From IMG/VR virus record IMGVR_UViG_3300049444_000130: a stretch of 64,000 nt of DNA; one strand, written 5' to 3'. Position numbers and translations under genes: made by a program. A model generated the notes under the pieces. It had not been told where the DNA came from and ran no database searches. It saw only the letters and a list, made by a program, of their open reading frames with translations. This DNA comes from a virus. Its lineage: Duplodnaviria; Heunggongvirae; Uroviricota; Caudoviricetes. Positions 1 to 64,000 of this stretch are shown in pieces (positions within the stretch are counted from its first letter, which is position 1; the number at the start of each line of letters is the position of its first letter).

Positions 1-20
1 CGACCCCGAGCGCCGCTGCC

Positions 21-308
21 ATGTCGCTCCAGGACATCAACCGCTACACCGAGCGCATCATTGCGGAAGGCGTGGTCAGTCCCCGCTTCACCGATCAGCG
101 GGGGGATACCGGGAAGCCCATCTACGGCACGCATGCCATCCATGTGTCGATGCTGGATACCGCCGACCGGGACTTCCTGGCGACGGCGTTGTTTCAGAAG
201 CTGGGCTTAACAACGGGGGATGCCGTAGCAATCCATGCCTTTCGCGAGGACGAACAGCGCCAAAACGATCCGAGCGTTAGCCCAGGAGTATCAGTGCCTT
301 CCGAGTGA
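21..308 (+). CDS. hypothetical phage protein; possible tail assembly chaperone (upstream of tape measure)
   Basis: ORF immediately 5' of the tape measure gene, overlapped by a second ORF in another frame (235..480). Position matches gpG/gpGT-type chaperones. No motif recognised. Confidence 0.3.
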   Translation: MSLQDINRYTERIIAEGVVSPRFTDQRGDTGKPIYGTHAIHVSMLDTADRDFLATALFQKLGLTTGDAVAIHAFREDEQRQNDPSVSPGVSVPSE

Positions 309-480
309 CATCCTTAAGCGGTGCACCCCTGGAGACCTGTTACTCAACATGTTGATCACCTGGCCTGAGATGGCGCAGGGACAGACACCACGGAGAGAAC
401 GAGAGCCAGATAGTCCCAGTTTCACGGCGCTGCTACGGGAGTTACGGCGCGAGCGCAACGGCCACCAGACGGAGTGCTGA
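235..480 (+). CDS. overlapping ORF (+1 frame relative to 21..308); possible frameshift extension of the chaperone, or a separate small gene
   Basis: Overlaps 21..308 by 74 nt and ends 2 nt before the tape measure start. Positional analogy only. Confidence 0.2.
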   Translation: MPFARTNSAKTIRALAQEYQCLPSDILKRCTPGDLLLNMLITWPEMAQGQTPRREREPDSPSFTALLRELRRERNGHQTEC

Positions 481-481
481 G

Positions 482-3352
482 ATGGCGGACACCAATCCCA
501 AGATTACGCTGACCGCGCAAGACAATATGAGCGGCCCGCTGACGTCGATTGCAGCGGCCCTCAAGCGCTTGGAGACGGCGGGGGAAGAGAACCTCGCGTG
601 GGTGACCCAGCTCGCCGCTGGCTTTGGCGGTCAGCAACACGCTGCCGAGCAACTCAGTACGGCGCTCCAGGGCGTGCAGACGCAACTGGCAGCGGGCATC
701 ACGGCACAGCAAGCCAACGCCACTGCGACCCAGGGGGCCACCCAGGCACTGACGCAACAAACGCAAGCGGTCACCGCCACCGGCACCGCCTGGCAGTCCA
801 TCCTCAGCATCGCTGGAGGCGTCGGCATTGCCACCAGTATCAGCGCCATTGTCGGGCAGCTCAAGCAGTTTGTCAGCGAATCCGTGCAGCTCGCCATCAA
901 AATGCAATCCCTCACCGCCTCGTTCACGGCGATTACCGGGAGTAGTGCAGGGGCACAGCATGCCCTCGGGTTTTTGCGCAGCATTGCCGTCCAGACCGGC
1001 ACAGATTTCCTGACCCTCGCCCAGTCCTTTAAGAACTTTGAGGCGGCGGCGCGAGGCACAGCCCTAGAAGGCACGAAGGCCGAAGGCGTGTTCCGGGCCG
1101 TAACCGGCGCCGCCCGCGTCATGGGCCTGTCGAGTGCCGATACGGGCCGGGCCTTGCTCGCCCTGGAACAGATGGTGTCCAAGGGCACCGTGTCCATGGA
1201 GGAATTACGCCGGCAGTTGGGCAATGCCCTTCCCGGCGCCTTCCAGATTGCGGCCCGGGCCATGGGGACGACGACCGAAGGGCTCCAGGCCATGCTGAAG
1301 CAGGGCATCGAGAGCAGTGACTTTGTGACCCGCTTTGGTGCGCAACTGCAACGAGAATTTGGCCCGCGCCTAGCTGATGCCGGACAAACCGCCGCCGCCA
1401 CCTTTGGGCGCCTGGGCAATGAAGTGCAAGCGATGGCCACCAGCGTGGGGGCAAGCATCCTGACGATCTTGACCCCGGTAGCCAGCTTTCTCGAAAGCAC
1501 GCTGCGGAAGGTGCGGGAGACGGAAGAAGCGGCGACCCGACGGGCCAAGGTCGGGCTGGGTGGGATTCCCGAAGGCGCCACCGAGCAGGAAGCGGCACGC
1601 CTCCTTGAGTTACAGAAAAACCAAGATGCGCTGCGGGGGCGCATGGCAGGGGGAGGGCCATTCCCGCAATTTCAAGGGCTCACGGCGCAGCGAGAACAGG
1701 CCGAACTGCTTGCCATTCAAGAACAGATCAAAGCCCGTAAAGACCTCAATGCCACGTTCGCGCGGGATGTCGCCCCCTCGCCCCTGCCCGGCATCCCCTT
1801 TGCCACCGAAGCCCGCAACATTCAGAAAGAAGTCCAGACGCTCCGGGACGAACTGAAAGCCACCAATGTGCAGGCGCAGGTCTTCCCCGCCATGAGTCAG
1901 GACAAGCTCCAGAACGCCAAAGATACGCTGAAAATCCTCGAAACCAGCCTGGAGAAATTGGCTGAGCAGATCGCCCAGACCAAAGACAAAGCGCCGGGCG
2001 TGATGGAGGATCAGAAAAAGCTCCTCGCCACCTTGAACCAGGAATATGCCGAGGCCCTCGCCAATGTGACCAAACTGGAGGCCGCCAAAGAAGCGGAAAC
2101 CGAGGCCACCCGCAAAGCCGCACGGGAAGCCGAGAAGGCCGCGCGCGACAACGAACGGCGGACGCGCGACAGTGCCAAGCTCCTAGCGGAGATGGGCATT
2201 GCGGCCCGACTGGCGGACACCACCGCGCAGGCCGGCGGCGATCCCGAGGCCATGCAGGCCGCCAAGAATGCGGCGGAAGAAGCCACGCTGCGGCAGACCA
2301 TTGCGGAGAAGGGGCTGGGCGCCGCGGTGGAAGAAACGGCGGTCGCCTTTCTCCGCCAGAAGCAAGCTGCCGACGACAGCGCCGCCACGATCGCGGTCAT
2401 GGTCAAGGAGCAACGCGACCGTATCCAAGAGCTGGCCAAGGACCTCGATATCTTTGGCCTCAACCTCGCCCCAGACCAGGAGAAAGCCCTGGCCTTCAGC
2501 AAGAAAATCCAGGATGCCCTCGCCGTCGCCCAGGCCCCCAAAGAGGAACGTCCAGAAACCCGCCTCCGTGCCCTGGCCGGGAAAGAAGGCATCCCCCTCA
2601 GCCCTGCCGATGAAGCGGGCTTGCGTCAGCTCACTCTCACGCTCCAAGAACAGGCCCAGGCACGGGAGATGGAGAAGATTACCACACAGCTCGCGAACAA
2701 TATGCGGCAGACGTTTGACACGCTCTGGGAGCAGGTCTTTACGGGGGGCGTGACGTCCTTTCAGCAGCTCGGGCAAGTGGTGGTGCAGTCGCTCCAGCGT
2801 ATGTTTGCGCAGCTCACGGCGCAAATCATGAACATGCTCCTCAATGCGGCGTCCGGGACCATGGACGAGAAGGGCGGCTGGGAGGGAGCGCTCGCACGGG
2901 GGATTGTCGGCGTGGGGCTGGCAGCCCTGGGGGGCAGTGACTTTGGCTCCGATATCCCGGGCATGACGAATGATCCCGCGGTGATTGGGGATCTCCAGAG
3001 CCAGATAAATCTCCTGGGCACCAGCTCAGCGGGGGGCAATGTTTTTCCAGGGTTGGGCACCATTCGCATGCTGGCCGGGGGCGGCATTGTGAATCGCCCA
3101 AGTTTCACCACTATTGCCGAGATGGGCCAGCCCGAGGCCGTGGTCCCCTTGAGTGGTGGGCGGTCGATTCCCGTGGAAATGCGGGGACAGCAGCCTGCCG
3201 GGAATCAGCCCATCGTCATTGAAATTCACAACGATTACACCAATGCCGTCAGCCCGAGTGCACTCAAAACTGGGAAGAAAGAGATTATTCAACATTTTAT
3301 AAGCGACTACAACGCCGATGGGCCGACCCGTCGTACCATCAAGGCAGGATGA
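482..3352 (+). CDS. phage tail tape measure protein (TP901-family core region)
   Basis: 956 aa, Ala/Gln-rich and coiled-coil. Contains the conserved tape-measure core segment ALEQMVSKGTVSMEELRRQLGNALPGAFQIAARAMGTTTEGLQAMLKQG. Many nested out-of-frame ORFs on both strands are GC artefacts. Confidence 0.9.
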   Translation: MADTNPKITLTAQDNMSGPLTSIAAALKRLETAGEENLAWVTQLAAGFGGQQHAAEQLSTALQGVQTQLAAGITAQQANATATQGATQALTQQTQAVTATGTAWQSILSIAGGVGIATSISAIVGQLKQFVSESVQLAIKMQSLTASFTAITGSSAGAQHALGFLRSIAVQTGTDFLTLAQSFKNFEAAARGTALEGTKAEGVFRAVTGAARVMGLSSADTGRALLALEQMVSKGTVSMEELRRQLGNALPGAFQIAARAMGTTTEGLQAMLKQGIESSDFVTRFGAQLQREFGPRLADAGQTAAATFGRLGNEVQAMATSVGASILTILTPVASFLESTLRKVRETEEAATRRAKVGLGGIPEGATEQEAARLLELQKNQDALRGRMAGGGPFPQFQGLTAQREQAELLAIQEQIKARKDLNATFARDVAPSPLPGIPFATEARNIQKEVQTLRDELKATNVQAQVFPAMSQDKLQNAKDTLKILETSLEKLAEQIAQTKDKAPGVMEDQKKLLATLNQEYAEALANVTKLEAAKEAETEATRKAAREAEKAARDNERRTRDSAKLLAEMGIAARLADTTAQAGGDPEAMQAAKNAAEEATLRQTIAEKGLGAAVEETAVAFLRQKQAADDSAATIAVMVKEQRDRIQELAKDLDIFGLNLAPDQEKALAFSKKIQDALAVAQAPKEERPETRLRALAGKEGIPLSPADEAGLRQLTLTLQEQAQAREMEKITTQLANNMRQTFDTLWEQVFTGGVTSFQQLGQVVVQSLQRMFAQLTAQIMNMLLNAASGTMDEKGGWEGALARGIVGVGLAALGGSDFGSDIPGMTNDPAVIGDLQSQINLLGTSSAGGNVFPGLGTIRMLAGGGIVNRPSFTTIAEMGQPEAVVPLSGGRSIPVEMRGQQPAGNQPIVIEIHNDYTNAVSPSALKTGKKEIIQHFISDYNADGPTRRTIKAG

Positions 3353-3355
3353 GCC

Positions 3356-5158
3356 GTGAACCTGACCGAGCACCGTCACTTTGCCGATGAGCTGTATCTG
3401 AGTTTGCAGCGCTGCGAATCCGCCTATAACGTCCCCATCCTGCAATGGGACGCCACCACGGCCACGCAGCTCACCGGCATAGACGACGCCAGCGTGCACG
3501 AGCAGTGGAACGATACCCTCGTGGGCGCCGACGCCATCCGCCTAGGCTCCCGCCTCGCCGCCGTGCACGCCCTGGCCTTGCGCAGCATGCTACTCCCGGT
3601 CACCCTCCCCCGGGTCACGCTCCACGCCCTCACGGGCTTGCTGGGGTTGACGCTGGGCCAGGTGACGACCGTGCAACAACTGGTGCCGTTGGTCCCCAGC
3701 TATCGGCACCGGCTGACGCTGGCCCCGCCGACCCAGCTCCCGAGTATCAGTGCACAAATCGGGCATCTGCAGAACGTGTACGCGCTCTATGGCGGGATCA
3801 AGGGGGACAGCTTTACCCTCCAGAACAACAGCGCCTATCTCCGTCTGACCACCCAGCTTATCGGCGCGGGCAGCCGGGTCGAAAGTACGGGCACGTTCCC
3901 CCGGGCGCTGACGCTCCTCACGACGGGCACGCCCCCCGAGGCGCACCGGATCGCCGATGCGGCGGCAGGGGTGTGGTATGTCTCCCCGGATGGCACCGGC
4001 AGCCTGCTCATCGATACCGTGCCCCCAGCGGGTGTGAGTCTGAACGTGGGTACGGGCCTGACGTTGCGCAGTATTCCCGGCCCGCGCTACCGCCTCGGCG
4101 TGGGCACGGAGGGCAGCCTGGAACTGCCGGTCGTCAGCACCGCACCGGCGGGGCTCCTCGAAGTCGCAGCCCTGCGGGATGCGACGGGCACCACCTGGTA
4201 CCTGTGGATGGACGGCGACACGCTGACCCTGGATGTGACCCTGCCCCCGCCCGCGCTCGTGCCCCGGGAGGAGCCCGCGTTGCGCTGGGGGACGGGACGG
4301 ATCTGGCTGGCCGACGTCACGGACACGCCGGCGCCCATCCCCCTCTTTCTGACCCAGGGGGCGCCCAATATTGGCCCGGCGCCACTGGAGGTGTCCAGTC
4401 GCGTCGTGGGGCTCACGCTCACGGGGGAGAATCATCTGCTGGCGACCGACGCCTATCGCCTGGCCAGTGGCGCCGTGCGGAGTAATTTCCACGCCGCCCA
4501 CCAGGCCCTCACCGTGACCCTCCAGCTCGAAGTGGACCCGGCGCGGGAGGCCGCCGACCTCGCCGCCTATCTCGATCAGCGCCTCCTGGCCCTGGAGTGG
4601 CAGTGCCTGCAGGAGGCGGTGACCATCGTCCTGGTGACCGCGGGCACGCCGCCGCTGTGGCATCAGGTGACCGACAGCGGCGGGGGCACCTGGTATCTCG
4701 GGGTCGATGTCCTGGGAGAACTCACGGTGAGCGACACGTCCCCAGGCGGCAGTGGGCTGGTCGTCGGCACGGGGCTCCAGCTCCTGGCCCTCGACGGCTG
4801 GCGCTATCGCCTGGGGGTGGATGGGTTGGGACAGTATCTCCTGACCCAAACCACGTTGGTCGGCCCCACGCCGCCGCGCACGGAGATGGGTGCGCTCCGC
4901 GACCCCAGTGGCGGCACCTGGTACGTGTGGCCGGATGGGTTTGGGGGCGTGGAAGTCTCCGCCACACCCGTCCTGCCCTACTGGCACCACGGCTTTGCCT
5001 GGCTGTTTCCTCGGCTGCAATGGCGCGCCCTGGTGCGGTCGACGCAAGCGCAAATGGATATTCTCGAACTTACGGGCACGGTCGAGGAGACGCCGCCCGA
5101 GGAGCCCGTCGTGCTCGATGTGTGGAATGCCCAACCGGGCTATGTCCAACTGGCGTAG
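3356..5158 (+). CDS. phage tail protein with internal repeats (distal tail / tail-associated)
   Basis: GTG start 1 nt after the tape measure stop (TGA..GTG). 600 aa with four repeats of a GGTWY(L/V)W-DG...V(T/S) motif and two RYRLGV(G/D) segments. Location fits a Dit/Tal-like gene. Confidence 0.5.
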   Translation: MNLTEHRHFADELYLSLQRCESAYNVPILQWDATTATQLTGIDDASVHEQWNDTLVGADAIRLGSRLAAVHALALRSMLLPVTLPRVTLHALTGLLGLTLGQVTTVQQLVPLVPSYRHRLTLAPPTQLPSISAQIGHLQNVYALYGGIKGDSFTLQNNSAYLRLTTQLIGAGSRVESTGTFPRALTLLTTGTPPEAHRIADAAAGVWYVSPDGTGSLLIDTVPPAGVSLNVGTGLTLRSIPGPRYRLGVGTEGSLELPVVSTAPAGLLEVAALRDATGTTWYLWMDGDTLTLDVTLPPPALVPREEPALRWGTGRIWLADVTDTPAPIPLFLTQGAPNIGPAPLEVSSRVVGLTLTGENHLLATDAYRLASGAVRSNFHAAHQALTVTLQLEVDPAREAADLAAYLDQRLLALEWQCLQEAVTIVLVTAGTPPLWHQVTDSGGGTWYLGVDVLGELTVSDTSPGGSGLVVGTGLQLLALDGWRYRLGVDGLGQYLLTQTTLVGPTPPRTEMGALRDPSGGTWYVWPDGFGGVEVSATPVLPYWHHGFAWLFPRLQWRALVRSTQAQMDILELTGTVEETPPEEPVVLDVWNAQPGYVQLA

Positions 5159-5508
5159 ACAGGAGCGGTGTGACCACTCCGCCAGCTCAAGCTTGGCGGC
5201 TTCTTTTGGAAGTGCCGTACTTGAACAGCGGCTTCGTGCAGCACGCATGAGTTGACAACCTCTACGTTACGCTGCACAGGCACGATCCATGCCCCACACC
5301 GCTGGCCCGACACTGACGTGGCAGCCTCAAAGGGTCGCGGATACTAGGAGTATAGCATGGTAGGACGTTTTGAAACAGTAAGCAAAGCCTAAACAGATGA
5401 CGAAAAACCTTGAACAAAGTCTGTCGAGGAAGAAAAAACTGGTGACCTTTCAGGCCAACCTTTCATTCCTCTGCCAGATACATCGGGCAGTCCCCTGAAA
5501 GGAGTTTT

Positions 5509-5880
5509 ATGGAAGGTCACGCCCACGACCGCATCACCATTAACATCATGACGCCGATGGAGGCGCAACAACTCATGGACACCTTTGCGGACATTCAAGC
5601 CAAACTCGCCCATCTCCAAGCCAATTCAAGCGAACTCAATGCCGGCATGGAACACATTGCCAGCGGGCTCGTGATGCTCCAGATGCAAGTCACGGAACAG
5701 ACGGCCCTCGTGCAACAACTGCGGGACCAACTGGCCGGGGGAACGGCCATCACGCAAGAACAAGTCGATGCGCTCGGCGACCAAGCCGACACGATCCAAG
5801 CCACGCTCAGTGAGGCGCTGGGCCATGAGCAGGCCATCGAGGACCTCTTACACCCGGAGGAGCCCCCCCCGGCTCCGTAA
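5509..5880 (+). CDS. hypothetical coiled-coil protein
   Basis: 123 aa with heptad-rich Q/L/A sequence. Preceded by a 350-bp AT-richer intergenic gap (5159..5508). Confidence 0.4.
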   Translation: MEGHAHDRITINIMTPMEAQQLMDTFADIQAKLAHLQANSSELNAGMEHIASGLVMLQMQVTEQTALVQQLRDQLAGGTAITQEQVDALGDQADTIQATLSEALGHEQAIEDLLHPEEPPPAP

Positions 5881-5891
5881 AGGACACTGCG

Positions 5892-7604
5892 ATGCATCCC
5901 TGGCACCCTCTCCGGCACCCCTGGCTATGCCTGCTGCTCCTGCTCCTGGTCTGCCTTGTGCCTCGTCATGGGACGAGCGCGACCAAGACGGGCCTGATGC
6001 AAGAGGACGCCGGCATTGTCAACGCCCTCAAGTACGGGGCGACCACGACGGCCCGCAATACCACGACGCTCACGGCGGCAGTCGCGGCGATTGGGGCAAC
6101 CCCGAAAACCCTGATGCTCTCTGCGGGCGCCTGGACGCTGACCGCCAATCTCACCATGCCGCCGACGTTGACGCTGTGGGTGCCCCAGGGGAGCACGTTA
6201 GATATCGACAGCGGGCATACGCTCACGCACCAGGGGCCGCTCAAGGTGGACGGCTGCAACCATTTTACGGGGGCCGGGACGATCCTGCTCCCGGCCATTG
6301 CGGAACTCAACGTATGTTGGTTTGGCGCCACGGGGCAACTCGACGTGGACGATACCGCCGCGTTTCAGCGGGCCGCGCGTGCCCTGAACATGACGCCCAC
6401 GGGGGGCCATGCCACGGGCGTGGGCTGTTGTGCGCCGGTCTTCCGCATTCCTGCGGGCTCGTACAAACTCACCGCGCCGATCCAATTTACGCATGGGGTG
6501 TCCATTAAAGGCCACGGCCCCGCCAATACGCTGCTGGTCGCCTTTAATCTGGCCGGGAATACGTTTGAAACGGGGGGCATGAGCGGGACCGCAGCCCGCT
6601 TTGCGGTCGAGGACCTGACCTTCCTAGCGCTCACACCGAAAACGGCAGGGGCCGCCATTCTCGCGAGTACCCCCAATCCGCTCGACGATTCGCAAGTGCA
6701 ACTCTTCATTCACAATGTCTCGTGCCGGGGGCATTTCAACTGCTTTGATCTGCAGAATAGCGCCTATGCCCATATTGTCGACAATATGCTGGAAGACGTG
6801 CGCGGCACGGGCATCGCTATTGCCACCTCCGGCAATCCTGATGCCGGGGACAACGTCATTGCCCATAACGTCATTGCCGGGGCGGCGGGGTCGGTCGGCA
6901 TTAGCGTGCGCACGGCAGGCCAGCGGATCGTCAACAATAAAATCCTGGCCTTTAGTGTGGGCATTAGTGTCGATCCCATCTCCACGACGGTGAATGACAG
7001 CGACATTCTCATTGCCAATAATAGCATCGAACTCCAGGGCACCTTTGGGATTCTCGTCCAAACCAGTGCCCTGGGGGGGCATCTCTACCATCTCCAGATT
7101 ACCAGCAATCAGTTGGCGCTGCTCCAAGGGGGCAGCCCCTCCGCCTCGATTGCCCTGTCCGGGCTGATTTCCTACACGACGATTGCCAATAACCTGATCA
7201 CGATGGCCGCCCAGGAGGGGACCTATGCCATTCTGCTCTCCTCGAATATTCGCGGCGAGACGCCAAGCGGCTGGGCCATTACCGGCAACCATATTGCGGC
7301 CCCGAACCTGACGACGGCCATTGGCATTCAGATCCCCCAGATTACCCCCCTGGAGTATCGCGGGATGGTGATGGGGAACTATGTCACCGGGCTCACAAAG
7401 CCGTATAGCGGCAACACCGCCGCGTTTATCGGGGGGACGTTTACGAGTGCCACCCTCACTGGGTTTGGAGGGCCGGGGTCCATCGTCTATTGCGCGGGCT
7501 GCGGGGTCACCAGCGGGGCCAATAATACCTGTGCGGGCTCAGGGCCGGGTGCCATGGCGATGCTCACGGAAGCCGGGTGGAAGTGTTTCAATAATCAGAA
7601 CTAG
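5892..7604 (+). CDS. secreted right-handed beta-helix (pectate-lyase-like) protein; tailspike/depolymerase-like
   Basis: N-terminal signal peptide. NVCWFGATG motif typical of pectate-lyase-3 domains. Repeated (I/V)xNN(S/K)I beta-helix rungs. The N-terminal ~100 aa are paralogous to those of the 13156..15384 protein. Confidence 0.6.
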   Translation: MHPWHPLRHPWLCLLLLLLVCLVPRHGTSATKTGLMQEDAGIVNALKYGATTTARNTTTLTAAVAAIGATPKTLMLSAGAWTLTANLTMPPTLTLWVPQGSTLDIDSGHTLTHQGPLKVDGCNHFTGAGTILLPAIAELNVCWFGATGQLDVDDTAAFQRAARALNMTPTGGHATGVGCCAPVFRIPAGSYKLTAPIQFTHGVSIKGHGPANTLLVAFNLAGNTFETGGMSGTAARFAVEDLTFLALTPKTAGAAILASTPNPLDDSQVQLFIHNVSCRGHFNCFDLQNSAYAHIVDNMLEDVRGTGIAIATSGNPDAGDNVIAHNVIAGAAGSVGISVRTAGQRIVNNKILAFSVGISVDPISTTVNDSDILIANNSIELQGTFGILVQTSALGGHLYHLQITSNQLALLQGGSPSASIALSGLISYTTIANNLITMAAQEGTYAILLSSNIRGETPSGWAITGNHIAAPNLTTAIGIQIPQITPLEYRGMVMGNYVTGLTKPYSGNTAAFIGGTFTSATLTGFGGPGSIVYCAGCGVTSGANNTCAGSGPGAMAMLTEAGWKCFNNQN

Positions 7605-7670
7605 GGGAACCGTCTGGCCTATTTTGCTCTCGGGGGCGCGTTACAACTGTCGTTTAATCCACACTATCCC

Positions 7671-8186
7671 GTGACCCGGACGCTGGTGGCGCCGCGCCTC
7701 GCCACGCCGGTGGGGGGCGGCGCCAGTCAACTGCGCCGGCGCTACGCGCGGCCCCTCTACCAATTTACACTCAACGAGACCCAGAGCACCCGCGCGGAGG
7801 CGACCGCGTTGCTGGGGTTTCTCACGTTTGTGCAGGGGGATATCCCGTTTTTCTGGAGTGGCGGCGAGTGGGGCACGCAGAATACCCCCCTCCTCGTGGG
7901 CTATGGCGATGGCGTGCGCCAGCAGTTCTTGCTGCCCAACCGGTACATCACGGGAAACCTGGAGGTGCAGGTCAATGGCGTGGCGATCCCGACCCCGGGC
8001 CTCGATGGGGCGACCGGACTCCTCAGCCTCCCCACGATTGCCTGGGGGGCCCTGATCACCGCGACCTATACCTGCACGTACCGCGTGACGCTGTGGCAGG
8101 AGGGCGAGACGCTGGCCACCGAGGAGAATATCGCCCTGGGGCTCTTTCGCCGGCAGGGGATCGTGTTCCGGGAATTTCCGTTCTAG
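7671..8186 (+). CDS. conserved phage tail protein, possibly DUF2460/GTA-gp12-like
   Basis: 171 aa. The gene order here (tape measure, this gene, BR0599-like, NlpC/P60, host specificity) mirrors GTA/HK97-like tails. Sequence-level assignment is not verified. Confidence 0.35.
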   Translation: MTRTLVAPRLATPVGGGASQLRRRYARPLYQFTLNETQSTRAEATALLGFLTFVQGDIPFFWSGGEWGTQNTPLLVGYGDGVRQQFLLPNRYITGNLEVQVNGVAIPTPGLDGATGLLSLPTIAWGALITATYTCTYRVTLWQEGETLATEENIALGLFRRQGIVFREFPF

Positions 8187-8283
8187 GAGGCGTGGGACGA
8201 AAAGTTTCAGTCAAGAGTATATCAGCGCACTCAATCGTCTCGACCAGACGGGCGGATTCTTTTGCGCCGGCATCGCGTTTGAA

Positions 8284-8709
8284 GTGGGGGATGTGGCCGG
8301 CACGACCCTCTACTTTGCGGACGTGCAGACGCCGTTCACGTTCGAGAACCATGCGTACCAGCCGCTCCTCCTGCGCTTTGACGGTCTGAGTCAGGCAAGT
8401 CAGCAGCAGTTGCCGGCGGTCAGTGTGACGGCGCCCAATATTGATGGCCAACTCGGGGCGTGGCTTGAAGTCCATGACGTGTGTGGGCTGATCATTATTC
8501 TGTACCTGTTTCACCTGGACGCAATAGGGCAGGCGACGGAAGCGGATCGGGTCCGGCTCAGTATCCTGGCCGCCGAATGGGATTGGTTGCAAGCAACGTT
8601 GCATTGTGGGTTGGATCTCGGTTTATCTGAGGTGCTCCCAAGAACACTCTATAATGCCCTGGAAGAGCCAGGCAGCCCCGAAGGACTACGCCGTGCCTCC
8701 ATTTTGTGA
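8284..8709 (+). CDS. conserved phage tail protein, possibly DUF2163/BR0599-like (GTA gp13-like)
   Basis: 141 aa from the first ATG. The start may lie upstream at a non-ATG codon. Assignment rests on position only. Confidence 0.3.
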   Translation: MGDVAGTTLYFADVQTPFTFENHAYQPLLLRFDGLSQASQQQLPAVSVTAPNIDGQLGAWLEVHDVCGLIIILYLFHLDAIGQATEADRVRLSILAAEWDWLQATLHCGLDLGLSEVLPRTLYNALEEPGSPEGLRRASIL

Positions 8710-8710
8710 C

Positions 8711-9373
8711 TTACTCTTGCAGCATCCACCAGACGCGCAAGGCGCGTTGCGCGGAGGCCCACGCGGCGGGATCAAAGGGCCGACCGAGGGCCTCCATTTC
8801 GGCCTGGACATGCGCCTGTTCAACGGCAAAGGTGGGAGGCGGCGAGGTCAGGCCCGCGTACATATTTTGGTATTTGACCAGCTGATCCTGCTCGGCTTTG
8901 ACAAAACGGAGCCCGGCAAAATGTATCCGCAATTGCCGGATGTCCATCGTGGACCCCGCGGCGACCAAGCCGACGAACGGAATAAAGCTGGCGGCGTGGG
9001 GCGTCGAGGTCATGGCCACGTAGACCCACGTACTCTGGTCGTCCGGAAGGTACAGGACATCGGCGGGTTGACCATAGCGGCGGGCCAGCGCCTCTTTCGT
9101 CATCGTGGTCGTGAGTGTGCCCGTGTGGACATCGGGCAAGGCGGGGGTGAGGGCCTGGGTACAGCTCAGCAGCATCAGACTGAGCCAGAGAATCAGACAG
9201 CCGAGGAAGGTCTTGCCGGCATCCTTCAGCGCCGTTGTTGTCGTACTCCAGGTATGGAGGCGTGACTGCATGAGTCGTGAAACTTCCTTGCTGGCGGAGG
9301 TGCCGTGCTCCAGGCAGGCAATGCGAAAGGCACGCCACACCGCGTCATCGAGATACAGAGTTACTTTCGTCAC
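8711..9373 (-). CDS. opposite-strand moron: ribbon-helix-helix N-terminus fused to, or overlapping, a lipoprotein (lipobox LLSC)
   Basis: Minus-strand ORF embedded in the + strand tail operon. The N-terminus MTKVTLYLDDAVWRAFRIACLEHGTSASKEVSRLMQ is CopG/RHH-like. Then FLGCLILWLSLMLLSC (signal peptide plus lipobox) and a ~150 aa periplasmic domain. GC3-rich codon usage favours this strand over the antisense ORF 8606..9265. Confidence 0.45.
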   Translation of the reverse strand: MTKVTLYLDDAVWRAFRIACLEHGTSASKEVSRLMQSRLHTWSTTTTALKDAGKTFLGCLILWLSLMLLSCTQALTPALPDVHTGTLTTTMTKEALARRYGQPADVLYLPDDQSTWVYVAMTSTPHAASFIPFVGLVAAGSTMDIRQLRIHFAGLRFVKAEQDQLVKYQNMYAGLTSPPPTFAVEQAHVQAEMEALGRPFDPAAWASAQRALRVWWMLQE

Positions 9374-9430
9374 CGTCGTCTCCTTTGCCTATGCATTCAT
9401 ACGTCATTACGTAAAGCAGTCTATCAACCC

Positions 9431-10258
9431 ATGCGTGCTTCGGCAAGGACAGCTATGAAAATTCTTGTGGCTGGTCAACCGAGATCTGGCACGAGCGCCC
9501 TGTTTTTCCAGCTCCAACACGCCATGCCCCCAGACACCCTGACCCTCTTTGAGCCTGCCACCTTGGACGGGACGGGCTGGGACACGGCGCCCCAGAGTGT
9601 GGTGAAAACCCTCGTCGCCAGTCTCCCGGGGGACACCACCCCACCGGTCGACCCCCTGCTGTTTGACCGCCGGTATGTGCTTGTGCGTGACCCTCGGGAC
9701 CGGCTCATCAGTCTGCTCCTCTTTCTGCCGCACTGGAGCACTGCGGCGTATCCGCCGCTCTGGCGCACGCGCGCCCTGGAGTTAAGCCACTATGTCGCTA
9801 CCCTCCGCACCAAAGTCCTCGACCCCGCCCGCGTGCCGACGTGGCTCCTCTTTGAGCGCTGCATGCGACTGCGCTTCGGCTGGCGGCATGGCGAGGCGCT
9901 CCCGACGCTGCACTACCTCCAACAGACGTTTCTGCACTGGCATGCCACCCTCCCGGACCACGAGACCGTGTTCTATGAGGCGCTGACCATGGCGCCGTGG
10001 GGGCAGGGGGTGGATGCCCTCCTCCCACGCGCCTACGCCCGCGTGCTCCGCCGTGGGCTGGTTGGTGAGTGGCGCCAGTGGTTCACCCCCGAGGATTGCG
10101 CCTATTTCCGGCCCGTGTTTCAGCCGTACCTGACCTGGTATGGCTATGACAATGACTGGACCCTCTCTGACACGCCCCAGATTGACCACGCGACCAGCAT
10201 CCGCTATCTGGAGACCTGGCTGCGCGTTGACAGGAGGGCTGCCCGTGCGTCTGCCTGA
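9431..10258 (+). CDS. sulfotransferase-fold protein (PAPS-binding motifs)
   Basis: KILVAGQPRSGTSALF resembles the 5'-PSB P-loop (PKSGTTW). YVLVRDPRDRLISLL resembles the 3'-PB motif (RNPRDxxVS). The track ORF starts at 9305; an in-frame start at 9431/9455 is more plausible. Confidence 0.5.
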   Translation: MRASARTAMKILVAGQPRSGTSALFFQLQHAMPPDTLTLFEPATLDGTGWDTAPQSVVKTLVASLPGDTTPPVDPLLFDRRYVLVRDPRDRLISLLLFLPHWSTAAYPPLWRTRALELSHYVATLRTKVLDPARVPTWLLFERCMRLRFGWRHGEALPTLHYLQQTFLHWHATLPDHETVFYEALTMAPWGQGVDALLPRAYARVLRRGLVGEWRQWFTPEDCAYFRPVFQPYLTWYGYDNDWTLSDTPQIDHATSIRYLETWLRVDRRAARASA

Positions 10259-10643
10259 TCCAGCGCCCGTCCTGGCCGCTCTGCAAGCGCTCGTGCTCCA
10301 GCACGTGCCGTGGTCCCAGGGCGGGCTCGATCCCGCCACGGGGCTGGGGTGCTATGGGCTGGTGGCACTCGCGTTCGCCCAGGTGGGTATCAGCCTCCCC
10401 CCCACGGCGGAGGAGGGGCAGGACTGCTTTACGATGATTCCCCCGCCGTATCAACCGTTTGATGTGGCCCTGATGCGCTTTGCATCCCCGCTGACGGCCC
10501 GGCATGTCGGGGTACTGCTCACCCCGACGACGGGCTACCAATGTTCCTGGCTCACGAACGGGGTGTCACAGTTTTGTATTCACGAGAATATCTGGAAACG
10601 CACCTTTCGGCATGGCTTGCGGTACAAGGAGTTTCTGGGATGA
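10245..10643 (+). CDS. NlpC/P60-family cell-wall peptidase (lambda gpK / GTA gp14-like tail protein)
   Basis: GTG start with a GGAGGG RBS overlapping the upstream stop. A GLGCYGLV catalytic Cys context and a downstream HVGVLL His. The stop overlaps the next gene's ATG (ATGA). Confidence 0.55.
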   Translation: MRLPDPAPVLAALQALVLQHVPWSQGGLDPATGLGCYGLVALAFAQVGISLPPTAEEGQDCFTMIPPPYQPFDVALMRFASPLTARHVGVLLTPTTGYQCSWLTNGVSQFCIHENIWKRTFRHGLRYKEFLG

Positions 10644-13156
10644 GACTCACCGTCACCGCGCCCTTTGACCACGAGCGCCACCTGCAAGTCCCTGCCGTCC
10701 CGGGGCAGACGCTGGGGACCTGGTTCCAGCCCCACGTCTACGAGCACATCACCGCCTGTATGGTCAATGGAGCCTTTCGCGACGACTGGCCGGCCTACGA
10801 GCCCCAGCCCACCGATCACATCCGCCTGTACCTGCGCACCGGCGCGCTCTTTACCCTCGGGGCCACCGCCACCATCTGGGGCATCCTGGCCACTGCCGCC
10901 ATCACCGCCGCCGTCAGTACGGGGGTGTCGATAGGCCTCGGGATGATCATGGGGAAGTTACGGAGCAGCGGGTCGGGGGGAGGCGTCACGCCGCATCAGA
11001 CCGAAGGCAAGGCGGAAAGTGCGTTCGGCATCAGTGGGCGCACCAACACCACGGCCCAGGGCACCCCGAAACCGCTCTGTTACGGCCACCAGCGCGTCTA
11101 TGGGCATATCTTGACGACGCGGGTGGCCCTGGCCGATGAGGGCCGCGCCCTGGCGTTCGGCATCCTGTACAGCCTGGGGGAAGGCCCGGTGGCGTCGGTG
11201 TACAACCCCCAGATTGACGATGTGGACCTCGCCCAGTTTCCGGGAGTCGAGGGGTATTCCCGGCTCGGGGGGGCCGACAATGCCGCGCTCATCCATGCCG
11301 ACTTTGCCACCCTCTCGCAAGTGTGGAGTGATGGACGCCAGCTCCCGCTCGCGCAACCCCTCATCTATCAGACGCGGAGTAGTCGCACGACCAAAATCAC
11401 CCTGTTTCTCTTTCTCCCCTTCCTGCGCACGGCGGAGGGCCTGGCGGCGGGGATGCATTTCCAGGTCGAAGTCCGCGCCATTAATGACCCCACCTGGATT
11501 CTCGCCTCTGCAGCCGTGTTCTGGAGCGGCCTGAGCAACGCGGGGCGCTTCTTCCCGCTCGACTACACGCTGCCCAGCGCCAATCAATGGCTCGTCCGCA
11601 TTACGCTCCTGGATACCACGGTGCAAGAAGGCGTGCTCCCCACGCTCTACGACGTGATGGAAGAGCAAGACGGCAATCCGCTCTATCCCACGCTGGCACT
11701 GTTGGCCATCCGAGGCATCTCCTCGGCGCAGATCCAATCGTTTGACGCCATGCGGGGGTCGGCCATGGTGCAGGGGCGCCTCGTGCCGGTCTGGAACGGG
11801 ACGAGCTTTACGACGCAATGGTCGCAGGGCCGCGCCTGGGTGCTGTACGACCTGCTCACCGAACCCCGGGTCGGGCTCGGGCATCGCCTCGATCCGTCCC
11901 TCATTGATGTCGCCTCGTTCCATTTCGCGCAAGGCTACTGGGATGACCAGGCGGGGGCCAACGTCAACATCGCCCGGGATCGCTGTAACGTGCTCATCAA
12001 TGACCGCCGCCCGGCCTGGGATTGGATCAAACTGCTCCTGGGAGAAGCCCGGGCCGCGCTGATTCCGTCGCAGGGCCTCCTCAAGCTCGTGGTCGATCGC
12101 CCGGGCGAGCCCGGCTTGCTCTACAGTCACCCGGGCAATATCGTGGAAGGCACGGTCCAGGCGAGCCAGGGGAACGGCCAGGGCGTGCGCCCCAACACGA
12201 TCTTCGTCCAATTCCCGGATGAGGTGATTGCCAACCGGCCCCACCTCCTGATCTACCGGGAGCCGGGCAGCGAAAGCGAGCCGCAGCGGGAAGCTCCGGC
12301 GGTGACGCTGGTCAGTCTCAGTGGGTACGAGCATGCGTACTGGATGGCACGCTATACGCTGTTGCGGCAGCGGCTCGTGCAACGGCAGGTAAGTTGGCAC
12401 AGTCCGCTCGGGGCGCTGGTGTCGGAACCATTTGACCATGTGGCCGTGAGTTACGATACGCCCAATTTTGCGCGGGGCACCTCGGGGTTTCTCAGTAGCG
12501 ATAGTACGGTGGACCGCCTGGTGCTCGATCGCCTCGTCACCCTCGAACCCGGCCAGGGCTATACAGTCCTGGTGCGCCATCAGGCCACGAATAGCATGGA
12601 GAGTCGCGCCGTCCTCGGCACCGGCGCGGTCGCCGTGGGGGTGCTGCTCCTCACCGCACCGCTCGGCACGGTGCCCGACGCGGGAGATCTCTACGCGCTC
12701 GGGGTCACCAATACCGCCCTGCACCATCTCGTGCTGGAGCAGGTCACCCAGGACGGAGACCAGGGCTGGCAGCTCGTGGGCGGGGTCTATGCGCCCACCC
12801 TGTATGACTATCCCGTGCCGCCGGCCTCGCCGCTCCCCGCGCCCGCACCGCTCAGTAGCAGTGCCGGGCCGCCGGAGGCACCCCTGCTCGAGGGCGTGGA
12901 AGACACGGAGGGGGGCTTTCTCATGCTGACCTGGAGTCTGCCGGCCGTGCCGGCCGGGGATAGCCTCGTGGGCTTCCACGTGTGGTTTAGCGTCACCGAT
13001 GAGGTGCATTTTCTCTTCTACGGCGATATCGGCATGGAGACGACCATGATTCGGACACTCACCGGGCAGGCCCCAGGCTGGTACGCCGTGCGGGCGCTCA
13101 GTACCCTCGGGGGAGCAGGCCCGCTCTCCAACCACTTTCATGTCGCGGGGATCTGA
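10640..13156 (+). CDS. host specificity / central tail fibre protein (lambda J-like, GTA gp15-like)
   Basis: 838 aa immediately after the NlpC/P60 gene with an ATGA overlap. A large beta-rich protein with a C-terminal FN3-like segment (LTWSLPAVPAGDSLVGFHVWFSV). The track ORF starts further upstream, at 10541. Confidence 0.6.
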   Translation: MRLTVTAPFDHERHLQVPAVPGQTLGTWFQPHVYEHITACMVNGAFRDDWPAYEPQPTDHIRLYLRTGALFTLGATATIWGILATAAITAAVSTGVSIGLGMIMGKLRSSGSGGGVTPHQTEGKAESAFGISGRTNTTAQGTPKPLCYGHQRVYGHILTTRVALADEGRALAFGILYSLGEGPVASVYNPQIDDVDLAQFPGVEGYSRLGGADNAALIHADFATLSQVWSDGRQLPLAQPLIYQTRSSRTTKITLFLFLPFLRTAEGLAAGMHFQVEVRAINDPTWILASAAVFWSGLSNAGRFFPLDYTLPSANQWLVRITLLDTTVQEGVLPTLYDVMEEQDGNPLYPTLALLAIRGISSAQIQSFDAMRGSAMVQGRLVPVWNGTSFTTQWSQGRAWVLYDLLTEPRVGLGHRLDPSLIDVASFHFAQGYWDDQAGANVNIARDRCNVLINDRRPAWDWIKLLLGEARAALIPSQGLLKLVVDRPGEPGLLYSHPGNIVEGTVQASQGNGQGVRPNTIFVQFPDEVIANRPHLLIYREPGSESEPQREAPAVTLVSLSGYEHAYWMARYTLLRQRLVQRQVSWHSPLGALVSEPFDHVAVSYDTPNFARGTSGFLSSDSTVDRLVLDRLVTLEPGQGYTVLVRHQATNSMESRAVLGTGAVAVGVLLLTAPLGTVPDAGDLYALGVTNTALHHLVLEQVTQDGDQGWQLVGGVYAPTLYDYPVPPASPLPAPAPLSSSAGPPEAPLLEGVEDTEGGFLMLTWSLPAVPAGDSLVGFHVWFSVTDEVHFLFYGDIGMETTMIRTLTGQAPGWYAVRALSTLGGAGPLSNHFHVAGI

Positions 13157-15384
13157 TGCAGTTACCTCGATCGCTCCTGCTCGGAGGGCTCTTCCTACTC
13201 GTGCTGGCCCGGGCCAGCACGGCGCAACCCTATGGGCCGCCCTACCATACGCTCAATCAAGAAACCATCGGCATGGTCGACATCGCCCGCTCGCCGTACG
13301 GCACGGCCCTGAATTCCGCCACGTTGGCCGCCGCCGTAACGGCCCAGGGCAGCGCGCCCCATTTGCTCCTCCTCAAGTGCGGCACGTGGACCTTGACCAC
13401 CAGCCAGGTCATCCCCGAGACCTTACGCCTCTGGGTGCCGCTGTGTACGACCGTGACCGTGGGCGCGGGCGCCATCCTCACGCTTCAGGCGCCGCCGCTG
13501 GTGGATCAAGAACAATGGTGGAGCGGTCCAGGCCAGGTGGTCTTGGACTTTGTGGTCACCCCACCTCATACCGCCGTCGGGGCCGCCGGCAGTCTCCAGG
13601 CGGCAGATGGGCTCGGGGGCCTGGCGGCGTATAGTGGGTCAGGCGCCTGTGCCGCAGGCCAGTTTATGTCGGAGCTGCTGCCCACGGGGCTCAAAATCTG
13701 CGGCACGCCGGTCTCCCCCAGTACCACGGGCCATCTGCTCACCGACCGCGTCGAGCCGCTCATTCCCAACGCCATCAATCTGGGCGCCCTCTCCTCCGGC
13801 TTGTTGCGCACGACCACCAGTGGTGGGGTGGCCGCCGTGACCACCGTGCCCCTGCCCGCAGGCGCGCTCGTCGGGACGGACGCGGTACAAACGCTCACCA
13901 ACAAATTTGTGGCCCTGCGCGTCGTGCCCGAGGCGACCAATGTCACGCCCGTCGTGATTGACCTGTCGAATACGGATATGACGGTCATCAGTGAGCTGCT
14001 GCAAAATACGCTGATCACCGATCCCCTCGGCAGCTCCGGGACCGGGCAACTCCTCTGGATGCTCGTGCATTCCACGCTCCCCCGGCTGCTCACCTGGAGT
14101 GCCACGTGGACGGGCGACAGCGGCATCCCGCTCCCCACCACGACCACGGGGGGGAGTACGTTTGATCTGTTCGCGTTCCTCTACAACCCCATCAGCGGCA
14201 AATTGGTGCTCGCCTACAATTCCCAACTCCTGCGGCCCGATCCCGCCTCGGGGGTCACCCCTGGGGCCTACACCTGCCCGGCCACGCTCAGCGTCGATGT
14301 GCATGGGCGGATTACGGCCCTCACGAGTGGCACCTGTGGTGGGAGCAGCGGCACGGCGGCGGGGGTCAAAGGCGATGTGCAGCTCAATGGCGGTGGCGTG
14401 CTCGCAGCGGACACCGGCACGCTCTCGCACGATGTCTCAAGCCACATCACGTATACGCAGGGACTCCAGGCGGGCGCCGGCAGTGGCTATGTGGAGTTGA
14501 CCGATGTCCACGGCTTCAAGGGCTGGCTGTTCCCCAGTGATCTGACCAGCGAGCGGGCCTGGAAGCTTCCCAACACGAGTGGCACGCTGGCGCTCCTCAG
14601 TGACATCACCGCCGGCAGCGGCGCCGCGATTAGCGGGGTCCCGACCACCGGCCAACTGGCGACATGGACCAACGCCACCACGATCCAAGGCGTGACCGCA
14701 CTCCCCGCCGCCAACTTCCCCGCCTTGACGGGGGACGTCACGACGACGGCAGCCAGCCTCACGACCACCATTGCGGCGGGGAGCGTCAGCCTGGCCAAGA
14801 TGGCCAATCTGGCCACCGCCACCCTGATTGGCCGCACCACGGCAGGGACCGGCGTGCCGGAAGCATTGACGGTGCTCCCCGCCGCGCTCGAACCGGCGCA
14901 CACGGGGGACGTGACCAATAGCGCCGGGTCGCTCGCCCTCACCATTGCGGCCAATGCGGTGACGTCCGCCAAGATGGCGGCGGCGAATACCTTCCGCACC
15001 TGTACGATGCTGGCGGGGGTGGACAATGGGCCGGTCTTAGTCGATGCGGACCTGGGACCGCAGCTGCACCAGTGTCTCGTGCCGGTCGCCTCCACCATTG
15101 TGGAAATTGTCGTCTATGCCGATGCCGGCACGCCTAACGTGATTGTTCATCGTCGCACAGGGACGACGAATACTGCGGTCCTCAGCAGTGCCCTGGCGAC
15201 GGCGGCCAGTGGGGCGCTCGCGTGTAGTAAGACGACGGGCGTAGCCGGGATTGCAGGAACGACCTGTAGCGCCACGCTCCAAAATACCACGGTCGGCGCG
15301 GGGGATACGCTGGGGCTCACGAGTGGGAGCGCGGGCGGAGTCGCCAAGCGGATGAGCGTGGCGATTGTCATGACCGTCAACTAG
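13156..15384 (+). CDS. tail fibre-like protein with signal-peptide-like N-terminus
   Basis: 742 aa and Thr/Gly/Ala-rich. Internal repeats LTGDVTTTAASLTTTIAAGSVSLAKMANLAT and HTGDVTNSAGSLALTIAANAVTSAKMAA. The N-terminal domain is paralogous to the 5892 protein. Confidence 0.5.
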   Translation: MQLPRSLLLGGLFLLVLARASTAQPYGPPYHTLNQETIGMVDIARSPYGTALNSATLAAAVTAQGSAPHLLLLKCGTWTLTTSQVIPETLRLWVPLCTTVTVGAGAILTLQAPPLVDQEQWWSGPGQVVLDFVVTPPHTAVGAAGSLQAADGLGGLAAYSGSGACAAGQFMSELLPTGLKICGTPVSPSTTGHLLTDRVEPLIPNAINLGALSSGLLRTTTSGGVAAVTTVPLPAGALVGTDAVQTLTNKFVALRVVPEATNVTPVVIDLSNTDMTVISELLQNTLITDPLGSSGTGQLLWMLVHSTLPRLLTWSATWTGDSGIPLPTTTTGGSTFDLFAFLYNPISGKLVLAYNSQLLRPDPASGVTPGAYTCPATLSVDVHGRITALTSGTCGGSSGTAAGVKGDVQLNGGGVLAADTGTLSHDVSSHITYTQGLQAGAGSGYVELTDVHGFKGWLFPSDLTSERAWKLPNTSGTLALLSDITAGSGAAISGVPTTGQLATWTNATTIQGVTALPAANFPALTGDVTTTAASLTTTIAAGSVSLAKMANLATATLIGRTTAGTGVPEALTVLPAALEPAHTGDVTNSAGSLALTIAANAVTSAKMAAANTFRTCTMLAGVDNGPVLVDADLGPQLHQCLVPVASTIVEIVVYADAGTPNVIVHRRTGTTNTAVLSSALATAASGALACSKTTGVAGIAGTTCSATLQNTTVGAGDTLGLTSGSAGGVAKRMSVAIVMTVN

Positions 15385-15395
15385 GGAGACGTTCT

Positions 15396-15902
15396 ATGCG
15401 TCGAGGGTATCTACTCCTCTTGGTGCTGGTGTGGGGGCCGGGGGTCTGGGCAGACTGTACGCCGCAACAACTCCAGACCGCCCTCACCACGGAAACGCCG
15501 GCACCGCCCGTGAGTCTGGGCCTCACAGCCTTCACCGCAGGCGCCACGCGCAATGATGCGCAACTGGTCTTCCTCATGAATCAGGCGCGTAGCGGCGCGT
15601 TCTACGAACAAAACGCGGGCATCATTCCGGCCTATGCCATTGTGCGGGCCTTTGACCCCAATGAGTACGGGGGCCTCACCGCCGCCAAGTATCAAGCCCT
15701 GAGTCCACTGCTCGCACCAGGGCTTGTGGATACGAGCAATGACAATGTGCGCACGATCCTGGGAGCGATTTTCCCGGCAAGCGGTCCCACACGGGCGGCC
15801 CTCATCCTCTTGAGTAAACGGCCAGGGTCCTATGCCGAGGTCGTGTGCGGCAGGCCGGTCACACTGGAAGAGGTGACCATCGCCCTGGGGGTGACGCCAT
15901 GA
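15396..15902 (+). CDS. secreted hypothetical protein
   Basis: Signal peptide MRRGYLLLLVLVWGPGVWA. 168 aa. Confidence 0.4.
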   Translation: MRRGYLLLLVLVWGPGVWADCTPQQLQTALTTETPAPPVSLGLTAFTAGATRNDAQLVFLMNQARSGAFYEQNAGIIPAYAIVRAFDPNEYGGLTAAKYQALSPLLAPGLVDTSNDNVRTILGAIFPASGPTRAALILLSKRPGSYAEVVCGRPVTLEEVTIALGVTP

Positions 15903-16429
15903 AGCAGCGGTCCTCTCTCCTCCACGGATTTTTGGCCACCATGCTCCTCATCGCCTGGTACGTGTCCCCAAGTTGGGGCGCGGCTGTGGTCACTACCTGG
16001 AAACGGGGCGCCGTCGATACCTGGCTGACCAACTCGACCGATGTCACCAATAACAGTCTCATTCTCAGTAGTGCCATTACCATTACGAACACAGGCTATA
16101 CCTTCGCAGAGTGCCAGATCTTTGTGAATAGTTTTAGTGGCACCGTTACGGCGAATACGGCGATTAGTGTCTGGCTGTTGACGGAAGTGGACGGGACCAA
16201 TTATGACGATGGAGGGACGTCGGTCACCCCGGCACGCCTCCCGGACATCGTGTTTCCGCTCCGGGCGGTCTCCACGGCACAACGCGTCGGGGTGAAGAAT
16301 GTCCAAGTCCCAGCAGGACTGTTTAAGGCTTTGGTGAAAAACGATGGGACCGGGGTCACGATGCAAGGGAGTACGGGTGGTGTTCCGTGGACTTTAAAGT
16401 GTGTGCCTCAGACTACTCAGAGCCAGTAA
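15899..16429 (+). CDS. secreted hypothetical protein
   Basis: Start ATG overlaps the upstream stop (ATGA). Signal peptide MKQRSSLLHGFLATMLLIAWYVSPSWGAA. Beta-rich. Confidence 0.4.
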   Translation: MKQRSSLLHGFLATMLLIAWYVSPSWGAAVVTTWKRGAVDTWLTNSTDVTNNSLILSSAITITNTGYTFAECQIFVNSFSGTVTANTAISVWLLTEVDGTNYDDGGTSVTPARLPDIVFPLRAVSTAQRVGVKNVQVPAGLFKALVKNDGTGVTMQGSTGGVPWTLKCVPQTTQSQ

Positions 16430-16437
16430 GGAGACGC

Positions 16438-17397
16438 ATGCGACGACTCCAACTCTGCTTGCTTCTGCTTCTGCTCCTGCCAGGGGGACTTTGCGCCCAG
16501 CGCCCGAACCTGGATGGAGCGCCGCCCAGCGCCAGTGGCGTACTCGATACGCGCCATCCGATCCGACGTCAGCACCCCCTCGCCCGGGGCTTGATCGGTG
16601 CCTGGCGCGTCGTGCCCGGCCTCAGTGGCGGGGTGATGCTCTATGACCTTATGGGCCAGGTACACGGCACGCTCACCGGCATGACGACGGCGGTGACCAC
16701 CGGCTGGAATGGCACGGCCAGGCCGGGCGGGGATGGGGAGTTGCGCTTCAACAATACCGCCGCGACCGTCGCCCTGGGCGCGCCAGCCAGTCTCAACCTC
16801 ACGGGGGTGATGTCGCTCTTTGTCTGGGCCAAGCCCCACCTCCTCGTCTTTGGTGGGGGCGGCGGGGATCCCCTCGTCAGCTATGGCGAGAGTGCCAGCC
16901 CGGACGAGCCCTATGGCCTGCTGATCGGTCGGGCCGATAACGCGGTGAGTGTCCGATGGAACGATACCGATGTCCTCGTGAGTAGCGCGAGCATCCCGAC
17001 GATTGACCGCTGGTACCATGTCGGGTTTACCCGCAGCGGCAGTAGTGGGAGCTGGCCGACGGTCGTCTATGCCAATGGCGTGTCCATTGGCTCGGCCACG
17101 GTCACGACCAATCCTGCCGGAGTCGCCGGCGCCGGCGTGCTCAATTTTGGCAAGCGCGGCGCCGCGGGGGCCTTCCTCGACGGCGCCCTCGATGAAATCC
17201 TCATTTACAACCGGGCCCTCTCCGCACAGGAAGCCTACACCCTCTATGTCCTATCGGCACAAGGGCTCCCCGGCTTGCTCAACCGGGTGCTGCCGCTGGC
17301 CGTCGCCGGGTCGGGCGTCGTGCCCATGCCACGCAAGCCCGTCCAATGGAATTGGCTCCTCGACTCATTCTGGAGGTATGCATATGTCCCTGACTAA
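16438..17397 (+). CDS. secreted LamG (concanavalin A-like lectin) domain protein
   Basis: Signal peptide MRRLQLCLLLLLLLPGGLCAQ. The C-terminus WYHVGFTRSG...FLDGALDEILIYNRALSAQEAYTLY is the classic Laminin_G_3 signature. Confidence 0.55.
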   Translation: MRRLQLCLLLLLLLPGGLCAQRPNLDGAPPSASGVLDTRHPIRRQHPLARGLIGAWRVVPGLSGGVMLYDLMGQVHGTLTGMTTAVTTGWNGTARPGGDGELRFNNTAATVALGAPASLNLTGVMSLFVWAKPHLLVFGGGGGDPLVSYGESASPDEPYGLLIGRADNAVSVRWNDTDVLVSSASIPTIDRWYHVGFTRSGSSGSWPTVVYANGVSIGSATVTTNPAGVAGAGVLNFGKRGAAGAFLDGALDEILIYNRALSAQEAYTLYVLSAQGLPGLLNRVLPLAVAGSGVVPMPRKPVQWNWLLDSFWRYAYVPD

Positions 17398-18874
17398 ACG
17401 ACTCGCTCTGCTCCTTGTCGTGCTGCTTCTCAGCGTGCCCTGTGTCTTTGGGCAAGGCGTGGGCCAGCGTGGCACCACGTCTGTCGGCTTTGCCCCCAAC
17501 GAAACGAGTACCGGCACGACCCAGTACCTGCTCGCCAAGATTGTCGCCGGCAAGGCGATCAAGGCCCTGACGACCGATACCGCCATCCCGCTCTATGTGG
17601 TGGTGTCGAGTACCGCCATTACGGGCGATGCGGTGTATGTGGTCGCCGGGACCACCTCCTGTGTCATGGACGCCACCAACGCCAGCGGCATGTCGAACCT
17701 GCCCGTGGTCGCCAGTGTGACGACCGCAGGGCGGTGCCATGTGCAGGCGAGTCTGCCCGCAGCCGGGTGGATTGTCGGCACGATGGTGGATGACGCCACG
17801 ACTTCTGGAAGCTTGGGGAAGATCAATGGGTTTACCGTGCCGTCGTTCCCCGCCGCAGGGGCCGGCAGTGGCACGGTCACCAGCGCCGCATTGAGTATGC
17901 CGGCGGAGTTTACGGTGAGTGGTTCCCCGGTCACGACGGCAGGCACCCTCACCGCCACGAAGGCCAACGCCGCGACGAACTGCGTCATGGCCGGGCCAGC
18001 CTCGGGGGGGGCGGCGCCCTGGGCCTGTCGCGGGCTGGTGGCGGCGGACCTTCCAGGCGGCGGCAGTCCCCCCACGGGCACGGCAGCAGGGGATCTGGGA
18101 GGCACGTATCCCAACCCTACGGTGCTGAAAGCGAGCGGTGTCTGGGCGCTGACGGGGGATACGACGCCGACCACGCTCACGGGGGATTTGAACGATGCCA
18201 ACCTGGCCGGCTTTACGACCAATAGCGTGATCCGCATTGATGGCGGCGCCGTCGAGCGCATCATTACCGGGTTGGTCGCCACGGCGCGCGGCGATATCAA
18301 GATCATCAAAAACGTGGGGACGCAGCAGCCGATCCTGTTTCCCAATGAGAATGCGAACTCGACGGCGGTGAATCGATTCCACTTCCCCGGTGACATCTCC
18401 CTCTTGCCCGGCGATGCTCAGCCCATGCAATACGATACCACGCTGAACCGCTGGACCCCGTTTGGGCCGGCGGCGCTCCATGTCTATCGCTGGCGGCCCT
18501 GCAACCTGGGCGCCGGCTCCCCCGACCCCAGTGCGGCGCCCCTCTCCGCGACGGATGCCCTCAACGAGGCGTGCCCGAATGACTACGGACGCGATCTGGA
18601 ACTCATGGCCCTCTCCTGTCGGGCCAACAATACCGGCGTGGTCATTACGCCCATCCTGACGGGAGGGTCGAGCACCAGCATCCTGACTGGCCCGCTCACG
18701 TGTGGCAATGCGACCTGGGCGGACGGCACGGTGCAAACGACGCGGCCCGTCCTGCACACCTACAGCGGCACGGGCAATACGTGCGCGGTCACGCCGTGTT
18801 CGATGGCGGTCACGTGGACGACGACGGGCCTGGCGAGTGAGGTGCAAATCAAAATACGGATGCGACTGAAATAA
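17384..18874 (+). CDS. secreted hypothetical protein (fibre/adhesin-like)
   Basis: A GGAGG RBS followed by the signal peptide MSLTKRLALLLVVLLLSVPCVFGQG. Thr/Gly-rich. The track ORF extends upstream in the same frame (17003). Confidence 0.4.
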   Translation: MSLTKRLALLLVVLLLSVPCVFGQGVGQRGTTSVGFAPNETSTGTTQYLLAKIVAGKAIKALTTDTAIPLYVVVSSTAITGDAVYVVAGTTSCVMDATNASGMSNLPVVASVTTAGRCHVQASLPAAGWIVGTMVDDATTSGSLGKINGFTVPSFPAAGAGSGTVTSAALSMPAEFTVSGSPVTTAGTLTATKANAATNCVMAGPASGGAAPWACRGLVAADLPGGGSPPTGTAAGDLGGTYPNPTVLKASGVWALTGDTTPTTLTGDLNDANLAGFTTNSVIRIDGGAVERIITGLVATARGDIKIIKNVGTQQPILFPNENANSTAVNRFHFPGDISLLPGDAQPMQYDTTLNRWTPFGPAALHVYRWRPCNLGAGSPDPSAAPLSATDALNEACPNDYGRDLELMALSCRANNTGVVITPILTGGSSTSILTGPLTCGNATWADGTVQTTRPVLHTYSGTGNTCAVTPCSMAVTWTTTGLASEVQIKIRMRLK

Positions 18875-18900
18875 CCCATGAAAACAATCGGGAGCGCAAA

Positions 18901-20757
18901 GTGGTGCGTCATAACAACACATGGACTCGTCTCACGCTGGCCCTTCTCTTGCTCCTATGGTTTAGTCACTCAGCGTACTGTCTGGAATATTTTGTATCGA
19001 CAGGAGGGAGCAACGCCAATTCCTGCACCGCCGCCAGAACGGTCAGTACGGCCAAGCGGGATATCAACAACGCCACGGGCTGCCTCGCCAGCGGCGATAC
19101 CGTCACTGTGAAAGCAGGGCTCTACGCCGAAGGCAATGTTCAGCTTCCGTCCGGCTCCGCCGGCGCCCCCACCACGATCCGCGCGGCCCCGGGGGAAACG
19201 GTCACGCTCCAGCCCAATAATATTAGTATCGACCAGATTATCAAACTGAACACCGGTCAGAGCTATATTACGATTGACGGCCTGATTCTTGACGCCGGCA
19301 GCCCCACCGGCACGCGCCTGTCCTTTGGCACGGTCGTCAATCAGGACCACGACAGCCCCTCCGGGCATCACTTCACGGTCAAAAACTGTGAGGTGAAGAA
19401 TGGGCGGCATCAGGGGCTCCACATTGCCGGCGCGAACTGGACGGTGGAGAATAACCATATTCACCACAACGGCACCGACGTGGATCTCGATCACGGGATC
19501 TATTTTTCGGCCCACGATAGCCTCGTGAAGAATAACAACATTCATGACAATCGCTGTTTTGGCATCCAGAACTACTCCAGCACCTTCACGAACGTGAACA
19601 ATAACACCTACATCGGCAATACGTTTACGGCCAATGGCTGTGGCGTCGTCATCTCCCAGGGCAGTGGACACCTGTTCATGAACAATGTCATGCATCACGA
19701 CGCCACGCGGGGGACCGTCCCGGCCTTTCGGTGTTGCTCCGATGGGAAGTACTATAACAACACCATCGTGAATAATGTCGGGAGTTCCGGGCTGGAGGGC
19801 TATGGTCCCACCCTGGGCAGTGGTGTGATCATCAAGAACAATATTATCTGTGGCAATAATGGCGCCCAGATTGGCAGCACCGGCGCCACGATGAGCAATA
19901 ACCTGACCACCTGTCCGACGTTCGTCAATAGTGGGGCGAACGACTACCACCTGGTGACCGGCAGTGCGGCGTTAGGCGCGGGAACCACGCTGACCGAGGT
20001 CACGACCGACAAAGACGGCGTGCCACGCCCGCAACCGCCCGGGGGCGTCTATGACATTGGCGCCTACGAGGGCACGGGCAGCGGGGGGCCGCCGCCTGAT
20101 CCCCCGCTCGCCGAGCAGATGTTCGCGCGATGGACGCTCGATGAGGGCACGGGGACGAGCGCGGCGGATGCCACGGGCAATGGCCGCACGGGGACGCTCT
20201 CCGCCAGTGGGCTGTGGAGTCCAGGCCGGGTCGGGAAATTTGCTATTACCATGGGCGTCACCGATATGCTGACCGCTCCCACACTCTGGCCCCTCACGGC
20301 CTATACGTGGGCCTTCTGGCTCAAGGCGGCGACGGCGCCCACGGTCGGCGTGGGGGAAGAGACGCAGCCGTTCTTTTACGGCGCGCAAGCCACGCCGGCG
20401 TTTTGGTTCAGCTGGTCGCATGTGACCGTCGGGGCCGATCAAGCCGCGGCGCAGCAAGATACGGGTGGGGGGAATACCCGGGCGCGCATTGGCAGCACCC
20501 TCCTGGCGAATCGATGGTATCATCTGGCCGCGACGTGGGACGGCACCACGCTGAAACACTACCTCAATGGCGTGCTGCAAGCGTCCACCGCCATCTCGAC
20601 CATGTTCACGCCCGTGGGGCCGGTGTCGGTCGGAAATGGGTTTGTAGGGAGCGTAGATGACGTGCGGCTGTATAACTTCCCCCTCGATGGGGCGGCCATC
20701 CTGGTGCTGTACCGGCAGAGTGCGGGCATGCCTCGGCACAGAATGAGTATGCGATAA
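18901..20757 (+). CDS. secreted right-handed beta-helix protein with C-terminal LamG domain
   Basis: Signal peptide. Repeated NN(N/T)xIxxN rungs typical of the pectin-lyase fold. A C-terminal LamG signature: WYHLAATWDGTTLKHYLNGV...GSVDDVRLYNFPLDGAAILVLY. Confidence 0.5.
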   Translation: MVRHNNTWTRLTLALLLLLWFSHSAYCLEYFVSTGGSNANSCTAARTVSTAKRDINNATGCLASGDTVTVKAGLYAEGNVQLPSGSAGAPTTIRAAPGETVTLQPNNISIDQIIKLNTGQSYITIDGLILDAGSPTGTRLSFGTVVNQDHDSPSGHHFTVKNCEVKNGRHQGLHIAGANWTVENNHIHHNGTDVDLDHGIYFSAHDSLVKNNNIHDNRCFGIQNYSSTFTNVNNNTYIGNTFTANGCGVVISQGSGHLFMNNVMHHDATRGTVPAFRCCSDGKYYNNTIVNNVGSSGLEGYGPTLGSGVIIKNNIICGNNGAQIGSTGATMSNNLTTCPTFVNSGANDYHLVTGSAALGAGTTLTEVTTDKDGVPRPQPPGGVYDIGAYEGTGSGGPPPDPPLAEQMFARWTLDEGTGTSAADATGNGRTGTLSASGLWSPGRVGKFAITMGVTDMLTAPTLWPLTAYTWAFWLKAATAPTVGVGEETQPFFYGAQATPAFWFSWSHVTVGADQAAAQQDTGGGNTRARIGSTLLANRWYHLAATWDGTTLKHYLNGVLQASTAISTMFTPVGPVSVGNGFVGSVDDVRLYNFPLDGAAILVLYRQSAGMPRHRMSMR

Positions 20758-20795
20758 GCAAGCTTGCAAGCAAGGAAGCAAGCTTGCAAGCAAGG
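20756..20795. promoter_or_regulatory. 2 x 20-bp tandem repeat AAGCAAGCTTGCAAGCAAGG containing the 10-bp palindrome GCAAGCTTGC
   Basis: A perfect tandem duplication lying between the stop of the 18901 gene and the holin-like gene at 20808. Confidence 0.6.
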
Positions 20796-20807
20796 AAGGG
20801 ATACGGT

Positions 20808-20966
20808 ATGGGTCTGCTCCTGATTCTCCTGTGCGTCGTGCTGATCGTCAGCGGTGTCCCGCAAGCGCCCTGGGGCACGTGGCATGGTGGCGGGTGGGGC
20901 GTCAGTGGCCTGGGCACCGTGGTGCTCGTGGTGCTCCTGGTGCTCCTGCTCACTGGGCGCCTGTAA
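20808..20966 (+). CDS. small two-TM membrane protein (holin-like)
   Basis: 52 aa with two hydrophobic helices separated by WGTWHGGGWG. Positioned at the start of the small-membrane-protein cluster. Confidence 0.35.
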   Translation: MGLLLILLCVVLIVSGVPQAPWGTWHGGGWGVSGLGTVVLVVLLVLLLTGRL

Positions 20967-20977
20967 AGGAGTCTGCC

Positions 20978-21541
20978 ATGGCCCTCCCCCCGAACACGCC
21001 CAGCAGCGCACCGCCGGCCTCGACCCTGGTGACGCCCCTCAAAGGCCCCACGATCTCGGCCTGGCATCGACCGGACGCGCCCGTGAGTTTCACCATCCCC
21101 CCCGTCGTGTTCCTCGGGCTCTTAGTGGCGTGCATGGCGTTTGCGGCGGTGCTGACCTGGTTTGTCCTCTACCACCAGGCCCGTACGGACGAGACGCTGG
21201 CCGCCCTCGTGACCAAGACGGAGACCGCCCTGCGGGGGCTCGACGGACGCCAGGACACGTTAGAGCGGGCGCAACAGGAGATGCTGCGGGAACAAGCCCG
21301 ACGCACCGCCCTGGTCGTACAAATTCCCGCGGTGCAGGCCCTTCTCCAGGCCCAACAAACGCATATGAGTGACAATACCATCACCCTGAAAGCGGTTGAG
21401 GATAGAGCAACGACGAATGCCCAGGCGATTGGCGAACTCAAAAAAGAGACGCTCGATCTGCGCGTGCGGATGAACGATTTGTTGTATGTCAAACGGGTCC
21501 ATCCCCCACCGAAAAAGGAGCGCCCGTATGACGCTCCCTGA
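20978..21541 (+). CDS. membrane-anchored coiled-coil protein (N-terminal TM)
   Basis: TM helix VVFLGLLVACMAFAAVLTWFVLY followed by a long coiled coil. Confidence 0.4.
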   Translation: MALPPNTPSSAPPASTLVTPLKGPTISAWHRPDAPVSFTIPPVVFLGLLVACMAFAAVLTWFVLYHQARTDETLAALVTKTETALRGLDGRQDTLERAQQEMLREQARRTALVVQIPAVQALLQAQQTHMSDNTITLKAVEDRATTNAQAIGELKKETLDLRVRMNDLLYVKRVHPPPKKERPYDAP

Positions 21542-22016
21542 GCCCTTCTGGCCGCACGCCCTGTGTCTGCTCCACGATCCAAGCCTAATCGGGCTGCATG
21601 TGCTGGCGGATGGGATGATCGCCCTGGCCTACTTCGCCATCCCGAGTGCGCTGGCCTATTTTGCGCTCAAGCGGCGGGTGTTCCCGTTTCGCGGCATCGT
21701 CCTCTGGTTTGCGGCGTTCACGGTGGCGTGTGGCCTGACCCATGTCGGGAATGTGGTGGAGATGTTTTCGCCGGCAGCCTATTGGATCACCGGCGCGGGG
21801 AAGCTGATCACGGCGGCGCTCTCGTGGTGGCTGTTGCGGCTCCTCCTCCCCGTGCTCCCCCAGATGCTGGCCCTGCCGGGCCTGGACCAATTGGACGAGG
21901 TGCGGCAGTGGATGAGCATGCCCGTCGGAGAGACCCTGCCGCAGATGCAGGCGGAGCTCGATAAACTGATCGACGTGCTGACGACGCTCACGCCTCCCAA
22001 AGCGCCCGAGAGGTAA
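21528..22016 (+). CDS. stand-alone ethylene-binding-domain (ETR1 N-terminal-like) membrane protein
   Basis: Three predicted TM helices. DGMIALAYFAIPSALAYFALKRRVFPFRGIVLWFAAFTVACGLTHVGNVV aligns almost residue-for-residue with ETR1 [50 protein letters not shown], including the Asp, the Tyr and the Cu-ligand Cys/His pair. There is no output domain. Confidence 0.6.
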   Translation: MTLPEPFWPHALCLLHDPSLIGLHVLADGMIALAYFAIPSALAYFALKRRVFPFRGIVLWFAAFTVACGLTHVGNVVEMFSPAAYWITGAGKLITAALSWWLLRLLLPVLPQMLALPGLDQLDEVRQWMSMPVGETLPQMQAELDKLIDVLTTLTPPKAPER

Positions 22017-22026
22017 AGGAGGGCGG

Positions 22027-22401
22027 ATGGGCGAAGCCCCACCACGCGGCCAGTTGGACCAACTGCGGCGCGACATGCAGGACACCACGACGAAGCTCGC
22101 GGATGTCGTGTATCAACTCCGCGATACGCTGCGCCAACAGCAGCATGTGGAAGAGGATATGCGGGAGACGCGGGCCGCCGTGCAGAGCATCCATCAGCTC
22201 CTCCAGGGCGGGGATCTGCCGCTGCTCACGCGGATGATCGTGGTCGAGGGGAAGGTGAAAGAGGTGGAAGCGAGCCAGTTCCGCAACCGCGATTGGTGGC
22301 TCAAAATCGCCGCGACCTTGACCACAGCGCTGATTGTCGCCATGGCGGGATTGCTGCTGGTGCTGTACGTCAGCACGAAAACCCCGCTGCCGAAGCCCTA
22401 G
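22027..22401 (+). CDS. coiled-coil protein with C-terminal TM anchor
   Basis: 124 aa: a coiled coil followed by WWLKIAATLTTALIVAMAGLLLVLYV. Confidence 0.4.
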   Translation: MGEAPPRGQLDQLRRDMQDTTTKLADVVYQLRDTLRQQQHVEEDMRETRAAVQSIHQLLQGGDLPLLTRMIVVEGKVKEVEASQFRNRDWWLKIAATLTTALIVAMAGLLLVLYVSTKTPLPKP

Positions 22402-22461
22402 GAGCGTATCCGATGTCTGCCGACTGTTTCCAACTTTCTCCATGCCACAAGGAGTGACGCT

Positions 22462-22953
22462 ATGCGTAACCGCCTTCTCCTCCTCATCTTGGCGCTCCTC
22501 GTGCTGCGCATTGGCACAGCACGAGCGCAAGTGACCGACACGAACACGGCCCCCGATGGCCGCACCACGACCCACAATATGGACTGCATGGGCAACATGT
22601 GGCTCTGGACGCAGTGGACCATCTTCACGGACGCGGGCCGGGGGGGCCGCCGCGTCATCCGGTTTGTGCAGGACTGCGTCTCCACCGAGGGGCACCCTTC
22701 GACGGCCAACCGGGACAACTGGCCCACCCTGACCCTCCGCGATGGCAACGTCAAGGCTATCTGGGTCGAGGGCTTCAGTCACTTTGCCCAGGCCATCCCC
22801 GGCGCTGTCGCCCAGTTCTGGCCGTTCCGCTTCGAGCAACGCGCCGACCGTATAGATTTTCCGGTCTTTACGGGCGATGAACCCGCGACAGACGAGCAGC
22901 ACGAGCAGACCAGCTACGCGAGCATCTATTTTTTCGCCAGCAGGCCCAGGTAA
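22462..22953 (+). CDS. secreted hypothetical protein
   Basis: Signal peptide MRNRLLLLILALLVLRIGTARAQ. 163 aa. Confidence 0.4.
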   Translation: MRNRLLLLILALLVLRIGTARAQVTDTNTAPDGRTTTHNMDCMGNMWLWTQWTIFTDAGRGGRRVIRFVQDCVSTEGHPSTANRDNWPTLTLRDGNVKAIWVEGFSHFAQAIPGAVAQFWPFRFEQRADRIDFPVFTGDEPATDEQHEQTSYASIYFFASRPR

Positions 22954-22996
22954 GGACCGTATCAACATCCCGACGCCGGAGGAAGGACGGTGCGCC

Positions 22997-23341
22997 ATGT
23001 CTGCCGACGCCCTCGGGAAGTGGATCATGGGCCTGGTCGCCACGCTGCTGGTGCTGGGCCTGGGGTCCTATATTGCCACGACGAATCGCCAGTTGGACGC
23101 GATGGAAAATCGGCTCGATGCCCTCACGGAGCGGCAAGGGGAAGTGCGGGAGCAGTTGCGGCATCTCGAAGTCGTGCTCCCGGAGATGACGGAGCGGCTG
23201 GCGGACCTGCGACGGGAGTGTCTGGCGCTCCAGGCGCGGGTGGTGCTCCTCGAAACGCAGGGTGTGGTGCTGGCGGAGCGGCTCCGGGTCCTCGACCAGC
23301 ACCACCAGGAAGGGTGGCGCCCACGTGAGGACGGGCCGTGA
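22997..23341 (+). CDS. membrane-anchored coiled-coil protein (N-terminal TM)
   Basis: MSADALGKWIMGLVATLLVLGLGSYIATT followed by a coiled coil. Same architecture as the 20978 gene. Confidence 0.4.
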   Translation: MSADALGKWIMGLVATLLVLGLGSYIATTNRQLDAMENRLDALTERQGEVREQLRHLEVVLPEMTERLADLRRECLALQARVVLLETQGVVLAERLRVLDQHHQEGWRPREDGP

Positions 23342-23730
23342 CGGCGCCCACGTTGGCGGAAATCGCCTACCGGGCCTGGTGTGCGCAGCAACCCCTACCG
23401 CAGCCGCTCTATAAGGCCCTCACGTTCGAGGAGAAACTGGGGTGGGCAGTCGGGGTACAGGAAGCCCTGGAGGCAGCGCTGACCGTCCCGGGCCTCCCCC
23501 CACCGCCGACTGTGGACCTGACGCAGACCATCACCCAGCTCCGTCAGGCCGTGCAGAGGGCGCTCCAGCCCCACGCGTACAGCCTCGCCCAGGCCAGCCG
23601 CGTCGTCGGGGTGAATCGGCGCACCCTCACACGCTGGCTGGCGGGAGAAGACAATTTGACGCTTCGCACGCTCCAACGACTGGAGACGTGGGTAGGGAAC
23701 AGGTGCCGAAAGCAAGACGATGGGCCTTGA
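23338..23730 (+). CDS. HTH DNA-binding protein
   Basis: C-terminal SLAQASRVVGVNRRTLTRWLAG helix-turn-helix. Confidence 0.4.
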   Translation: MTAPTLAEIAYRAWCAQQPLPQPLYKALTFEEKLGWAVGVQEALEAALTVPGLPPPPTVDLTQTITQLRQAVQRALQPHAYSLAQASRVVGVNRRTLTRWLAGEDNLTLRTLQRLETWVGNRCRKQDDGP

Positions 23731-24426
23731 GCCAAGCCTCAAGCTCGTCCCAGTAGCCAGACGGCCTGTCATCAGGGGTCGCATACCAGGCGTCCAGCAA
23801 CGCAAGGGCGGCAGCATTGGGCACGGCGGGCGGCTGCTGCAGTGTAGGGCCTGTTTCTGACATATATACTTCCTAACTCATTGGTTTTTCTGGCTTCACT
23901 GGCGCTGCAGATCTGGGGCTGGCACAGAAGACTCCTCAAGGGGAGGGCGGCGGTGCCGTACACAGGAGGAGCGCGAACAGGATGCAGGCGGTACACACCC
24001 CCAGATCCCCGGCCAGCCGTGCCACAGGATCATTGGCAAAGAACGCAAGCGGGGTCGCCCCACCCAGGAAGCCAACCGCCAAGGCCGCCACCCCACACCG
24101 CAGGCCCCCAATCAGCCTATGGGACATAGACAGGTCCTCTTGTGTGAAGCTCCCTCCCACCTAACCCTCGCCGGGCACGGGGTAAAGCACAGTGCTCTAC
24201 ATCCTCATTGGCAAAGAGCGGCTGCGGGGGTGGTGGTACTGACGGGAGGTTTCTCATTTTGACGTCCTTGTCACACTGGCCGGCCTCGCTGTGCTTCCAG
24301 TGGCAGCCAGAAACGCCTGAAGCAGCTCCAACGGAAACGGAAAGACGACGGTCGAATTCTGCTCAACGGCAATTTCCGCCAGGGTTTGGAGATAGCGGAG
24401 TTGGAGCGACATCGGATGCCGTCCCA

Positions 24427-25059
24427 TCACCTCAGCGGCTTCGGCGAGCCGAGTGGCCGCCTGGAATTCGCCATGGCGGCAATAATCTTGGCGCGGCGTT
24501 CGCGTTCGGCCTCGGCTTGCTTCGCCATCGCCCGCTGCATCTCCTGGGGTAAGTCAATATGTTTGACTTCGACCGCATCCACTTTGATGCCCCAGGGCTC
24601 CGTCCCCGCATCCAACATGCTTTGGAGCCGATGGTCAATCCTGTCAATTTGTGTCAACAAATCATCGAGCTCAAATTGCCCCAAAACACTACGCAAGACG
24701 GTTTGCGCTTTTTCATAGGTGGCGTCTTCAAAGTCTTCGACCGCGATCACCGCTTCTTTGGGGCTCGCCACATGAAAAAAGACAATCGCATGGACCTTGA
24801 GCGTAATATTGTCTTTGGTAATGATGTCTTGGGGGGGGATATCGAGCGTAATGACCTGCGTAGTAATCCGCGTCATGCGATCAATAACTGGGAGGAGAAG
24901 GACAATCCCGGGTCCTCGCACCGCCCGGAAGGTCCCGAGCCGCAGCACGACGCCGCGCTCCCACTCGCGCAAGATTTTCAGACTCATACATCCGAGTACC
25001 AGGAGCAGGAGGGGCAGGCCAAGACCAAGACTGAGCAGAAACATACACATGCCTTTCAT
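24427..25059 (-). CDS. SPFH/band-7 (stomatin/HflC-like) membrane protein
   Basis: N-terminal TM followed by [16 protein letters not shown]...PVIDRM...ITKDN...[17 protein letters not shown], the canonical SPFH domain. The start was chosen at MKGMCMF. The track ORF extends to 25239. Confidence 0.7.
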
Positions 25060-25103
25060 GGTTGCGGTTGTAGAAGGCGGTGGTACGCGCGGGAACCTAG
25101 CGC

Positions 25104-25472
25104 TTACACGGTGCTCGTCCCCTCGACCCCCCGACGCAGCCGCGCCTCGGTGCGCATGTGAAGCCAGTCCATGGCCATGATCACCGCGTCGAGGGCCTCG
25201 GCGTTCTCCTGACAGGCGTAGGGACCCGCTTGGAAACATGCCAATCGATCCCGCACCACCGCCAGGAGCGCCTCGTTCGAGACGCCGTTGGCACCCGCCT
25301 CCGCGATGGGGCCTTCCTGAAAATGGAGATCCCAGTGGAGCAGGTCGAGGCCATCACGAGGAATATGCAGATGATACTGATGGCACGCCCCACCGGCGCC
25401 CGGTTCGTCCAACACGGTGATCGTAATCGCCTCGTTCAGGCCCTTGACGGTATGCGTCGTAATGGTTCTCAT
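25104..25472 (-). CDS. hypothetical phage protein
   Basis: 122 aa ORF with GC3-rich codons and consistent spacing in the - strand operon. Confidence 0.35.
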
Positions 25473-25864
25473 AGGGGAAATTCCTCCTCGTCCTCGCTGC
25501 CATACTCCCTCTCTCCAGCCTCGTCATACCGATGACGCGCCGCCCGCTCCCCCGCCGTCAGTTGGGGCGGGAGATACACCGTCACGGGTTCGGTGCGGAT
25601 ACTGCGAGCCGCCGCCACGGCCAACTCCTCCGTGACCAGCGTCAGGTCAAAGATACTGCTCACCCCAATATAGCGGGTATAGGCGGGGTGCTCGTCCACG
25701 GCGGGGATATCCACCCGCAGGAGGGCACTGCCGCCCAGGAGTACGGTGGACACCCGGCCAGCGAGTTTCGTGTGGCCAAACTGGGAGACAATCGCCCAGC
25801 CGTCAATCGTGGTTGGTTCGTCAGACATGTTTTGCTCCTTGCTGCAAGCGTCGAGGGTCAACAT
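25469..25864 (-). CDS. hypothetical phage protein (acidic C-terminus)
   Basis: 131 aa. Overlaps its neighbours by 4 nt (operon coupling). Confidence 0.35.
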   Translation of the reverse strand: MLTLDACSKEQNMSDEPTTIDGWAIVSQFGHTKLAGRVSTVLLGGSALLRVDIPAVDEHPAYTRYIGVSSIFDLTLVTEELAVAAARSIRTEPVTVYLPPQLTAGERAARHRYDEAGEREYGSEDEEEFPL

Positions 25865-26271
25865 CAGCGCGGTGGCAGACTCGTCAACCGTGGCAGCTTC
25901 CGGCCATTAAAAGGCCGATGGGAAAAGCGCATCCCGGCCTTGGCCAGATTCCGCAAGAGATCGCCCATCCAGAGCTGTGTTTGCGTGCCAAAATCTTGCA
26001 ACTGGTGGAGCATATGCCCCGTGCCCAGGGCGAGCTGCTCCGCACGCGTTGGCCCCTGCTCCGCCGTCTTCAGCCGGAACCGAAAACCCAGCGGGAGAGT
26101 GTCATCCTCAATTATACAGTTCCAAGTAGTATAGACGGGATAGGTGAAGGCCGCCTCATGTTCGCTCACTAACATAATGGCCCCCGCCAGGTCGTATTCG
26201 CGGCAAATGATCTGGATCATGGCGAGCGCTTCCTGCAAGCGTGGGTCCTCTATCGGACGGTCATTTCTCAT
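25864..26271 (-). CDS. hypothetical protein; intact copy of a gene whose 5' end is duplicated at 27016..27168
   Basis: Starts MRNDRPIEDPRLQEALAMIQIICREYDLAGAIMLVSEHEAAF. A second diverged copy of this N-terminus lies upstream of the HNH gene. Confidence 0.45.
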   Translation of the reverse strand: MRNDRPIEDPRLQEALAMIQIICREYDLAGAIMLVSEHEAAFTYPVYTTWNCIIEDDTLPLGFRFRLKTAEQGPTRAEQLALGTGHMLHQLQDFGTQTQLWMGDLLRNLAKAGMRFSHRPFNGRKLPRLTSLPPR

Positions 26272-26906
26272 AAAGGCCCTTTTTCTTGAAGTAGGTGTTT
26301 CCAGGTATGCTCACAAACAATGTGGCTAATACATGACGGCCCACGTTGGTATTTTTCTTGGAGTGCCTTGACCGTCATGCCATTAAGCCGGTCTGCTCGA
26401 ATTGCTCGAACGACAGACTCTGTGAGTGTTGCACGGCCATTGCATTCACCTTGGGCAATCTCAGGATGGAGATGCATATAGTTATTCTCTGGCCGTCGAT
26501 AGCGATACATTTCTTCAGCCGGAAAAACACGACCCATTTGGATCGCATCAGCCATATTTTCTTTGGCTGTCCCTTGATATAAGTGCCTAATACACGCACG
26601 GATGAGACAAGGGGGCGTGTGGAGAACGAATTGCTTCCGCGACAAAGGTCCATAAAGCGCATCATAGAAAAACCGATGGGCATTTACAGAATGCCCCCTA
26701 TATGAAAAGGCGCCATAGCCATTGTTTAATGCCTGTGCCCATCCCGTACAACGCTCCTCCCAGGGATGGCATGCACAAGCTGCCTGCATGGTAACTTGCT
26801 GCCAAAAACGCATCACGACATTAGAGGAATAGCGACGCCGCATGAGGGCACGCATTTTTTCGAGCTGTGAAAAATCAAAAAGTGTGGGATGCTCTGCGGA
26901 TGCCAT
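26268..26906 (-). CDS. HNH homing endonuclease (HNH_3/AP2-like)
   Basis: GYGAFSYRGHSVNAHRFFYDALYGPL...HTPPCLIRACIRHLYQGTAKENMADA. Low GC relative to its surroundings. The stop overlaps the downstream gene start. Confidence 0.7.
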   Translation of the reverse strand: MASAEHPTLFDFSQLEKMRALMRRRYSSNVVMRFWQQVTMQAACACHPWEERCTGWAQALNNGYGAFSYRGHSVNAHRFFYDALYGPLSRKQFVLHTPPCLIRACIRHLYQGTAKENMADAIQMGRVFPAEEMYRYRRPENNYMHLHPEIAQGECNGRATLTESVVRAIRADRLNGMTVKALQEKYQRGPSCISHIVCEHTWKHLLQEKGPL

Positions 26907-27015
26907 GGCACTGTACCTCGCATGTACGGTGGTATGGGAGTGTCTGGTGGTGCTCGATACACCACCAGAACATAAAACGCTGTAATTATATCACATCTCA
27001 TTGATTTTTCAACAC

Positions 27016-27168
27016 TTATTCCACAAAGAACAGTTGGTACCCAAACGCCGCCTCCTCCTCGTTGACCAGCATCACGGCACAGGCCAGGTCTTGCTCCCGG
27101 GCCAGGGCCAGCACCGCGTCGAGGGCCGCCTGGAGGCGGGGGTCGTCTATCGGTCGATCATTCCTCAT
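27016..27168 (-). pseudogene. 5' fragment (about 46 codons) of a paralogue of gene 25864..26271
   Basis: MRNDRPIDDPRLQAALDAVLALAREQDLACAVMLVNEEEAAF then diverges and stops. The nucleotide similarity covers the start region (..tctatcggtcgatcattcctcat vs ..tctatcggacggtcatttctcat). Confidence 0.5.
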
Positions 27169-27357
27169 CGTGGTCCCTTTCGTGCGGCACTGCCGCCGCA
27201 TTCCGACACACCGCCTCGACCGTCGCATGCCAGCGGCAGTAGCGCCGCGGCGCTTTGTGGGGGCGCGTGCCGCGCTGGTCAATCGCCCAGCGCTGGTGGC
27301 TGGGCGTGTAATAGACGCCATGCGTGGCATCGTGCAGGCAGCCCGCGTGGCAGCACC

Positions 27358-28041
27358 TCATGGCGGAGGCACCTTCTCGAGGGGCACCAGCACCAGGGCG
27401 CGTTGCGTCATCGCGTGCAAGGCGCGGGTGGCTACCGGGCCTTCCTCGCGGGCCATCGCTTCGAGGATCGGCAGTCCTGACTCGATGGCCGCCAGGACCT
27501 CTGCCCGTATCGCGTCGCGTCCCTCGCAGTACCAGGCAATGGACGTGGGCTCCCCCAGCGCAAAGAGCACCCCGCCGCCTGGGACCGCAAACGGACGCAC
27601 CCGCCGACTCGTCCAGAGACAGCACACGCCCGGATTGCGTTTCAGGCCAACGCCAGCGGCCTCAACGACGGTATCGGGCAGGTGTCCGTCGCGGCGGACC
27701 ATATGGGGGCGTGCGAGAAACGGGCAGGCTTGGGCGGCATACTGCGCACAGTCGAGATGCGAGGGCGGTTCCGCAATGGTGCGGTTGATGGCACACATGG
27801 GACCAATCACCGACGTGAGATAGCGCCCCAAGACCTCGCCACAGATCCAGCACCGATGTTCGTCACAGGCGCGCTGCATCTTCTCGGGCTCGATGATGCG
27901 GAAGTCCGGTACCCCGTCAATCCAGGCGACGAACCACGGGACGGGAAATCCGCGTGGGTCCAACGGCAAACGCGCAATGCGCGCGGGTCGTTCCACATCT
28001 GCAAGAGACGGATGGAGGGGTGGGAGCGTCATTGGAGTCAT
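27358..28041 (-). CDS. hypothetical Cys-rich protein
   Basis: The start at MTPMTL is preceded by an AGAGG RBS. 228 aa. No family recognised. Confidence 0.4.
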   Translation of the reverse strand: MTPMTLPPLHPSLADVERPARIARLPLDPRGFPVPWFVAWIDGVPDFRIIEPEKMQRACDEHRCWICGEVLGRYLTSVIGPMCAINRTIAEPPSHLDCAQYAAQACPFLARPHMVRRDGHLPDTVVEAAGVGLKRNPGVCCLWTSRRVRPFAVPGGGVLFALGEPTSIAWYCEGRDAIRAEVLAAIESGLPILEAMAREEGPVATRALHAMTQRALVLVPLEKVPPP

Positions 28042-28112
28042 ACGTACCTCTTTCTTTTGCACAGGCCATTGGTGTCCACACGGCAGCTTACAACCCCGCA
28101 CGAGACGCAGTA

Positions 28113-28856
28113 TTAGCGTACTTCCCGATCCAGATGCCGACATCGCGGACATCCTTTGAGTTCCCATTTGTCCTTCGCCAGGGCGTCCGCATAGGTCTGC
28201 CACTGAAGATTCTCTACCGCATCTTTCCCTCCGCAAGCGAGGGCGTCAACATGATCACGGATATACCCCGGGCACTTCCCGGTCGTCTTCCCCGTACTGG
28301 GGCAGGGGTGCAGCCGTTGAAAGGCGCGCAACACCGCCTGGGAGCGCGGAATCACCGGGCAGGTAGCCTGGCTGGGGGCGGCCAGGGCGACCAGGAGGAG
28401 CGGTACGAACAGCCAACTCTTCAAGGTCCCGGCCCCTAAAAACGTCAGTTGACCAGCGGCTTCCCGTTGGAGGCGCCGCGTTTCGGCCCGGTGCTGACTG
28501 TGCAATACCCCATCAGTGCGGAGGTGACAGCGGTTGCACATGGCTTTGACATGGGCCGCTTCGACACAGGGGGGATCACAAGAACAGAGATGCGCCACCG
28601 TCAACACCACGCGCCCCCGAGCCCACTGGGCCGGCTGCTGATCGCGCTCGACACACCGTCGAGGGCCAGGATGCGTGCGATGCAAGCCACACTCCCCACA
28701 ACATTCGCATTGACCCAGCGCCCGCTCAAACCGAATGGCCCGGGAAAACACCTTCCAGGTGGGAGGATACGTCAATCGAGGGCGGCGCATACGGCCTCCG
28801 TGTTGGCCCCAGCACCTGCCAGGGCCGTAGAGAGGAATAAGTGTCCCAAGTGCCAT
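28113..28856 (-). CDS. HNH nuclease domain protein (zinc-ribbon N-terminus, internal signal-peptide-like segment, canonical C-terminal HNH)
   Basis: N-terminal CECCGECG...CNRCH zinc ribbon. An internal MKSWLFVPLLLVALAAPSQA-like segment (TTG codon). C-terminal RDHVDALACGGKDAVENLQWQ...CPRCRH, which is a DH-GG-N-CxxCxH HNH motif. This may be two genes. The first 236 codons of the track ORF are judged spurious. Confidence 0.45.
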   Translation of the reverse strand: MALGTLIPLYGPGRCWGQHGGRMRRPRLTYPPTWKVFSRAIRFERALGQCECCGECGLHRTHPGPRRCVERDQQPAQWARGRVVLTVAHLCSCDPPCVEAAHVKAMCNRCHLRTDGVLHSQHRAETRRLQREAAGQLTFLGAGTLKSWLFVPLLLVALAAPSQATCPVIPRSQAVLRAFQRLHPCPSTGKTTGKCPGYIRDHVDALACGGKDAVENLQWQTYADALAKDKWELKGCPRCRHLDREVR

Positions 28857-28989
28857 TTCTAGGCCTCTGCAAGCGCCGTCAAGCCACGATCTTTTTCCAC
28901 ACTTCAAAGTACGCACGTGGGGGCTCCAACGTCTCCTTGCCTGATCTCTCACGCAAAAAACGGCATGCCTGTCCTGTCTCTCTTCTTGC

Positions 28990-30252
28990 TCACTCCTGGG
29001 CCGCGTCGAGGATGTCGAGCACCGCGCTCGCCAACTGCTCCGCCTCGTCCGCCGTGGCGGGTTCGACTGTCGACAGCGCAGACCGGATCTGCTCCAGCAT
29101 CTCGCTGGGGAGATGGGCATCGTCTTGGTGCGTGCGCAACGTCTCCCACGCCCGGCCTTCGGTGGGAGGCGCAGCCGTCGCCCCTGCCTTGGAGACCACC
29201 CAGGCGCTCTGCGTGCCGTCCTGGGGCTGCTGGGGACCTTCCTGGGCGGTTCCTGACGTGCCCCCGCCATCGCCAAACAGATCGGCATGCGCTTGCGCGG
29301 CAGACGCCCGCACCGCCCGCTGCACCTCCGCGACCACGGTGGGCGCGTCCCACTTGACCCCGGCCCGGGTGGCAATGTCCACCACCTGCCCCGCCACGGC
29401 CAGCCGATCCTCGTCCAAGAACGGCAGGTCATTGGCCCGCAACGGCTCGCCGAACACCGCCAGAATGGCTTGGACTTGCGTCGAGGCCCGTAAGCCCCGC
29501 AACCAGGTCCGCAGGGGAGCCAGCAGCGCTTGACGTTCGGCATCCTCGTCGCGCTGGTCTTCATCGGGATCGCCTAGCTGGGCAAACATCTCACTCACCA
29601 GCGGCAGGGCTTTCACGGCGGCGCTTTTGGCCCGTTTGACCGCCATCTGCAACACCGTGGCTTCCACGTCGGCCAGGTCGTCATTGTCCAGGCGGTAGCG
29701 GGTATAGGTGCCCGAGCGGCCCTGACTTTCTCGTTGCTTCAGGCTGGTCTTGTCCACGCCCTTGGGGACCTGGTTGCCCCCCACCCAGCGATACGCATAC
29801 TTGCTCTCACGGGTCGAACAACTGCCGGTGCCGGCGCCCATCGGCTGGCCGGAGTGGGAGGAGATCAGTCGCACGGTGGCGCGGCACATATAAAAGCCGT
29901 CCTCACGGCTCTCATAGATCGTCGGTTCATCCGGGTAACACTGGAACAGGGACATCAGGTTGTGAATGCCGTCCTGATTCAAGGCCGGCTTCTGCCCCTC
30001 GGCACTCATGGCGGCCAACGCCTCGGGGGTCAGCGGGGTATAGCGATTATTGGCAAAGCTGTAGAAATGGCGCTTGGGGTCCATATGCTTCTGCACGTAT
30101 TCGAGAAGCACCGGGCGAAACTCGGTCATCCAGGCCATGTGCTGCTTGATCTCCGCGATACTGCGCAGCGAGGACACCGGAGCCGCCACGACAAGGGCGG
30201 TGGCATCGGTATGGATCGGGACCAAAGCACGGGTATCGGTCGCCATGGTCAA
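28990..30252 (-). CDS. Erf-family-like ssDNA annealing recombinase
   Basis: PKRHFYSFANNRYTPL resembles the P22 Erf PKNQYNSFGKYKYRS motif. GTGSCSTRESKYAYRWV resembles GSAxTYARRY. It has an acidic C-terminal tail. Confidence 0.4.
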   Translation of the reverse strand: MTMATDTRALVPIHTDATALVVAAPVSSLRSIAEIKQHMAWMTEFRPVLLEYVQKHMDPKRHFYSFANNRYTPLTPEALAAMSAEGQKPALNQDGIHNLMSLFQCYPDEPTIYESREDGFYMCRATVRLISSHSGQPMGAGTGSCSTRESKYAYRWVGGNQVPKGVDKTSLKQRESQGRSGTYTRYRLDNDDLADVEATVLQMAVKRAKSAAVKALPLVSEMFAQLGDPDEDQRDEDAERQALLAPLRTWLRGLRASTQVQAILAVFGEPLRANDLPFLDEDRLAVAGQVVDIATRAGVKWDAPTVVAEVQRAVRASAAQAHADLFGDGGGTSGTAQEGPQQPQDGTQSAWVVSKAGATAAPPTEGRAWETLRTHQDDAHLPSEMLEQIRSALSTVEPATADEAEQLASAVLDILDAAQE

Positions 30253-30563
30253 CCCCTTTCAGGTGTGGTAGACTGAGAGTGACACTGTACACGTTCGGCA
30301 TCGATCTCCCTGGGACTCCCGGAATGGGTCCCAGGGCCTTCCTCCGCCGCCATCCGCACCTCCAGCCGCACAGACGGCGGCGTCTCGTCCGTGCAGACGG
30401 TCATATCCTCGGCCAACAGGTTCACCAGGCGGCGCGGGGTCTGCACTTTGATGGGGCAGGCCGCGTACCCCTGGTCTTCCAGGTCCAGCAGCAGCGCGAT
30501 CAGGTCATGCACGGTCATCAGGTTCCTCCTCTCGACACACATGATCCTCACCAAAGACGCCAC
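30249..30563 (-). CDS. hypothetical protein
   Basis: 104 aa ORF in operon register. Confidence 0.3.
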   Translation of the reverse strand: MASLVRIMCVERRNLMTVHDLIALLLDLEDQGYAACPIKVQTPRRLVNLLAEDMTVCTDETPPSVRLEVRMAAEEGPGTHSGSPREIDAERVQCHSQSTTPERG

Positions 30564-30674
30564 TCACTTGCTTCCCCAGCTCGCGCCAGTGCGGCGGGTC
30601 CTCTTTCGACGTCCCGTGGACCCACACCCGCGTCAGCACTAGGGCACCACAAGGGCAGGGGGTGAAGGCGGTCG

Positions 30675-31100
30675 TCATGCGGCGGCTCCTTCGCGCCGGG
30701 GTGGGACATCGGCCAGGCAGGTGAAGCCCTCCACCGTGCGTGTCTCCCAGCGCTGACGATAGGCATCAGGCGCTCGCTGGTAGGCCGCCTGGGCAATGGT
30801 CTCCCGTTGCTGCGCCATCATCTTTCGCGCACGCCACCAGGGCAGCGGTGCGCCGGTCTCGGGGTCCACCATGCCGGCGTACTGCGTCATCAGGGCGGCG
30901 ATCCAGTGCACGATATCATCCACGAGGTCTGGGCGGCGCTTGTCTGCGTCCCGGCTCTCCACGTAGAACAGCCGGAGATGGGCGCGGAGGACATCACATC
31001 CGTTTTCGTCATTCCCCACATTGGCGGCAATGGCCATCTGATGGGCACTACGGACCTGGGGATCCCGGTCGGCACACCAGGGACAATCGTTCGCGGTCAT
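30675..31100 (-). CDS. hypothetical protein
   Basis: 141 aa ORF. Confidence 0.3.
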   Translation of the reverse strand: MTANDCPWCADRDPQVRSAHQMAIAANVGNDENGCDVLRAHLRLFYVESRDADKRRPDLVDDIVHWIAALMTQYAGMVDPETGAPLPWWRARKMMAQQRETIAQAAYQRAPDAYRQRWETRTVEGFTCLADVPPRREGAAA

Positions 31101-31613
31101 CTAGGGCTCCTTCTGCTCATCTTGGATTTTCCGGGCTTGCCGCAAGAGCCGGGCTTTGCGGTCGGCATATTCCCATTCCTCCAACGGCGTGCAGTACTCA
31201 GGGATACGCTTGTCACGGGGTGGGGCGGGGATGGGCACGCCCTCAGCGACCTGATCCAGCAGCGCTTGTATCTGGTTTTTCACATAGTCAGGGGGCATTG
31301 GCCCGGCGAGCAGGGCCTTCTGCGTCTTTGCACGATAGTCGGCATCAAAAGCGCGTACGGCATCTCGCTTCCGGTATTCATCACGATAGGTAGCGACATA
31401 CCTGAGCAGAATGGCGGGGAGCGGGACCTTGTGAAAGGCCTCGTGCTCCATCACGCCGTAACACGCCTGCTGCCACTCCTCGATGGTGCAGTTGTCCTTC
31501 ATCACCTGCCAGTACAAGCGTTGGCGGGTCTCGGTGAGCTCATCAGTGAAGAAGGTGCCGAGAAGATTCAGGGAGTGGTAAAAGATCACCTCGTCCTGTG
31601 AGGTCATGCGCAT
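31101..31613 (-). CDS. hypothetical protein (replication module)
   Basis: 170 aa. Lies immediately downstream of the replication initiator. Confidence 0.35.
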   Translation of the reverse strand: MRMTSQDEVIFYHSLNLLGTFFTDELTETRQRLYWQVMKDNCTIEEWQQACYGVMEHEAFHKVPLPAILLRYVATYRDEYRKRDAVRAFDADYRAKTQKALLAGPMPPDYVKNQIQALLDQVAEGVPIPAPPRDKRIPEYCTPLEEWEYADRKARLLRQARKIQDEQKEP

Positions 31614-32514
31614 GCTCCTCTAAAATGCGTTGCGTGGCTAAGGCCGTCCGATAGCCCTTCTCGCCCAGCCGAGCATAGGCGGCCTCGGCGGGGGTTTCGT
31701 CGTATTTCCCTTCCGCGACTTTCACACAGTTCTCTGTGCCATCCTTGCCCTTGCTCAACAGCCAATCAAAGTCCGCACGCCAGCCACCATGACCGTTCGA
31801 GACCTTCTCCCCCCGCAGAAAGGGCGAGGCGCCGATATGGGCGAACACCTCAGACCACCACGCAGGATCAGGAAACATACGGAGATACTGCTTGGCCTTG
31901 GCCAGTCGAGCGGGGGAGAGCGTTTTAATCTTTGGGTGACTGGTGGGAGTGTCGGCATTGTACATCGCGACTAATTGCTCTGGAGTCAGCACAGCGGGGG
32001 ATGTCGCGGTAGCGACAGGGGGGTTACTCTCTTCAATATTTTCTACAATCAATACTTGCTTCTTCTCAATACTAACTAGCAGCGGATTAGCCGACTTCGG
32101 TTGATCCGACTTCGGTTGATCCGACTTCGGTTGATCCGACTTCGGTGACGTGGTGGCGGTCAGGCCAATCGTCTCGGTCGAGGAGGAGGCGTGCATCTCT
32201 TGGTCCGCCAGCGTGGGCGTTTCGTAAATGGTGGTATCCCATCCAGCCATGCGACCTTTGGCACCCCGGAGCTTCTCCCGATGCAGATAACCTGCCTTCT
32301 GGAGTTCGGCCAGTGCTGAGCGAATGGCATCCCGGCCTTCGCGGGGGGACGAGTGTTCGAGTTGCTCGATATACACCTGCCAGCCATCTGGTTTGGACAT
32401 CAGATAGGTATGGATACCTTTGGCCCGATAGCTGAGTCGGTCATCATTGAGCGCGGTCGTATCCAGCATGACAAAGGGTTTTTCCTTGGATTTCTTGGTA
32501 CGGACAACGCTCAT
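31543..32514 (-). CDS. replication initiator / replisome organiser with winged-helix N-terminal domain and KSDQP tandem-repeat linker
   Basis: Start at MSVVRTKK with a GAGGG RBS. KPFVMLDTTALNDDRLSYRAKGIHTYLMS...AIRSALAELQKAGYL has the HTH_36/DnaD-like pattern. Contains a 15-bp tandem repeat encoding KSDQP x3.7. Confidence 0.5.
   Translation of the reverse strand: MSVVRTKKSKEKPFVMLDTTALNDDRLSYRAKGIHTYLMSKPDGWQVYIEQLEHSSPREGRDAIRSALAELQKAGYLHREKLRGAKGRMAGWDTTIYETPTLADQEMHASSSTETIGLTATTSPKSDQPKSDQPKSDQPKSANPLLVSIEKKQVLIVENIEESNPPVATATSPAVLTPEQLVAMYNADTPTSHPKIKTLSPARLAKAKQYLRMFPDPAWWSEVFAHIGASPFLRGEKVSNGHGGWRADFDWLLSKGKDGTENCVKVAEGKYDETPAEAAYARLGEKGYRTALATQRILEEHAHDLTGRGDLLPLPESSRHLLH
32091..32146. 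repeat. 15-bp tandem repeat CCGACTTCGGTTGAT (about 3.7 copies) inside the replication initiator gene
   Basis: Seen directly in the sequence. Confidence 0.8.
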
Positions 32515-32682
32515 AGAGATACCCTCGTGTGCGTCACAGCGCAGCATGCACTACACTTCTGGATATTCAATACTGCGCACCACAGATATGTATATTACAC
32601 ATTTGTACTTACGATTGCAACGTAAAATATAATTTGCCTTGTGTAGTAGGCTCATATCTGTAATAATCTCTCAGCTCATATC

Positions 32683-32940
32683 ATGAGAGGACATCAGATG
32701 CCCATCGGGGAACGTATTCGTACAAGGCGCCGGGAGCTTGGTTGGACCCAGGAAGAGCTTGCCCGTCGGCTCGGGGTCAGACAGAATGTCATTTCGCGTC
32801 TGGAAGCCGGGAATGTGAATAACCCGAGTGTGCATATGATTCGCTCTCTTGCCCGTATCCTGGGCGTGACGGCTGATTACCTCATTGGCATGTATGACGA
32901 CGACCCCGCGTTACTGGCTCTCACTGCGTCCTCTCCCTGA
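32683..32940 (+). CDS. XRE-family HTH transcriptional regulator
   Basis: ERIRTRRRELGWTQEELARRLGVRQNVISRLEAG. Divergent from the replication operon across an AT-rich 130-bp region. Confidence 0.6.
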   Translation: MRGHQMPIGERIRTRRRELGWTQEELARRLGVRQNVISRLEAGNVNNPSVHMIRSLARILGVTADYLIGMYDDDPALLALTASSP

Positions 32941-32986
32941 TCCGCCGCCTCCTGGCCGACGAACGCCAGCGCCGCACCGCCTCCCC

Positions 32987-33181
32987 CTAACCCTCCCCCG
33001 CCGCCGTCAGGTCCGCCTCGAACACGCGCACGCCATCGGCCCCAGGGGTGATGCTGTACATAATCCAGGTCTCCCAGGCGCTCTCGCAGTACCAGCGCCG
33101 CGTAATGGTCCACACCTGCCCCTCGTAGCGCACGCGCTGGCCCACGTGATAGCGGAAGGTGAGGCGCACTGTGTCAGGCAT
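32987..33181 (-). CDS. small hypothetical protein
   Basis: 64 aa counted from MPDTVRL. Confidence 0.3.
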   Translation of the reverse strand: MPDTVRLTFRYHVGQRVRYEGQVWTITRRWYCESAWETWIMYSITPGADGVRVFEADLTAAGEG

Positions 33182-33551
33182 GCGGGATGTCCTCGCTCGT
33201 CCCCAGTGTGACGCTGCCGTGCGCACTGCTGAACGTGATGCCGGTCATGTCGGGCACCACCCGCTCCGCGTCCAGGGCGTCCAGATGCCGCATGACCACG
33301 CCCTCCAGCACCGCCTGATGCGCCAGCGTGAGCGATCCCTTGGGGGAGACGGCCAGCTTCCGCCGGGCACGGACCACTTTGAGGGCGGTCGAGAGTGCCC
33401 GCATGGGGAAGTCATCGGCATAAGACTCTTTGAGGAGGCGCAGCTCCTCCCGCAGGCGGTCCTGCTCATCGTCCAGGGCACACGCCCGGGTGAGATACTC
33501 CCCGAGCTTCCTGTCATCGTAGGCAAAGGGCAGGTCGAGTTGGTCAGTCAT
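33174..33551 (-). CDS. GapR-like (DUF2312) DNA-binding protein with C-terminal extension
   Basis: LREELRLLKESYADDFPMRALSTALKVVRARRK parallels GapR [30 protein letters not shown]. Confidence 0.45.
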   Translation of the reverse strand: MTDQLDLPFAYDDRKLGEYLTRACALDDEQDRLREELRLLKESYADDFPMRALSTALKVVRARRKLAVSPKGSLTLAHQAVLEGVVMRHLDALDAERVVPDMTGITFSSAHGSVTLGTSEDIPHA

Positions 33552-33715
33552 TCGATACCTCCGTGCTATCTAACATTTTTCTAGCCCGGCGACACGCACC
33601 AGGCGCGGCCCGTGTCCCTGGGCATCGAGGATGACGTGATGCAGGAAGGCCACCGCCAGGCTTCGCTCGGGGGACGGGCCGGTCAGGGCGTGATTGGGGA
33701 GCGCGTAGGCGCGGG

Positions 33716-34720
33716 TCATCGCGGCTCCTGCACGCCGAACAGCGTCAGTTGGGGGGCATCGTTGCGGAGACAGTGGGGAGAAAACCAGAGGACTTCGCGG
33801 TGCTTATTGATCCGCCCGCGCCCGTCCCCCTGATTCCCGTACCCGCCCTGGGTGGACCAAGAGACTTTCTCCCACGTCGCAGGCATGGTATACGTGGGCG
33901 TTTCATAGCCACAGAGCACGATCCGCAGCAACGGATGTTCCCCATTGGCCAGCGCCCACTGCCGCACGTCCTCAGCAATGCCCGGTGTCTCACAGGCATA
34001 GACGTCGTCGCGTTCGTCCGCTGGATAGGGCGGGTCGAGCACGATGCCCGTCAGCCCGTGCGTCCAGGTCACACTCGGCCCGAGCACCCGCGTCCAATCG
34101 CCGCAGCAGCTCCGCACGCGGCGTAACCGCGTTTGCAAGGCCGCGAACCAGGCGCGAAGGCCCTCGCCCTCCACGAGCTTCCGCTGCACCCCCTGCCCCG
34201 CATTCCCCAGGTGCACGCGCTTCCGCTGCACCCCCCGCCCCGCATCCCCCAGGTGCACGAGCTGGCGCGTCCCATCCGCCTGGACCACGCTTTGCCACGG
34301 CCCGTCCCCGGAGCACCACCCACCGCCAATCCAGCACGCAATGCCCCAGAGCCAACGTCCCGCAACTTGCGCGTCGTAGTAGTCGGGATCGCCCATGAGC
34401 CGGGCCGTAAAGGTTTCACGCTGGCGGACCAGCCAACCATGCACGGCGTGCTGGTGGCACTCATCGACCGGGAAGTCACACCAATACGCCACAGCGTCGG
34501 GATCGGCCTGCAAGGCTCTCGTCACGTTGCAGATAAAGCCATCAATATCGTTCACGGTCTCCAACCCAGGCTCGTGGGGGCGTGCCCACAGTTCGGCCCC
34601 ACTGCCAAAGAACGGGAGCACCAAATTGGGCACGTTCCCTAGGCGTGGCCAGATCAGGGGCGCTGCCCGGGCCTTGCCGCCATACCACGGATAGGGCGCC
34701 TTGAGCGGGGGCATGGCCAT
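33716..34720 (-). CDS. dam: Dam-like N6-adenine DNA methyltransferase (D12 class)
   Basis: Start at MAMPPLKAPYPWYGGKAR (GGGAGG RBS). PFFGSGAE motif I and VLDPPYP motif IV. Confidence 0.75.
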   Translation of the reverse strand: MAMPPLKAPYPWYGGKARAAPLIWPRLGNVPNLVLPFFGSGAELWARPHEPGLETVNDIDGFICNVTRALQADPDAVAYWCDFPVDECHQHAVHGWLVRQRETFTARLMGDPDYYDAQVAGRWLWGIACWIGGGWCSGDGPWQSVVQADGTRQLVHLGDAGRGVQRKRVHLGNAGQGVQRKLVEGEGLRAWFAALQTRLRRVRSCCGDWTRVLGPSVTWTHGLTGIVLDPPYPADERDDVYACETPGIAEDVRQWALANGEHPLLRIVLCGYETPTYTMPATWEKVSWSTQGGYGNQGDGRGRINKHREVLWFSPHCLRNDAPQLTLFGVQEPR

Positions 34721-34927
34721 CGCGCTAATTCCTCCCCTGCCTGCCGGCCTGGTAGCGCCACCAGCCGGCATCCGTCTGCGTGCCCGTGGTGGTGAGCACC
34801 CAGGCCAGCAAGGCCCGCGTGGCGTCCACCTGCCCGAGCGGCTGGGTGCCATCCAGACAGATCGTGCCCGGGCGCAACACGTGCAGGCCCAGGTCGCCGG
34901 GCGTGGGGTCGGGGGTGCTGGGCAGGA

Positions 34928-35248
34928 TCATGGTGCCTCCGTGCATGCGGAGAGATTGTCGAGCAGCATATCAGACTCCTCTACGACGGTACTCCGGTGC
35001 TCAAGAGCCGCGACATACGAGAGACTGCTCTCGCCAATACCGCGCAACTGGGCGATGGCATCACGCGGCACACCCGCCTTGAGGAGCGCCTGCACCTGGG
35101 CCGTCTGCGCCGGGGGATACTGCGTATGCAGATAGCGGCCATTCCACTTTGCGAGATACCAGAAAGGTTTCTTTCTCTCGTCAGTCTTCACGGCCCCTCC
35201 TTCCTGGCACACACGATCGCAATATGTTTGTCCAGCAGCCGCTGCCAT
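34928..35248 (-). CDS. hypothetical protein
   Basis: 106 aa. Confidence 0.3.
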   Translation of the reverse strand: MAAAAGQTYCDRVCQEGGAVKTDERKKPFWYLAKWNGRYLHTQYPPAQTAQVQALLKAGVPRDAIAQLRGIGESSLSYVAALEHRSTVVEESDMLLDNLSACTEAP

Positions 35249-35532
35249 CCCCGCAACACCGTCAGCCGCGCCGCCGTGGTCCCAATGCGAAACGTCTGGC
35301 GCTGTTCCTCCAGGGCGGCCTGGAGCGCCAGGTACACGGGGTCAAGAGGGAGGCCATCCGGCTCCGGAGGCGCCTCTCCCAGCACCAGTCCGTGCAGGTC
35401 GAGGAGTGCACCCGGCACGCGCCACGGGCGGCCTGCGCTCTGGGTGTCCTGGGTGCGCAGCTTGTGGCGAATTTCGGCATAGGTCGCAGGACTGACGGTC
35501 ATCAGGGCGTAGGCGTGCTCTGTGTGGCGCAT
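35188..35532 (-). CDS. hypothetical protein; tandem paralogue A (SPATYxEIRxKL N-terminal domain)
   Basis: MRHTEHAYALMTVSPATYAEIRHKL is shared with the adjacent gene 35502..35726. Confidence 0.35.
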   Translation of the reverse strand: MRHTEHAYALMTVSPATYAEIRHKLRTQDTQSAGRPWRVPGALLDLHGLVLGEAPPEPDGLPLDPVYLALQAALEEQRQTFRIGTTAARLTVLRGWQRLLDKHIAIVCARKEGP

Positions 35533-35726
35533 AGGGGTATCTCCTGTTCCGGTGCGCACGAGGTAGCCCGTAAGGCGATCCCGTGCATGTCGATCACTTC
35601 GCCGTCTCCACGCTCGTGCTGGATGGCATGGCCATAATCCACCGACAGCAGCTTGGCGCGTATCTCCCTATAGGTTGCGGGACTCACCTCCAGAATGGCG
35701 TAGGTGTGGGTCTGTCTCAGTCTCAT
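35502..35726 (-). CDS. hypothetical protein; tandem paralogue B
   Basis: MRLRQTHTYAILEVSPATYREIRAKL. Confidence 0.35.
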   Translation of the reverse strand: MRLRQTHTYAILEVSPATYREIRAKLLSVDYGHAIQHERGDGEVIDMHGIALRATSCAPEQEIPLCATQSTPTP

Positions 35727-36007
35727 AAGATATCCCCCCGCAGGAGGTCGAATCCTTCGCGCTGCATATAGGCGTCCGCTTCTTCCCGCGTGCCGTCGTA
35801 TTCCCCTTGCTTCGCAGCCTCAGCCAGAGACCGCAAGGACGGAAGCCCGGTGGCGAGACAATCCCGCACCAGGTCGATAATCGGCGTGACAGAATCGGAT
35901 TCGTATTCATCGTATTGACCAGCGTGGGCCTTGCGGAGCATAAAGGTGGGGGCGCCGGCATTAGTGAGGGCCTGGAAGAGACGATCTTTCGTGGGCAGGG
36001 ATGCCAT
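35723..36007 (-). CDS. hypothetical protein
   Basis: Start MASLPTKD with a GAGGAG RBS. 94 aa. Confidence 0.4.
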   Translation of the reverse strand: MASLPTKDRLFQALTNAGAPTFMLRKAHAGQYDEYESDSVTPIIDLVRDCLATGLPSLRSLAEAAKQGEYDGTREEADAYMQREGFDLLRGDIL

Positions 36008-36009
36008 GG

Positions 36010-36384
36010 TTATCTCCTCGTGAGGAACTGCTGGATAAGGGGCCAATGCGCTGGCGTATACACCGCCACCTCGACCGACGTCACCCGCGCCAGGGCCGCC
36101 AGCCAGCGCTGCTGATCCCCGCTCGGCTGTTCCGTCGCACGCTTCCACTCCCACAAATACAGCGGGCCGCCATCCCGATGGCAAATCGCGGCGTCCGGCC
36201 AGCCCGGGGTGCTGCCTTGGGATTTGCGCGCGTGGTAGTACAGGTGATCGGTCGCCTTGCAGAGCGCCTGCGTCCGACTCCGCAACAGGTCTTCGGGGGC
36301 ATCTGCAGCGAGCGGCATCAGCAGCGTCGGGCGGACGGCGCGCCCCTCCAGGTACGCATGATATTGTTCCGGGGTCCAGACGTC
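36010..36384 (-). CDS. VRR-NUC domain nuclease (PD-(D/E)xK)
   Basis: GWPDAAICHRDGGPLYLWEWKRATEQPSGDQQRWL...VEVAVY. Own AGGAG RBS and ATG. The reading frame is also contiguous with the upstream methyltransferase ORF. Confidence 0.55.
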   Translation of the reverse strand, partial: DVWTPEQYHAYLEGRAVRPTLLMPLAADAPEDLLRSRTQALCKATDHLYYHARKSQGSTPGWPDAAICHRDGGPLYLWEWKRATEQPSGDQQRWLAALARVTSVEVAVYTPAHWPLIQQFLTRR

Positions 36385-38430
36385 ATCGCTCATAGGGGTC
36401 TCCTGTGGTGGTTGGGGGCGGGCCAGGGGGCAGCGTGCCGAGCTGGCCGGACGTGGCGCCGTAGGCGTCGAAGCATCGTGCTCCCTGCGTATATCCCTCC
36501 CCCCTCCCGTGGTAGGTCCGCCGGTGAGGGCGGTAGCGGCATACGGCGGCGAGCTGACACACGCCGTCACGCCCCCTCCCCCGGCACCGACCGTGGTACT
36601 GGCCGGCTTGCTCATACACACCACGACTTCGTAGTCAATCGCCAGGTCGGGGCGCTTGGCCTCATGCAATCGTCTGAAAAAACTTTTTTTGGCCGTGGTA
36701 TGCTGCGTGTCCTCGCCAAACAACCCGCCCTGGGTACCGTGGTGCTCGACCAGCAGCGCGTGGTGCTCGTGCAGCGTCACAAACCCGACATGCTCACACA
36801 GGGCACGCCACTGGCCGGGGAAGTCCACAATTTTGCCTGCCCGGCAGTAGGCTTTGACGACCCAGATGGCATGGCCGCCTGGCTTGAGGACGGCGTACAC
36901 CTGCGCCAGAATTTCCCGGGCTGCAGACCAGAACGTCGTGCCCTGGGCATTGCCGAGCTGGCCGGGGGAGGTGCCGTAGGTACTGTCCTTGTAGGTTTGT
37001 CCCCCGGTCCCAAAAGCGCGGGGATCGCCTTGCGCATGGCTCGGTTCCTGGTCTTCCCAGGGGGGCGAACTCACGACCGCCTCGACCCGGCCCGGAGGGA
37101 GTGCGGCGAGTTGGCCGGGGGCGAAACCATAGCCCTCGCCTTTATAATTCGCGCGATTAATGACGCCACGGTCTGTCCGTGCCCCCTGCGCCCACTGCAG
37201 GCTGGGGTCGGCTGCCTGATCGCCGCCTTTGGGCGTCAGGTTGGCATACGGCGGACTACTGACACAGCACGCTATCTCCGCCGCCTCAATGACCGCCTGC
37301 AACTGGCGCGAATCGCCCTGCAAAATTATTGGGATAGGCGCTAGGAGTTTGCCGCACGTTTTGCAGCAGTCTTCTCCTGCCGTAAGAGGCGATTGTACGC
37401 CACTCCGCACGCGAGACTCTTGCACTTGTAAAACCGAACATTCTTCCGTGTGGTCCGCAACATCTCGATCCCACAGAAATCGCATTTGATCAGGATGGGC
37501 GTGCGCCGGCGCGTCGTTTTTGCATGGTAGGATTTGAAATGTTGAAGTTGTCTCAGGCGGTGGCAGGCAGGACTGCACAGTTTCTGGTGCGGCTTCCCCA
37601 GAAACTCTTGGTGGCAAATCATGCATTGACATCGTACTAGATGTTTGATGATGCCATGAGGATGGTGGTGCTTCATGTGTTCTGAGATCGTCAGAAGTTC
37701 GAGGTTTTCTCTGCGATTGTCCTGACGATTGCCGTTGATGTGATGCACCACCTCCCCCTTCTGTAATCGGCGCCCCATCTCCTGTTCGAGAATATTGGTG
37801 TGCTCCTTGCGGTCCTTGCCGTTTGCCCGAATGTGTACGTATCCCTGTTTGTCGATGTACCTTCCGCCCTTCCAGTGTCCATTTTTCTCCTTGGCTCTGT
37901 TGCCATTGCTCGCAAGACGGCTGAGGGTTTGTTTCATCTCGTCTGACCATGGTCGCCCCTTGTTCCATGGAATTCGACATGTCTTGCTGCAATAGGGGCC
38001 GGTTGGACTTTTCTTTAACTCCGATGGGGCCCTGTGGAACGTCTTTCCGCAGGTGCGGCATTGTACTTGTGGCATGGTTACACTCACAGATATAGCGTTG
38101 AGTCCAAAGTTTTATATTGCTATCAGAGAGCGCAACAAAAGTTTTTTCTAATTCTATTCCAATCCACTGTAGTCTATGAAAAATTGCATCAATACCTCCT
38201 AGGGAACATCCCCCAAAGGGATCAATCACGGTACTCTCGCCCGGCACCAGCCAGCCCTCCGCGAGCGCATGCTGGTAGATTTTTTGTATCAGCGACCGAC
38301 TAAATTTTGCAGGGTGACTATATGCCTCATTCGTAATTAACCCATTCCATCCTTTCCCATAGCATCCTTGCCACTCATCGACCGTCGGCGCTTGTCCCAT
38401 CCCTTGCGACTCCTTCCGGGTTGCTGTCAT
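36010..38430 (-). CDS. DNA methyltransferase reading frame (motif I DPFGGCSLGG N-terminal; three SSPPY/W motif-IV-like repeats). It is interrupted by, or nested with, HNH gene 37341..38087 in another frame, and is C-terminally contiguous with the VRR-NUC gene
   Basis: The methyltransferase-like sequence before 38088 and after 37340 is meaningful (VIDPFGGCSLGG; CVSSPPYANL, VVSSPPWED, CVSSPPYAAT). The ~250 codons in between, in this frame, are low-complexity Q/S/R-rich read-through across the HNH gene. Confidence 0.4.
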   Translation of the reverse strand: MTATRKESQGMGQAPTVDEWQGCYGKGWNGLITNEAYSHPAKFSRSLIQKIYQHALAEGWLVPGESTVIDPFGGCSLGGIDAIFHRLQWIGIELEKTFVALSDSNIKLWTQRYICECNHATSTMPHLRKDVPQGPIGVKEKSNRPLLQQDMSNSMEQGATMVRRDETNPQPSCEQWQQSQGEKWTLEGRKVHRQTGIRTHSGKRQGPQGAHQYSRTGDGAPITEGGGGASHQRQSSGQSQRKPRTSDDLRTHEAPPSSWHHQTSSTMSMHDLPPRVSGEAAPETVQSCLPPPETTSTFQILPCKNDAPAHAHPDQMRFLWDRDVADHTEECSVLQVQESRVRSGVQSPLTAGEDCCKTCGKLLAPIPIILQGDSRQLQAVIEAAEIACCVSSPPYANLTPKGGDQAADPSLQWAQGARTDRGVINRANYKGEGYGFAPGQLAALPPGRVEAVVSSPPWEDQEPSHAQGDPRAFGTGGQTYKDSTYGTSPGQLGNAQGTTFWSAAREILAQVYAVLKPGGHAIWVVKAYCRAGKIVDFPGQWRALCEHVGFVTLHEHHALLVEHHGTQGGLFGEDTQHTTAKKSFFRRLHEAKRPDLAIDYEVVVCMSKPASTTVGAGGGGVTACVSSPPYAATALTGGPTTGGGRDIRREHDASTPTAPRPASSARCPLARPQPPQETPMSDDVWTPEQYHAYLEGRAVRPTLLMPLAADAPEDLLRSRTQALCKATDHLYYHARKSQGSTPGWPDAAICHRDGGPLYLWEWKRATEQPSGDQQRWLAALARVTSVEVAVYTPAHWPLIQQFLTRR
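37341..38087 (-). CDS. HNH homing endonuclease
   Basis: GYVHIRANGKDRKEHTNILEQEMGRRLQKGEVVHHINGNRQDNRRENLELLTISEHMKHH plus zinc-finger CxxC pairs. Lower GC than its neighbours. Lies inside the methyltransferase ORF in a different frame. Confidence 0.7.
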   Translation of the reverse strand: MSVTMPQVQCRTCGKTFHRAPSELKKSPTGPYCSKTCRIPWNKGRPWSDEMKQTLSRLASNGNRAKEKNGHWKGGRYIDKQGYVHIRANGKDRKEHTNILEQEMGRRLQKGEVVHHINGNRQDNRRENLELLTISEHMKHHHPHGIIKHLVRCQCMICHQEFLGKPHQKLCSPACHRLRQLQHFKSYHAKTTRRRTPILIKCDFCGIEMLRTTRKNVRFYKCKSLACGVAYNRLLRQEKTAAKRAANS

Positions 38431-38760
38431 GCGATTCCTCTTGTGGTGGCACGATCGTCACACACGCTCGACACGCCGCGATCCGCGTACTCACATGCTG
38501 CCGGCCACACGGACACAGCACATACACCGCCCCACACGCGCACTCCAGTTGCGGGGCGGGACAGGGGAGCAGGGGGATGACGAGGCGGCGGTCAGGCATG
38601 GGGTACCTCTCTTCAGGAGTCTTCCGCCATCCCGGTCTCATCGGGCGACCACGACTCCAGGTCGCCGAGAAACCCCTCGACGTGCGAATCACAATAAAAC
38701 TCCAGGCCGGCGGCTTCGTCGGGGCAGTCCGCCATGTGGGTGAGCCGCACGCCGCATGCC

Positions 38761-39741
38761 TCACACGTGTGGCTCTGCCGTGTCATGTCGCACCGCCTCG
38801 CTGGTTAAGATGCGCCATGCTGCGACTGCCACTGCTGGAACAATGCCATTGCCAAGGGCTCTAATACGGTCCACATGATGGGCCAACCGAGGAGCCACTC
38901 GGCGAACATCGGGTTCAGTAGTCCACCAAGTTGTTCGTTCAAGGGGCGAGCGTTGCGCTCCAGGGTCTCCGGTGAGGCTTTGCCCGACCGCCCGGGACTG
39001 GCGGTCGGGGTCGCAAACATCTCGGTGTTGCCGTGACTGTCGGGGACTCCCCACTTGTTCGCCCTCGGCGTTGGGAATTTCTTCACGGCCCCACTCAGCG
39101 TGTCCCACTGATATTTGCCTTTGCGTTGATAGGGGTTGTTCTTCCAGTCTGACGCTTTGATCGTAGGCCACATCTTGACTGCCCCGTCCAAACTGAGGTG
39201 TTTCTTGTCCATGGATGGCCCGGTATTGTTGCGCGGGGTAGGCCAGTATCCAAAGCCGCTTCCTGATATGGGGCGCTCCGACTTCGTCAGCCCCCAGACA
39301 GCACCAGCGTGCATCCATCCCCAACGCGGCAAGGTCTGTAAGCACTCGGGGAAGCCCTCGAACAGCGAGATCTGCGGTGTTCTCAATGAATGCGTAGCGG
39401 GGTCGTACTTCGCCAAGAATGCGGGCAAACTCTGCCCAGAGACCTGAGCGTGGGCCAGTAATACCGATTCGCTTGCCGGCCTGGGAGATATCCTGACACG
39501 GAAATCCTCCAGCGACGACATCGACGTGTCCGCGCCAGGGGATGCCGTCAAAGGTGACAACATCGTCCCAGATGGGGAAAGGGGGCAACACGCCGTCCCG
39601 TTGGCGGTGGACAAGCACATGCTGGCAGTAGGGGTCGATCTCGACGGCACACACAGGCACATGCCCGAGCAACAGGCCGGCGAGGATGCCTCCCCCGGCG
39701 CCAGCGAAGAGATGCAATTCTCTGAGGGGAGATGTCTCCAT
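38761..39741 (-). CDS. dcm: C5-cytosine DNA methyltransferase (Dcm-type)
   Basis: LFAGAGG motif I, GFPCQDIS motif IV, ENT motif VI, RLWIL and a C-terminal GNGIVPAV. GGGAG RBS. Confidence 0.8.
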   Translation of the reverse strand: METSPLRELHLFAGAGGGILAGLLLGHVPVCAVEIDPYCQHVLVHRQRDGVLPPFPIWDDVVTFDGIPWRGHVDVVAGGFPCQDISQAGKRIGITGPRSGLWAEFARILGEVRPRYAFIENTADLAVRGLPRVLTDLAALGMDARWCCLGADEVGAPHIRKRLWILAYPAQQYRAIHGQETPQFGRGSQDVAYDQSVRLEEQPLSTQRQISVGHAEWGREEIPNAEGEQVGSPRQSRQHRDVCDPDRQSRAVGQSLTGDPGAQRSPLERTTWWTTEPDVRRVAPRLAHHVDRIRALGNGIVPAVAVAAWRILTSEAVRHDTAEPHV

Positions 39742-39742
39742 G

Positions 39743-39934
39743 TCATTTCATCTCCCGTGCGACCGCCTCGTTACCGTTGACACTGGGGGTCAGCTCGGGT
39801 GCCACGTCCGCTAACGGGGCATCAGGTAGCGGGGGGTCAGGCCGGGCATGCGCGTCGAGGTGATGTGTGGACATCTCACTGAGTGTGGTGAACTGGGCAG
39901 GACAGGACCAACAGGATACGCGGATGAACGTCAT
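39743..39934 (-). CDS. small Cys-containing protein upstream of dcm
   Basis: MTFIRVSCWSCPAQF... Its stop lies 1 nt before the dcm ATG. Confidence 0.25.
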   Translation of the reverse strand: MTFIRVSCWSCPAQFTTLSEMSTHHLDAHARPDPPLPDAPLADVAPELTPSVNGNEAVAREMK

Positions 39935-40695
39935 GAGGTGACTCCTGGGGAAAAAAGTGCGACTTGGGAAGGCCGTGCAGAGGCAGTGGGCGGAAACAAT
40001 GGCAATTGTTGGTACGCGGCTGCGAGGCGGTGACAAGCGAGGGCAAAGTAGCGTGGGTCTTGTTCAATGCCGATAAACCGTCTGCCCATTTCGAGCCAAG
40101 CGATACCCGTCGTCCCGCTGCCCATAAAGGGGTCGAGAATCTGTTCACCGGGGAGACTAAACTCCCCAATCCACGCGCGCAGCAGGGCAAGCGGTTTTTC
40201 AGTGGGATGCCCGCTCGTAGTCGCGCCTTTCGGAAACGTCCATACGGCATGCTTTCCTCCACCATTCCAGAATTTCCGACCAGGCCGGTGACAGATGGCC
40301 ACCGCCTCCCAACCCGTCCCGGGCCGATCTCCCGTAAACTGCGGGGAACCATCCGGTTTCCGCCAGATGCCCAGCCGTACGAGGAGCCCAGCGGTTTCCA
40401 GGGCGTGGGCATACCGCCAGTCGCACGTAAAAATGACCCACCGCCGTGCCAGGGCCGTCCAGGTGTGCACATAGGAGACACATTCCCCCAACGATATGCC
40501 CGCAAATGGGAGAGCCTGCCCGGCAGGCTCTCCAGTGCGGAGGAGCACGGTCGCAAGGTGGTGCGCATGGGAATGCGCTGTCCCATAGGGAGGGTCAGTC
40601 ATGATGAGATCGACCGTGTCAAGGGTGGGCAGTACGGCGACACAATTTCCGCATATCAACCGGCACGCACCTATCGTCACCTCCTCAACACTCAT
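39931..40695 (-). CDS. beta-class N6-adenine/N4-cytosine DNA methyltransferase
   Basis: DLIMTDPPYG (motif IV) is N-terminal and ILDPFMGSGTTGIAW (motif I) is C-terminal. Start at MSVEEV with an AAGGAG RBS. Confidence 0.8.
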   Translation of the reverse strand: MSVEEVTIGACRLICGNCVAVLPTLDTVDLIMTDPPYGTAHSHAHHLATVLLRTGEPAGQALPFAGISLGECVSYVHTWTALARRWVIFTCDWRYAHALETAGLLVRLGIWRKPDGSPQFTGDRPGTGWEAVAICHRPGRKFWNGGGKHAVWTFPKGATTSGHPTEKPLALLRAWIGEFSLPGEQILDPFMGSGTTGIAWLEMGRRFIGIEQDPRYFALACHRLAAAYQQLPLFPPTASARPSQVALFSPGVTS

Positions 40696-40890
40696 GAGGT
40701 GACTCCTTCTGGCTTGTGCCACGCCTGCCACGCAAACCCCACACAGCCAGCCTGCACATGGGGGTGCTCACACATTATGGGATGAGGCAGCCCATGACAG
40801 AGACACCGTTGGCGCAGGAGCGGCATGACCCGGGCCTCGAAGGCCCGGATGGTCATCGGGGTCGCCGCGTACACGGCACACAGGGCACAG

Positions 40891-41106
40891 TTAGGCTGTC
40901 GCATCGTCCACCTCCCGCAGCCAGGCTCTGATCTGGCGAAACGCTTCTTGCCCGGTCGTCACCCGCGCCACCCGCAGGTCCGTCCCCAGGTCCCGGGCCA
41001 GGGTGGGGGCTCGGGAGAGCATCGCCCAGCCGTCGTGGGGCCACAGGGCGACGAGAAAGGCGGGGGCGGGTCCCAGGGGCTCCGGATCATTCGCGGGAGT
41101 CAGCAT
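40891..41106 (-). CDS. small hypothetical protein
   Basis: AGGAGG RBS. 71 aa. Confidence 0.3.
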   Translation of the reverse strand: MLTPANDPEPLGPAPAFLVALWPHDGWAMLSRAPTLARDLGTDLRVARVTTGQEAFRQIRAWLREVDDATA

Positions 41107-41350
41107 GGGACACCTCCTGGGGGCGCTGGGTCGCTGCATGATGGCACAGGATCGCCCGATCAATCGCGCGCACGAGGTGACTATTGCTCGACTCACTCAC
41201 GTGCAGGATGGCGCGGGCCATGACAGACCACAGCTCGGGGGTCGCCCGGCCACTCATGAAGAGGCTACATACTGCCGCGACATAGTGGTCAGGGCCGAGG
41301 GCGTGGAACACGGCCAGGTCGTCGGGGGTCAAGTCGTCAGGGATGGACAT
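41087..41350 (-). CDS. small hypothetical protein
   Basis: AAGGAG RBS. 87 aa. Confidence 0.35.
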   Translation of the reverse strand: MSIPDDLTPDDLAVFHALGPDHYVAAVCSLFMSGRATPELWSVMARAILHVSESSNSHLVRAIDRAILCHHAATQRPQEVSHADSRE

Positions 41351-41362
41351 TGGGGGCTCCTT

Positions 41363-42094
41363 CTAGCTGCTGGGATGCAAGAGCCGGACTTGCTGGGGTT
41401 TGCGTTGCTCATGGCGGAGCCACGCGGCCAGTGCGGCTAAGGGATAGCCGTTCTCATCGGTCCAGGATTGTCCGTACACGGGGACTTTCGGGACGTGAAG
41501 GCCATTCTCCAGGCAAAAGTCCTTGAGCCAGCGGCTATAGGCCGCAAAGTGACTGCGGGGGAATTGACGCAGCAGCCCATTTTTTAGCACGAACTCTTCC
41601 AGAGTCATCCGGTGCGCGTCTTCGAGCGCGAGGTCCGCTTTCGTCTCTGCGATCGTGGCGACGTGTTTGGCCTCTGCCGCAAGGGCGCGGGCCTCGTCCA
41701 GTTGCATGGCCATGTCGATGAGCATCTGAATGGCGGGGTCCCGGACCTTGGGATGCGTGCTCTGGCTAAGGGAGAACTGTCCGGTTTTGCGGATCTGCGG
41801 CAGAACAGTTACAAAGACCCAATCTTGAAAATGCTTCGCTTCAGGTTTGTTGCTCCGAAAGATCAGTCGATACAATCCAGGCTCATTAATGAGCAGCAAT
41901 CGATGGGGCATGCCATCCTCAGAAAAACTGAGGATGGTTGATTCTGAAGGAGAAAGGCGTGCGACAACCTCACTGGGATTGGTCAGCCCCAACGTTGCAC
42001 ACACGTCTTTCGCAATCCACCAAGGATGCCCCTCGTTATCGACCTGGACACGAATGGCATGTTCCCCATACTGAAAAGGAATAATGTTTGACAC
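41363..42094 (-). CDS. phage antirepressor (Bro-N domain + ANT/KilA-C-like)
   Basis: MSNIIPFQYGEHAIRVQVDNEGHPWWIAKDVCATLGL is Bro-N. Sits immediately downstream of the Cro-like gene. Confidence 0.65.
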   Translation of the reverse strand: MSNIIPFQYGEHAIRVQVDNEGHPWWIAKDVCATLGLTNPSEVVARLSPSESTILSFSEDGMPHRLLLINEPGLYRLIFRSNKPEAKHFQDWVFVTVLPQIRKTGQFSLSQSTHPKVRDPAIQMLIDMAMQLDEARALAAEAKHVATIAETKADLALEDAHRMTLEEFVLKNGLLRQFPRSHFAAYSRWLKDFCLENGLHVPKVPVYGQSWTDENGYPLAALAAWLRHEQRKPQQVRLLHPSS

Positions 42095-42313
42095 TTACGC
42101 TCCTTCGACGCTGGCTGGCGTGACGGCCAACTCAGGATCAATGTCAATGGCCGCGACGTTCAGTGCCCGGGCAATCTCTTTCAACGTGTCAAGCGGGAGG
42201 GTGGCACTCTGTTCCCAACGCCACACGGTTGCTGGATCAACGCCAAGGGCACGAGCGAACGCAACACGACTGACGCCACGGGCTTCGCGGAGTGCTTTGA
42301 GACAATTGGACAT
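42095..42313 (-). CDS. Cro-like XRE HTH regulator
   Basis: 72 aa: LKALREARGVSRVAFARALGVDPATVWRWEQS. Confidence 0.6.
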   Translation of the reverse strand: MSNCLKALREARGVSRVAFARALGVDPATVWRWEQSATLPLDTLKEIARALNVAAIDIDPELAVTPASVEGA

Positions 42314-42489
42314 CGGGAAACCTCCGTTGCATAGAGTGCAATAACAGAAGCCATTCTACAGGATCATTGCATGCCTTGCAACGTTTTTCCTCACAGAAAT
42401 CTCACTTGCATTGCACATCAAGCAACGGTATATTTGGTAGCATTGCATCATTTACAATGGATATCGTGCAGGGAGGGAATGGACGTCAG
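42314..42489. promoter_or_regulatory. divergent switch region with repeated TTGCA(T)/ATGCAA operator-like half-sites
   Basis: gttgcatagagtgcaat, cattgcatgccttgcaacg, cttgcattgcac and gcattgcatc lie between the divergent XRE genes. Confidence 0.5.
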
Positions 42490-42927
42490 ATGGATGCGAT
42501 TCGCAGGGTGTTTGGGGCGCGGGTACGGACATTGCGGGAAGCAAAAGGATGGGAGTTGGACGATTTAGCTGCACGACTTGGTAAGTCCCGGTCGAGTATG
42601 TCGCGCATCGAAACGGGCAAACAGAATTTAACATTGAGGGCCATTGCGGCCATTGCGACGGCTTTAGATGTGTCGGTCCCTTTCCTCTTTGGCGCTGCTG
42701 AGCCGCTTGTGACACCCCCCGTGGTGGCGGGCATTCTCACGCGAGCCGAGCGTCTGCATACGACCCTGGAACATGCTTTCCAGGATGCAACCGCGTTGAA
42801 AGAAGCGTTAGTCCCTTTCCAAGACCCCCCCCAGTCCAAAGAGCAATATTCAGGCCTGGAAGAATCTGAACTCCTAGACGACTTCTTCGCGGTCGATGCC
42901 TTCACCCGCTGCGTCCTCACCTCCTAG
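42490..42927 (+). CDS. CI-like XRE repressor
   Basis: MDAIRRVFGARVRTLREAKGWELDDLAARLGKSRSSMSRIETGKQNLTL plus a C-terminal domain. The track ORF starts at 42367. Confidence 0.55.
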   Translation: MDAIRRVFGARVRTLREAKGWELDDLAARLGKSRSSMSRIETGKQNLTLRAIAAIATALDVSVPFLFGAAEPLVTPPVVAGILTRAERLHTTLEHAFQDATALKEALVPFQDPPQSKEQYSGLEESELLDDFFAVDAFTRCVLTS

Positions 42928-43109
42928 TCATGCGACCCCTTGACAGCCCCTCCCCTCTGCCTCTAGCACACCCCCCGCGTCTGTGCCGTGCGCCTCCCCC
43001 CATGCCGCCTGTATGCGTGCCCCCTGTTGCCCGGGCCTGCAGGGGTCGATAGAGCCCGCGTGTCGCGTGTCGTCTTGCGTGCCGTCTTGCGTGCCGTCTG
43101 GAGGTCGCT

Positions 43110-43982
43110 ATGAAGACGTTACCGGATCTCTGTGCCGCCTATCTGGCCGAAACGTTCTTGAATCACGAGCCATCTACGCATTATCAGCAAACGCGCTTTT
43201 TTGCGGGGCTCATCGCCGACCTGGGCGCCCTGCCGCTCCCCGAGGTCACCCCAGACGTGCTGCGGGCTTGGAAGGGCCGGCTGGCCCTGCGGCACAAACC
43301 GGCGACCGTGTACCGCTACATGATGTTTCTGGGGGCCGCCTTGCGCTACGGCGTGGAGTGCGGTTGGCTGGCGAGAGATCCTATGCGCCGTATCCGCAAG
43401 CCCTCGCCGGGGCGCGGTCGGGTGCGTTTTCTGACCACGCCTGAGCGTCAGCGGCTCTTACTCGCCTGCCGGATGAGCCGACAGCCCCTCCTGTATCCCC
43501 TCGTGGTCCTGGCGTTGGCGACGGGCGGCAGGAAAGAAGAGCTGCGACAGCTCCGCTGGCCCGAGGTCGATTTTGCGGCGGGGGTCGTGCGTTTCCTCAA
43601 GACCAAAACCCATGCGCCGCGTAGCGTGCCGCTCGTGGGCGAAGCGCGGACATTGCTGGAGCAGTTGGCCCAGCGGAAACGCCCGGCAGAGGTGTGGGTA
43701 TTTGCGCGGCCAGATGGGCAACAGCCGATTGAGATGGAGAGTGCGTGGCGGACGGCGCGGACGTTGGCCCAGGTGGACCAGTTTCCCTTTCATGCCCTGC
43801 GGCATACGTATGCCTCGTACCTCGCGATGAGTGGGGCCAGTTTGCGGACCATCGCGGAGTTACTGGGGCATGCCAAGATCACCCAAACGATGGTGTATAC
43901 GCATATGTTAGAAAGTCATACAACAGGGGCGGTAGAGAAAATGTATCGATGGTTGCGCGAGAAGGAGGAGCCGGGGCCGTGA
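43110..43982 (+). CDS. int: tyrosine recombinase / phage integrase
   Basis: An N-terminal SAM-like region, then HALRHTYASYLAMSGASLRTIAELLGHAKITQTMVYTHM (the R..H..Y catalytic box). Confidence 0.8.
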   Translation: MKTLPDLCAAYLAETFLNHEPSTHYQQTRFFAGLIADLGALPLPEVTPDVLRAWKGRLALRHKPATVYRYMMFLGAALRYGVECGWLARDPMRRIRKPSPGRGRVRFLTTPERQRLLLACRMSRQPLLYPLVVLALATGGRKEELRQLRWPEVDFAAGVVRFLKTKTHAPRSVPLVGEARTLLEQLAQRKRPAEVWVFARPDGQQPIEMESAWRTARTLAQVDQFPFHALRHTYASYLAMSGASLRTIAELLGHAKITQTMVYTHMLESHTTGAVEKMYRWLREKEEPGP

Positions 43983-44305
43983 CACCCCGGCGTGTGTTAG
44001 TCCGTGCTGGCGACAAAGCGGACAGTAGACAGGCGTTGCGCGAGCTGCCCGAGGGTAAAATGATCCTTGTGCCGCCGCCAGAAACCCGCACAACAGAGCG
44101 GCCGGCGGAGCGGGGAATGATGGCAAATGCGATAGCCGGTAAAGAATTGGGAGCAGTGGGGATCTGCTATCTCGGCTTCCAGGTCGGAGAGATTCAGGGG
44201 CGACTCCGTGCGATAGATGCAGGTCGTACAGGGGGACTGTTGCACGTCGAACATGGGGCGTCCTTTCTGGGGGCCGGGGTATCCCTACCCCGGCGGGGGT
44301 GGTTA

Positions 44306-44632
44306 CTAGCGGCCCCCAGTGGGGTCCCTGTCCTTGGGAAGACACTGATACCGCATGTCCCATAGGCCCAGCGTGCTGGCAGGGACATCGGCAGCGGCAA
44401 ATGTGCCTGCGACATTCCCGGCGGCGTGATCGTGTGCGAGGCGGGTGGTGATGGCCTCCTCACACGCGGCGGCAGTCTCATAGAGGGTGACAATCCCCCA
44501 GGCAGCATGCGGCGTTGGGGCGGGGTCTCCCTCGCAGCGTATGCGGGTATCGGGGAGCGGTGTACAACGCATGGGGAGCGGTTGTTGCCAGAGCACCCAG
44601 GCGCAACTGAGCAGAATGAAGGTGTGGTTCAT
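44306..44632 (-). CDS. secreted/lipoprotein-like hypothetical protein
   Basis: AAGGAG RBS. MNHTFILLSCAWVLW is a signal peptide with a lipobox-like LLSC. Confidence 0.35.
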   Translation of the reverse strand: MNHTFILLSCAWVLWQQPLPMRCTPLPDTRIRCEGDPAPTPHAAWGIVTLYETAAACEEAITTRLAHDHAAGNVAGTFAAADVPASTLGLWDMRYQCLPKDRDPTGGR

Positions 44633-44682
44633 AGGGGCTCCTTGAGAGAAGCCGGGGCGGTGATACCCCGGCAGTGTGGTGG

Positions 44683-44940
44683 TTAGGAGCGCGCGGCGTC
44701 CGCCCGGTCTTCGAGCTCCGCCAGGGATGCATCGCATTGGTCGATGTCAGCCAGCAGCGTCGGGGGCAGGGCGCCCAGTGCGGTACGGGCGGCCCGCACC
44801 GCGAGCACCACGCTCATCATGTCCTGCCAGGTGGTCGCACTCTCGGTATACAGGGTCTCGGCCAGCTCCTCCACATAGCGGAGGGATTCCACGATATCCT
44901 GCCAGCCCTGGTGCAAATCAAGCAACGGAAATTCCGCCAT
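44683..44940 (-). CDS. small hypothetical protein (cassette array)
   Basis: AAGGAG RBS. A hairpin lies upstream. Confidence 0.35.
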   Translation of the reverse strand: MAEFPLLDLHQGWQDIVESLRYVEELAETLYTESATTWQDMMSVVLAVRAARTALGALPPTLLADIDQCDASLAELEDRADAARS

Positions 44941-44997
44941 GGTCGGGCTCCTTGCTGGTGAGTGAAGGGGGGTCTCGCTCCCCCCGGTGATGGTGCG

Positions 44998-45372
44998 TTA
45001 GGGCCGGGCGCCCTCGCGCTGCATGGCCTGCTGCACCGCCTCCCACAGGTGTTGGTGCGCTGCCTCTTCCTCCTCGTGTTCCCGCTGGCGTTCGGCATAG
45101 CACTCGGCTTCCAGCGCGTCCTGGCGCGGATCGTCGGCGTCAACGTTGGTCCAGGTGTTCATCGTGCTCTCCTTCTGGGTGGTGGGGGAGGTGGCTCCCC
45201 CGGGGGTGTGACTGCGTGAGCGGTGGACGATCCTGCGCGTGATACGCACCGTCTGCCCGTCGCTCCGCAGGCGCTGGGCGATCTCTTGGGCGAGCGGGAG
45301 CCCCTGCGTGCGGCAGTGGGTGATCCACCGCACCCCACGCTGGACTTGGATGCGGTACAATCCTGCGGTCAT
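44998..45372 (-). CDS. small hypothetical protein(s); a hairpin/RBS module lies inside the ORF at 45161..45210 with an internal ATG at 45162
   Basis: AAGGAG RBS at 45372. May be two genes. Confidence 0.3.
   Translation of the reverse strand: MTAGLYRIQVQRGVRWITHCRTQGLPLAQEIAQRLRSDGQTVRITRRIVHRSRSHTPGGATSPTTQKESTMNTWTNVDADDPRQDALEAECYAERQREHEEEEAAHQHLWEAVQQAMQREGARP
45161..45210 (-). repeat. hairpin + RBS module copy 1 (GGGGGAGGTGGCTCCCCCGGGGG)
   Basis: About 50 bp, nearly identical to the modules at 46279 and 46561. Confidence 0.7.
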
Positions 45373-45581
45373 TCTCGTTTCTCCTTGTGGGTGAGGGGGA
45401 GGCGGCTGAAGTGGGGGCGTTTTCCGCCCCCCGTCCTGCATCAGGGTATCTCCTCAGTAAGATGGTGTTTCGGCCCTCCATAGGCCCTCGTCAGGGGGGC
45501 GGTCTCAGCCCCCGACACCCTCGCTTCTTGGCCTCCCGACGCGCCCTAGGGTGATGGGGGAGTTGCCTCCCCCGTGTGATG

Positions 45582-45854
45582 TTACGCGCGCAGCATCTCC
45601 CGCGCGCATGCAATGGCCGCGTAGCCATGACGGGCGTCGTCGGCGGCGCGTTGCGTCTCAGCAATATCGCACCGGCCATATAAGAGCAAGTCACTATCTT
45701 TGTAGCTCACCAGGACGGCTTGCCGCTGACCCTCGGGTCGGAACAGGTAGCCCGAGCCACACACCAGCTCGGCGGTGCCGCTGACTTCCTGGCCCTGTAC
45801 CAGGTAACTGGCATAATGCTTGATGGGGGTCACGTTTTGTGCTATCGTGCTCAT
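45582..45854 (-). CDS. small hypothetical protein (cassette array)
   Basis: GGAGAG RBS. Confidence 0.35.
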   Translation of the reverse strand: MSTIAQNVTPIKHYASYLVQGQEVSGTAELVCGSGYLFRPEGQRQAVLVSYKDSDLLLYGRCDIAETQRAADDARHGYAAIACAREMLRA

Positions 45855-46023
45855 GGGTACTCTCCATGCTCCCCGTAGGGAGGGTGTCTGCTGATGTGTG
45901 ATCTGGCCCCACCGCTCTATTGGGGGGAGGTGGGGCCTCTCTCTTCTTCGACTCCGTCTTCCGTCTAGCGTTGGTCCTCAATTCCTTCGTGTTCCTGCAC
46001 CAGACTGGCGCGCAGGGGGATGG

Positions 46024-46281
46024 CTACTCAGCCTCAGCGACCTCTTCCAGCCTACCAATTTGATCCACGAGCTGATACCAGGGCGTGCCCGCGATACACA
46101 GGATGAGGCTATGATCCTCATGCCAGGTCTCAGGCGCCGTTGGGAGAAAGGTTCCTGACCAATCGACAAAATCGGCGCCGTCGGCTTCAATGTTCATGGC
46201 AACGTCCTGCGGATCGAGATGCGTGGTGAAATGCCCGAACAGCGTCCCAGATGCATTAAACAACGGTATGCGTGTTGCCAT
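46024..46281 (-). CDS. small hypothetical protein (cassette array)
   Basis: Conserved module ..GAGGAGAGACGACGATG. Confidence 0.4.
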   Translation of the reverse strand: MATRIPLFNASGTLFGHFTTHLDPQDVAMNIEADGADFVDWSGTFLPTAPETWHEDHSLILCIAGTPWYQLVDQIGRLEEVAEAE

Positions 46282-46333
46282 CGTCGTCTCTCCTCGTAGG
46301 TGTGGGGGAGGCGGCTCCCCCGGGGGTGGTTAG
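46279..46333 (-). repeat. hairpin + RBS module copy 2
   Basis: catcgtcgtctctcctcgtaggtgtgggggaggcggctcccccgggggtg. Confidence 0.75.
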
Positions 46334-46563
46334 GCTATTTCCTGCATCGTCCCCGCTGTGAACCGCGCTTGCATCATCGTGAAGTCCCAGGTCGTCTGGG
46401 GGGCCATCGTCCCAAAACACCGTTGGAGCTCTGTGCGCACGCCGACCAACACTTTTCCGTCCACGCGGCGGATGCGTTCAACCACATAGGTAGTATCCAT
46501 CGGGCCGTCGCCGCGCTTGTAGGGGGTCGCAATCTTCATGCCAACTCTTAGCTTGCTTACCAT
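46330..46563 (-). CDS. small hypothetical protein (cassette array)
   Basis: Conserved module ..GAGGAGAGACGACGATG. Confidence 0.4.
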   Translation of the reverse strand: MVSKLRVGMKIATPYKRGDGPMDTTYVVERIRRVDGKVLVGVRTELQRCFGTMAPQTTWDFTMMQARFTAGTMQEIA

Positions 46564-46612
46564 CGTCGTCTCTCCTCGTAGGTGTGGAGGAGGTGGCTCC
46601 CCCGGGGGTGTG
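46561..46612 (-). repeat. hairpin + RBS module copy 3
   Basis: catcgtcgtctctcctcgtaggtgtggaggaggtggctcccccgggggtg. Confidence 0.75.
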
Positions 46613-46867
46613 CTAGCCGATCCTGCTACCAGTCGCGTGGAGGGCGTTGCTGAACTCGCCCGTGCTAAAGCCTGCCGTGTACACGCGCACCGTCTCCAGC
46701 TTGGCGCGTTTGGCGCGGCGGGTGGGCTTGGCGACTACGGTTTCCCAGTAGCTGCCTGGGCGGGTATCGAGGGCCGGCAACACCGCCTGGGCTTCGGCCA
46801 GGGTCAAGGTCCAGACTTCTTGCTGCAAGGCCAGGTTGCCAGGGTAGGAGGTCGTGTAGGTCGCCAT
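46613..46867 (-). CDS. small hypothetical protein (cassette array)
   Basis: GGGGAGAG RBS. Confidence 0.35.
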   Translation of the reverse strand: MATYTTSYPGNLALQQEVWTLTLAEAQAVLPALDTRPGSYWETVVAKPTRRAKRAKLETVRVYTAGFSTGEFSNALHATGSRIG

Positions 46868-47039
46868 CGCTCTCCCCTTTCGCAGGGTGAAGGTTTCGCC
46901 CTCGGCATGCGCCTGGGCTCGTCAGTGCGGGCACACACCCGCAGACCTTCTCGTCTCTTGGCTCTTCCGCGTCAGGCCCCTACTGCTCGATCACCCGAGC
47001 TAGGTCGTCCTACCCTTCGCGGTGGCACCCGGTCTACCC

Positions 47040-47219
47040 GGTCGCTTTGTATAGTGAGAGTATAGCATCAGAGTTTCTCATATGCAACACTTATTTCCAT
47101 CATGATAGAAAATAAAATGCCGAAATATTTTCTAGATAGTGGGTGAGAATTGTAGTAGACATTTTCTATGGGAAGGGGTACCATTGACTCATTAGTCAAC
47201 ACTTCTCTCTGAGGATGGG
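47040..47219. promoter_or_regulatory. AT-rich promoter/operator island with the perfect palindrome TTGACTCATTAGTCAA about 30 bp upstream of the XRE gene
   Basis: A local GC drop in a 65% GC background. The inverted repeat lies at ~47183..47198. Confidence 0.5.
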
Positions 47220-47498
47220 ATGAGCGAAAAGGAGACGATGGGGGATCGTATCAAGAAGTGGCGCTTGAAGAAAGGCTGGAGTCAGCGCGAACTTGCCCGG
47301 GCAACCCGACTCGATGTCTCGTGGATCAGTCGCCTTGAAAGTGATGAGCGGGCCAATATTTCGTTAGACGGTGCCCGGCGGATTTGTGAGGCCCTGGGGA
47401 TCTCGTTGGATTATTTGGCAGGGCGCTATGACACCGAGGGCAACCCTGTGGCCGCTACGGCGGACAGTGTGGAAGCTGCGACCGCCGTAGCAGGATAG
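47220..47498 (+). CDS. XRE-family HTH transcriptional regulator
   Basis: IKKWRLKKGWSQRELARATRLDVSWISRLESDERANISL. Confidence 0.6.
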   Translation: MSEKETMGDRIKKWRLKKGWSQRELARATRLDVSWISRLESDERANISLDGARRICEALGISLDYLAGRYDTEGNPVAATADSVEAATAVAG

Positions 47499-47686
47499 AG
47501 GCTGTGCTCAACCAAGCCTCCTGGCTATTGTAGCATGACGAGCAAGGGGAGGAAATGGCTTCTCACGGTGCAGGAGTTCTGCCCCCCGGGGTAGGTGCGC
47601 GAGAGAGACGACCCACCCCGGCAGGCGAGCGCGTGCACCACACACGCACCGGAGCCCGAGTGTAGCACACGGGAGGAGGAAAGACG

Positions 47687-47968
47687 ATGCCGCGACCCCC
47701 TGATGGCCTGACCAAAGCCCAGCGTGACGAAGCCCGCTTACGGCAGCAGCTCGCGGCCGTGCAGGCGGAGCGGGCCGCTAAACTCACCCAAACCGCACGG
47801 CTTGAAGCCCAACTGCGGCGTCTCGCCCGCGAGCAACGCGGCACCCTTCAGGCCGAGGTGGGGAAACTGGCGGACGCCGCCGGGCTATTGGCCTTCGATC
47901 TGCCGACCCTAGAGAAGGCGTTTGCGCGGCTGGCGGAGGCGTTGGGGAGCGGCGAGGGAACGGCATGA
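47687..47968 (+). CDS. coiled-coil hypothetical protein
   Basis: 93 aa, Ala/Leu/Gln-rich. Confidence 0.35.
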   Translation: MPRPPDGLTKAQRDEARLRQQLAAVQAERAAKLTQTARLEAQLRRLAREQRGTLQAEVGKLADAAGLLAFDLPTLEKAFARLAEALGSGEGTA

Positions 47969-48363
47969 AAAGCATCCTGTGTGGGGGGCGCGATGCTCCA
48001 CCATTCACCCCAGCCGAGACGGCGTGGCTCGATGCCTTTGCGGTCGAGCATGCGCTGTCGCTCGTGGTCGAAGGCGGGGCGCCTGGCGTGGAGACCTACG
48101 GGAGAGTGTGGGCACAGCGCCGGGGTATTGAGGTCGTCACGTTTTGGGCGAATGGGGTGGCCTGGGGCTGCGAGGCAGAGCGCAAACGGAACCGCCGCAT
48201 GCTCGATTATCTGATGCTCGAAGGACTGTCTGTGGGGGAGGCGGTGAGCGTCATCGCCTTCCCGGGAGGGAGCGGGACGGCGCAGATGTGTCTGCTCGCG
48301 GAGCGCGCCCATGTGCAGGTCTTGAGGCGGCTGGCGCCAGTGAGGACGGGCGAGGCGAAGTGA
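47965..48363 (+). CDS. DUF2493/SLOG-family protein
   Basis: ILCGGRDAP...VVEGGAPGVETYGRVWAQRRGIEVVTFWANG...ERKRNRRML...VIAFPGGSGT matches the DUF2493 pattern (GSR..HGGA.GAD...A...G..V..F.A.W...G..AG..RN..M). Confidence 0.45.
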   Translation: MKSILCGGRDAPPFTPAETAWLDAFAVEHALSLVVEGGAPGVETYGRVWAQRRGIEVVTFWANGVAWGCEAERKRNRRMLDYLMLEGLSVGEAVSVIAFPGGSGTAQMCLLAERAHVQVLRRLAPVRTGEAK

Positions 48364-48485
48364 GGGGCGTTGTGGCAGCCTCTGGCAGTGCTGCTGTGGC
48401 CGGATCGCAGAGCTTCTCCAGCCTTCGCAGTACGAATGACGGGGAGGGGAAAGATGGCGACGCGGCTCTCTGGAGGGACAACGAC

Positions 48486-48749
48486 ATGAGCGCCTACCAA
48501 CTACGCACCCCGGCCTTTACCTGTCTCGTCGTCACCGACCTGGACACGGCGACGGGCCAGGAGATGGTCCTGCGGGAGAGTGCCCCCATTGTGCGGTGGG
48601 CGCATGGCAAACCGCTCACCCCGTTGCGGCGCTGGTGTGAGACGAAATGGCCAGGAAAGGTCGAGTGGGTCGCCCTGGAGAATGCCCAGGGCGAGGGGAG
48701 AGGGGAACTATTTGAGCCCGTTAGGTATTTCTCTCACGAGAAACACTGA
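48486..48749 (+). CDS. hypothetical protein
   Basis: GGAGGG RBS. 87 aa. Confidence 0.3.
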   Translation: MSAYQLRTPAFTCLVVTDLDTATGQEMVLRESAPIVRWAHGKPLTPLRRWCETKWPGKVEWVALENAQGEGRGELFEPVRYFSHEKH

Positions 48750-48765
48750 GCAATAAGGCGGGGAA

Positions 48766-49059
48766 ATGGCCCTCTACCATGTCAATGCCAGTGTGATTAC
48801 CAAAGGGAAAAGCCCGGGGGGAGGGAGTCGCTCCGCTGGCGCGTGGTGCAGGGGTGGGTACTGCCGGTGCAGGCGCCCCAGGTGGTGGTCACGCCGAAAA
48901 GGGGGAAGTGATGCCAGAGACGCCTTGGTATGTAGAAATGACGTGGTGGGAGTGGGGTCCTATCGGGGCCATGACCCTGGGGCCATTGGTAGGCTTCTGG
49001 CTCGTGGACTGGCTCAAGAAACGTCGGGAACGTTCGGCGAGGGGGAAGTGATGGAGTAG
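48766..49059 (+). pseudogene. remnant of MobA/MobL-family relaxase N-terminus
   Basis: MALYHVNASVITKGKS matches the MAIYHxxxKxxSRSxG relaxase start. Similarity is lost after a CCCGGGGGGAGGGAG tract (48811..48825). The ORF stops at 97 aa. Confidence 0.35.
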
Positions 49060-49214
49060 AACGGGAAGCAATTTCCCTCGGATGAGTGGCTTGCCTCGCC
49101 AGAACTGAAGAAGCTCAAGCGGGCGATTTCTGCGAGCGGGCGCGACAAGCTTCCCCTCGCTCGAAATAGGTATGACGGGGAGGGGAGGTGGCTACGCTGG
49201 TAAAGGAAGACGGG

Positions 49215-49745
49215 ATGAAAGACAACACGAGAAACCCCATGCTTTCAAGGAGAATCGCTATGACACGTGTATGGGTCATGGCCCTATTGGGAAGTGCTCT
49301 TGTCGGGGCGAGTATCGGACCAGGCGCGGTGCTGCACGCCTCGACCGTCCAGGGGACGGCGGTGCAAATCACGGGCTTGGACGATCTCAATGCGACGGTG
49401 GACCAACAGGCCCGCAAAGGCAGTGGCAAGATTCTGGCCACGGCGCTCGGCGTGGGCGGGCTGATCACGATCGGCGCCGGCCATCACTACCTGGGCGCCG
49501 CTGGCGTTGGGGCGGGCTTAGGCACGGCATTCATTCCCGGCATGATGTCGAGTGCCTTTGATGCGGCCCCTGCGGCCACCAGTCTCGCCGTCGAGCATGT
49601 CGCCTCCGGGGCCTGGTGGGCGCCGCTGACGGCCCTCCTGTACCCCCTGTTCCTGGCCCTGCGCCTGTTGCAAGACCCCGTGGTACTCGCGGCGGGCGTG
49701 CTGGCCCTGGTCCTGGTACGGACCCGAGGTGCCTATGTGGGCTGA
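49215..49745 (+). CDS. traA: conjugative pilin precursor (TraA/VirB2-like)
   Basis: Long leader, then two hydrophobic segments (ATALGVGGLITIGAG...; WWAPLTALLYPLFLALRLL). First gene of the tra operon. Confidence 0.45.
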   Translation: MKDNTRNPMLSRRIAMTRVWVMALLGSALVGASIGPGAVLHASTVQGTAVQITGLDDLNATVDQQARKGSGKILATALGVGGLITIGAGHHYLGAAGVGAGLGTAFIPGMMSSAFDAAPAATSLAVEHVASGAWWAPLTALLYPLFLALRLLQDPVVLAAGVLALVLVRTRGAYVG

Positions 49746-50010
49746 GTGCCCGCGCGTGTTGGATGTCCCGGTGAAAATCCTTGGCTTTGAAATAGAGGAT
49801 TTTGCCGCCGTGGCCGTGTCCCCCCTCTTCCTGAGCTTCGCCTGTGACGCCATGCTGAGCTTTGCCCTGGCTGGGGCGCTCGGTGCGGCGGTGTATCTGT
49901 CGAAGCGGGGACGTCCACAAGGCGCGTTGCTCCATACGCTCCACGCCCTCGAACTGCTGAAGCTCCCAGGGGTCCTGGGACCACGAGAGAAAAGGTATTC
50001 AGCGTGGTAG
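49729..50010 (+). CDS. traL: TraL (VirB3-like) T4SS protein
   Basis: KILGFEIEDFAAVAVSPLFL...YLSKRGRPQGALLHTLHALELLKLPGVLGP parallels F TraL ...MKRRKPGLHHLLHLLYRLGLG.... Confidence 0.55.
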   Translation: MPMWAECPRVLDVPVKILGFEIEDFAAVAVSPLFLSFACDAMLSFALAGALGAAVYLSKRGRPQGALLHTLHALELLKLPGVLGPREKRYSAW

Positions 50011-50603
50011 CACCTCCACAGACCCCGCATGACTTCTATGGCCATCTCCAGGCTCGCAATAGCCGCCTGGAAGCCACGTGCCTTGTCTTGAGCCTGGCCG
50101 TCTTGGCGCTCGGGGGGCTGATCGCCTGGTACGTTGTCCGCGGCGTGCCGGTGCACTTCGTTCCCCCCGGGGGGCCGGGCCTATCGCAGCCGGGAGTCAT
50201 CCCCGACGACAGTGCCACGGCCTTCACCAGTCGCTGGCTGGCCGCGCGCTATACGTTCACGCCCGCGACGGTCAAGACGATGCACAACGCCATGCTCTCA
50301 ACACTCCATCCTGTCCTGAGTCTCCCGTTCAAAGCCCAGGCGGAGCGGGAGGCGGTGCTGGTGAAAGAGGCGCAGCTCAGTAGCCAACTCGTGGTGGTCA
50401 GCACCAGCGTCAGCCGGCCTGGTGGCGTCGTGCTGGTGGACCTGGACGCACGGCGGACCATCTGGATCGGTGGGCAGCAGACGCGGGACGAGCCCGTGCA
50501 TGCGACCATCGCCGTCGCCCCCTGGGTGGTGCATGGGGATCCGAAAGGATTGGTGGTCTCTCGGGTGGTCATTACCCCGACGTTGAGCGTCTCGGGACCC
50601 TAG
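50004..50603 (+). CDS. traE: TraE (VirB5/8-like) T4SS protein
   Basis: N-terminal TM followed by a periplasmic domain. F-type gene order. Confidence 0.45.
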   Translation: MVAPPQTPHDFYGHLQARNSRLEATCLVLSLAVLALGGLIAWYVVRGVPVHFVPPGGPGLSQPGVIPDDSATAFTSRWLAARYTFTPATVKTMHNAMLSTLHPVLSLPFKAQAEREAVLVKEAQLSSQLVVVSTSVSRPGGVVLVDLDARRTIWIGGQQTRDEPVHATIAVAPWVVHGDPKGLVVSRVVITPTLSVSGP

Positions 50604-50627
50604 CCCGAGCGTATTGCTCTCGCCACT

Positions 50628-51365
50628 GTGCGAGGTATGGAGTGGTCGATGCGTGGTCCTGTGGTCGCTCTCCTTCTCCTGCTGGTCCTTGCTCCTCGCG
50701 CCTATGCGGCCCGTACGGCGTCCACGGACCAACCCGTGGCGGTGCGCCTCGAAGTCGCGCAACCCACTGCGATCGCCCTCCCTGAGCCGGTGGCCAGTGT
50801 GAGTGTGGGCATAGAGCCGACGCGTTTCAGTCTCGACTACGACGGCCCGTATCTCTTCCTGCTCCCCCTTGATCCCACGGTCAGCGGTCGCCTGTTTATC
50901 GTCGGGCAGTCCGGCAAGCTGTACACCGTGCTCTTTAAGGTGGCGTCCCCTGCCGATGATGTGGTCGCGCTGGTCACGTCCGTGCCAGGCCCAGCCAAAG
51001 CGCCACCCTTCTCGACCGCCTCCTTCCTGCGGGCCTTACGCACGGGCACGGTGATCCCTGGGCAAGGGACCGAGGACCTCCCCGCACCCACCATGCCCGA
51101 CAGTCGTCTCACACTCCTGAGCACGGCGACCGTGCGTCTGGGGGCACAGCTTGGCCAGGTCCTCACCGTGAAGAATACCGATCTGCAGCCCCTCCTGGTG
51201 GATGTCCGGGTCGGGCACCAGGACGTCCATCACGAGGCCGGCACGATCGCGCTGAACACCTGGGCCTTCCCCCCGCGCCTGACGATTAAAGCGGTGGCGA
51301 CGGAGCCGGAAACCCTGGCCCCGGGCACCGAAGGCCGGGTGTATCTGATCTACGAGAGGCGGTGA
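50628..51365 (+). CDS. traK: TraK (VirB9-like) T4SS protein
   Basis: Signal peptide. Position in the F-like order. Confidence 0.45.
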   Translation: MRGMEWSMRGPVVALLLLLVLAPRAYAARTASTDQPVAVRLEVAQPTAIALPEPVASVSVGIEPTRFSLDYDGPYLFLLPLDPTVSGRLFIVGQSGKLYTVLFKVASPADDVVALVTSVPGPAKAPPFSTASFLRALRTGTVIPGQGTEDLPAPTMPDSRLTLLSTATVRLGAQLGQVLTVKNTDLQPLLVDVRVGHQDVHHEAGTIALNTWAFPPRLTIKAVATEPETLAPGTEGRVYLIYERR

Positions 51366-52582
51366 CCATGCCCACGTTTCTGACGCAGCTCCTGGCCTCG
51401 ATCCGCCGCCGTCCGCTCATCGCCCTGCTAGGCAGTGGCCTGGTCGGCTGGCTGGTGTGGGCGCAGATGACCCCCACGCTGCCGGTGTCCCGGGCCGCCG
51501 TGGCCAAGACGCCAGCGATCCCCGGCCTGGGGATCGAGCGCGCGACGATGGAGAAGACGTTACTCGACGTGCAGAAAGATAATGCGCAGCTTCAGGAACG
51601 GCTCAAAGAGCAGGAGCGCACGGTGCACACCATGCAGCAAGCGCAGGCGGGGGATGCGCGGGAACGACAGGCCGCGGCGCAAGCGCAGGAACAAAAGCTC
51701 GAAGAGATTCTGAAGCGGGCGCAACAACTTCCCAAGCCCACGCCCCAGCCGGTGCGGGTGGTCACGAAAACCCCGCTCCCGGCTGCGAAGAGTGCGCCGG
51801 TGGCGGCAGACCCGCCGGTGCCCCACGACGCGGGGGTGAAGGTCCGCATTCTGCGCAGCGACAAAGCCGCCTCGTTCGCTGGCCCTCCGCCTGCCGCGAA
51901 CCGAGGGGACGTGGCGTATCTGCCGGCGGGCAGTTTTGCCCACGCCCGGGTGATAACCGGCGCCATTGCCACCAGTCGGGCCGGGGGCGCCCTTCCAGTG
52001 CTGTTCAGTGCCGTGGGACCCTTCCAGCCGCCGTGGCAGCTCCAAGGGCCAGGCGTCTTCCCCGTCCGCACCGAGATGCCGGCGCAAGGATGTTTCGTGT
52101 TGGGCAAGGCGCAGGCGGACCTCGGGGCCAACCGCGTGCTCGTGCAGGTGGACCTGCTGTCGTGTGTCATGCCGGACGCGGCGACGTTTGAAGTGCCGAT
52201 CCGGGGGTATGTGGTGGACGTCGATGGTTCTCTGGGCATGGTCGGGCGCCTCGAAACCCACGACAGTGCCGTGCTCGCCAAAACCTTTCTCACGAGCCTC
52301 CTGGCGGGCGCGGCAGAGAGTTTCAAGCTGGCCAAGCAGAGCAGTATCACCACGCCCCTCGGGGGGACGATCACGACACAACAGGGCCAATACGGCGAGG
52401 CCGCAGGCTTTGCGGCCCTGGCCAACGCCAGCGCACAACTGAGTCAATTCTACCTGAGCCAGGCCAGCCAACTGCTGCCCACGCTGGCGCTCGATGCTGG
52501 CCAAGCGGCGCGCGTGGTGCTCCAAGAAGGGGTGTCCTTTGACGGCTTTCCCCTGACCACCACTCTTGTGAAAGGACGCTAA
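51362..52582 (+). CDS. traB: TraB (VirB10-like) T4SS protein
   Basis: N-terminal TM, a Pro-rich coiled-coil linker and a C-terminal beta domain. Overlaps its neighbours by 4 nt. Confidence 0.5.
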   Translation: MTMPTFLTQLLASIRRRPLIALLGSGLVGWLVWAQMTPTLPVSRAAVAKTPAIPGLGIERATMEKTLLDVQKDNAQLQERLKEQERTVHTMQQAQAGDARERQAAAQAQEQKLEEILKRAQQLPKPTPQPVRVVTKTPLPAAKSAPVAADPPVPHDAGVKVRILRSDKAASFAGPPPAANRGDVAYLPAGSFAHARVITGAIATSRAGGALPVLFSAVGPFQPPWQLQGPGVFPVRTEMPAQGCFVLGKAQADLGANRVLVQVDLLSCVMPDAATFEVPIRGYVVDVDGSLGMVGRLETHDSAVLAKTFLTSLLAGAAESFKLAKQSSITTPLGGTITTQQGQYGEAAGFAALANASAQLSQFYLSQASQLLPTLALDAGQAARVVLQEGVSFDGFPLTTTLVKGR

Positions 52583-52584
52583 CG

Positions 52585-53025
52585 ATGCGCTACCGTTTTT
52601 TCCTCCTGCCTGTGGCCCTGGGCATACTCACCGCCTGTGCCCCGATGGGCCTCGGGCCGGAAGTCGATCTCACGACGCTCGCCACGCCTGATCCCCTGCC
52701 GCCGCCGCCTCGGGCGCTCCCGCCCTCCCTGCCAGGTCCCACCCCGGGCGCGGACCAGTGGCGCGCCTGGGTGCCACCCGAGGTCACGGCTCACGGCGAT
52801 ACGATCGACGGCCATTTCCTCCTGATCAGTCGCACGCCTCCCCCGCTCGAAACCCTCGAACCCAGTGCGCCGATCCCTCGCGCGCCCAAAGTGCACCTCA
52901 GTGCGAAGCCCAAGCCGCCTCCGCCGCTCGCCGTCCCGGCACCACCGCTCAGCCCAGCCCGCCCGCTGTCGGGCGGTCGCGCCTCCCCCGGCCCGCTGAC
53001 GCTCCCCACGCTGGGAGGGCCGTAA
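52585..53025 (+). CDS. traV: TraV-like lipoprotein
   Basis: MRYRFFLLPVALGILTAC lipobox. Pro-rich. Confidence 0.5.
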   Translation: MRYRFFLLPVALGILTACAPMGLGPEVDLTTLATPDPLPPPPRALPPSLPGPTPGADQWRAWVPPEVTAHGDTIDGHFLLISRTPPPLETLEPSAPIPRAPKVHLSAKPKPPPPLAVPAPPLSPARPLSGGRASPGPLTLPTLGGP

Positions 53026-53026
53026 C

Positions 53027-55576
53027 ATGGTGGCGTGGACCCGGCGGGATTTCGAGGATGCCGATCCTTTTAGTGCATTGCTGCCCCATGGCCTGATCCT
53101 CGAAGAGACGGAGGGCACGGTCTTACTGTCCACGCCACGCTGGGGGCGCCCCGGTCTCGCGGTCGGCGGTGCCTGGGCGGTGGAACCACGCAATATCGAG
53201 GTGTGTGATGAGGCGGTGTGTCTGGACATGGCCCGGGCGCATGACAGCCTGTTACGCAGTCTGCCCCTGGGCAGTGCCCTGCAGGTACTGATGACGATCG
53301 CCCCGACGTGTGAGGTCCCGGGCTGGGAACGTCTCCGCGCGTCTGTGCGTCCTGCTGGCTGGCTGGCGCCGATCCTGGACGCACAGGGGACAGCCCTGGC
53401 GCAAGGTTTCCCCCATCACGACGGCGCCGCGCCTGGCCGCTTGCGGACCATTCGTACCCTCGTCACCTTCCGTCTGCCGGTCGGCGCTCTGGCGCCCAGT
53501 ATTCCCTTACTCCTCGACGCGCTGCTGAGCCTCCCCAGTCGCCAGAGTCAGGGACTGGCGGGCCGTATGCGGGCGGCCCTCGCGGAGACCGTCACCCAGC
53601 TTGGGGGCTATCGGGCCGGGATTGCGGAGACCCTGCGCGCGGCAGGCCATCAGGTCACCGCCCTCGATGGGGCCGGAGTGGGGCAGGCCCTCGCGGCGGC
53701 GCTCGATCCCTTGGGCGATATCCCCAGTGCGCTGGATGATGCCGTGCCGCTCAAGGAACAGGTCCTGACGCACGACGCCACCCGGCAGACCGGGGGCTGG
53801 ACGTTTGGCCAGGGGGAGACGGCCCTGACGGCCCGGGTGCTCTCCCTGCATCGCGCGCCGCCGCGCACCTATCCGGGCATGCTCAGTGCCCCACGGGCTC
53901 CCGAGGGCGCGCAACCCCTGGCCCTGTGGGACGCCTGGCCGGGAGCACTGACCCTCTGCGTGAACGTGGCGGTGATTGATCAGGGCAAAGAGCGGGATCG
54001 GCTGCGGTGGAAGCGGCACTTTGCGGTGCTCCAGGGCAAGAGCCTGGAGAATGCGGCGATTAAAGACGAACTCGATGGCCTCTTGCGCACGTTCTTTGTG
54101 AGTGGGGGCCACCTCTTCTGGACCCGTATCCACTGCGTGCTGTGGGGCGCAAACCCGCCGCGCCTCGCCCGGGGGGTGCAGGATGTCATTCGGGTAGGCC
54201 GGCGGCTCGACCTGGAGTGGGTGCCCGAGCCCACCCTCGGGAGTACGTTGTTCCTGCAAACGCTCCCGCTCGGGTTTGATCCCACCTGGCCCAGCGAGAA
54301 GACGTTGCGCCGTGAACGGCGGATTCCCGGTATCCATGTGGCGAATCTGTTGCCGCTCTATGGCGGGTTTCGGGGGACACCGACGGCGAGCGTCCTCTAC
54401 TTGAATCAGCGCGGGGAGAGCGTGGGGTTTGATCCGTTCGACAATGTCACCAATCCCCATATGGTGATCACCGGGATGAGTGGCGCGGGGAAGAGCTTCA
54501 CCGTCGGCCATCTGGCGCAACAGGTGTTGCCGCTGGGCGCCTCGATGGTGATTCTCGATCGCTTACCCAGCTACCAGGACTTGTGCGCGGTGTGGGACGG
54601 CACGTATCTCGCCATGAACTTTCAGATGCCCTTGTGTTTTAATCCCTTCTATGGTCCGCTCGATGCCGAGCATGTGGCCTTCCTGACTGCCGTGCTGGCC
54701 GAACTCGCCAGCGGGGGCACCGAACGGTTGAACCGCGAGGCCCTGAATGTGTTAGCGGATGCCGTGGCGTACTTTGCGCAGCGTTGGGAGCCGGCACGGG
54801 GGGAGCCACGGCTGGGCGTGTTTGTCGAGGAGGTGCTCCAGGATGGCGCCTTCAGTGCCAAGGATGCCCTGGCACGGCGGCTTGGGAAGTCGTTGGCCCG
54901 GAAATTGAGCATGTTTCACTCGCGCGGACCGTTTGCGGGCTTCTTTGATGGCCCCAACCAGCTCGCCCTGCACCCCACGCTGACCGTGGTCGAACTCTCC
55001 CAGCTCCGGGATGCGCCCGACTTGCAAGGCGGGCTGCTCTTCTGCCTTTTGCACTTACTCAAGGTGCATTTTGCCGCGCCAGAACGCCTGCATCAACGCA
55101 AGTTTTTCGTGAGTGACGAGACCTGGAGCTTGCTCAAACACCCCGCGACGGCGGAAGTCATTGAAGAAATTGCCCGGACGTATCGCAAGCTGCGGACGAG
55201 TGCGATCTTCCTCAGCCAGTATGCGGAGGACTTCAGCTCACCGGCGGGTCGCGTCATTCGGAAAGGCAGCCCGGTCACCCTCTTCCTCCAACAGGAACAG
55301 GAAGAACTGGCGGAGCTGACGGCGTTGCTCAAACTCTCGCCCGCCGAGCACGCTCTGCTCACGCAGGTGGGGCGTCATGCGGGCTGGAGTACCATGTATC
55401 TGCGCCTCCCGGCTCACACAGGGGGGCTCGTGCGGCTGATCCCGGATCGGTATACGGCGCTGCTGCTCGGGCAAGATGACCAGACCCGACGGCGGCGGGA
55501 TGCCGCGCTCGCCCAGACGGGTGGCAATATGCGAGCGGCGATGGCCCTGCTGCTGGCGGAGGAGCGCGATGCGTGA
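53027..55576 (+). CDS. traC: TraC (VirB4-family) T4SS ATPase
   Basis: 849 aa. Walker A VITGMSGAGKSF. Size and position match F TraC. Confidence 0.75.
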   Translation: MVAWTRRDFEDADPFSALLPHGLILEETEGTVLLSTPRWGRPGLAVGGAWAVEPRNIEVCDEAVCLDMARAHDSLLRSLPLGSALQVLMTIAPTCEVPGWERLRASVRPAGWLAPILDAQGTALAQGFPHHDGAAPGRLRTIRTLVTFRLPVGALAPSIPLLLDALLSLPSRQSQGLAGRMRAALAETVTQLGGYRAGIAETLRAAGHQVTALDGAGVGQALAAALDPLGDIPSALDDAVPLKEQVLTHDATRQTGGWTFGQGETALTARVLSLHRAPPRTYPGMLSAPRAPEGAQPLALWDAWPGALTLCVNVAVIDQGKERDRLRWKRHFAVLQGKSLENAAIKDELDGLLRTFFVSGGHLFWTRIHCVLWGANPPRLARGVQDVIRVGRRLDLEWVPEPTLGSTLFLQTLPLGFDPTWPSEKTLRRERRIPGIHVANLLPLYGGFRGTPTASVLYLNQRGESVGFDPFDNVTNPHMVITGMSGAGKSFTVGHLAQQVLPLGASMVILDRLPSYQDLCAVWDGTYLAMNFQMPLCFNPFYGPLDAEHVAFLTAVLAELASGGTERLNREALNVLADAVAYFAQRWEPARGEPRLGVFVEEVLQDGAFSAKDALARRLGKSLARKLSMFHSRGPFAGFFDGPNQLALHPTLTVVELSQLRDAPDLQGGLLFCLLHLLKVHFAAPERLHQRKFFVSDETWSLLKHPATAEVIEEIARTYRKLRTSAIFLSQYAEDFSSPAGRVIRKGSPVTLFLQQEQEELAELTALLKLSPAEHALLTQVGRHAGWSTMYLRLPAHTGGLVRLIPDRYTALLLGQDDQTRRRRDAALAQTGGNMRAAMALLLAEERDA

Positions 55577-56042
55577 TCCGCAGCCCGTCAAGGCGTTGTT
55601 CCTGCTGACGGTCCTCGCGGGCGTCGGCCTGGCCGCGTGGTGGGTGATCGGCCTGACGGCCAGCGAGCGGCTGGGGCACCTGGCGGCAGTGATGGTCCGG
55701 GAACACGTACCGACCGTCCCTCCCGAGGGGCTGTGGGAGCAGGCGGTGTGGCTTGTGACGCACCGCCTGACGCAACTCCAGGGCATGACGGGGGTGCTGC
55801 TCGTGGCGGTGCTGGGGGGGAGCGGGGAAGGGATCGCACGACGGCGGGTGGATGTCCTCGGGGGGTTCCTCTTGCGCCTCTGGACGGTCGGGGTCGTGGG
55901 GCTGGCCCTGCTCCCGGGCGCGGTGGCGGGGTATCTCCTGGCACCCTGGCCGCTGCCCGCGCGGGCAGCGGCCGGTGGCCTAGCAGGGCTGGTGGCCGTG
56001 AGTAGCTATGGCGTGGGAGCGGGAAGGCCATATGTACCCTAA
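55569..56042 (+). CDS. polytopic membrane protein (tra operon)
   Basis: ATG overlaps the traC stop. Four or more hydrophobic helices. Confidence 0.4.
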   Translation: MRDPQPVKALFLLTVLAGVGLAAWWVIGLTASERLGHLAAVMVREHVPTVPPEGLWEQAVWLVTHRLTQLQGMTGVLLVAVLGGSGEGIARRRVDVLGGFLLRLWTVGVVGLALLPGAVAGYLLAPWPLPARAAAGGLAGLVAVSSYGVGAGRPYVP

Positions 56043-56063
56043 GAATGTGAGAAGGGAGGAACC

Positions 56064-56288
56064 ATGACGTTTGAAGGCAAACACTTTACGCCAGACGAAT
56101 GGGACGTCTCGCCCGAGCGCAAGAAGCTGATGAGACAGCTCTGGGGGGCTCGGGTGGGCATGGGGGTGTGCTGGACTGCTATGAGCGGGCTCCTGCTGCT
56201 CGGCCCACGGCCCTGGAAGGAAAAGATCGCCTTGTGGATACTGGGAACCGTCTTGATGGTGTTTCCGTGGGGAGGGTACCGTCGATGA
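56064..56288 (+). CDS. small membrane protein
   Basis: 74 aa with two TM helices. Confidence 0.35.
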   Translation: MTFEGKHFTPDEWDVSPERKKLMRQLWGARVGMGVCWTAMSGLLLLGPRPWKEKIALWILGTVLMVFPWGGYRR

Positions 56289-56545
56289 CCACCCGCGAAT
56301 TGCTTGTTGACATGATCCAAGACCCACGCGTGCTCACCGAACGCGAAATTGACACGCTCTGGCGGCTCATCAACAATCCGTTTCAAGCGTTTGCGCTCCT
56401 TGCCCTCGTGAATGATGCTGACATCCGGGCCATTCATTGGGTGGCCCAGGCGCTTATCTCTTGTCCTGAGTTGCGCCCCTTTGCCCAGGGCTTGCAGGAT
56501 GGCATCCAACGGTATCTGCAAGCGCGCGCTGGGGGCGCTTCTTAG
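56285..56545 (+). CDS. small hypothetical protein
   Basis: ATGA overlap with the upstream gene. 86 aa. Confidence 0.3.
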   Translation: MTTRELLVDMIQDPRVLTEREIDTLWRLINNPFQAFALLALVNDADIRAIHWVAQALISCPELRPFAQGLQDGIQRYLQARAGGAS

Positions 56546-56557
56546 CGAAAGGCATGT

Positions 56558-57823
56558 ATGGGTACGCAACGACACAGGGTTGGGTGGGTGGTCTTGTTCC
56601 TCTTGGTGCCTTCCCTCGTCTCCGCCGATCTCTTCGACACGGCGCGCCAGGCCATCCGCACCGATGTAGGTCGGGCCGATAGCAGTGGTGTGAGCGTGCG
56701 CGGCGGGGCGGCGATCACCTCGGGCGTCACGGCGACCAGCGTGCCGCTCTTGCGGGGACAGCTCACCACCGGCGGCGGCTGCGGCGCGTTCTCGTTTGCG
56801 ACCAGCCTCACGCAAGTTTTCGAGGAAGTGCCGGAGTTACTCGAGGCCCTCGCCCAACAACTCGCGAATAACCTCCCCATGTTGGTGTTGTCGTATGCCT
56901 GCCCGACGTGCGTCGATCTGGTGAAGCATGTGCAAGCCCTCTCGAATGTGCTCGTGAACGCCCGCTTTGCCCAGTGCCAGGCGATGACCGCGGCGGCGCA
57001 GTATGGGGGCATGCGATTACGCGGTGGGGAAATTAGCCAGTGCCTGTCCGATGAGGTGGCCGCCGGCCATGGGATCAGCGCCGCCTTACGGACCTGCAAT
57101 GGCGACGTGACCGACGTGCGCTCGCCGACGGGCCGCCGGGCGCCCCGGGTCGAGGTGCTGGCCGAGACCCTGGACGCGGCAGGGGCCTCGCCTGAAACGC
57201 GCACCCTGGCCAAGAGCCTGCTGGGGGAACTCACGATGAGCGCCAACGGGGGGCAGCTTGGGACGCAGCAAGACCGGCCCAGTGCTGGGATGCTCGCGCG
57301 CTATGAGGCGAACCGGCTGGCCGCCGACACGGCATTACGCACCGCGATCGAGGAGCTGAAGACGACGGGCCAGGTGTCTGATGCGACCTTACGCGCGGTC
57401 TCAGTGCCCGGCCAACCGCTCCCCCGGGCGGCCCTGGATGCCCTCGTCGCCCTCCAGCAGGACCCCACGCGCTACGAGACGCTCCTCGGCAAGCTGAGTA
57501 CCGGGCTGGCCGTGACCCAGCTCACCTGGGAATGTGACGATCTCAAGAGCCAGCTCGCCGGATCAATCGAGAGCAATCAGGAGCTGACAGACGAGCAACG
57601 GCGCCTCCTCGAACGACGCTTAGAAGCCTTGGAGCGGGATCTGAAGCAGGTCATTGCCAAGAAAGACATAGTTGAAAAACACCTGCAACCCGCCTTGGAC
57701 GCGCTCTTGCAGGAGTACCAGGCGGTGCAGAGTGTGGCAACCCAAGCCGGATTCCGGGCGCCGGCGAAAGTGGGACCTGTGATGCCCTATCGGACACAGG
57801 GGCCAGGCGGATACGGGCAATAA
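56558..57823 (+). CDS. traH: TraH-like T4SS protein
   Basis: Signal peptide. GGGCGAFSFATSL parallels F TraH AGCGGIDAYLGSFSF. C-terminal coiled coil. Confidence 0.5.
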   Translation: MGTQRHRVGWVVLFLLVPSLVSADLFDTARQAIRTDVGRADSSGVSVRGGAAITSGVTATSVPLLRGQLTTGGGCGAFSFATSLTQVFEEVPELLEALAQQLANNLPMLVLSYACPTCVDLVKHVQALSNVLVNARFAQCQAMTAAAQYGGMRLRGGEISQCLSDEVAAGHGISAALRTCNGDVTDVRSPTGRRAPRVEVLAETLDAAGASPETRTLAKSLLGELTMSANGGQLGTQQDRPSAGMLARYEANRLAADTALRTAIEELKTTGQVSDATLRAVSVPGQPLPRAALDALVALQQDPTRYETLLGKLSTGLAVTQLTWECDDLKSQLAGSIESNQELTDEQRRLLERRLEALERDLKQVIAKKDIVEKHLQPALDALLQEYQAVQSVATQAGFRAPAKVGPVMPYRTQGPGGYGQ

Positions 57824-57864
57824 CACGTTATATTTGAAGCATTTATGTTGAATTGAGTGGGGGA

Positions 57865-57942
57865 AAATGGTAGAATAACGGGGTAGGGAGGAGCTGTAAC
57901 TCCTCCCGCCCCTAAACACACGCCTCTGAGAAGGAGAAGCGC
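57865..57942 (+). repeat. conserved HNH-cassette leader: AT-rich box + 13-bp-stem hairpin GGGGTAGGGAGGAG..CTCCTCCCGCCCC + GAAGGAG RBS (copy 1)
   Basis: About 80% identical to 61641..61720. Confidence 0.7.
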
Positions 57943-58563
57943 ATGTCTGACGAGCACCATACCACAGATCCCGACAGTTCCCAGAGACAAAAGATCAGCA
58001 AGCGTCTCGAATATGGGCCAAGAAGAAAGAAATATGGAGAGGGGAAATATGTCGCCCCTCGTAGTGATTTGAAACCAGGCGCAATTACTCGAAGAGAATG
58101 GTTGCGTTTTATGAGTTATGTTGAGGAAGGAAATACCTGTCTCTGCACTCCTGAAATTCCTCATCGTCATTGGGTATGGATTGGTGTTCGAACGAGAGAA
58201 GGCTATGGGAGATTTAGCTGGAGAGGACGAAACTATCTGGCCCATCGGTTTGCCTATATTGCTTTACGTAGCGTCATCATAGATGGTCTGGAGCCAGACC
58301 ATCTATGCCGAATGACGTGCTGTTGTAATCCAGATTGTATTGACATCGTATCGCCGCAAGTCAATAAATTGCGCGGCAAAGGCATTGCGGCGATGTGTGC
58401 ACGAAAAACACATTGTCTTAAGGGGCATCTTTTAGAAGGGCAAAACCTTCGTGCATGCAAACTCAAAAAAGGGTGGCGCGCCTGTCGTATATGCTTTAAC
58501 GAATCCCATCGAATAGCCAAACACCACAAAAAACAGGCGAAGGAGGGGCTATCGACTTTTTAA
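57943..58563 (+). CDS. HNH homing endonuclease (HNH_3 family)
   Basis: WVWIGVRTREGYGRFSWRGRNYLAHRFAYIAL...GLEPDHLCRMTCCCNPDCIDIVSPQVN. About 45% GC. Paralogue of 61715..62512. Confidence 0.75.
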   Translation: MSDEHHTTDPDSSQRQKISKRLEYGPRRKKYGEGKYVAPRSDLKPGAITRREWLRFMSYVEEGNTCLCTPEIPHRHWVWIGVRTREGYGRFSWRGRNYLAHRFAYIALRSVIIDGLEPDHLCRMTCCCNPDCIDIVSPQVNKLRGKGIAAMCARKTHCLKGHLLEGQNLRACKLKKGWRACRICFNESHRIAKHHKKQAKEGLSTF

Positions 58564-58565
58564 CG

Positions 58566-60026
58566 ATGAGTCTCCCGGAAGCAAGCTATCTCTTCTTGGG
58601 TTTGGCTTTGCAGAGCATTGTTCGTGCCTCTTCATTGCGCCACATCCCGCGTGTCATGGTTCTCATATGGACCCTCGTAATGTTGTGGCGCGCAGGTGGG
58701 CGCGCAGGGGGGTATCGCGCGGTGGTCGGCTATGTGGGGACGTCGCTGGTGCTCTGTGTGCTCTTCTGGCCCGAGGCGGTCCCGTATGGCCGGCTTCTGG
58801 TCCAGACAACGGCCCCAGAGCAAGTCGCCTCCTATGCGGCCAGTCAAGATCCGGGTGCGGAGATCGTGACCGCGGCAGACGCGGGCATGGTCCCAGAGAT
58901 GCTCACGCAACCGGTGCCCATTCCCCCCGGGCTGCGGCTGCTCCTCCGGGCCGTGACCCAAACCCCGCTGGCCCTCGCCCGGGGAATCAATCTGCAAGCC
59001 CATCGCCTGTTCGCCAATCTCATGCCGCTCGCGTGGTTTCTGGATGTCAGGCTGCCCGCTGACGCGACGGCGGCGATTGCCGATTTTGTCCACGGGTGCT
59101 ACATCCCCACGCTCCTCGAAATGCTCAATGGCCAGCCCGGGCGCACCAGCGAGGACCTCCTGCCCTTTGGCGACTCCCCCATGCGGCAACAGTTGGCCCT
59201 CCATTCCGTCATCCCCGGCGCCCAGAGTGGCTTGACCATGATCAGCGGCCCCAATGCGCGGAATCTCACGCCGTGTCATGTGTACCTCAGTGGGTTGGAA
59301 CTGAATGCCCAGCGCTGGCTCAGTGAGCTGCGCTCTCCGCGGGGGGTGCCGTACCTCGAACTCTTTGCCACGGAGCTGGGCCTCGACGCCCCCACGCAAG
59401 CGGCGATCCTGCTCTACCGGGAAATGCTGCACGCCGCGGGCCCGGGCGTGCCAGCTCCCAGCCTGGCGGCGCAGTATGCCACGTTACGCGGGGGGAGCGT
59501 GCTGGGCAGTGTGGTGGAAGGGACGGCCCTGGGAGCCGTCGGGGGCTGGGCTGGGGCAGGTTTTGGCGCCCTGACGGGGTTGGTGCGTGGCGTCAATGGC
59601 GAATGGCAGCGCAGCCTGGAGGGCCTGACCTGGCTGGTGCGGGTGGCCATGGCGCTGGTGTGGTATAGCCCGTATATTTTAGGCATGGTGAACATGGTCC
59701 TCGTGGGGCTGTTCCCCTTTCTGCTGCTCTGGGCGCTCCTGCCGGGGACGCAATTCGAGCCGTTGGCGCATTATTTCATGGCGCTGCTGTTTACGAGTTC
59801 GGCGCCCTTGTGGTTGGCGCTGGTGGACCAGGCTGCGCGCCTCGGCGCGCAGCAACCCCCTGCGGTCGAGGGCGCCATGGGGGCGGTCTGGAGCGTGTTT
59901 ATCACCACGGGGTTGTGGAGTGCCTCACTCACAGCGCTGGGGCTGCTGCTGATCCCATTGGTGTTAGCAATTTTGTACTTTGCTGCCTTTCGTGCGATTG
60001 GGCATTTGTGGCGAGGAGGAGTGTAG
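58566..60026 (+). CDS. polytopic membrane protein, TraG N-terminal-domain-like (mating-pair stabilisation)
   Basis: 486 aa with multiple TM helices flanking a periplasmic domain. Position after traH, as in F. Confidence 0.35.
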   Translation: MSLPEASYLFLGLALQSIVRASSLRHIPRVMVLIWTLVMLWRAGGRAGGYRAVVGYVGTSLVLCVLFWPEAVPYGRLLVQTTAPEQVASYAASQDPGAEIVTAADAGMVPEMLTQPVPIPPGLRLLLRAVTQTPLALARGINLQAHRLFANLMPLAWFLDVRLPADATAAIADFVHGCYIPTLLEMLNGQPGRTSEDLLPFGDSPMRQQLALHSVIPGAQSGLTMISGPNARNLTPCHVYLSGLELNAQRWLSELRSPRGVPYLELFATELGLDAPTQAAILLYREMLHAAGPGVPAPSLAAQYATLRGGSVLGSVVEGTALGAVGGWAGAGFGALTGLVRGVNGEWQRSLEGLTWLVRVAMALVWYSPYILGMVNMVLVGLFPFLLLWALLPGTQFEPLAHYFMALLFTSSAPLWLALVDQAARLGAQQPPAVEGAMGAVWSVFITTGLWSASLTALGLLLIPLVLAILYFAAFRAIGHLWRGGV

Positions 60027-60027
60027 G

Positions 60028-60219
60028 ATGCATCCTGTGGTGGCGAAGGTGGTGTTATGCAGTCCGATGCTGGCCCTCTTTGGGCTGGTGCTCGGGCTCT
60101 CGTGTCTCTTTCTGCGGACGTGCCCGGCCTGTAAGCGGCGGATTGCCCGCACGGCGACGAAGTGTCATTGGTGTCATACGTTGCAACCAGTGAGGGCACA
60201 GCGGGATCATGCCTTTTAA
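60028..60219 (+). CDS. small membrane protein with CxxC..CxxC zinc ribbon
   Basis: MHPVVAKVVLCSPMLALFGLVLGLSCLFLRTCPACKRRIARTATKCHWCH. Confidence 0.3.
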   Translation: MHPVVAKVVLCSPMLALFGLVLGLSCLFLRTCPACKRRIARTATKCHWCHTLQPVRAQRDHAF

Positions 60220-61519
60220 CCGTTGGCGAGGGCTCGTGCTCGGGCTTCTCCTAGCGCCGGGCTGCTGGGCACACGCGGGATCGGTGGAATTGCACTGGGA
60301 GTATGACCTCGCCTGGCAACGTGATACCACGTATCGGCTGCGCATCGTCACGCTCCAGGGCGGACGGCCCACGGCCAGCGAGCGCACCCTCGACCCCTTC
60401 ACCCCGCAGCAGTGTGCGCAGTCGCCTGACCCGGCCCGGACCCCCGACACGCTCTGTGGGACGGTGTGCCTGGAGCCGGGCGACTACACGCTGAGCCTCA
60501 CAGCGGTGCACCGAAGGCAGCAGAGTGCCCCAAGTAATCTGCTCGACGTGGACCTGACATCGAGCACCTCCTGTGTCCCAGGTGGGAGCGCCGCTCCGGT
60601 CTCTGCATCTCCCCCTGCGCCTCCCCGTCCGACCTCGTCAGCGGGGTCGGCAGGCGGCGGCCTGGCGGTGGGCGGGGCCGCGGCGGCGCTTCTAGCGGCG
60701 CAGCAACAGATACCCGGGCTGTTCGGGCTCCCGAATCTTGGCTGTGTGCAGTGGCTGCCCGTCGAACCGTGCGTCTGCCCCCCCTTCCTCCCGTGCACGC
60801 GCGTGACGTATATGGAACCGGCCTATATTGTCGAGGTCGTGCCCAAGCCAGGGGAGACCGTGGTGCCCCTCCTGGGCGGGTTGCTGCGGGAGGCGCTGGC
60901 GACGGTCGGCAGCCCGGCGCTCGGGGGCGGCGGCGCGGCAAACACGTCGGGGCCAACGAATCTCCATTACAACGAGGTGCATGTGTATGATTTTCCGAAC
61001 ATCTTCGGGGGCCCCTGTACGGGCTGTCTGCCCGGTGGTGGGCTCGCGCTGCACTATGCCAGTGAGCTGGACGCGGTGAGTTGGCGCACGGCGGCCATCA
61101 CGCCCACGCCCGTCGATCTCCTTCAGCAGATAGGGGTGTGGGGGCCGCTCTACCCCCGGGGAGGGAAAGTCATCCACGGGAGTGGGGTCATTGCCGGCGC
61201 ACTGGCCGCCGTGCGCGGCATGGATATCGCGCACCAGCCGATTGGCAGCCCGCCCCATGTGGATGCCCATGTGGTGCCGCTGCCGGCCCTCGGGCGGGCG
61301 GGCTGCCTGCAACTGGCCTATCCGAAGCAACTGCCCTGCATGGACCCGGGGGGGCCTCCGCCCCTCTGGGAAACCGGGACCACGAGCCTGAATGGCCGCT
61401 ATCTCTATATCGTCTGGCAGCGGCGCACGTGCTGTGTCCAGGTGCCGACCTGTGGCATTACCCTGCCAGGGATTGGGGGCTATGGGCAAAACCTGTGCGC
61501 GTTGTCCCTCGTACCGTAA
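60209..61519 (+). CDS. traU: TraU-family T4SS protein with N-terminal extension
   Basis: CVCPPFLP...TYMEPAYIVEVV parallels F TraU ICPAPPP...INYWEP. EVHVYDFPNIFGGP parallels HVHWYKYPLTYWLN. GCLPGGGLALHYASELD parallels GCLEGGDMDIAYLSEID. GRYLYIVWQRRTCC parallels FGYLMWRKRNCV. Confidence 0.7.
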   Translation: MPFNRWRGLVLGLLLAPGCWAHAGSVELHWEYDLAWQRDTTYRLRIVTLQGGRPTASERTLDPFTPQQCAQSPDPARTPDTLCGTVCLEPGDYTLSLTAVHRRQQSAPSNLLDVDLTSSTSCVPGGSAAPVSASPPAPPRPTSSAGSAGGGLAVGGAAAALLAAQQQIPGLFGLPNLGCVQWLPVEPCVCPPFLPCTRVTYMEPAYIVEVVPKPGETVVPLLGGLLREALATVGSPALGGGGAANTSGPTNLHYNEVHVYDFPNIFGGPCTGCLPGGGLALHYASELDAVSWRTAAITPTPVDLLQQIGVWGPLYPRGGKVIHGSGVIAGALAAVRGMDIAHQPIGSPPHVDAHVVPLPALGRAGCLQLAYPKQLPCMDPGGPPPLWETGTTSLNGRYLYIVWQRRTCCVQVPTCGITLPGIGGYGQNLCALSLVP

Positions 61520-61529
61520 GGAGAGGTGT

Positions 61530-61607
61530 ATGAAATGGCTTCCCCTCGTCCTCTGTCTGGCCGGGGGGCATGGCCAGAACACGTGTGCCTTGCCACCAAT
61601 ACCTTAA
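61530..61607 (+). pseudogene. 25-codon remnant of a signal-peptide gene start (MKWLPLVLCLAGG...), displaced by HNH cassette insertion
   Basis: An AAGGAGAGG RBS and ATGAAATGGCT.., similar to the start of 62509 (ATGAAGTGGCT..). Confidence 0.4.
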
Positions 61608-61640
61608 AGAATCAATAGGTTATATTGTGTAAAAACGGAC

Positions 61641-61714
61641 GAAATGGTATACTAACGGGGTAGGAAGGAGCTGAAACTCCCCCTACCCCTGAACACACGC
61701 AGCTACGAAGGAGC
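61641..61714 (+). repeat. conserved HNH-cassette leader (copy 2): hairpin GGGGTAGGAAGGAG..CTCCCCCTACCCC + GAAGGAG
   Basis: Paralogous to 57865..57942. Confidence 0.7.
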
Positions 61715-62512
61715 ATGCGCATGTCTAAAAGAAGACTTATCACAGATCCCTATTTCTCACAAACTGTTCTGTCTGGGAAAGGGCGGTTGCGTAGCCCAAA
61801 CAGAGCGGCGCCTGGGCAAGGAATGTACAAAGCACCGCGGAGCGACTTGCGGCCGGGCGCTGTCACACGACGGGAGTGGCTACGTTTTATGAGCTACATA
61901 CAAGAAGGGGAACAGTGTCTGTGTACTCCGGGCGTTTTTCATCGCCACTGGATATGGGGAGGCTGGCGGACCAAGCAGGGTTATGGGAGCTTCAGGTGGC
62001 GAGGAAGAATGTATCTCGCCCACCGTTTTGCGTGTATCGCTATGGGAAGGTCCATACCAAACGGACAAGAACCTGACCACCTCTGCCGGGTTACATATTG
62101 TTGTAACCCGGCTTGTATCGACGTCGTTCTTCAATCTGTCAACATTCTACGAGGCAGTGGTATCTGTGCGTGCCATGCACGCCAAACACATTGCAAATGG
62201 GGACATCTTTTAGAGGGAGACAATCTTCTTCCTGCCCCATGGATAGCGGAAGGGCATCGCATATGTCGTGCGTGTGCAAAAAAATCTAAGAGCGAACAAT
62301 GGGCACACAGAAGGGCGACTGTTGGCTCAGGTTCAATATGTCTTGTCATCGCTCAAAAAACGCATTGTAAGCGTGGGCACCTCTTCACAGAAGAGAATCT
62401 TGATCCTTACCTTCTCAAGCATGGTATTCGCAAGTGCCGTCGATGTAGAAATCTACAAATACAACGAGCCAAACAACGCAAAAAGCTCCAAGAAATGGAG
62501 GGCTCTGTATGA
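61715..62512 (+). CDS. HNH homing endonuclease (HNH_3 family), paralogue of 57943..58563
   Basis: HWIWGGWRTKQGYGSFRWRGRMYLAHRFACIAMGRSIPNGQEPDHLCRVTYCCNPACIDVV. Low GC. The stop overlaps the next ATG. Confidence 0.75.
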   Translation: MRMSKRRLITDPYFSQTVLSGKGRLRSPNRAAPGQGMYKAPRSDLRPGAVTRREWLRFMSYIQEGEQCLCTPGVFHRHWIWGGWRTKQGYGSFRWRGRMYLAHRFACIAMGRSIPNGQEPDHLCRVTYCCNPACIDVVLQSVNILRGSGICACHARQTHCKWGHLLEGDNLLPAPWIAEGHRICRACAKKSKSEQWAHRRATVGSGSICLVIAQKTHCKRGHLFTEENLDPYLLKHGIRKCRRCRNLQIQRAKQRKKLQEMEGSV

Positions 62513-62835
62513 AGTGGCTCTGTATGTTCCTCGCCTTTCCCTTCTTGGTCTCTGCCCAAGAAATGCGCTTTCTTGATTGTGGACAGGTCAATTTTTTTGG
62601 AGAAGCTTGTCCTTCACAATCACCGCCGCGCCTTCTCCCACCCCCGGCCCCAGAGCCCCTATTCCCTCGTGAGTCAATGGCGCCTGACACTCCGAGTCTT
62701 ATGATGAACCTCTTGGAGCAACCAACCCCAGAAAATGCACAAAAGTTCCTGGCCTGGCAGGCGCAGCGCACGACGCGCATCCAGGAGGTGCAGCAGCTCC
62801 TCCACACCCTGACCCTGCAGAGGAAAGCGCCGTAG
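62509..62835 (+). CDS. secreted hypothetical protein (tra operon; TrbC/TraW-like position)
   Basis: Signal peptide MKWLCMFLAFPFLVSAQ. Confidence 0.35.
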   Translation: MKWLCMFLAFPFLVSAQEMRFLDCGQVNFFGEACPSQSPPRLLPPPAPEPLFPRESMAPDTPSLMMNLLEQPTPENAQKFLAWQAQRTTRIQEVQQLLHTLTLQRKAP

Positions 62836-62837
62836 CC

Positions 62838-63230
62838 ATGAGCACCAGACACGAGAAAAGCACGCCGTATCGGTGGGCATCCTGGCAGCAGTACCTCATG
62901 GGCCATGCCCTTCTCCCGCCCGACGCAGCCCAGCGGGACTACACCATGTTGCGGGTCCGGCCCAGCCTGCGACCGGCCTTCTTTGTGGTGCTCGATCTCC
63001 TGAGTGCCCGGGTGCATCTCGAAGATCGGGCACTCCCCCTCCTCGCAGACACACCACCCGGGCCAGGGCTGGCGGAGGCGCAGGCCGCCTGGCTCGCGTG
63101 GCAGCAGTGGACGCGGCGCCTGGCCGCGTATCTCGACCGCCTCGCCACAGGCCGGGAGGGTACGCTCCCCCCGGTCCCTGACGTGCTGACGACGCTGCTG
63201 GCAGACGGGAAGGGCGAGGATGGCGCGTAA
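62838..63230 (+). CDS. hypothetical protein
   Basis: 130 aa. Confidence 0.3.
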   Translation: MSTRHEKSTPYRWASWQQYLMGHALLPPDAAQRDYTMLRVRPSLRPAFFVVLDLLSARVHLEDRALPLLADTPPGPGLAEAQAAWLAWQQWTRRLAAYLDRLATGREGTLPPVPDVLTTLLADGKGEDGA

Positions 63231-64000
63231 GTGGCCGGTCAGGGAGGCGGCCCTGCTCACCGTGGCGGGGAGTGCCTGTCTCGGGGTAGTCCTGGCGCCG
63301 ACAAGTCCGTACCTCGCGCCCGAGCTGCGCCCCCTCGCCCTCACGCTCAGTACCGCGTGGGTCGTGTGGCGGCTGCTGGCCCTCGACCGGGTGGTGGCGC
63401 AGCGCCGCGCCTGGCACCACGCCACGGCGTGGGTCGTGACACCCGCCGCGCTGGCGTGCGCCACCCTCTCCCCCTGGTGGCCGGACCAGCTGGGCCGTGA
63501 GACGCCTACCCACGAAGGGTTGCTGTTGGGACGAGCGTTCCCCTGGCACGCGGGCCACACGCAGGTCTTGGAAACCGCCCTGGCCACGGACGGCGCCTTA
63601 CCCATTGCCGAGGACAACCGGGGGGGCCATCCTGCGCTCCATGCCGTGGGGACGGATACCGAGCAGGCCCTGGTCGTCCCCTGGAGTGAGTTGGGGGGGC
63701 ATGTGCTGGTCACGGGCACGACCCGGAGCGGCAAGACGCGGCTGCTCGAAGTGCTGGCGTCGGAAGCGATCCGAGGACCCGGCGCCGTGGTCGTGCTTGA
63801 TCCCAAGGGCGAGCGGGAGTTGCTGGCCCGCTGTGCCGCCGAGGCCCACCGCCAGGGCCGCCCCTTTGCCCTGATCACCCCCGCCTTTCCCGAGCAGTCT
63901 GCCACGCTCAACGTGCTCGACACTGCCACGACGCCGGCGGAAGTGTCCGCCCGCATCCGGGCACTGATGCCGAGCGGTGGGGCCCGGGGAAGCGATCCGT
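63220..64000 (+). CDS. traD: type IV coupling protein (TraD/VirD4-like), 5' partial; runs off the window
   Basis: Not in the ORF track because no stop is reached. Two N-terminal TM helices, then Walker A VLVTGTTRSGKT and VVVLDPKGE. Confidence 0.6.
   Translation, partial: MARKWPVREAALLTVAGSACLGVVLAPTSPYLAPELRPLALTLSTAWVVWRLLALDRVVAQRRAWHHATAWVVTPAALACATLSPWWPDQLGRETPTHEGLLLGRAFPWHAGHTQVLETALATDGALPIAEDNRGGHPALHAVGTDTEQALVVPWSELGGHVLVTGTTRSGKTRLLEVLASEAIRGPGAVVVLDPKGERELLARCAAEAHRQGRPFALITPAFPEQSATLNVLDTATTPAEVSARIRALMPSGGARGSDP

Follow-up and report, generated by a model that had tools for sequence, protein, structure and literature searches.

Temperate siphovirus genome adjoining an F-like conjugative module that lacks MobH, with a PF12835 recombinase as candidate relaxase

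The window analysed here is a stretch of 64,000 nucleotides from the IMG/VR record IMGVR_UViG_3300049444_000130 (Caudoviricetes), and the sequence seen comprised this window plus 2.76 kb on its left and 3.6 kb on its right (~70 kb). Positions 1-43982 correspond to a temperate siphovirus and positions 43997-64000, continuing past the right end, to a conjugative module. The first open reading frame (ORF) of the T4SS side starts at 43997, 14 nt past the stop codon of the phage integrase (43982), which leaves an inter-element distance of ~0 bp. An earlier note on this DNA had described a composite of a temperate phage abutting an F-like T4SS with a TraD-type protein and only a degraded relaxase; the composite stands, the degraded relaxase is not supported.

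The siphovirus tail and late genes announced in that note occupy the + strand from 21 to 23730 (TMP, J-like, beta-helix/Laminin_G fibres); the window does not reach the head and terminase genes. The block opens with the 3' part of a tail assembly chaperone gene (21-480, +) whose start is left of the window; on contig L001 this gene spans 2598-3068 (156 aa), directly upstream of the tape measure gene, and the ORF 235-480 overlapping it may be its frameshift extension. The tail tape measure protein (TMP, 956 aa; 482-3352, +) matches phrog_2335 (E=2.5e-43) and PF20155 (TMP_3). It is followed by distal tail/baseplate-like genes (600, 123, beta-helix 570, 171, 141 and 267 aa; 3356-10258, +; Beta_helix and tail-spike PHROG matches), all of which have counterparts at 47-59% in L090, a phage relative, and among which a moron-like ORF is found on the - strand (8711-9373). 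Next come a K-like NlpC/P60 tail tip protein (10245-10643, +; weak NLPC_P60 match), the J-like central tail fibre (10640-13156, +; phrog_31, E=9e-51) and a series of tail fibre/receptor-binding genes (742, 168, 176, 319, 496 and 618 aa; 13156-20757, +), for which the JGI gene calls carry Laminin_G_3, NosD and Beta_helix domains. Finally, small late genes (20808-23730, +) are probably a lysis cassette, an assignment that follows from position beyond the XhlA/hemolysin-like phrog_937 match on 22027-22401.

The early region, the immunity switch and the integrase were also as first described. The early genes lie on the - strand (23936-42313) and include an SPFH/Band 7 accessory gene (24427-25239, -), an accessory protein of the Acb2/Tad1-hairpin family (25104-25472, -), an accessory HNH endonuclease (26268-26906, -) and a lambda O-like/DnaD-like replication initiator (31543-32547, -; phrog_345, E=1.7e-20). 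A tandem-repeat search located ~4 iterons of 15 bp (CCGACTTCGGTTGAT) inside the initiator gene, at 32091-32146, where the phage replication origin is likely to be situated. The methyltransferase-rich block that follows (33716-40731, -) is composed of a D12-like MTase (33716-34852, -), a 437-aa protein (36010-37323, -), an HNH_3 protein (37341-37937, -), a C5 MTase (38761-39741, -) and an N6/N4 MTase (39931-40731, -), and it precedes a Bro-N domain protein (41363-42094, -; PF02498, E=4e-21). The switch (42095-42927) consists of a cro-like HTH gene (42095-42313, -) and a cI-like HTH gene (42457-42927, +), each with an HTH Pfam match on the JGI call, and of four predicted operators (TTGCA-N5-TGCAA) at 42327-42457 that occur nowhere else in the 64 kb. 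The region ends with a 290-aa tyrosine integrase (43110-43982, +; PF00589, E=3.9e-28), ~30% identical to lambdoid phage integrases and preceded by a 12-bp tandem repeat just 5' of its gene (43071-43099). The hallmarks of a lambdoid siphovirus, namely TMP, J-type tip, cI/cro with operators, integrase and initiator with iterons, are all present. Lambda, N15, HK75 and D3 share the TMP, the K/I/J-type tip, the cI/cro pair with palindromic operators and the O-like initiator with iterons, and the ~30% integrase identity extends to HK75 and D3. Unlike in lambdoid phages, early and late genes are convergent and int comes after cI; J is at most 24-27% identical to that of any deposited phage, with no megablast match.

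The conjugative side begins with eight small ORFs of no assigned function (43997-46867, -), gene calls that read away from the T4SS control region, match no Pfam family and most likely belong to the conjugative element; in the relative seen on contigs L101/L010, - strand genes are likewise found upstream of the HTH gene. Beyond an AT-rich divergent control region (46868-47219), a second HTH_3 regulator (47220-47498, +; PF01381, E=1e-13) heads the T4SS-side operon, and L101 and L102 have a homologous HTH gene ahead of their T4SS as well. Each half is under separate regulation: the cI operators are confined to 42327-42457, the T4SS side has a different HTH gene and control region, and no phage operator, which would be a sign of regulatory coupling, is present near the T4SS promoter.

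The operon continues on the + strand with a YAcAr/SLOG-family protein (47965-48363, +; PF10686, 27.7 bits, just under the cut-off), a pilin-like gene (49260-49745, +), TraL (49756-50010, +), TraE (50004-50603, +), a TraK-like protein (50628-51365, +), TraB/VirB10 (51362-52582, +; Pfam/NCBIfam match), a TraV-like lipoprotein (52585-53025, +) and the 849-aa TraC/VirB4 ATPase (53027-55576, +; TIGR02746 TraC-F-type, 251 bits; PF19044). Further conserved T4SS genes (55569-61519, +), retained in L009, L083, L101 and L102, encode a 157-aa membrane protein, ORFs of 74, 86 and 63 aa, a TraH/TIGR03755-like protein (56558-57823, +), a conserved 486-aa protein (58566-60026, +) and TraU (60209-61519, +; PF06834, E=2e-18, 67.2 bits, above the Pfam cut-off). 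Of the F-type operon proposed at the outset, TraE, TraB, TraC and TraU have profile matches and TraL and TraH weak ones; TraK and TraV are assigned not by profile but from position and conservation in relatives, together with a signal peptide for the former and an LTAC lipobox for the latter. All NCBIfam scores fall well short of the curated thresholds (TraC 251 vs 567, TraB 68 vs 504, TraE 31 vs 109). Genes for TraN, TraF, TraW and TraG were not recognisable within the window, past whose end the operon may extend. Among the T4SS relatives that have upstream sequence, the nearest one, L083 (TraC 65%), shows the same gene order from the pilin-like gene through to traD, as does L009 (TraC 63%), whose contig begins at the pilin-like gene; the pilin-like to TraV block (49260-53025) is syntenic with both at 50-68% identity, and the conserved T4SS ORFs are all full length relative to those of the relatives. 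Two insertions interrupt the operon: an HNH-type endonuclease paralogue in a low-GC stretch (57943-58563, +), 59% identical to the product of 61715-62512, and the latter HNH_3 endonuclease itself (61715-62512, +; PF13392, E=1.4e-4); L009 and L083 lack the former at this position and also lack the latter. Two small conserved genes (108 and 130 aa; 62509-63230, +) then precede traD. The coupling protein reported earlier does exist, as an ORF that starts at 63220, carries the Walker A motif GTTRSGKT and runs off the window end. The window holds the N-terminal 260 codons of this SXT-type TraD (63220-64000, +), and the full 607-aa gene extends to ~65043 on contig L062, where its product scores 295 bits against SXT_TraD TIGR03743 (cut-off 366) and also matches PF10412, PF12696 and PF02534.

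The phage and T4SS halves meet at a tight, terminator-bounded junction, a terminator-like hairpin (43970-43991) overlapping the int stop codon. The junction is identical in 11/11 contigs bearing int and in 9/9 contigs with the gene at 44306-44632 (at least 10 samples), and contigs of different samples from two assembly pipelines (JGI and Logan) span it at 100% identity. The adjacency is therefore real and no assembly artefact; an assembly chimera, contradicted by these JGI and Logan contigs, has practically no chance of being the explanation. The contigs with int or the gene 44306-44632 included no single-element or empty-site variant, no excised circle was found, and comparison of the junction with the ends of the sequence seen gave only chance-level 10-11-mers as att-type direct repeats. 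The window contains no tRNA gene, which bears out the missing tRNA after int, and the ~70 kb contain no chromosomal housekeeping gene. Tetranucleotide usage, used as a boundary detector, did not separate the halves, the composition being homogeneous over the window. Neither half had a megablast match in deposited phages or plasmids, and Rfam had none for the window or the extension contigs; the IMG/VR exact-match search with the window end and IMG/VR single-protein scans with TraC and with J were likewise negative. No partition (par) gene turned up in the scanned window genes.

The supposed relaxase remnant is a 97-codon ORF (48766-49059, +). Both the ORF and its G-rich tract exist as stated in the earlier note; the relaxase identity found no support, with no Pfam match at E<=10 and no PDB match. 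The codon score is +0.61/codon for codons 1-20 and -0.31/codon for codons 21-97, and the ORF is probably non-coding save, at most, for its first ~20-30 codons. That it represents a true remnant of the start (5' end) of a MOBQ (MobA/MobL) relaxase gene would accord with the alignment of residues 1-14 (MALYHVNASVITKG) from position 1 with a MobQ start (MAIFHLHVKNISRG; pairwise E=0.02), with the gene-like codon usage of the first 20 codons, and with an N-terminal motif that occurs once in the window plus 42 loci, using a pattern written after the sequence had been seen. We consider this very unlikely, given the missing profile and structure matches and given that the best alignment with a genuine MobQ relaxase (residues 1-31, score 39) is at chance level, being equalled by 4.7% of shuffles and by 58/622 other window segments. 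In addition, a tryptophan occupies the position aligning with the catalytic tyrosine of MobQ, relaxase similarity is absent downstream in every frame, and a MobQ gene occurs at this position in none of the relatives, the relaxase of the family being MobH. The suggestion that a frameshift at the G-tract might restore a relaxase was rejected: contigs from five samples carry the same tract, and none of the downstream frames is relaxase-like. Indeed, since only ~200 nt are left before the pilin-like gene and no relaxase-like frame is found there, a frameshift could not restore a relaxase.

The relatives point to MobH beside traD as the relaxase, and not to MobA/MobL. MobH (NF041494, 156 bits; PF07514) is next to traD in L009 and L083; in L018, L023 and L031 it is found close to the T4SS. 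In L009 and L083 the MobH block is placed between the two small conserved genes and traD; this block is missing in the window lineage, and tblastn found no TraI_2 (MobH) homologue in the window. L010/L101 (a 54% relative) and L041 and L042 (79% relatives) share the same MobH-less arrangement ('g90-traD'), so that the absence of MobH is a feature of the lineage and not a recent decay.

Outside the window, ~1 kb past traD (~66085-66957 on the L062 extension), lies an intact gene for a 290-aa tyrosine recombinase of the PF12835 family (PF12835, E=1e-15; N-terminal PF12834, E=3e-15) with the invariant catalytic set R142, K168, H227, R230, H278 and Y287 (R-K-H-R-H-Y). [quoted passage not shown] The candidate resembles MpsA in this signature, keeps the full catalytic set of tyrosine recombinases and stays beside traD across 64-79% divergence. 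Its best plasmid homologue (51% identity) is 2 nt upstream of a T4CP gene on a Pleionea plasmid, and many homologues are carried by 4-10 kb plasmids typed as relaxase-free. MpsA, MobK (of pIGRK) and TcpM (of pCW3) are described as lacking a core-binding domain, MpsA using a separate MpsB, whereas the candidate beside traD has the N-terminal PF12834 domain; unlike MpsA, it would serve a self-transmissible F-like element and not a mobilisable island. The orientation of the gene differs among close relatives, the family is very abundant on 1-3 kb contigs, and on some plasmids the gene is not beside a T4CP gene, one of them having a MobQ gene nearby. From these features the protein may instead be an integrase or a resolvase, or the gene an independent insert. 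Rfam gave no match for the conserved, non-coding-looking stretch that follows the gene (a 340-aa ORF for some gene callers).

These last features also bear on whether the T4SS is a decaying, relaxase-less ICE remnant that is not self-transmissible, with the PF12835 gene as an unrelated integrase, resolvase or small insert. The loss of the MobH block of L009 and L083, the two endonuclease insertions, the inversion of the PF12835 gene between close relatives and its frequency on short contigs, and the unrecognised TraN, TraF, TraW and TraG would all fit such a remnant. We nevertheless judge it quite improbable: every conserved T4SS ORF is full length, the MobH-less arrangement is common to L010/L101, L041 and L042, the PF12835 gene keeps its catalytic residues and its adjacency to traD across 64-79% divergence, and the remaining T4SS genes and relaxase may sit beyond the window.

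Relatives of the two halves occur apart, and the phage and T4SS thus appear separable. On the phage side, the nearest relative (J 64%, tail genes in synteny) is an IMG/VR contig of 53,391 bp on which no TraC was detected, either in an alignment-based IMG/VR TraC scan or in a cross-check of the J/TraC homologue tables. Conversely, the 6 kb upstream of the T4SS in L083 contain no integrase or tail Pfam match and no homologue of the integrase or tail genes of the window. More distant T4SS relatives are located in Ca. Entotheonella chromosomes, beside an integrase of their own, and all sightings of the lineage to date come from metagenomes and MAGs (Tectimicrobiota/Entotheonella, Chloroflexota and others). 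The 50,697 deposited phage genomes contain practically no TraC homologues. Two T4SS relatives are on contigs of 122.7 and 141.6 kb filed as viral by IMG/VR. The 9 kb upstream of one of them hold many small ORFs, one HNH-like motif and one DPPY methylase-type motif, both motifs having been read from the translations; Pfam returned nothing useful for the flank genes of the relatives.

The earlier note offered three scenarios (phage-plasmid, prophage integrated in a conjugative plasmid or ICE, T4SS repurposed by the phage). Comparison with relatives speaks most for two separable elements, in tandem or nested, and less for a fused phage-plasmid; a repurposed T4SS comes last in likelihood. We regard as reasonably probable a temperate prophage in tandem with a MobH-less conjugative element (ICE or plasmid), the PF12835 gene being its candidate relaxase. 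The first element would be a lambda-like siphovirus prophage running from left of the window to ~43.98 kb, replicating from the iterons inside the O-like initiator gene, kept in lysogeny by the cI-like repressor on four operators, and integrating and excising by means of the tyrosine integrase that follows cI. The second, from 43.997 kb to past the right end, would be an uncharacterised, deep-branching F/SXT-type relative (MPF-F-like T4SS and SXT-type TraD) with its own HTH regulator, divergent promoter region and intact T4SS ORFs, in which the PF12835 recombinase would take the place of MobH as relaxase. Site-specific integration at the int-proximal hairpin, or close to it, may have given rise to the tandem.

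Several observations run against a tandem, namely the identical junction in all contigs with no att repeats, empty site or circle, the homogeneous tetranucleotides, the phage-style HNH genes in the T4SS operon and the viral-filed T4SS relatives. The same junction constancy in at least 10 samples, homogeneous composition and HNH paralogues would suit a single hybrid replicon or obligate co-transfer unit, that is, a ~93 kb conjugative phage-plasmid or one-piece phage-ICE, which could be maintained by the phage O-like origin and transferred by the T4SS with the recombinase relaxase, virion packaging being possible. It would also suit the ~70 kb devoid of chromosomal genes, the two viral-filed relatives, one with an upstream region recalling a phage early region, and the cluster tables, which place the J protein and the PF12835 protein both on a contig of 92,804 bp; this length is about the sum expected of the two elements alone and would therefore fit a single replicon as well. 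We hold this hybrid to be unlikely: the nearest phage and T4SS relatives occur without each other, there are two independent regulatory switches, the window genes scanned include no partition genes, and TraC is essentially missing from the deposited phage genomes. In its specific form, one ~93 kb phage and T4SS unit spreading both by virions and by conjugation, with an MpsA-like recombinase replacing MobH beside traD, we deem it unlikely.

The preferred reading, a tandem of two separable elements, can be set beside known systems. Phage-ICE tandems, including nested Phage::ICE and ICE::Phage forms, have been recognised (Huang et al., Sci Adv 2026, PMC13651849), and as in these a prophage abuts a T4SS-bearing integrative element with the phage tyrosine integrase at the junction; unlike in them, no att sites, empty site or chromosomal flank are defined here, the host is a soil bacterium not in culture, the T4SS belongs to a deep-branching F/SXT-like type, and no canonical relaxase is recognised. 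With SXT/R391 ICEs and IncA/IncC plasmids the module shares traL-E-K-B-V, traC and traU, and its TraD is best matched by SXT_TraD (295 bits). In SXT, traI is next to traD, and the closest relatives of the window T4SS have, like SXT, a MobH relaxase beside traD. The window lineage departs from SXT/R391 and IncC by the absence of MobH, by the four Tra proteins unrecognised in the window, by scores below curated cut-offs and by a TraC that is 24-27% identical to plasmid TraC. As in phage-plasmids of the P1, N15 and SSU5 types, phage structural and replication genes share a contig with plasmid-like transfer genes; unlike in these, there is no partition system among the window genes scanned. A full mating-pair apparatus is, to our knowledge, rare among the phage-plasmids described.

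Should the tandem reading hold, the locus would be one more prophage-ICE accretion, a kind already catalogued in hundreds of genomes, and the first noted in a deep-branching F/SXT-like T4SS lineage. A true conjugative phage-plasmid, the less likely reading, would be of wider interest; were the one-unit reading true, the viral-filed relatives of 123-142 kb would hint at a T4SS lineage recurrently tied to phages. The more useful lead is the relaxase swap, in which closely related modules have MobH next to traD in some cases and a PF12835 recombinase in others. If the PF12835 protein is a relaxase, enzymes of the MpsA/MobK type would serve self-transmissible elements of the Gram-negative type, beyond islands and small plasmids, and many plasmids typed as 'non-mobilizable' would consequently be mis-typed.

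The gene map of the window (G+C about 63%), obtained by a self-trained gene call and profile searches, resolves into three blocks; no tRNA gene was found in the window, and no near-identical match to it exists among deposited phages and plasmids. Briefly, block 1 (21-23730, + strand) is a siphovirus late operon encoding a tape measure protein (482-3352; phrog_2335, E=2.5e-43; PF20155), a beta-helix protein, an NlpC/P60 K-like protein, a J-like central fibre (10640-13156; phrog_31, E=9e-51) and several Laminin_G/beta-helix fibre proteins, all on the + strand, together with a probable lysis cassette. The contig that extends the window to the left by 2.76 kb (L001) carries, in addition, a tail tube gene (Phage_tube_2) and small genes of connector-like type. 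Antisense amid the tail operon lies a 220-aa gene (8711-9373, - strand) with a ribbon-helix-helix-like N-terminus and hydrophobic segments, which is probably a real moron, since its product is 59% conserved in the phage relative L090.

Block 2 (23936-42313, - strand) holds the early genes, including those for an SPFH protein, HNH endonucleases, a Bro-N protein, three to four DNA methyltransferases and an O-like/DnaD-like initiator (31543-32547) with about four 15-bp iterons inside the gene (32091-32146). A 122-aa protein of the Acb2/Tad1-hairpin family (25104-25472, - strand; phrog_2428, E=8e-28) is encoded there as well, and its Acb2_Tad1_hairpin Pfam domain suggests that it may serve the phage as a sponge for the cyclic nucleotides that signal in CBASS/Thoeris-type defence. 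An open frame of 806 codons (36010-38430, - strand), methyltransferase-like in both halves, is overlapped in another frame by an HNH_3 gene (37341-37937, - strand), within an island of low GC (37-39 kb); the JGI caller divides this frame into a 437-aa protein and the HNH gene, and it may represent a methylase gene invaded by an endonuclease. The block ends at a cro-like HTH gene (72 aa, 42095-42313, - strand) facing a cI-like one (156 aa, 42457-42927, + strand), and four TTGCA-N5-TGCAA palindromes lie between them (42327-42457) and nowhere else in the 64 kb. After cI comes a tyrosine integrase gene, int (290 aa, 43110-43982; PF00589, E=4e-28), whose product shares about 30% identity with integrases of lambdoid phages. 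Immediately 5' of its start codon, the 12-bp unit CGTCTTGCGTGC is present in about 2.4 tandem copies (43071-43099), which may be a recombinase-binding or regulatory site.

The earlier note had described this phage as abutting an F-like T4SS, and independent contigs confirm that the adjacency is real. Many samples yield JGI and Logan contigs that match the window at 99.8-100% identity; among the samples with this sequence are 3300046615, 3300046725, 3300047093, 3300046783, 3300046741, SRR26075292 and SRR26077550. The neighbours are the same, as far as each contig reaches, in 11/11 contigs with the integrase and in 9/9 with 44306-44632, the first gene of appreciable size on the side of the T4SS, and these 11 and 9 contigs include no empty site, no circular phage junction and no alternative neighbour.

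Block 3 opens 14 nt past the int stop codon with the first of eight small ORFs (43997-46867, - strand). An intergenic module of 24-28 nt, which includes the palindrome GGCTCCCCCGGGGGTG with a ribosome-binding site and start codon after it, recurs 5' of several of them (45187-45210, 46278-46328 and 46560-46612), which suggests duplicated expression signals or paralogous cassettes. Beyond an AT-rich divergent control region, the T4SS-side operon (+ strand) is headed by an HTH_3 regulator (47220-47498), followed by a SLOG/YAcAr protein, a pilin-like gene whose true start is at 49260, and then TraL, TraE, a TraK-like protein with a signal peptide, TraB/VirB10, a TraV-like lipoprotein with an LTAC lipobox, TraC/VirB4 (849 aa), membrane proteins, a TraH/TIGR03755-like protein, a conserved 486-aa protein, TraU, two small genes and the coupling protein TraD, which begins at 63220 and is cut short by the window end. 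The right-hand extension L062, 100% identical in the overlap, shows the coupling protein to be 607 aa long. The best models are SXT_TraD for this protein (295 bits) and F-type TraC for TraC (251 bits), which is 24-27% identical to plasmid TraC proteins. As every NCBIfam score of the T4SS genes lies far under the curated cut-offs, the module is, by sequence, to be classed as a distant relative of the F/SXT type and not as a strict member.

Free-standing homing endonucleases are unusual inside a conjugation operon. Two Cys-rich HNH-type paralogues (57943-58563 and 61715-62512, + strand) lie in low-GC stretches of this one; their products share 59% identity and show a weak relationship to the HNH of the phage (26268-26906), and the T4SS relatives L009 and L083 are uninterrupted at both insertion sites. 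The operon also varies between strains: aligned with the window, L002 (sample 3300046615) shows 33 differences, of which 2 are substitutions and 31 are gap positions that fall into two indel blocks; they span about 56361 to about 58627, with one more at 60047. A TraC relative of 1220 aa (P0023) has a LAGLIDADG endonuclease domain, which implies a putative intein within the VirB4 ATPase of this T4SS family.

About 64 metagenomic TraC relatives were recovered at 39-65% identity, one of them labelled as a protein of a Candidatus Tectimicrobiota MAG; in data with one genome per species, the nearest (38-40% identical) are in Ca. Entotheonella chromosomes, Aggregatilineales MAGs and Tectimicrobiota MAGs. 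L083 (65%, 40.6 kb contig) and L009 (63%, 64.7 kb contig), the closest whose surroundings are visible, share the gene order of the window all the way from the pilin-like gene to traD, and both carry a TraI_2/MobH relaxase gene (PF07514; NF041494, 156 bits) and a 209-aa gene directly 5' of traD. This block matches the traI-traD gene order of SXT-type elements, and TraI_2 is found near the T4SS in three distant relatives as well. The MobH and 209-aa block is missing in the window lineage, where traD comes immediately after the small genes at 62509-63230, as in L010/L101 (54%) and L041/L042. L101 (UViG_3300026067_000001, 141.6 kb) and L102 (UViG_3300010398_001198, 122.7 kb), both filed whole as viral by IMG/VR, have a full syntenic T4SS with TraC relatives at 51-54% identity, and the roughly 30 kb read of them showed no phage structural genes.

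A relaxase remnant had been proposed at 48766-49059, with a frameshift in its G-rich tract as a possible cause. The 97-codon ORF, which the JGI gene caller also lists, and the tract do exist, but the relaxase identity is not supported. Pfam searches that admitted hits up to E<=10 and PDB sequence searches gave no match for the ORF, and with a codon score table trained on the genes of the window only codons 1-20 look coding (+0.61 per codon), codons 21-97 scoring -0.31. Its best local alignment with a genuine MobQ relaxase from a plasmid (L087) covers residues 1-31 with a score of 39, which 4.7% of shuffles reach, as do 58 of the 622 other stop-to-stop segments in the window, and places a tryptophan at the position of the catalytic tyrosine. 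Downstream, only about 200 nt are left before the pilin-like gene, with no relaxase similarity in any frame. The G-tract is no sequencing error, because it is identical in contigs of five different samples, and a MobQ-like start is absent at this position from all relatives compared. We therefore treat the remnant as unsupported; that the ORF is a relic, of about 30 codons at most, seems very improbable. The same region contains an exact 14-nt repeat, AGGGGGAAGTGATG, at 48900-48913 and 49040-49053, 140 nt apart. Both copies close a frame in RGK plus stop codon and overlap an ATG, and the second frame (48911-49051) would encode a Trp-rich hydrophobic 46-aa peptide.

Another candidate lies outside the window. 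After traD, L062 carries a 158-aa gene and then a gene for a 290-aa protein with PF12834 and PF12835 (- strand; L062 3395-4267, about window 66085-66957), in whose family R-K-H-R-H-Y is invariant. It adjoins traD in the 79-95% relatives L039, L040, L043, L047 and L048, in either orientation, and is not in the 0.5 kb visible past traD in L009. The gene is inverted in some close relatives (L062 versus L047 and L043) while the flanking DNA keeps its orientation, and its family numbers over 3000 homologues above 50% identity, mostly on 1-3 kb contigs, which together suggest a putative multi-copy or self-mobile unit. PF12835 is the signature for MpsA, the atypical tyrosine-recombinase-type relaxase of SGI1 (Burrus and colleagues, PMC10484663); MpsA, MobK and TcpM are described members of this relaxase class (PMC6414798, PMC8152469). 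The best PLSDB homologue (51%) lies 2 nt upstream of the T4CP gene of a 35 kb Pleionea plasmid; many others are on 4-10 kb plasmids typed non-mobilizable, and counter-examples have no T4CP adjacent, one with a MobQ gene nearby. We infer with moderate confidence that this candidate, the PF12835 gene, would provide the relaxase of the element and stand in functionally for MobH. The DNA past this gene or traD (L062 4268-4935; L047 2485-3507; L009 from 16793 onward) is called as a 340-aa ORF, whose Arg/Ser/Gly/Pro-rich translation is implausible; short DNA patches are 80-85% conserved among relatives, an Rfam search of this DNA gave no match, and its role may be non-coding, for example as an oriT or an RNA.

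As to whether the halves form one element, we favour, with some reserve, two separable ones: the phage would either stand in tandem with an ICE or be inserted as a prophage into an ICE or a conjugative plasmid. One hybrid element, or a unit that is always transferred as a whole, is in our view unlikely but would account for the invariant junction and for the lack of chromosomal genes in about 70 kb, and composition does not tell the halves apart. However, the phage has its nearest relative (64% in J, with collinear tail genes at 47-70% identity) in an IMG/VR contig of 53,391 bp, which is about the size expected of the phage alone, and appears neither in the alignment-based IMG/VR TraC scan nor in the TraC homologue table; no long contig with a TraC relative is among the contigs with J relatives. 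One 92,804-bp JGI contig is credited with both J and the PF12835 protein in cluster tables, which points to a single unit, as do the HNH paralogues inserted in the T4SS operon with their weak relation to the phage HNH, and the viral classification by IMG/VR of two T4SS-bearing relatives of 122.7 and 141.6 kb. In one IMG/VR-viral T4SS relative, a small-ORF run upstream of the T4SS, with HNH-like and DPPY methylase-type motifs, recalls a phage early region. Against this, the 6 kb 5' of the pilin-like gene in L083 contain no integrase or tail-gene Pfam match and no homologue of the integrase or tail genes of the window, where int is 5.3 kb upstream of the pilin-like gene. Each half also possesses a separate HTH switch, the phage operators occur only at that of the phage, and a terminator-like hairpin overlapping the int stop codon marks the meeting point of the halves.

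The prophage-ICE tandem arrangement as such is of an already known kind, since a recent study reports 612 curated phage-ICE tandems in seven phyla, putative ones occurring in about 3.5% of the genomes screened (PMC13651849). What is new is the uncharacterised T4SS lineage, seen only in metagenomes and MAGs, the phage itself, and the apparent exchange of MobH for a tyrosine recombinase beside traD.

What the first reader, a model, noticed from the sequence alone, without database searches (positions are those of the whole stretch)
5892..20757. Tail region rich in signal-peptide-bearing beta-helix and LamG proteins sharing a swapped N-terminal module
Eight consecutive + strand proteins start with canonical Sec signal peptides (5892, 13156, 15396, 15899, 16438, 17384, 18901; also 22462), which is atypical for virion fibres. 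Two carry LamG domains and two carry pectin-lyase-fold beta-helices. The beta-helix protein (5892) and the fibre-like protein (13156) share a paralogous ~100-aa N-terminal module (..TLTAAVAAIGATPKTLMLSAGAWTLTANLTMPPTLTLWVP.. vs ..TLAAAVTAQGSAPHLLLLKCGTWTLTTSQVIPETLRLWVP..). This suggests module shuffling of a common anchoring domain. They may be virion-associated depolymerases or lectins, or a secreted cargo set hitch-hiking in the late operon.
Basis: partly seen in the sequence, partly recalled or inferred. Interest (0 to 1): 0.55.

Follow-up and report, generated by a model that had tools for sequence, protein, structure and literature searches.

The report
Phage tail fibres carrying export signals
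An uncultured lambda-like phage encodes its tail-fibre, tailspike and lectin-like proteins with secretion signals and paired cysteines, which suggests they fold outside the cytoplasm; that is unexpected for parts of a virus particle built inside the cell.

Summary
Exactly eight of 22 ORFs in the tail and lysis region (starts 5892, 13156, 15396, 15899, 16438, 17384, 18901, 22462) have a charged n-region, a hydrophobic h-region and an AXA-like c-region, each behind a Shine-Dalgarno site. Chance expectation is below one (P about 1e-7). The core tail proteins (tape measure, M/L/K-like, I/J) have none. They are not eight in a row: six are consecutive after J, and two lie apart.

LamG domains (16438, 18901), beta-helices (5892, 18901) and the shared N-module (39% identity over 122 aa, E 6e-17) are confirmed.

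New evidence:
- The signal-bearing proteins carry even-numbered, pairwise-conserved cysteines. The core tail proteins carry almost none.
- Signal-bearing relatives recur in four other diverged phage contigs; one of them (J 26% identical) keeps the cassette order.
- The genes are packed tightly behind J.
- The N-module is a widespread, divergent copy of the N-terminal cap of pectate-lyase-3 tailspikes. About half of its relatives carry signals.

Best reading: these are late-expressed, Sec-exported, disulfide-stabilised host-surface-binding proteins. Export is likely (about 0.8). Whether they join virions at lysis or act free is unresolved. I found no published precedent for tailed phages. The closest analogue is the Bdellovibrio MAT fibre family. 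This is a new variant of a known kind; interest 0.62.

The parts
5892..7604 (+). Signal-bearing tailspike-like beta-helix protein (570 aa). Predicted signal is residues 1-30 (nt 5892-5981, TSA|T). N-module is about residues 33-137 (nt 5988-6302). Canonical pectate-lyase-3 cap plus right-handed beta-helix is residues 138-570.
   Evidence: SD AAGGA. Heuristic signal peptide. PF13229 E 5.5e-7; PF12708 E 1.5e-5, just below its cut-off. AF2 mean pLDDT 76.9: helix 10-21, disordered 21-39, then beta-helix. Foldseek hits: AlgE4/AlgE6 epimerases and Sf6/CBA120 tailspikes, and phage 'pectate lyase superfamily' proteins at E 4e-12. Ten mature Cys; 122/142, 278/284 and 534/537/547/565 are conserved in homologues.
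13156..15384 (+). Signal-bearing tail-fibre-like protein (742 aa). Predicted signal is residues 1-23 (nt 13156-13224, STA|Q). N-module is about residues 33-135 (nt 13252-13560). It continues with a conserved shaft and a C-terminal beta-sandwich tip.
   Evidence: The ATG overlaps the J stop codon. N-module is 39% identical to that of 5892. Seventeen homologues were found; those with complete N-termini carry signals. Five conserved Cys pairs. Weak DUF5907 fibre repeat. Partial match to a hypothetical protein of Rhodobacter phage RcZahn. AF2 model is poor except for the N-module and residues 255-355.
15396..15902 (+). Small signal-bearing protein (168 aa, VWA|D) with 2 mature Cys and no family match.
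   Evidence: An ORF of similar size at the same position carries a signal in L007. The positional counterpart in L010 has none. BLASTP found no significant similarity to either.
15899..16429 (+). Small signal-bearing protein (176 aa, SWG|A) with 2 mature Cys; probably beta-rich.
   Evidence: ORFs at the same cassette position in L007 and L010 also carry signals. BLASTP found no significant similarity to them.
16438..17397 (+). Signal-bearing LamG (Laminin_G_3) protein (319 aa, LCA|Q) with no Cys.
   Evidence: PF13385 E 1.2e-17. SD AAGGAG. The L007 homologue is 27.5% identical and has its own signal.
17384..18874 (+). Signal-bearing second fibre-like protein (496 aa, VFG|Q) with 10 mature Cys.
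   Evidence: SD GGAGG. The L007 homologue is 51% identical and has a signal. Residues 270-366 match annotated 'tail fiber protein' genes of uncultured Caudoviricetes.
18901..20757 (+). Signal-bearing beta-helix plus LamG protein (618 aa) with 9 or 10 mature Cys, depending on the cleavage site.
   Evidence: PF13229 E 1.1e-15, NosD E 1.2e-10, PF13385 E 2.3e-16. NCBIfam choice-of-anchor Q domain at residues 345-390, 36.3 bits against a cut-off of 25.
22462..22953 (+). Signal-bearing 163-aa protein (ARA|Q) inside the presumed lysis and membrane-protein cluster; 2 mature Cys; no family match.
   Evidence: SD AAGGAG..
482..3352 (+). Context: tape measure protein. No signal, 0 Cys.
   Evidence: PF20155 TMP_3..
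3356..5158 (+). Context: 600-aa repeat protein directly after the tape measure. No signal, 2 Cys. Its homologue sits directly upstream of the signal-bearing beta-helix gene in an unrelated tail type. It is a candidate docking partner; this is inference only.
   Evidence: BLASTP to L003_8551, E 2e-13, several repeats. Gene order.
10640..13156 (+). Context: fused tail-assembly-I / central-fibre-J protein (838 aa from this start). No signal, 3 Cys, ends in an FN3-like domain and has no recognisable receptor-binding tip.
   Evidence: phrog_31 E 9e-51 and phrog_32..

Best explanation
The eight ORFs are late phage genes whose products are made as precursors with cleavable Sec-type signal peptides. 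They are exported across the inner membrane of a probably diderm host and fold in the periplasm with structural disulfide bonds. Together they form the phage's host-surface toolkit: two trimeric-fibre-like proteins, two polysaccharide-active or polysaccharide-binding beta-helices, two LamG lectin domains, and small partners.

Their N-terminal modules are interchangeable. The one shared by 5892 and 13156 is a stand-alone copy of the N-terminal cap of pectate-lyase-3 tailspikes. My preferred mechanism is inferred, not shown. The tail is assembled in the cytoplasm without these proteins. They mature in the oxidising periplasm. They meet the tail tip only when the holin and lysis system breaches the membrane, and they dock through their N-terminal modules.

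Probabilities for each step:
- Real translated N-termini: about 0.9.
- Exported and disulfide-bonded: about 0.8.
- Late co-expression with J: about 0.8.
- Incorporation into virions after export: about 0.4.

The confidence of 0.4 given for this explanation refers to the whole chain, including the last step.
For: Signal architecture is found in exactly these 8 of 22 ORFs, P about 1e-7, with SD sites. As an internal control, in the T4SS cluster of the same window the Pfam TraU-family protein (60209) and two further ORFs (50637; 56558, weak TraH) carry signals of the same style, and 12 early-region ORFs do not.

Cysteine signature: mature Cys counts are 10, 10, 2, 2, 0, 10, 9 or 10, 2. The tape measure has 0 and J has 3. 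The pairs are conserved and module-specific in homologues, while distant signal-less fibres P0015 and P0016 have 0 and 1 Cys. Family-wide, signal-bearing members are 50 even to 15 odd (binomial p 1.6e-5) and signal-less members 37 to 29 (p 0.39), Fisher p 0.016. The genuinely signal-less 'MPHM' subgroup has about 0.3% Cys.

The signal is conserved in property but not in sequence in homologues from four other contigs: L003, L007, L010 and L011. In L007 the cassette order is kept although J is only 26% identical.

The genes overlap or abut from the J stop codon onward. Promoter-like and terminator-like motifs in 5000-24000 are at chance level overall, with a few weak terminator-like matches inside the cassette. 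GC3 is like that of the tail genes.

18901 carries a choice-of-anchor Q domain; from my own knowledge, not checked here, this domain is typical of surface proteins.

For virion docking: the two different proteins share one N-module. Signal-less relatives carry the same module at their extreme N-terminus. J here lacks a recognisable receptor-binding tip, and every fibre or tailspike candidate in the window and in L003 bears a signal.

F-type T4SS genes on the same contig suggest a diderm host with a periplasm.
Against: - No dedicated signal-peptide predictor and no experiment were available.
- The host is unknown. The nearest named TraC homologue is only 52% identical, from a Ca. Tectimicrobiota MAG.
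- Cys content as a percentage does not differ significantly between signal-bearing and signal-less family members (p 0.15).
- The C-terminal CxxC...C...C cluster of 5892 could be a zinc site rather than disulfides.
- The positional counterpart of the first small protein lacks a signal in L010.
- Post-lysis attachment of fibres has no precedent that I could find. It would have to compete with dilution at lysis.
- The N-module resembles a structural beta-helix cap, not a known virion-binding domain.
- L007 also has a signal-less S74 fibre, so the cassette may be accessory.
Confidence: 0.4

Rival explanations
1. The proteins are exported but never part of the virion. They act as free or envelope-bound factors. 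They might strip or bind the host's surface polysaccharide from the periplasmic side or after release, which would help progeny escape and stop re-adsorption to debris. Alternatively they might mask receptors to exclude superinfection.
For: Signals and the disulfide signature. The beta-helix resembles secreted alginate epimerases and lyases and RbmB as closely as it resembles tailspikes. LamG and choice-of-anchor Q domains are, from my own knowledge, typical of secreted surface proteins. L007 has a conventional signal-less S74 fibre as well. No known virion-binding domain was detected.
Against: Lysis alone would release soluble enzymes, so a signal is not needed for that role. A Sec signal reaches only the periplasm of a diderm, not the capsule. 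Two fibre-type proteins match annotated tail fibres and share an N-terminal module with signal-less tailspike relatives. In the window and in L003 no signal-less receptor-binding candidate is left for the virion.
Confidence: 0.3
2. These are ordinary cytoplasmic tail fibres. Either the hydrophobic N-termini are not used as signals (not translated, or serving as assembly or trimerisation helices), or translation starts downstream, as the public gene calls assume.
For: Prodigal-type calls in JGI records start at M36 (5892), V16 (13156), L9 (15396) and L52 (16438). 5892 has an in-frame ATG inside the conserved LMQED motif that would keep almost the whole module.
Against: The upstream starts have the better SD sites and leave no intergenic gaps. 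Downstream starts in 13156 and 16438 would delete conserved residues. Unrelated signal sequences with the same n/h/c design precede the module in dozens of relatives. The positive n-region predicts translocation of the C-terminal bulk. The even-numbered Cys bias tracks the signal.
Confidence: 0.12
3. The cassette benefits the host. It would be expressed from the prophage to display fibre adhesins and lectins on the cell surface, as Bdellovibrio MAT fibres are, rather than serving phage infection.
For: The architecture of signal, conserved beta-rich N-domain, fibre and swapped tips equals that of MAT proteins (PMC10769870). The element sits near an integrase and a conjugation system.
Against: No own promoter or terminator signal was found above chance. 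The start of 13156 overlaps the J stop codon. Composition matches the tail genes. 5892 lies inside the tail-tip gene block. The cassette follows J in every related contig where the upstream genes are visible.
Confidence: 0.1

Closest known systems
Phage tailspike depolymerases of the pectate-lyase superfamily (Sf6, P22, CBA120 TSPs; 'pectate lyase superfamily protein' of uncultured Caudovirales)
   Same: Right-handed beta-helix fold: Foldseek E 4e-12 to 1e-10 against BFVD phage proteins and 5e-6 against the Sf6 tailspike. PF13229 and PF12708 signals. Encoded in the tail gene block. The N-module is homologous to the PF12708 N-terminal cap.
   Different: Known tailspikes fold and trimerise in the cytoplasm and have no signal peptide. 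These carry a cleavable-looking signal and conserved Cys pairs. No known particle-binding N-domain was detected. There is no sequence match to any isolated phage.
Bdellovibrio bacteriovorus MAT (mosaic adhesive trimer) fibres (Caulton et al. 2024, PMC10769870)
   Same: A signal peptide is immediately followed by a conserved beta-rich N-terminal domain of about 100-130 aa, then a phage-like trimeric fibre with interchangeable tips. Disulphides occur in tip domains. An S74 fibre is adjacent in relative L007.
   Different: MATs are chromosomal genes of a predator and sit on its cell surface. Here the genes are packed directly behind the phage's J gene. Homology of the N-domains was not tested because no MAT N-domain sequence was available to the tools.
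Lambda-type side tail fibres encoded downstream of J (Stf/Tfa)
   Same: Fibre genes with small partner genes lie directly after the central-fibre gene J, in the late operon.
   Different: No sequence or profile similarity was found. Stf and Tfa are cytoplasmic and have no signal.
Secreted beta-helix polysaccharide enzymes (AlgE4/AlgE6 mannuronan C-5 epimerases, alginate epimerase/lyase 8ja4, Vibrio RbmB)
   Same: These are the best solved-structure matches of the 5892 model (E 4e-8 to 3e-5). They act outside the cytoplasm.
   Different: Only 13-19% identity. Catalytic residues were not examined. They are not phage-encoded.
Phage proteins already known to use the Sec pathway (secretory and SAR endolysins, o-spanin lipoproteins, superinfection-exclusion lipoproteins, filamentous-phage coat proteins). 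Listed from my own knowledge.
   Same: Phage-encoded proteins with N-terminal export signals, some expressed late.
   Different: Apart from the coat proteins of filamentous (non-tailed) phages, which are virion parts, none is a virion protein, and none is a fibre, tailspike or lectin-type protein of a tailed phage. 22462, inside the lysis-like cluster, may belong to this ordinary class, but it has no family match.

Membership tests
Sec-type (signal peptidase I) signal peptide | Positively charged n-region, an uncharged hydrophobic h-region of about 8-20 aa, and small residues at -3/-1 within a few residues after it | tested here: met
   All eight pass and 14 neighbouring ORFs fail. The null rate is 3-4%.
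Sec-type (signal peptidase I) signal peptide | Recognition by a trained predictor, or demonstrated cleavage and export | not testable with these tools
   No SignalP or DeepTMHMM was available. Indirect support comes from the even-numbered, pair-conserved Cys.
Sec-type (signal peptidase I) signal peptide | Not a lipoprotein (no lipobox) and not a Tat signal (no S/T-R-R-x-F-L-K with a mild h-region) | tested here: inconclusive
   No lipobox in any of the eight. 15396 and 16438 start with MRR, but the motif is incomplete and the h-regions are very Leu-rich, which favours Sec (read).
Pectate-lyase-superfamily beta-helix (tailspike-like) | Pfam Beta_helix or Pect-lyase_RHGA_epim above the gathering score | tested here: met
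   5892: PF13229 29.8 bits (cut-off 25.9); PF12708 25.3 bits (cut-off 27, just below). 18901: PF13229 58 bits.
Pectate-lyase-superfamily beta-helix (tailspike-like) | Right-handed parallel beta-helix fold | tested here: met
   AF2 mean pLDDT 76.9. Foldseek probability 1.0 to epimerases and tailspikes.
Pectate-lyase-superfamily beta-helix (tailspike-like) | Homotrimer attached to the virion, with depolymerase activity | not testable with these tools
   No multimer prediction, proteomics or assay was possible.
Laminin_G_3 (LamG / concanavalin-A-like lectin) | PF13385 above the gathering score | tested here: met
   16438: 64.9 bits. 18901: 60.7 bits. The cut-off is 27.6.
Lambda-like central tail fibre J (context gene 10640-13156) | Profile match to J and I families, positioned after a K-like NlpC/P60 gene | tested here: met
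   phrog_31 E 9e-51 and phrog_32 E 2.7e-8. NLPC_P60 is weak on the preceding ORF.
DUF5907 / DUF2793 phage fibre repeats | Pfam match above threshold | tested here: not met
   PF19264 at E 0.017, 15.7 bits against a cut-off of 27 in 13156. Distant homologues P0015-P0019 carry PF19264 or PF10983, so the relation is remote only.
Bdellovibrio MAT fibres | Signal peptide followed directly by a conserved beta-rich N-domain, then a fibre with a variable tip | tested here: met
   The architecture is seen in 13156 and its homologues. The definition comes from PMC10769870.
Bdellovibrio MAT fibres | Sequence or structural homology of the N-domain; location on the cell surface | not tested
   No MAT N-domain sequence or structure is held by the tools.

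The most novel reading that the evidence does not exclude
A lineage of uncultured siphophages matures its receptor-binding fibres and tailspikes outside the cytoplasm. The proteins would be Sec-exported, oxidatively folded in the periplasm, and added to cytoplasmically built tails only when lysis mixes the two compartments. That would be a two-compartment assembly route not described for tailed phages. It would also be a plausible evolutionary source of signal-bearing, phage-like cell-surface fibres such as the Bdellovibrio MATs.
Probability: 0.33. Interest if true: 0.85.

Novelty: new variant of a known kind. Interest (0 to 1): 0.62.

Why it matters
Tailed-phage particles are thought to be built entirely in the cytoplasm. 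Receptor-binding proteins that carry export signals and disulfide signatures would break that rule, or would define a new class of late, exported phage accessory proteins.

There are practical consequences:
- Automated gene callers clipped the signals in four of the eight public records. Pipelines that predict receptor-binding proteins or depolymerases may therefore miss or mis-start such genes.
- Heterologous expression would need periplasmic targeting.
- Disulfide-stabilised fibres could be useful scaffolds.
- The cassette gives a phage-borne counterpart to the signal-bearing, tip-swapping fibre adhesins of predatory bacteria.

The question is directly testable, by virion proteomics and export-reporter fusions, once a host or a synthetic system exists.

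Tried and rejected
- Host identification failed. Two genome-contig scans (J, TraC) found no relatives. There are no tRNA genes in the window. TraC is only about 25% identical to plasmid TraC proteins. The nearest named homologue is a Ca. Tectimicrobiota MAG at 52% identity. Sample accessions appear in no paper.
- IMG/VR scans with the fibre and with an N-module alignment found nothing.
- A metagenome scan with the fibre alignment found nothing. The last scan gave only three short contigs, two of them from Hainich groundwater.
- No isolated phage matches 5892, 18901 or the N-module consensus.
- The PDB sequence searches tried (13156, 17384, the N-module profile) were empty.
- The AF2 model of the 13156 monomer was too poor (pLDDT 50) to search with. 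AFDB50 was unavailable.
- hhalign of the N-module against the second cap copy was weak (probability 19%). The claim of a tandem duplication therefore rests mainly on the profile hits to canonical PF12708 N-termini and on secondary-structure order.
- Rejected: lipoprotein signals, because there is no lipobox.
- Rejected: Tat export, because the RR motif is inconsistent and the h-regions are very hydrophobic.
- Rejected: a foreign moron island, because composition matches the tail genes and the genes are tightly packed behind J.
- The promoter and terminator scan showed nothing above chance.
- Three literature searches found no report of Sec signals on tailed-phage fibres.

Full report
**Setting.** The window has about 63% G+C. 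Its first 23.7 kb is a lambda-like siphovirus tail module on the + strand. In order it holds:
- the tape measure, 482-3352 (PF20155);
- a 600-aa repeat protein, 3356-5158;
- a coiled-coil ORF, 5509-5880;
- the beta-helix ORF, 5892-7604;
- M-like and L-like ORFs, 7671-8186 and 8284-8709;
- a minus-strand ORF, 8711-9373;
- a sulfotransferase-like ORF, 9455-10258;
- a K-like NlpC/P60 ORF, 10293-10643;
- a fused I/J central-fibre ORF ending at 13156 (phrog_31 E 9e-51; distant tblastn hits to lambda-, N15- and T1-like J genes).

After J come six tightly packed ORFs (13156 to 20757). Then come a 52-aa double-membrane-span ORF, three membrane or coiled-coil ORFs, and ORF 22462. The tape measure and a TraC gene further along the window lie on the same 92,804-bp JGI metagenome contig.

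**Checking the observation.** I wrote a signal-peptide heuristic. It requires n-region net charge of at least +1, an uncharged hydrophobic stretch of at least 9 residues, and small residues at -3/-1.
- The same test passes 2.9% of internal windows of these proteins and 3.9% of composition-random sequences. Fewer than one hit is expected, and P(>=8 of 22) is about 1e-7.
- Every one of the eight starts sits 6-13 nt behind a Shine-Dalgarno-like site. 13156 and 15899 overlap the stop codon of the preceding gene.
- As an internal control, the conjugation cluster in the same window offers a comparison: the TraU-family protein (60209) and two further ORFs (50637, which has no family match; 56558, a weak TraH match) have the same Leu-rich, AXA-ended signals, whereas none of 12 early-region ORFs does.
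- Laminin_G_3 is present in 16438 and 18901, and Beta_helix in 5892 and 18901.
- The shared N-module is real: 39% identity over 122 residues, E 6e-17.
- The wording 'eight consecutive' is loose. Six are consecutive, 5892 lies six genes upstream, and 22462 lies four ORFs downstream.

**Are the hydrophobic N-termini translated?** Public gene calls skip four of them. P0001 starts at M36 of 5892, P0004 at V16 of 13156, and the other two are called as 160-aa and 268-aa products.
- The downstream starts have poorer ribosome-binding sites, open intergenic gaps and, in 13156 and 16438, delete residues conserved in homologues.
- Homologues from other contigs have unrelated N-terminal sequences with the same n/h/c design. 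Examples are P0002 (MFCRLVSVCLVVLFSLLPVTLIA|Q), P0003, P0009, P0010, P0012 and P0013.
- P0005, apparently signal-less, has an SD-preceded GTG 33 nt upstream that restores MRRYAYGTLLSCLCLILMLSPSASA.
- The L011 fibre also has a signal.

**Independent evidence for export: cysteines.**
- After the predicted cleavage sites the eight proteins have 10, 10, 2, 2, 0, 10, 9 or 10, and 2 cysteines. The tape measure has 0, J has 3 in 838 residues, and the 600-aa protein has 2.
- In homologues the cysteines recur as short-range pairs that belong to individual modules. An example is 157/175, 369/389, 480/486, 603/611 and 643/667 in P0009. Distant signal-less fibres that share only the repeat region (P0015, P0016) have 0 and 1.
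- In the 5892 family the pairs 278/284 and 534/537/547/565 are invariant. The pair 122/142 comes and goes with the N-module.
- Among 136 representative N-module proteins, 68 have signals. Those are 50 even to 15 odd (binomial p 1.6e-5). The 68 without signals are 37 to 29 (p 0.39), with Fisher p 0.016 between the groups.
- A clearly signal-less subgroup beginning MPHM has about 0.3% Cys.
- From my own knowledge, an even-number Cys bias is a recognised mark of exported, disulfide-bonded bacterial proteins.
- Two caveats apply. Overall Cys percentage does not differ significantly (p 0.15). The CxxC...C...C cluster at the C-terminus of 5892 could bind zinc.

**Conservation in related phages.** Both searched families are rare in the word-indexed 5.8-billion-protein search: three homologues of 5892 and 17 of 13156.
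- L007 (63% G+C) is a siphophage whose J is only 26% identical to the window's. Its order is J, a signal-less Peptidase_S74 fibre, then five ORFs that all carry signals: a fibre (44% identical in the shaft), two small ORFs, LamG (27.5%), and a 17384-like protein (51%).
- L003 (50% G+C) has a different, GTA/phiJL001-like tail. It carries two adjacent signal-plus-N-module beta-helix genes.
- L010 and L011 place a beta-helix gene of the 5892 family next to a signal-bearing fibre; its signal is visible in L011, while in L010 its N-terminus lies off the contig.
- The signals are therefore a stable property of these protein families, not an accident of one genome.

**What the N-module is.** A profile of four N-modules, without the signals, was searched against 1.84 billion representative proteins. 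It found 2507 proteins at E <= 1e-3 and 468 at E <= 1e-10.
- Many begin with a signal that ends just before a conserved K-R-x-L-L-Q-E-D-x-G-x-V-N start. Others begin at that same point without a signal.
- A groundwater contig shows the signal form.
- Canonical pectate-lyase-3 N-termini (YGAKGDGTTDD...) are also hit. In P0074 and P0138 the matched stretch overlaps PF12708 profile positions 2-58.
- The AF2 model of 5892 has mean pLDDT 76.9. It shows a low-confidence helix (10-21), a disordered linker (21-39), and the N-module (40-135). The module has the same strand, short-helix, helix, rungs order as the canonical cap at 138-230.
- Direct profile-profile comparison of the two copies is weak (probability 19%).
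- I conclude that the module is a divergent, portable copy of the tailspike N-cap. It is widely shuffled in front of different beta-helices and fibres. Whether it anchors anything is not shown.
- The fibre family also swaps its other end. There are two alternative C-terminal tips and at least three alternative N-modules around a conserved shaft.

**What the proteins look like.**
- The 5892 model matches secreted mannuronan epimerases (AlgE4, AlgE6), an alginate epimerase/lyase, RbmB, and the Sf6 and CBA120 tailspikes.
- It matches 'pectate lyase superfamily' proteins of uncultured tailed phages best (E 4e-12, TM up to 0.61).
- 13156 and 17384 share short segments with a hypothetical protein of Rhodobacter phage RcZahn and with annotated tail fibres of spring-water phages.
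- 18901 contains a choice-of-anchor Q domain, which from my own knowledge is typical of surface proteins.
- The small proteins and 22462 match nothing.

**Expression context.** From the J stop codon to 20757 the genes overlap or are separated by at most 26 nt. Promoter-like and terminator-like motifs are at chance level. GC3 (0.72-0.81) matches the tail genes. This argues for late co-expression with J and against a lysogeny-expressed moron island.

**Mechanism.**
- Shown: signal-like N-termini, domain content, module sharing, the cysteine pattern, recurrence in related contigs and tight gene packing.
- Inferred with good support (about 0.8): Sec export, cleavage, and oxidative folding in a periplasm. 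The F-type T4SS genes TraE, TrbI/TraB, TraU and TraC on the same contig suggest a diderm host.
- Inferred with modest support (about 0.4): after export the proteins dock to the tail at lysis. The arguments for this are as follows. Two different proteins share one N-terminal module. Signal-less relatives carry the same module at the N-terminus. J lacks a recognisable receptor-binding tip. In the window and in L003 no signal-less fibre or tailspike candidate remains. The 600-aa protein after the tape measure travels with the signal-bearing beta-helix gene in an unrelated tail type, so it could be the dock.
- The main rival (about 0.3) is that they are exported but act free or on the envelope, in escape, anti-readsorption or exclusion.
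- Less likely: the signals are unused (0.12), or the cassette serves the lysogen as surface adhesins (0.1).

**Comparison with the known.** By fold and domain these are tailspike, fibre and LamG proteins, so they are members of known superfamilies. What differs is the export signal plus the disulfide signature on tail-operon fibre proteins of a tailed phage. Three full-text searches found no description of that. [quoted passage not shown] Homology to MAT N-domains could not be tested.

**Verdict.** This is a new variant of a known kind, and it would be of real interest if the export, and especially post-export virion attachment, is borne out.

Noticed in passing
window 49188-61519 (+), with 43110-43982: An F-type conjugation (T4SS) gene set lies on the same 92.8-kb contig as the phage. 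It comprises TraE (50004-50603), a possible TraK-like ORF (50637-51365, no family match), TrbI/TraB (51362-52582), TraC (53027-55576), a TraH-like ORF (56558-57823, weak) and TraU (60209-61519). A tyrosine recombinase at 43110-43982 separates it from the phage. This could be a prophage next to an integrative conjugative element, or a phage-conjugative hybrid.
   Followed up: partly
window 8711-9373 (-): This is the only minus-strand ORF inside the tail-tip gene block. It has a ribbon-helix-helix-like N-terminus, then a hydrophobic stretch ending in a lipobox-like LLSC, and a faint BamE match (E 0.2). It has its own AAGGAG site. It is conserved in the near-identical JGI contigs (L001, L004-L006). 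It may be a moron or exclusion lipoprotein.
   Followed up: partly
window 9455-10258 (+): A sulfotransferase-like ORF sits between the L-like and K-like tail genes. It has a PRSGTS P-loop-like start and a PF00685 match at E 1.5e-4, just under the cut-off. That is an odd place for a modifying enzyme.
   Followed up: no
window 3356-5158 (+); L003 8551-9999: The 600-aa protein after the tape measure has internal repeats (GTWYVSPDG..., GTTWYLWMDG..., GGTWYLGVDV...). It is homologous to a 482-aa protein that sits directly upstream of the signal-bearing beta-helix gene in a phage with a different (GTA/phiJL001-like) tail. The two genes seem to travel together.
   Followed up: partly
window 20758-20966 (+): A perfect 20-nt tandem repeat (GCAAGCTTGCAAGCAAGGAA, twice), containing the palindrome GCAAGCTTGC, lies directly after the 18901 stop codon. 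It is followed by a 52-aa ORF with two hydrophobic spans (20808-20966), which is holin-like. No recognisable endolysin was found in 20.8-23.4 kb.
   Followed up: no
window 24427-25472 (-): The JGI precomputed Pfam hits on the identical contig L008 place a Band_7 protein (about 24427-25044) and an Acb2/Tad1-hairpin protein (25104-25472) here. The second is a likely anti-CBASS/Thoeris sponge.
   Followed up: no
window 5892, 13156, 15396, 16438 starts; proteins P0001, P0004, P0005: Automated gene calls in public metagenome records start downstream of the signal peptides in four of the eight genes, and also in P0005. Database copies of this family therefore under-report signals.
   Followed up: yes
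window 21486-22016 (+): A multi-span membrane ORF in the lysis-like cluster has a precomputed match to ETR1_N, the ethylene-receptor N-terminal transmembrane domain (PF25487).
   Followed up: no
L012, L014 (metagenome contigs named Hain-H14-01um): Close relatives of the signal-plus-N-module proteins come from contigs whose names point to the Hainich groundwater wells (0.1-um fraction). That is a habitat hint for this phage group.
   Followed up: no

Follow-up and report, generated by a model that had tools for sequence, protein, structure and literature searches.

A ribbon-helix-helix-like domain fused to a BamE-like lipoprotein precursor and encoded against the tail operon of a temperate phage

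The window analyzed here, a 64,000-nucleotide stretch of the IMG/VR virus record IMGVR_UViG_3300049444_000130, comes from a temperate, siphovirus-type phage and carries, between the L-like and K-like genes of its tail module, a cassette that faces against the late operon. The module includes the tape measure (482..3352), an M-like gene (7671..8186), an L-like gene (8284..8709), an NlpC/P60 K-like gene on the other side of the cassette and a J-like gene (10541..13156). The cassette itself is a single open reading frame of 220 codons (8711..9373, - strand) that starts with GTG and ends with a stop codon (8713..8711) convergent with that of the L-like gene. The Shine-Dalgarno sequence AAGGAG (9380..9385, - strand), 6 nt upstream of the GTG, is among the best in the window, with an anti-SD duplex dG of -8.7 kcal/mol, whereas the background averages -3.2. 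On the far side, an 81-nt intergenic region (9374..9454) separates this start from the ATG (9455) of a divergently oriented sulfotransferase-like gene. The product combines a predicted ribbon-helix-helix (RHH) domain, a linker, a lipoprotein signal sequence and a lipoprotein with a predicted BamE fold. The locus is best read as a 'moron'-type accessory in which a small RHH regulator is followed by a lipoprotein precursor. The window also encodes an integrase (43110..43982), which bears out the prophage setting proposed in the initial annotation, and a Bro-N protein. The same annotation described the ORF as the only - strand gene of the late block, and this is true under a coarse, GC3-based gene call; the remaining - strand ORFs in the first 21.9 kb (1..21.9 kb) resemble shadow frames, such as 16417..17019 (-), opposite a + strand Laminin_G_3 protein. 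A blastn search of 7600..13200 against phage GenBank records gave no match.

The - strand ORF is a real gene under purifying selection. Its GC content by codon position (GC1/2/3 = 0.61/0.49/0.75) resembles that of the flanking late genes, and the codon-position counts of substitutions relative to two relatives (83/53/41) show an enrichment of position 3. By the NG86 method, dN/dS is 0.26-0.37 for the mature lipoprotein, compared with two diverged relatives, and 0.11 for the RHH part. The same ORF sequence recurs, without a single change, in five independent assemblies (L006-L010); these five extra contigs are at least 99.97% identical and represent a single phage genotype. Together with the tail neighbors, the coding statistics and dN/dS uphold the view of an opposite-strand accessory gene within the tail module. 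The alternative, with the + strand ORF 8606..9265 (219 aa) as the true gene and the - strand ORF as a shadow of it, would leave the late block entirely on the + strand, and the antisense frame is likewise open in the related lineage L001 (7959..8624), but its probability is vanishingly small. The GC1/2/3 values of the antisense frame are 0.72/0.49/0.62, with GC3 below GC1, the reverse of all late genes; its dN/dS is 1.17, with 30% protein identity to L001; it has no Pfam match; and database homologs exist for the - strand product only. The antisense ORF overlaps the gene codon for codon, its own position 1 being the gene's position 3, and is a classic shadow frame of GC-rich DNA. Codon statistics and dN/dS rule it out as a gene and agree with the - strand frame being the expressed one.

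The N-terminal segment had been described as an RHH-like stretch of 35 residues. The RHH assignment stands but the length does not: aa 1-42 (9248..9373, - strand) are 64% identical, through W42, to the standalone 56-aa protein P0157 and, judged against this homolog, appear to make up a complete RHH-like domain. The predicted layout consists of the strand KVTLYLD, helix A (DAVWRAFRIACLEH), a G-T-S turn and helix B (ASKEVSRLMQSRLHTW), that is, the strand-helix-G-x-S/T-helix order within ~40-45 residues that is shared, at the same size, by the CopG/Arc/Mnt autorepressors and the VapB/ParD antitoxins. The Pfam matches are all weak: DUF6364 (E 0.014) and RHH_10 (E 0.19), both below threshold, for aa 1-47 of the window protein, and ParG (0.06) and RHH_10 (0.1) for P0157. 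The equivalent small genes of the related lineages L001 and L005 match RHH_1 at E~0.004, and an RHH profile that includes them matches VapB26 (5e-4) and CopG (0.02). A two-sequence RHH profile had no significant match in the PDB, and the TAL-effector matches to the RHH profile are additive repeat artifacts. An AlphaFold2 model of the full 220 aa, built from 3 sequences and of low confidence (pLDDT 42), places helices at residues 10-22 and 25-40.

The RHH domain is followed by a Thr-rich, positively charged linker (aa 43-54, STTTTALKDAGK; 9212..9247, - strand), the site of the fusion, for which alignments show no equivalent in P0157 or in the lipoprotein homologs. It retains lysines immediately ahead of the hydrophobic core, a requirement of an N-in signal anchor. 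An internal start for a separate lipoprotein had also been envisaged. Such starts do occur in frame, but the only candidate for a separate prolipoprotein is Met35 (ATG 9269..9271, - strand); there are no in-frame starts between it and Met67, which comes too late. Because the RHH domain spans 42 residues, Met35 falls within its second helix, helix B. The initial appeal of this codon lay in the resemblance of MQSRLHTW to the L001 sequence MRSLARW and in an SD-like AAGGAAG 11 nt upstream (dG -6.0). As an ancestral lipoprotein start, however, Met35 is weakened by the P0157 alignment, which assigns both features to helix B, the AAGGAAG merely encoding the conserved SKEV residues of the RHH domain. 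Initiation at Met35 would place the lipobox Cys at position 37, giving the longest signal peptide in the family.

The signal core and lipobox (TFLGCLILWLSLMLLS followed by C) span aa 55-71 (9161..9211, - strand) and contain the 15-aa segment with the highest hydrophobicity in the protein (KD 2.37). The LLSC lipobox recognized earlier holds up: ILWLSLMLLSC (aa 61-71) fits the PS51257-type pattern, [LVI][ASTVI][GAS]C after an uncharged hydrophobic core, and Cys71 (9163..9161) aligns with the sole invariant Cys in an alignment of 51 family sequences, 42 of which fit the same pattern and none of which has Asp at +2. Lipidation and cleavage at Cys71 are therefore predicted, although the Cys lies far beyond the ~15-35 residues, with an early K/R, expected of a lipoprotein precursor (the family median is 19), a displacement due to the extra length of the fused RHH domain. 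The mature exported domain would comprise aa 72-220 (8714..9160). The family is uncharacterized, and clustering at 50% identity yields at least 210 representatives; a search of a 5.8-billion-protein database with a profile of the 51-sequence alignment recovered at least 4 proteins, and an NCBIfam search found nothing. Integrases, transposases or phage genes adjoin family members in 5-6 of the 8 sampled contexts, whereas some members are chromosomal and have no phage link.

The ~150-aa domain expected past the lipobox is present and predicted to be exported, and structure prediction assigns it a BamE/SmpA-OmlA-type fold. It is modeled as a 150-aa globular domain at pLDDT ~90 and begins with a tether of ~20 aa, so that a SmpA-OmlA alpha/beta fold is predicted on a tether that is itself predicted to be lipidated. 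The alpha/beta core (about aa 91-170, 9103..8864, - strand) is followed by two C-terminal helices (about aa 183-219, 8827..8717). At the sequence level, the Pfam BamE model (PF04355) misses its threshold (E 0.2, 11.9 bits vs a gathering cutoff of 23.2), with weak matches in 9 of 51 relatives, the best at 6.9e-5; a PDB sequence search with the family profile returned nothing meaningful. Compared with BamE/SmpA-OmlA, OsmE, BLIP-like proteins and BtiO, the window protein is only 11-17% identical and stays below the Pfam threshold. Unlike BamE, it adds the two conserved C-terminal helices, which carry the family motif RVxxEMxxLGxPFD, and its family resides on phages and mobile elements, whereas BamE is a housekeeping subunit of BAM; this location argues against a housekeeping BAM role. 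Characterized proteins of this fold bind other proteins at the envelope, as BamE does in the BAM complex and as do the BLIP-type inhibitors. BtiO, a type VI secretion system (T6SS) immunity decoy, has a related fold (PMC12541434). The best predicted viral structural matches are the SmpA/OmlA lipoproteins of Pseudomonas phages B3 and PP9W2 (BFVD E 4.5e-3 and 1.4e-2), which are much shorter (80 and 128 aa), match weakly, are likewise uncharacterized and have no known RHH partner; these matches nevertheless show that lipoproteins of this fold occur in phages.

Related phages fell into only two lineages, L001 and L005. With the window phage included, all three lineages have the cassette between the L-like and K-like genes, encoded on the strand opposite to theirs, with the protein 59% and 51% identical. 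The question raised initially, whether the RHH segment and the lipoprotein are separate genes, is answered in the affirmative for both relatives: in L001 they are adjacent, with a 24-nt gap, and in L005 they share the stop/start overlap ATGA. The answer is negative for the window phage, the only one of the three lineages with the in-frame fusion, which is seen in all five independent assemblies. The RHH of the window is unrelated in sequence to those of L001 and L005, and the window and L001 become similar at the DNA level only from about 9165 onward, the position of the Cys codon. The L001 cassette contains, in addition, ORFs of 72 and 83 aa. Searches of genome contigs with the lipoprotein and the J-like protein found no further relatives of the locus, nor did scans of metagenome contigs; among viral contigs, the only match was the UViG of L001 itself. 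Genome, viral and metagenome contig scans revealed no relative with an empty site. Since the cassette is present in every known relative, the comparison does not demonstrate an insertion, and the GC content of the cassette is indistinct from that of its flanks.

The divergent region 9374..9454 is presumed to hold the promoter and operator. The - strand promoter and terminator prediction proposed in the initial annotation, run over 7600..10400, found neither a sigma-70-like promoter, by a consensus that may not be that of the host, nor an intrinsic terminator on this strand. The only promoter candidate is the weak TTGCCG(9446..9441)-N17-TAGACT(9423..9418). The sole hairpin downstream of the stop lacks a U-tract (z = -0.29) and was dropped as a terminator; the stop is only 1 nt from the convergent stop of the L-like gene, which leaves no room for one. 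Independent transcription is accordingly suggested by orientation only. An Rfam scan of the region gave no RNA family. Operator-like repeats are absent from the 81 nt upstream of the window gene, and the similarity of this region to the upstream region of P0157 is not significant (its score was reached by 460 of 2000 shuffles). In the relatives, the equivalent site carries an inverted repeat that overlaps the RHH start and the promoter; it is imperfect in L001, whereas in L005, where the RHH protein has 47 aa, it forms a 25-bp palindrome with perfect 11-bp arms. The relatives resemble RHH autorepressor operons, in which a small RHH gene comes first of two, with the stop/start overlap seen in L005 and with palindromic, operator-like repeats over the promoter. 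Unlike RHH antitoxins, the RHH protein is paired here with an exported lipoprotein rather than a cytoplasmic toxin, scores below the Pfam threshold and, in the window, is fused to its partner; a toxin-antitoxin reading was rejected given that the second gene product is exported.

The interpretation that we favor, at a probability of roughly 0.55, is that the locus is a cassette, self-regulated and expressed from the prophage, whose envelope lipoprotein has a binding partner in the periplasm or outer membrane and probably protects the lysogen. The cassette would be transcribed from the 81-nt divergent region while late transcription is off, in the lysogen or early in infection, with the RHH protein autoregulating the promoter within this region; late read-through, antisense to the cassette, would silence it during virion production. 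The main product of the strong GTG/SD start would be an RHH-linker-prolipoprotein, from which cleavage at Cys71 would separate the lipoprotein, leaving a 70-aa membrane-tethered RHH fragment. The lipoprotein part would be exported, probably to the outer membrane, where the BamE/SmpA-OmlA-fold domain on its tether of ~20 residues could bind an envelope protein that faces the periplasm, with no enzymatic activity of its own. Most likely the lysogen would be protected, either because the same phage or its relatives are denied their receptor or entry route or because some other attack on the envelope is countered. By analogy, superinfection exclusion by the lipoprotein is plausible.

The analogy is with Llp (T5), Cor (phi80/N15/T1) and Rtp45, which are likewise phage lipoproteins with a signal peptidase II site. 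These proteins are anchored in the periplasmic leaflet of the outer membrane and bind an outer-membrane protein from the periplasmic side, Llp and Rtp45 blocking FhuA and LptD, respectively, from this face; their genes lie near receptor-binding or host-specificity genes and are expressed independently of the late genes (PMC9586334, PMC12685063). The window lipoprotein differs in possessing its own RHH regulator and, compared with Llp and Rtp45 (~6-7 kDa), in the size and fold of its mature form, which has a mass of ~16 kDa and joins two helices to a BamE-type alpha/beta core. The 'Cor/Llp-type' label given initially did not survive the comparison: a PHROGs scan (E<=1) gave only phrog_3135, a family of unknown function, and no exclusion family; no sequence match (PHROGs) or fold match to Cor, Llp or Rtp45 was obtained for the window lipoprotein; and a PADLOC search found nothing. 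This lack of kinship in sequence or fold, which extends to the PADLOC models, counts against the favored interpretation, as do the missing promoter, terminator, operator repeat, GC deviation and empty site. It is also atypical for a folded cytoplasmic domain to precede a lipoprotein signal, and the fusion could impair either function.

A minority possibility is that the tethered BamE/BLIP-fold domain is an immunity or decoy protein that neutralizes a toxin or enzyme acting in the periplasm. Its target could be a T6SS effector, a bacteriocin, a lysin or the NlpC/P60 peptidase in the tail of the phage itself, and lysogens would gain an advantage when competing with other bacteria. To a similarly limited extent, one may suspect that a recent accidental fusion, in which recombination or deletion joined a foreign RHH in frame, damaged the cassette, so that the locus is decaying and its product is poorly exported, a poor regulator or both. 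The fusion is confined to one genotype (the five contigs of at least 99.97% identity), so that its persistence over evolutionary time is unsupported; the RHH is unrelated to those of L001 and L005, the onset of similarity to L001 at the Cys codon accords with modules having been swapped at a point within the signal peptide, and both a canonical lipoprotein start codon and upstream operator repeats are absent. Nevertheless, the frame is open over all 220 codons, its GC3 is normal and its SD very good, the RHH is complete relative to its standalone homolog and has a dN/dS of 0.11, the linker keeps its Lys before the core, and the lipobox and mature domain are unchanged.

Somewhat more doubtful is the converse proposition, that the fusion is functional and yields an RHH regulator tethered to the membrane by the signal sequence of the lipoprotein itself. 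After processing by Lgt/LspA at Cys71, the BamE-fold lipoprotein would go to the outer membrane, whereas the 70-aa RHH-plus-signal-peptide would stay in the inner membrane until RseP/SppA frees or destroys it; the supply of repressor would be coupled one-to-one to export, in effect 'a signal peptide that is a transcription factor'. On an equally doubtful footing, the BamE-like domain may dock on BamA or another essential outer-membrane machine and close it allosterically to phages, much as Llp closes FhuA. The least credible of these proposals places the protein in the lytic cycle instead of the lysogen, either in lysis, as a spanin-like protein or lysis regulator, or in the tail or ejection. 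The gene does sit inside a structural operon, and the gene of P0039, a distant member of the family, comes after one for a PG_binding_1 protein and two small ORFs, an arrangement reminiscent of a lysis cassette, but the opposite orientation implies a head-on conflict with late transcription, the cassette has its own regulator gene and there is no adjacent i-spanin partner. The large globular domain (150 aa, pLDDT ~90), unlike the short, proline-rich and unstructured o-spanins, led to rejection of the o-spanin reading.

Returning to the favored, lysogen-protecting cassette, its parallels in gene arrangement are the tail-region morons of lambdoid phages, such as lom and bor of lambda, which likewise add an envelope-protein gene in or near the late/tail region and are presumed to be expressed from the prophage (Cumby et al., 'The moron comes of age', PMC3594210). 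Unlike these morons, the window gene lies inside the operon and in antisense, not at the operon's end, and lacks a recognizable promoter, terminator or GC deviation; moreover, no relative of the window phage lacks the insert. If the lysogen is indeed protected, the BamE-fold binder would represent a new, much larger structural class beside Llp, Cor and Rtp45, the few phage exclusion lipoproteins that are understood to date, and the first functional handle on a family that travels with integrases, transposases and phages. The fused RHH-signal-peptide, if functional, would be an unusual link of gene regulation to protein export; if the fusion is only an accident, the locus is an ordinary prophage accessory gene. 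The cassette also illustrates modular evolution, with non-homologous RHH modules preceding the same lipoprotein and the same RHH type preceding different exported proteins: the standalone RHH protein P0157 precedes a 308-aa protein with a Sec signal, a second case of this RHH type beside an exported protein.

The ORF at 8711..9373 (-), with 220 codons and a GTG start, is the real gene at this position, as the initial annotation had assumed. AAGGAG stands before the GTG at the ideal spacing of 6 nt; its anti-SD duplex reaches -8.7 kcal/mol, whereas in-frame positions within the ORF average -3.2, and equals in strength those of the best late genes. On the + strand, an ORF at 8606..9265 overlies the gene codon for codon, its position 1 facing position 3 of the gene, which is the register where long shadow frames are expected in GC-rich DNA. 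The GC contents of the three codon positions are 0.61/0.49/0.75 in the - strand frame, resembling the late genes (GC3 of 0.74-0.85), and 0.72/0.49/0.62 in the antisense frame; substitutions with respect to two relatives number 83/53/41 at positions 3/1/2 of the - frame; dN/dS is 0.26-0.37 for the mature lipoprotein part versus 1.17 for the antisense frame; and protein identity to the related phage locus L001 is 59% versus 30%. Codon statistics and dN/dS therefore favor the - frame, and the antisense ORF, a candidate already considered in the initial annotation, is ruled out as the expressed gene by its GC3, the distribution of substitutions among codon positions and the dN/dS of 1.17. A coarse GC3-based gene call also yields this ORF as the only credible - strand gene from position 1 to ~21.9 kb, in agreement with its proposed isolation within the late block.

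The neighboring + strand genes make up a tail module of siphovirus type: a tape measure protein (482..3352; TMP_3, E 3.5e-26), a beta-helix protein (5892..7604), a DUF2460/M-like protein (7671..8186) and a minor tail L-like protein (8284..8709; phrog_396), whose gene converges with the lipoprotein gene, the two stop codons lying 1 nt apart, followed beyond the latter by a 267-aa sulfotransferase-like protein (9455..10258), an NlpC/P60 K-like protein ending at 10643 and an 871-aa J-like protein (10541..13156). The element is temperate, with an integrase (43110..43982) and a Bro-N protein (41363..42094).

A database of 5.8 billion proteins contains just three matches to the gene product. One is the identical protein, recovered from five sequencing runs on as many short contigs; the DNA of these contigs is at least 99.97% identical over 2-10 kb, so that all represent the same phage and an assembly error as the source of the ORF is ruled out. 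The other two are 168-aa lipoproteins, P0002 (59% identity; L001-L004, also IMG/VR UViG 3300047409_000788) and P0003 (51% identity; L005), which start with textbook lipoprotein signal peptides (MRSLARWGGPLLLLTGLG|C and MTPYHWLLCLSLSTLLTA|C, respectively) and align to window residues ~54-220. In both related lineages, as in the window, the lipoprotein gene lies on the opposite strand, flanked by the L-like gene on one side and the sulfotransferase-like, K-like and J-like genes on the other. GTDB genomes, IMG/VR, JGI metagenomes and GenBank phages yielded no additional relatives of this locus.

The RHH part is separately encoded in these relatives. In L001, a 67-aa RHH-like ORF stops 24 nt ahead of the lipoprotein ATG, and in L005, a 47-aa RHH-like ORF (3750..3893) overlaps it via ATGA; both proteins match Pfam RHH_1 (E~0.004, 17.6-17.7 bits) below the cut-off of 20.5. 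The presence of separate, adjacent genes in both loci thus indicates that the conserved unit is an RHH gene plus a lipoprotein gene. Operator-like symmetry precedes both RHH genes: an imperfect inverted repeat with 16-nt arms around the RHH start in L001 (7741..7778) and, in L005 (3714..3752), a 25-bp palindrome without mismatches, AATGTAACTCA-aaa-TGAGTTACATT, flanked by a TTGCAA hexamer on one side and by an RHH start lacking an SD on the other, such that this transcript may be leaderless and autoregulated. In L001, a GC hairpin (GGGGCCTGAGAGGCCCC; 7966..7982) also spans the RHH stop codon directly before the lipoprotein SD.

The N-terminus of the window protein shows no detectable similarity to the RHH proteins of L001 and L005 and is 64% identical (dN/dS 0.11), through Trp42, to the stand-alone 56-aa protein P0157; hence residues 1-42 are a complete domain, and the 35 aa originally assigned to it are too few. 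The P0157 gene is followed (L025, 185..1327) by one whose 308-aa product carries a Sec signal peptide (MWRWRLGLAGLMVLGLFGWVQAQ) and matches no Pfam domain, so that one RHH type fronts different exported proteins. Residues 1-42 probably form an RHH domain, as originally suggested: the layout is a strand (KVTLYLD), a helix, a G-T-S turn and another helix, and sub-threshold Pfam matches (DUF6364 at 0.014 and RHH_10 at 0.19 for the window, ParG at 0.06 for P0157) all point to this class. A profile of the window domain and P0157 retrieved nothing significant from PDB; when enlarged by the L001 and L005 proteins, it matched VapB26 (5e-4) and CopG (0.02).

After Trp42 comes the junction STTTTALKDAGK, which has no counterpart anywhere, and then the hydrophobic core and lipobox; DNA similarity to L001 begins no earlier than the Cys codon. 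From Met35 to Met67 there is no in-frame ATG, GTG or TTG. Met35 itself lies inside RHH helix B, and its apparent SD, AAGGAAG, is the coding sequence of the conserved SKEV, also present in the P0157 gene. Given the separate genes in the relatives, the complete RHH domain and the lack of an intervening start, the window gene is a true in-frame fusion; the initial question whether RHH and lipoprotein are two genes thus receives a yes for L001 and L005 and a no for the window, where a single frame runs without a clean internal start near the TM segment. This anatomy is highly probable. The fusion most simply would have arisen by a module swap with the junction in the signal-peptide region; that it is a damaging accident seems unlikely. 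The main product predicted from the strong GTG and SD is an RHH-prolipoprotein of 220 aa, and a 186-aa precursor initiated at Met35 is possible. Translation from a near-cognate CTG at 9229 (Leu49, -), which lacks a suitably spaced SD, would give a canonical lipoprotein signal peptide of 22 aa, MKDAGKTFLGCLILWLSLMLLS|C; its use as a start is speculative. At 9222 (-) lies an ATG in another frame, which would open with MPARP and, given an indel of 1 nt, run on into FLGCL...; speculatively, it may be a trace of the ancestral lipoprotein start.

A profile of the three lipoproteins retrieved 210 cluster representatives at E<=1e-3 (41 at <=1e-10) among 1.84 billion, most of them 160-190 aa long. In a 51-sequence alignment, the lipobox Cys, at median position 19, is invariant and aligns with the predicted Cys of the window protein; of the 51 sequences, 42 match the PS51257-type pattern and not one carries Asp at +2, which bears out the proposed lipobox. 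Other conserved motifs are GQPxDV, W.Y, PFVGLxAGG and RVxxEMxxLGxPFD. The family has no assignment in Pfam, NCBIfam, PADLOC or by PDB sequence; only 9 of the 51 members touch the BamE model, and phrog_3135, of unknown function, is the sole PHROGs match. The AF2 model built from this alignment is confident (pLDDT 88.9, pTM 0.78) and shows a signal helix and a tether ahead of an alpha/beta core, with two helices at the C-terminus. Foldseek matched it to BamE in PDB (7tt0_E, probability 0.99) and, among the viral models of BFVD, to SmpA/OmlA lipoproteins of Pseudomonas phages PP9W2 and B3. The fold is thus shared with BamE, although sequence similarity falls short of the threshold and the C-terminal extension is family-specific.

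In the genomic contexts sampled, distant members lie immediately 3' of a prophage integrase (L018, 1869..3392), next to an integrase fragment (L022), transposases (L016, L024) or a defense-type ApeA gene (ApeA_NTD1; L023, 5001..7055), and, on chromosomes, next to T2SS (L019-21). The family thus seems to be largely mobile accessory cargo. Temperate phages are already known to carry lipoprotein morons among their tail genes; new are the carriage of the uncharacterized BamE-fold family by phages, the conserved pairing of the lipoprotein with RHH modules that are exchangeable, and the joining in frame, unique to this phage, of a DNA-binding domain and a lipoprotein signal sequence.

The - strand signals expected by the initial annotation are not recognizable: a consensus scan, which may not suit the host, found no sigma-70-like promoter and no intrinsic terminator. 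The best promoter candidate (9446..9418, -; TTGCCG-N17-TAGACT) is weak and does not significantly resemble the region upstream of P0157, and the only hairpin downstream of the gene lacks a U-tract (z -0.29). We nevertheless infer independent transcription in the prophage state from how the gene is oriented, from the regulator that the cassette itself encodes and from the phage being temperate. The cassette would then be a self-regulated accessory unit, expressed while late transcription is silent; the precursor would insert N-in, with Lys50 and Lys54 preceding the hydrophobic core, and be lipidated and then cut at Cys71, delivering the BamE-fold domain to the outer membrane, on its periplasmic face, where the domain would bind an envelope protein. 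We give this scheme as a whole a probability of roughly 0.55. That the fused signal peptide doubles as a tethered transcription regulator would be striking but is improbable.

Characterized proteins of the BamE-type fold, such as BamE in BAM, the BLIP inhibitors and BtiO, a decoy for an OmpA-targeting effector (PMC12541434), are non-enzymatic binders. From the periplasmic side, Llp and Rtp45 bind FhuA or LptD and shut the phage-binding site allosterically (PMC9586334, PMC12685063). This precedent, together with the binder fold, makes exclusion of the same or related phages the leading, albeit tentative, functional guess. The window lipoprotein would work like Llp/Cor-type factors in outline, but the original label 'Cor/Llp-type' cannot be kept in the sense of homology, because PHROGs yields phrog_3135 only and Llp, Cor and Rtp45 are absent from the structural matches in PDB and BFVD. 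An immunity or decoy role ranks next and is distinctly less likely. A role in the lytic cycle is least probable, even though distant members in L012-L015 (about 800..2345) occupy a lysis-cassette-like row behind a PG_binding_1 protein and two small ORFs.

Several other features of the phage deserve mention. All three lineages have the sulfotransferase-like gene in the tail module, flanked by the cassette and the K-like gene (window 9455..10258, +; L001 6634..7449, -; L005 2894..3685, -). Its window product matches Pfam Sulfotransfer_1 slightly below the cut-off (E 2.6e-4), contains an N-terminal GQPRSGTSALF similar to the PAPS-binding loop and has no match among PHROGs; the gene and the RHH gene diverge from a shared intergenic region of 81 nt, and the two may therefore be co-regulated. 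The L-like ORF has a listed GTG start at 8284 (141 aa) with a poor SD, and its frame is open from 8188 without any upstream ATG, GTG or TTG; the residues encoded upstream of 8284 (SQEYISALNRLDQTGGFF...) match those at the start of the L001 homolog, which has 176 aa, and a strong TAGGAGG overlaps the stop codon of the preceding gene (8184..8300, +). These features suggest a non-canonical start or a coupling/frameshift event. Past the integrase, conjugative type IV secretion genes (50600..61600) encode TrbI/VirB10 (51362..52582), a VirB4/TraC-like ATPase (53027..55576) and TraU (60209..61519); the prophage adjoins or sits inside a conjugative element or plasmid. The late block encodes two right-handed, pectate-lyase-like beta-helix proteins and two Laminin_G_3 domains (5892..7604, 16387..17397, 18901..20757, +), which suggests depolymerase-type tail spikes or fibers and a capsulated or EPS-producing host; the 570-aa protein among these also has a very hydrophobic N-terminus. 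Just past this block, 24427..25239 (-) encodes an SPFH/Band 7 protein (Pfam E 7e-36).
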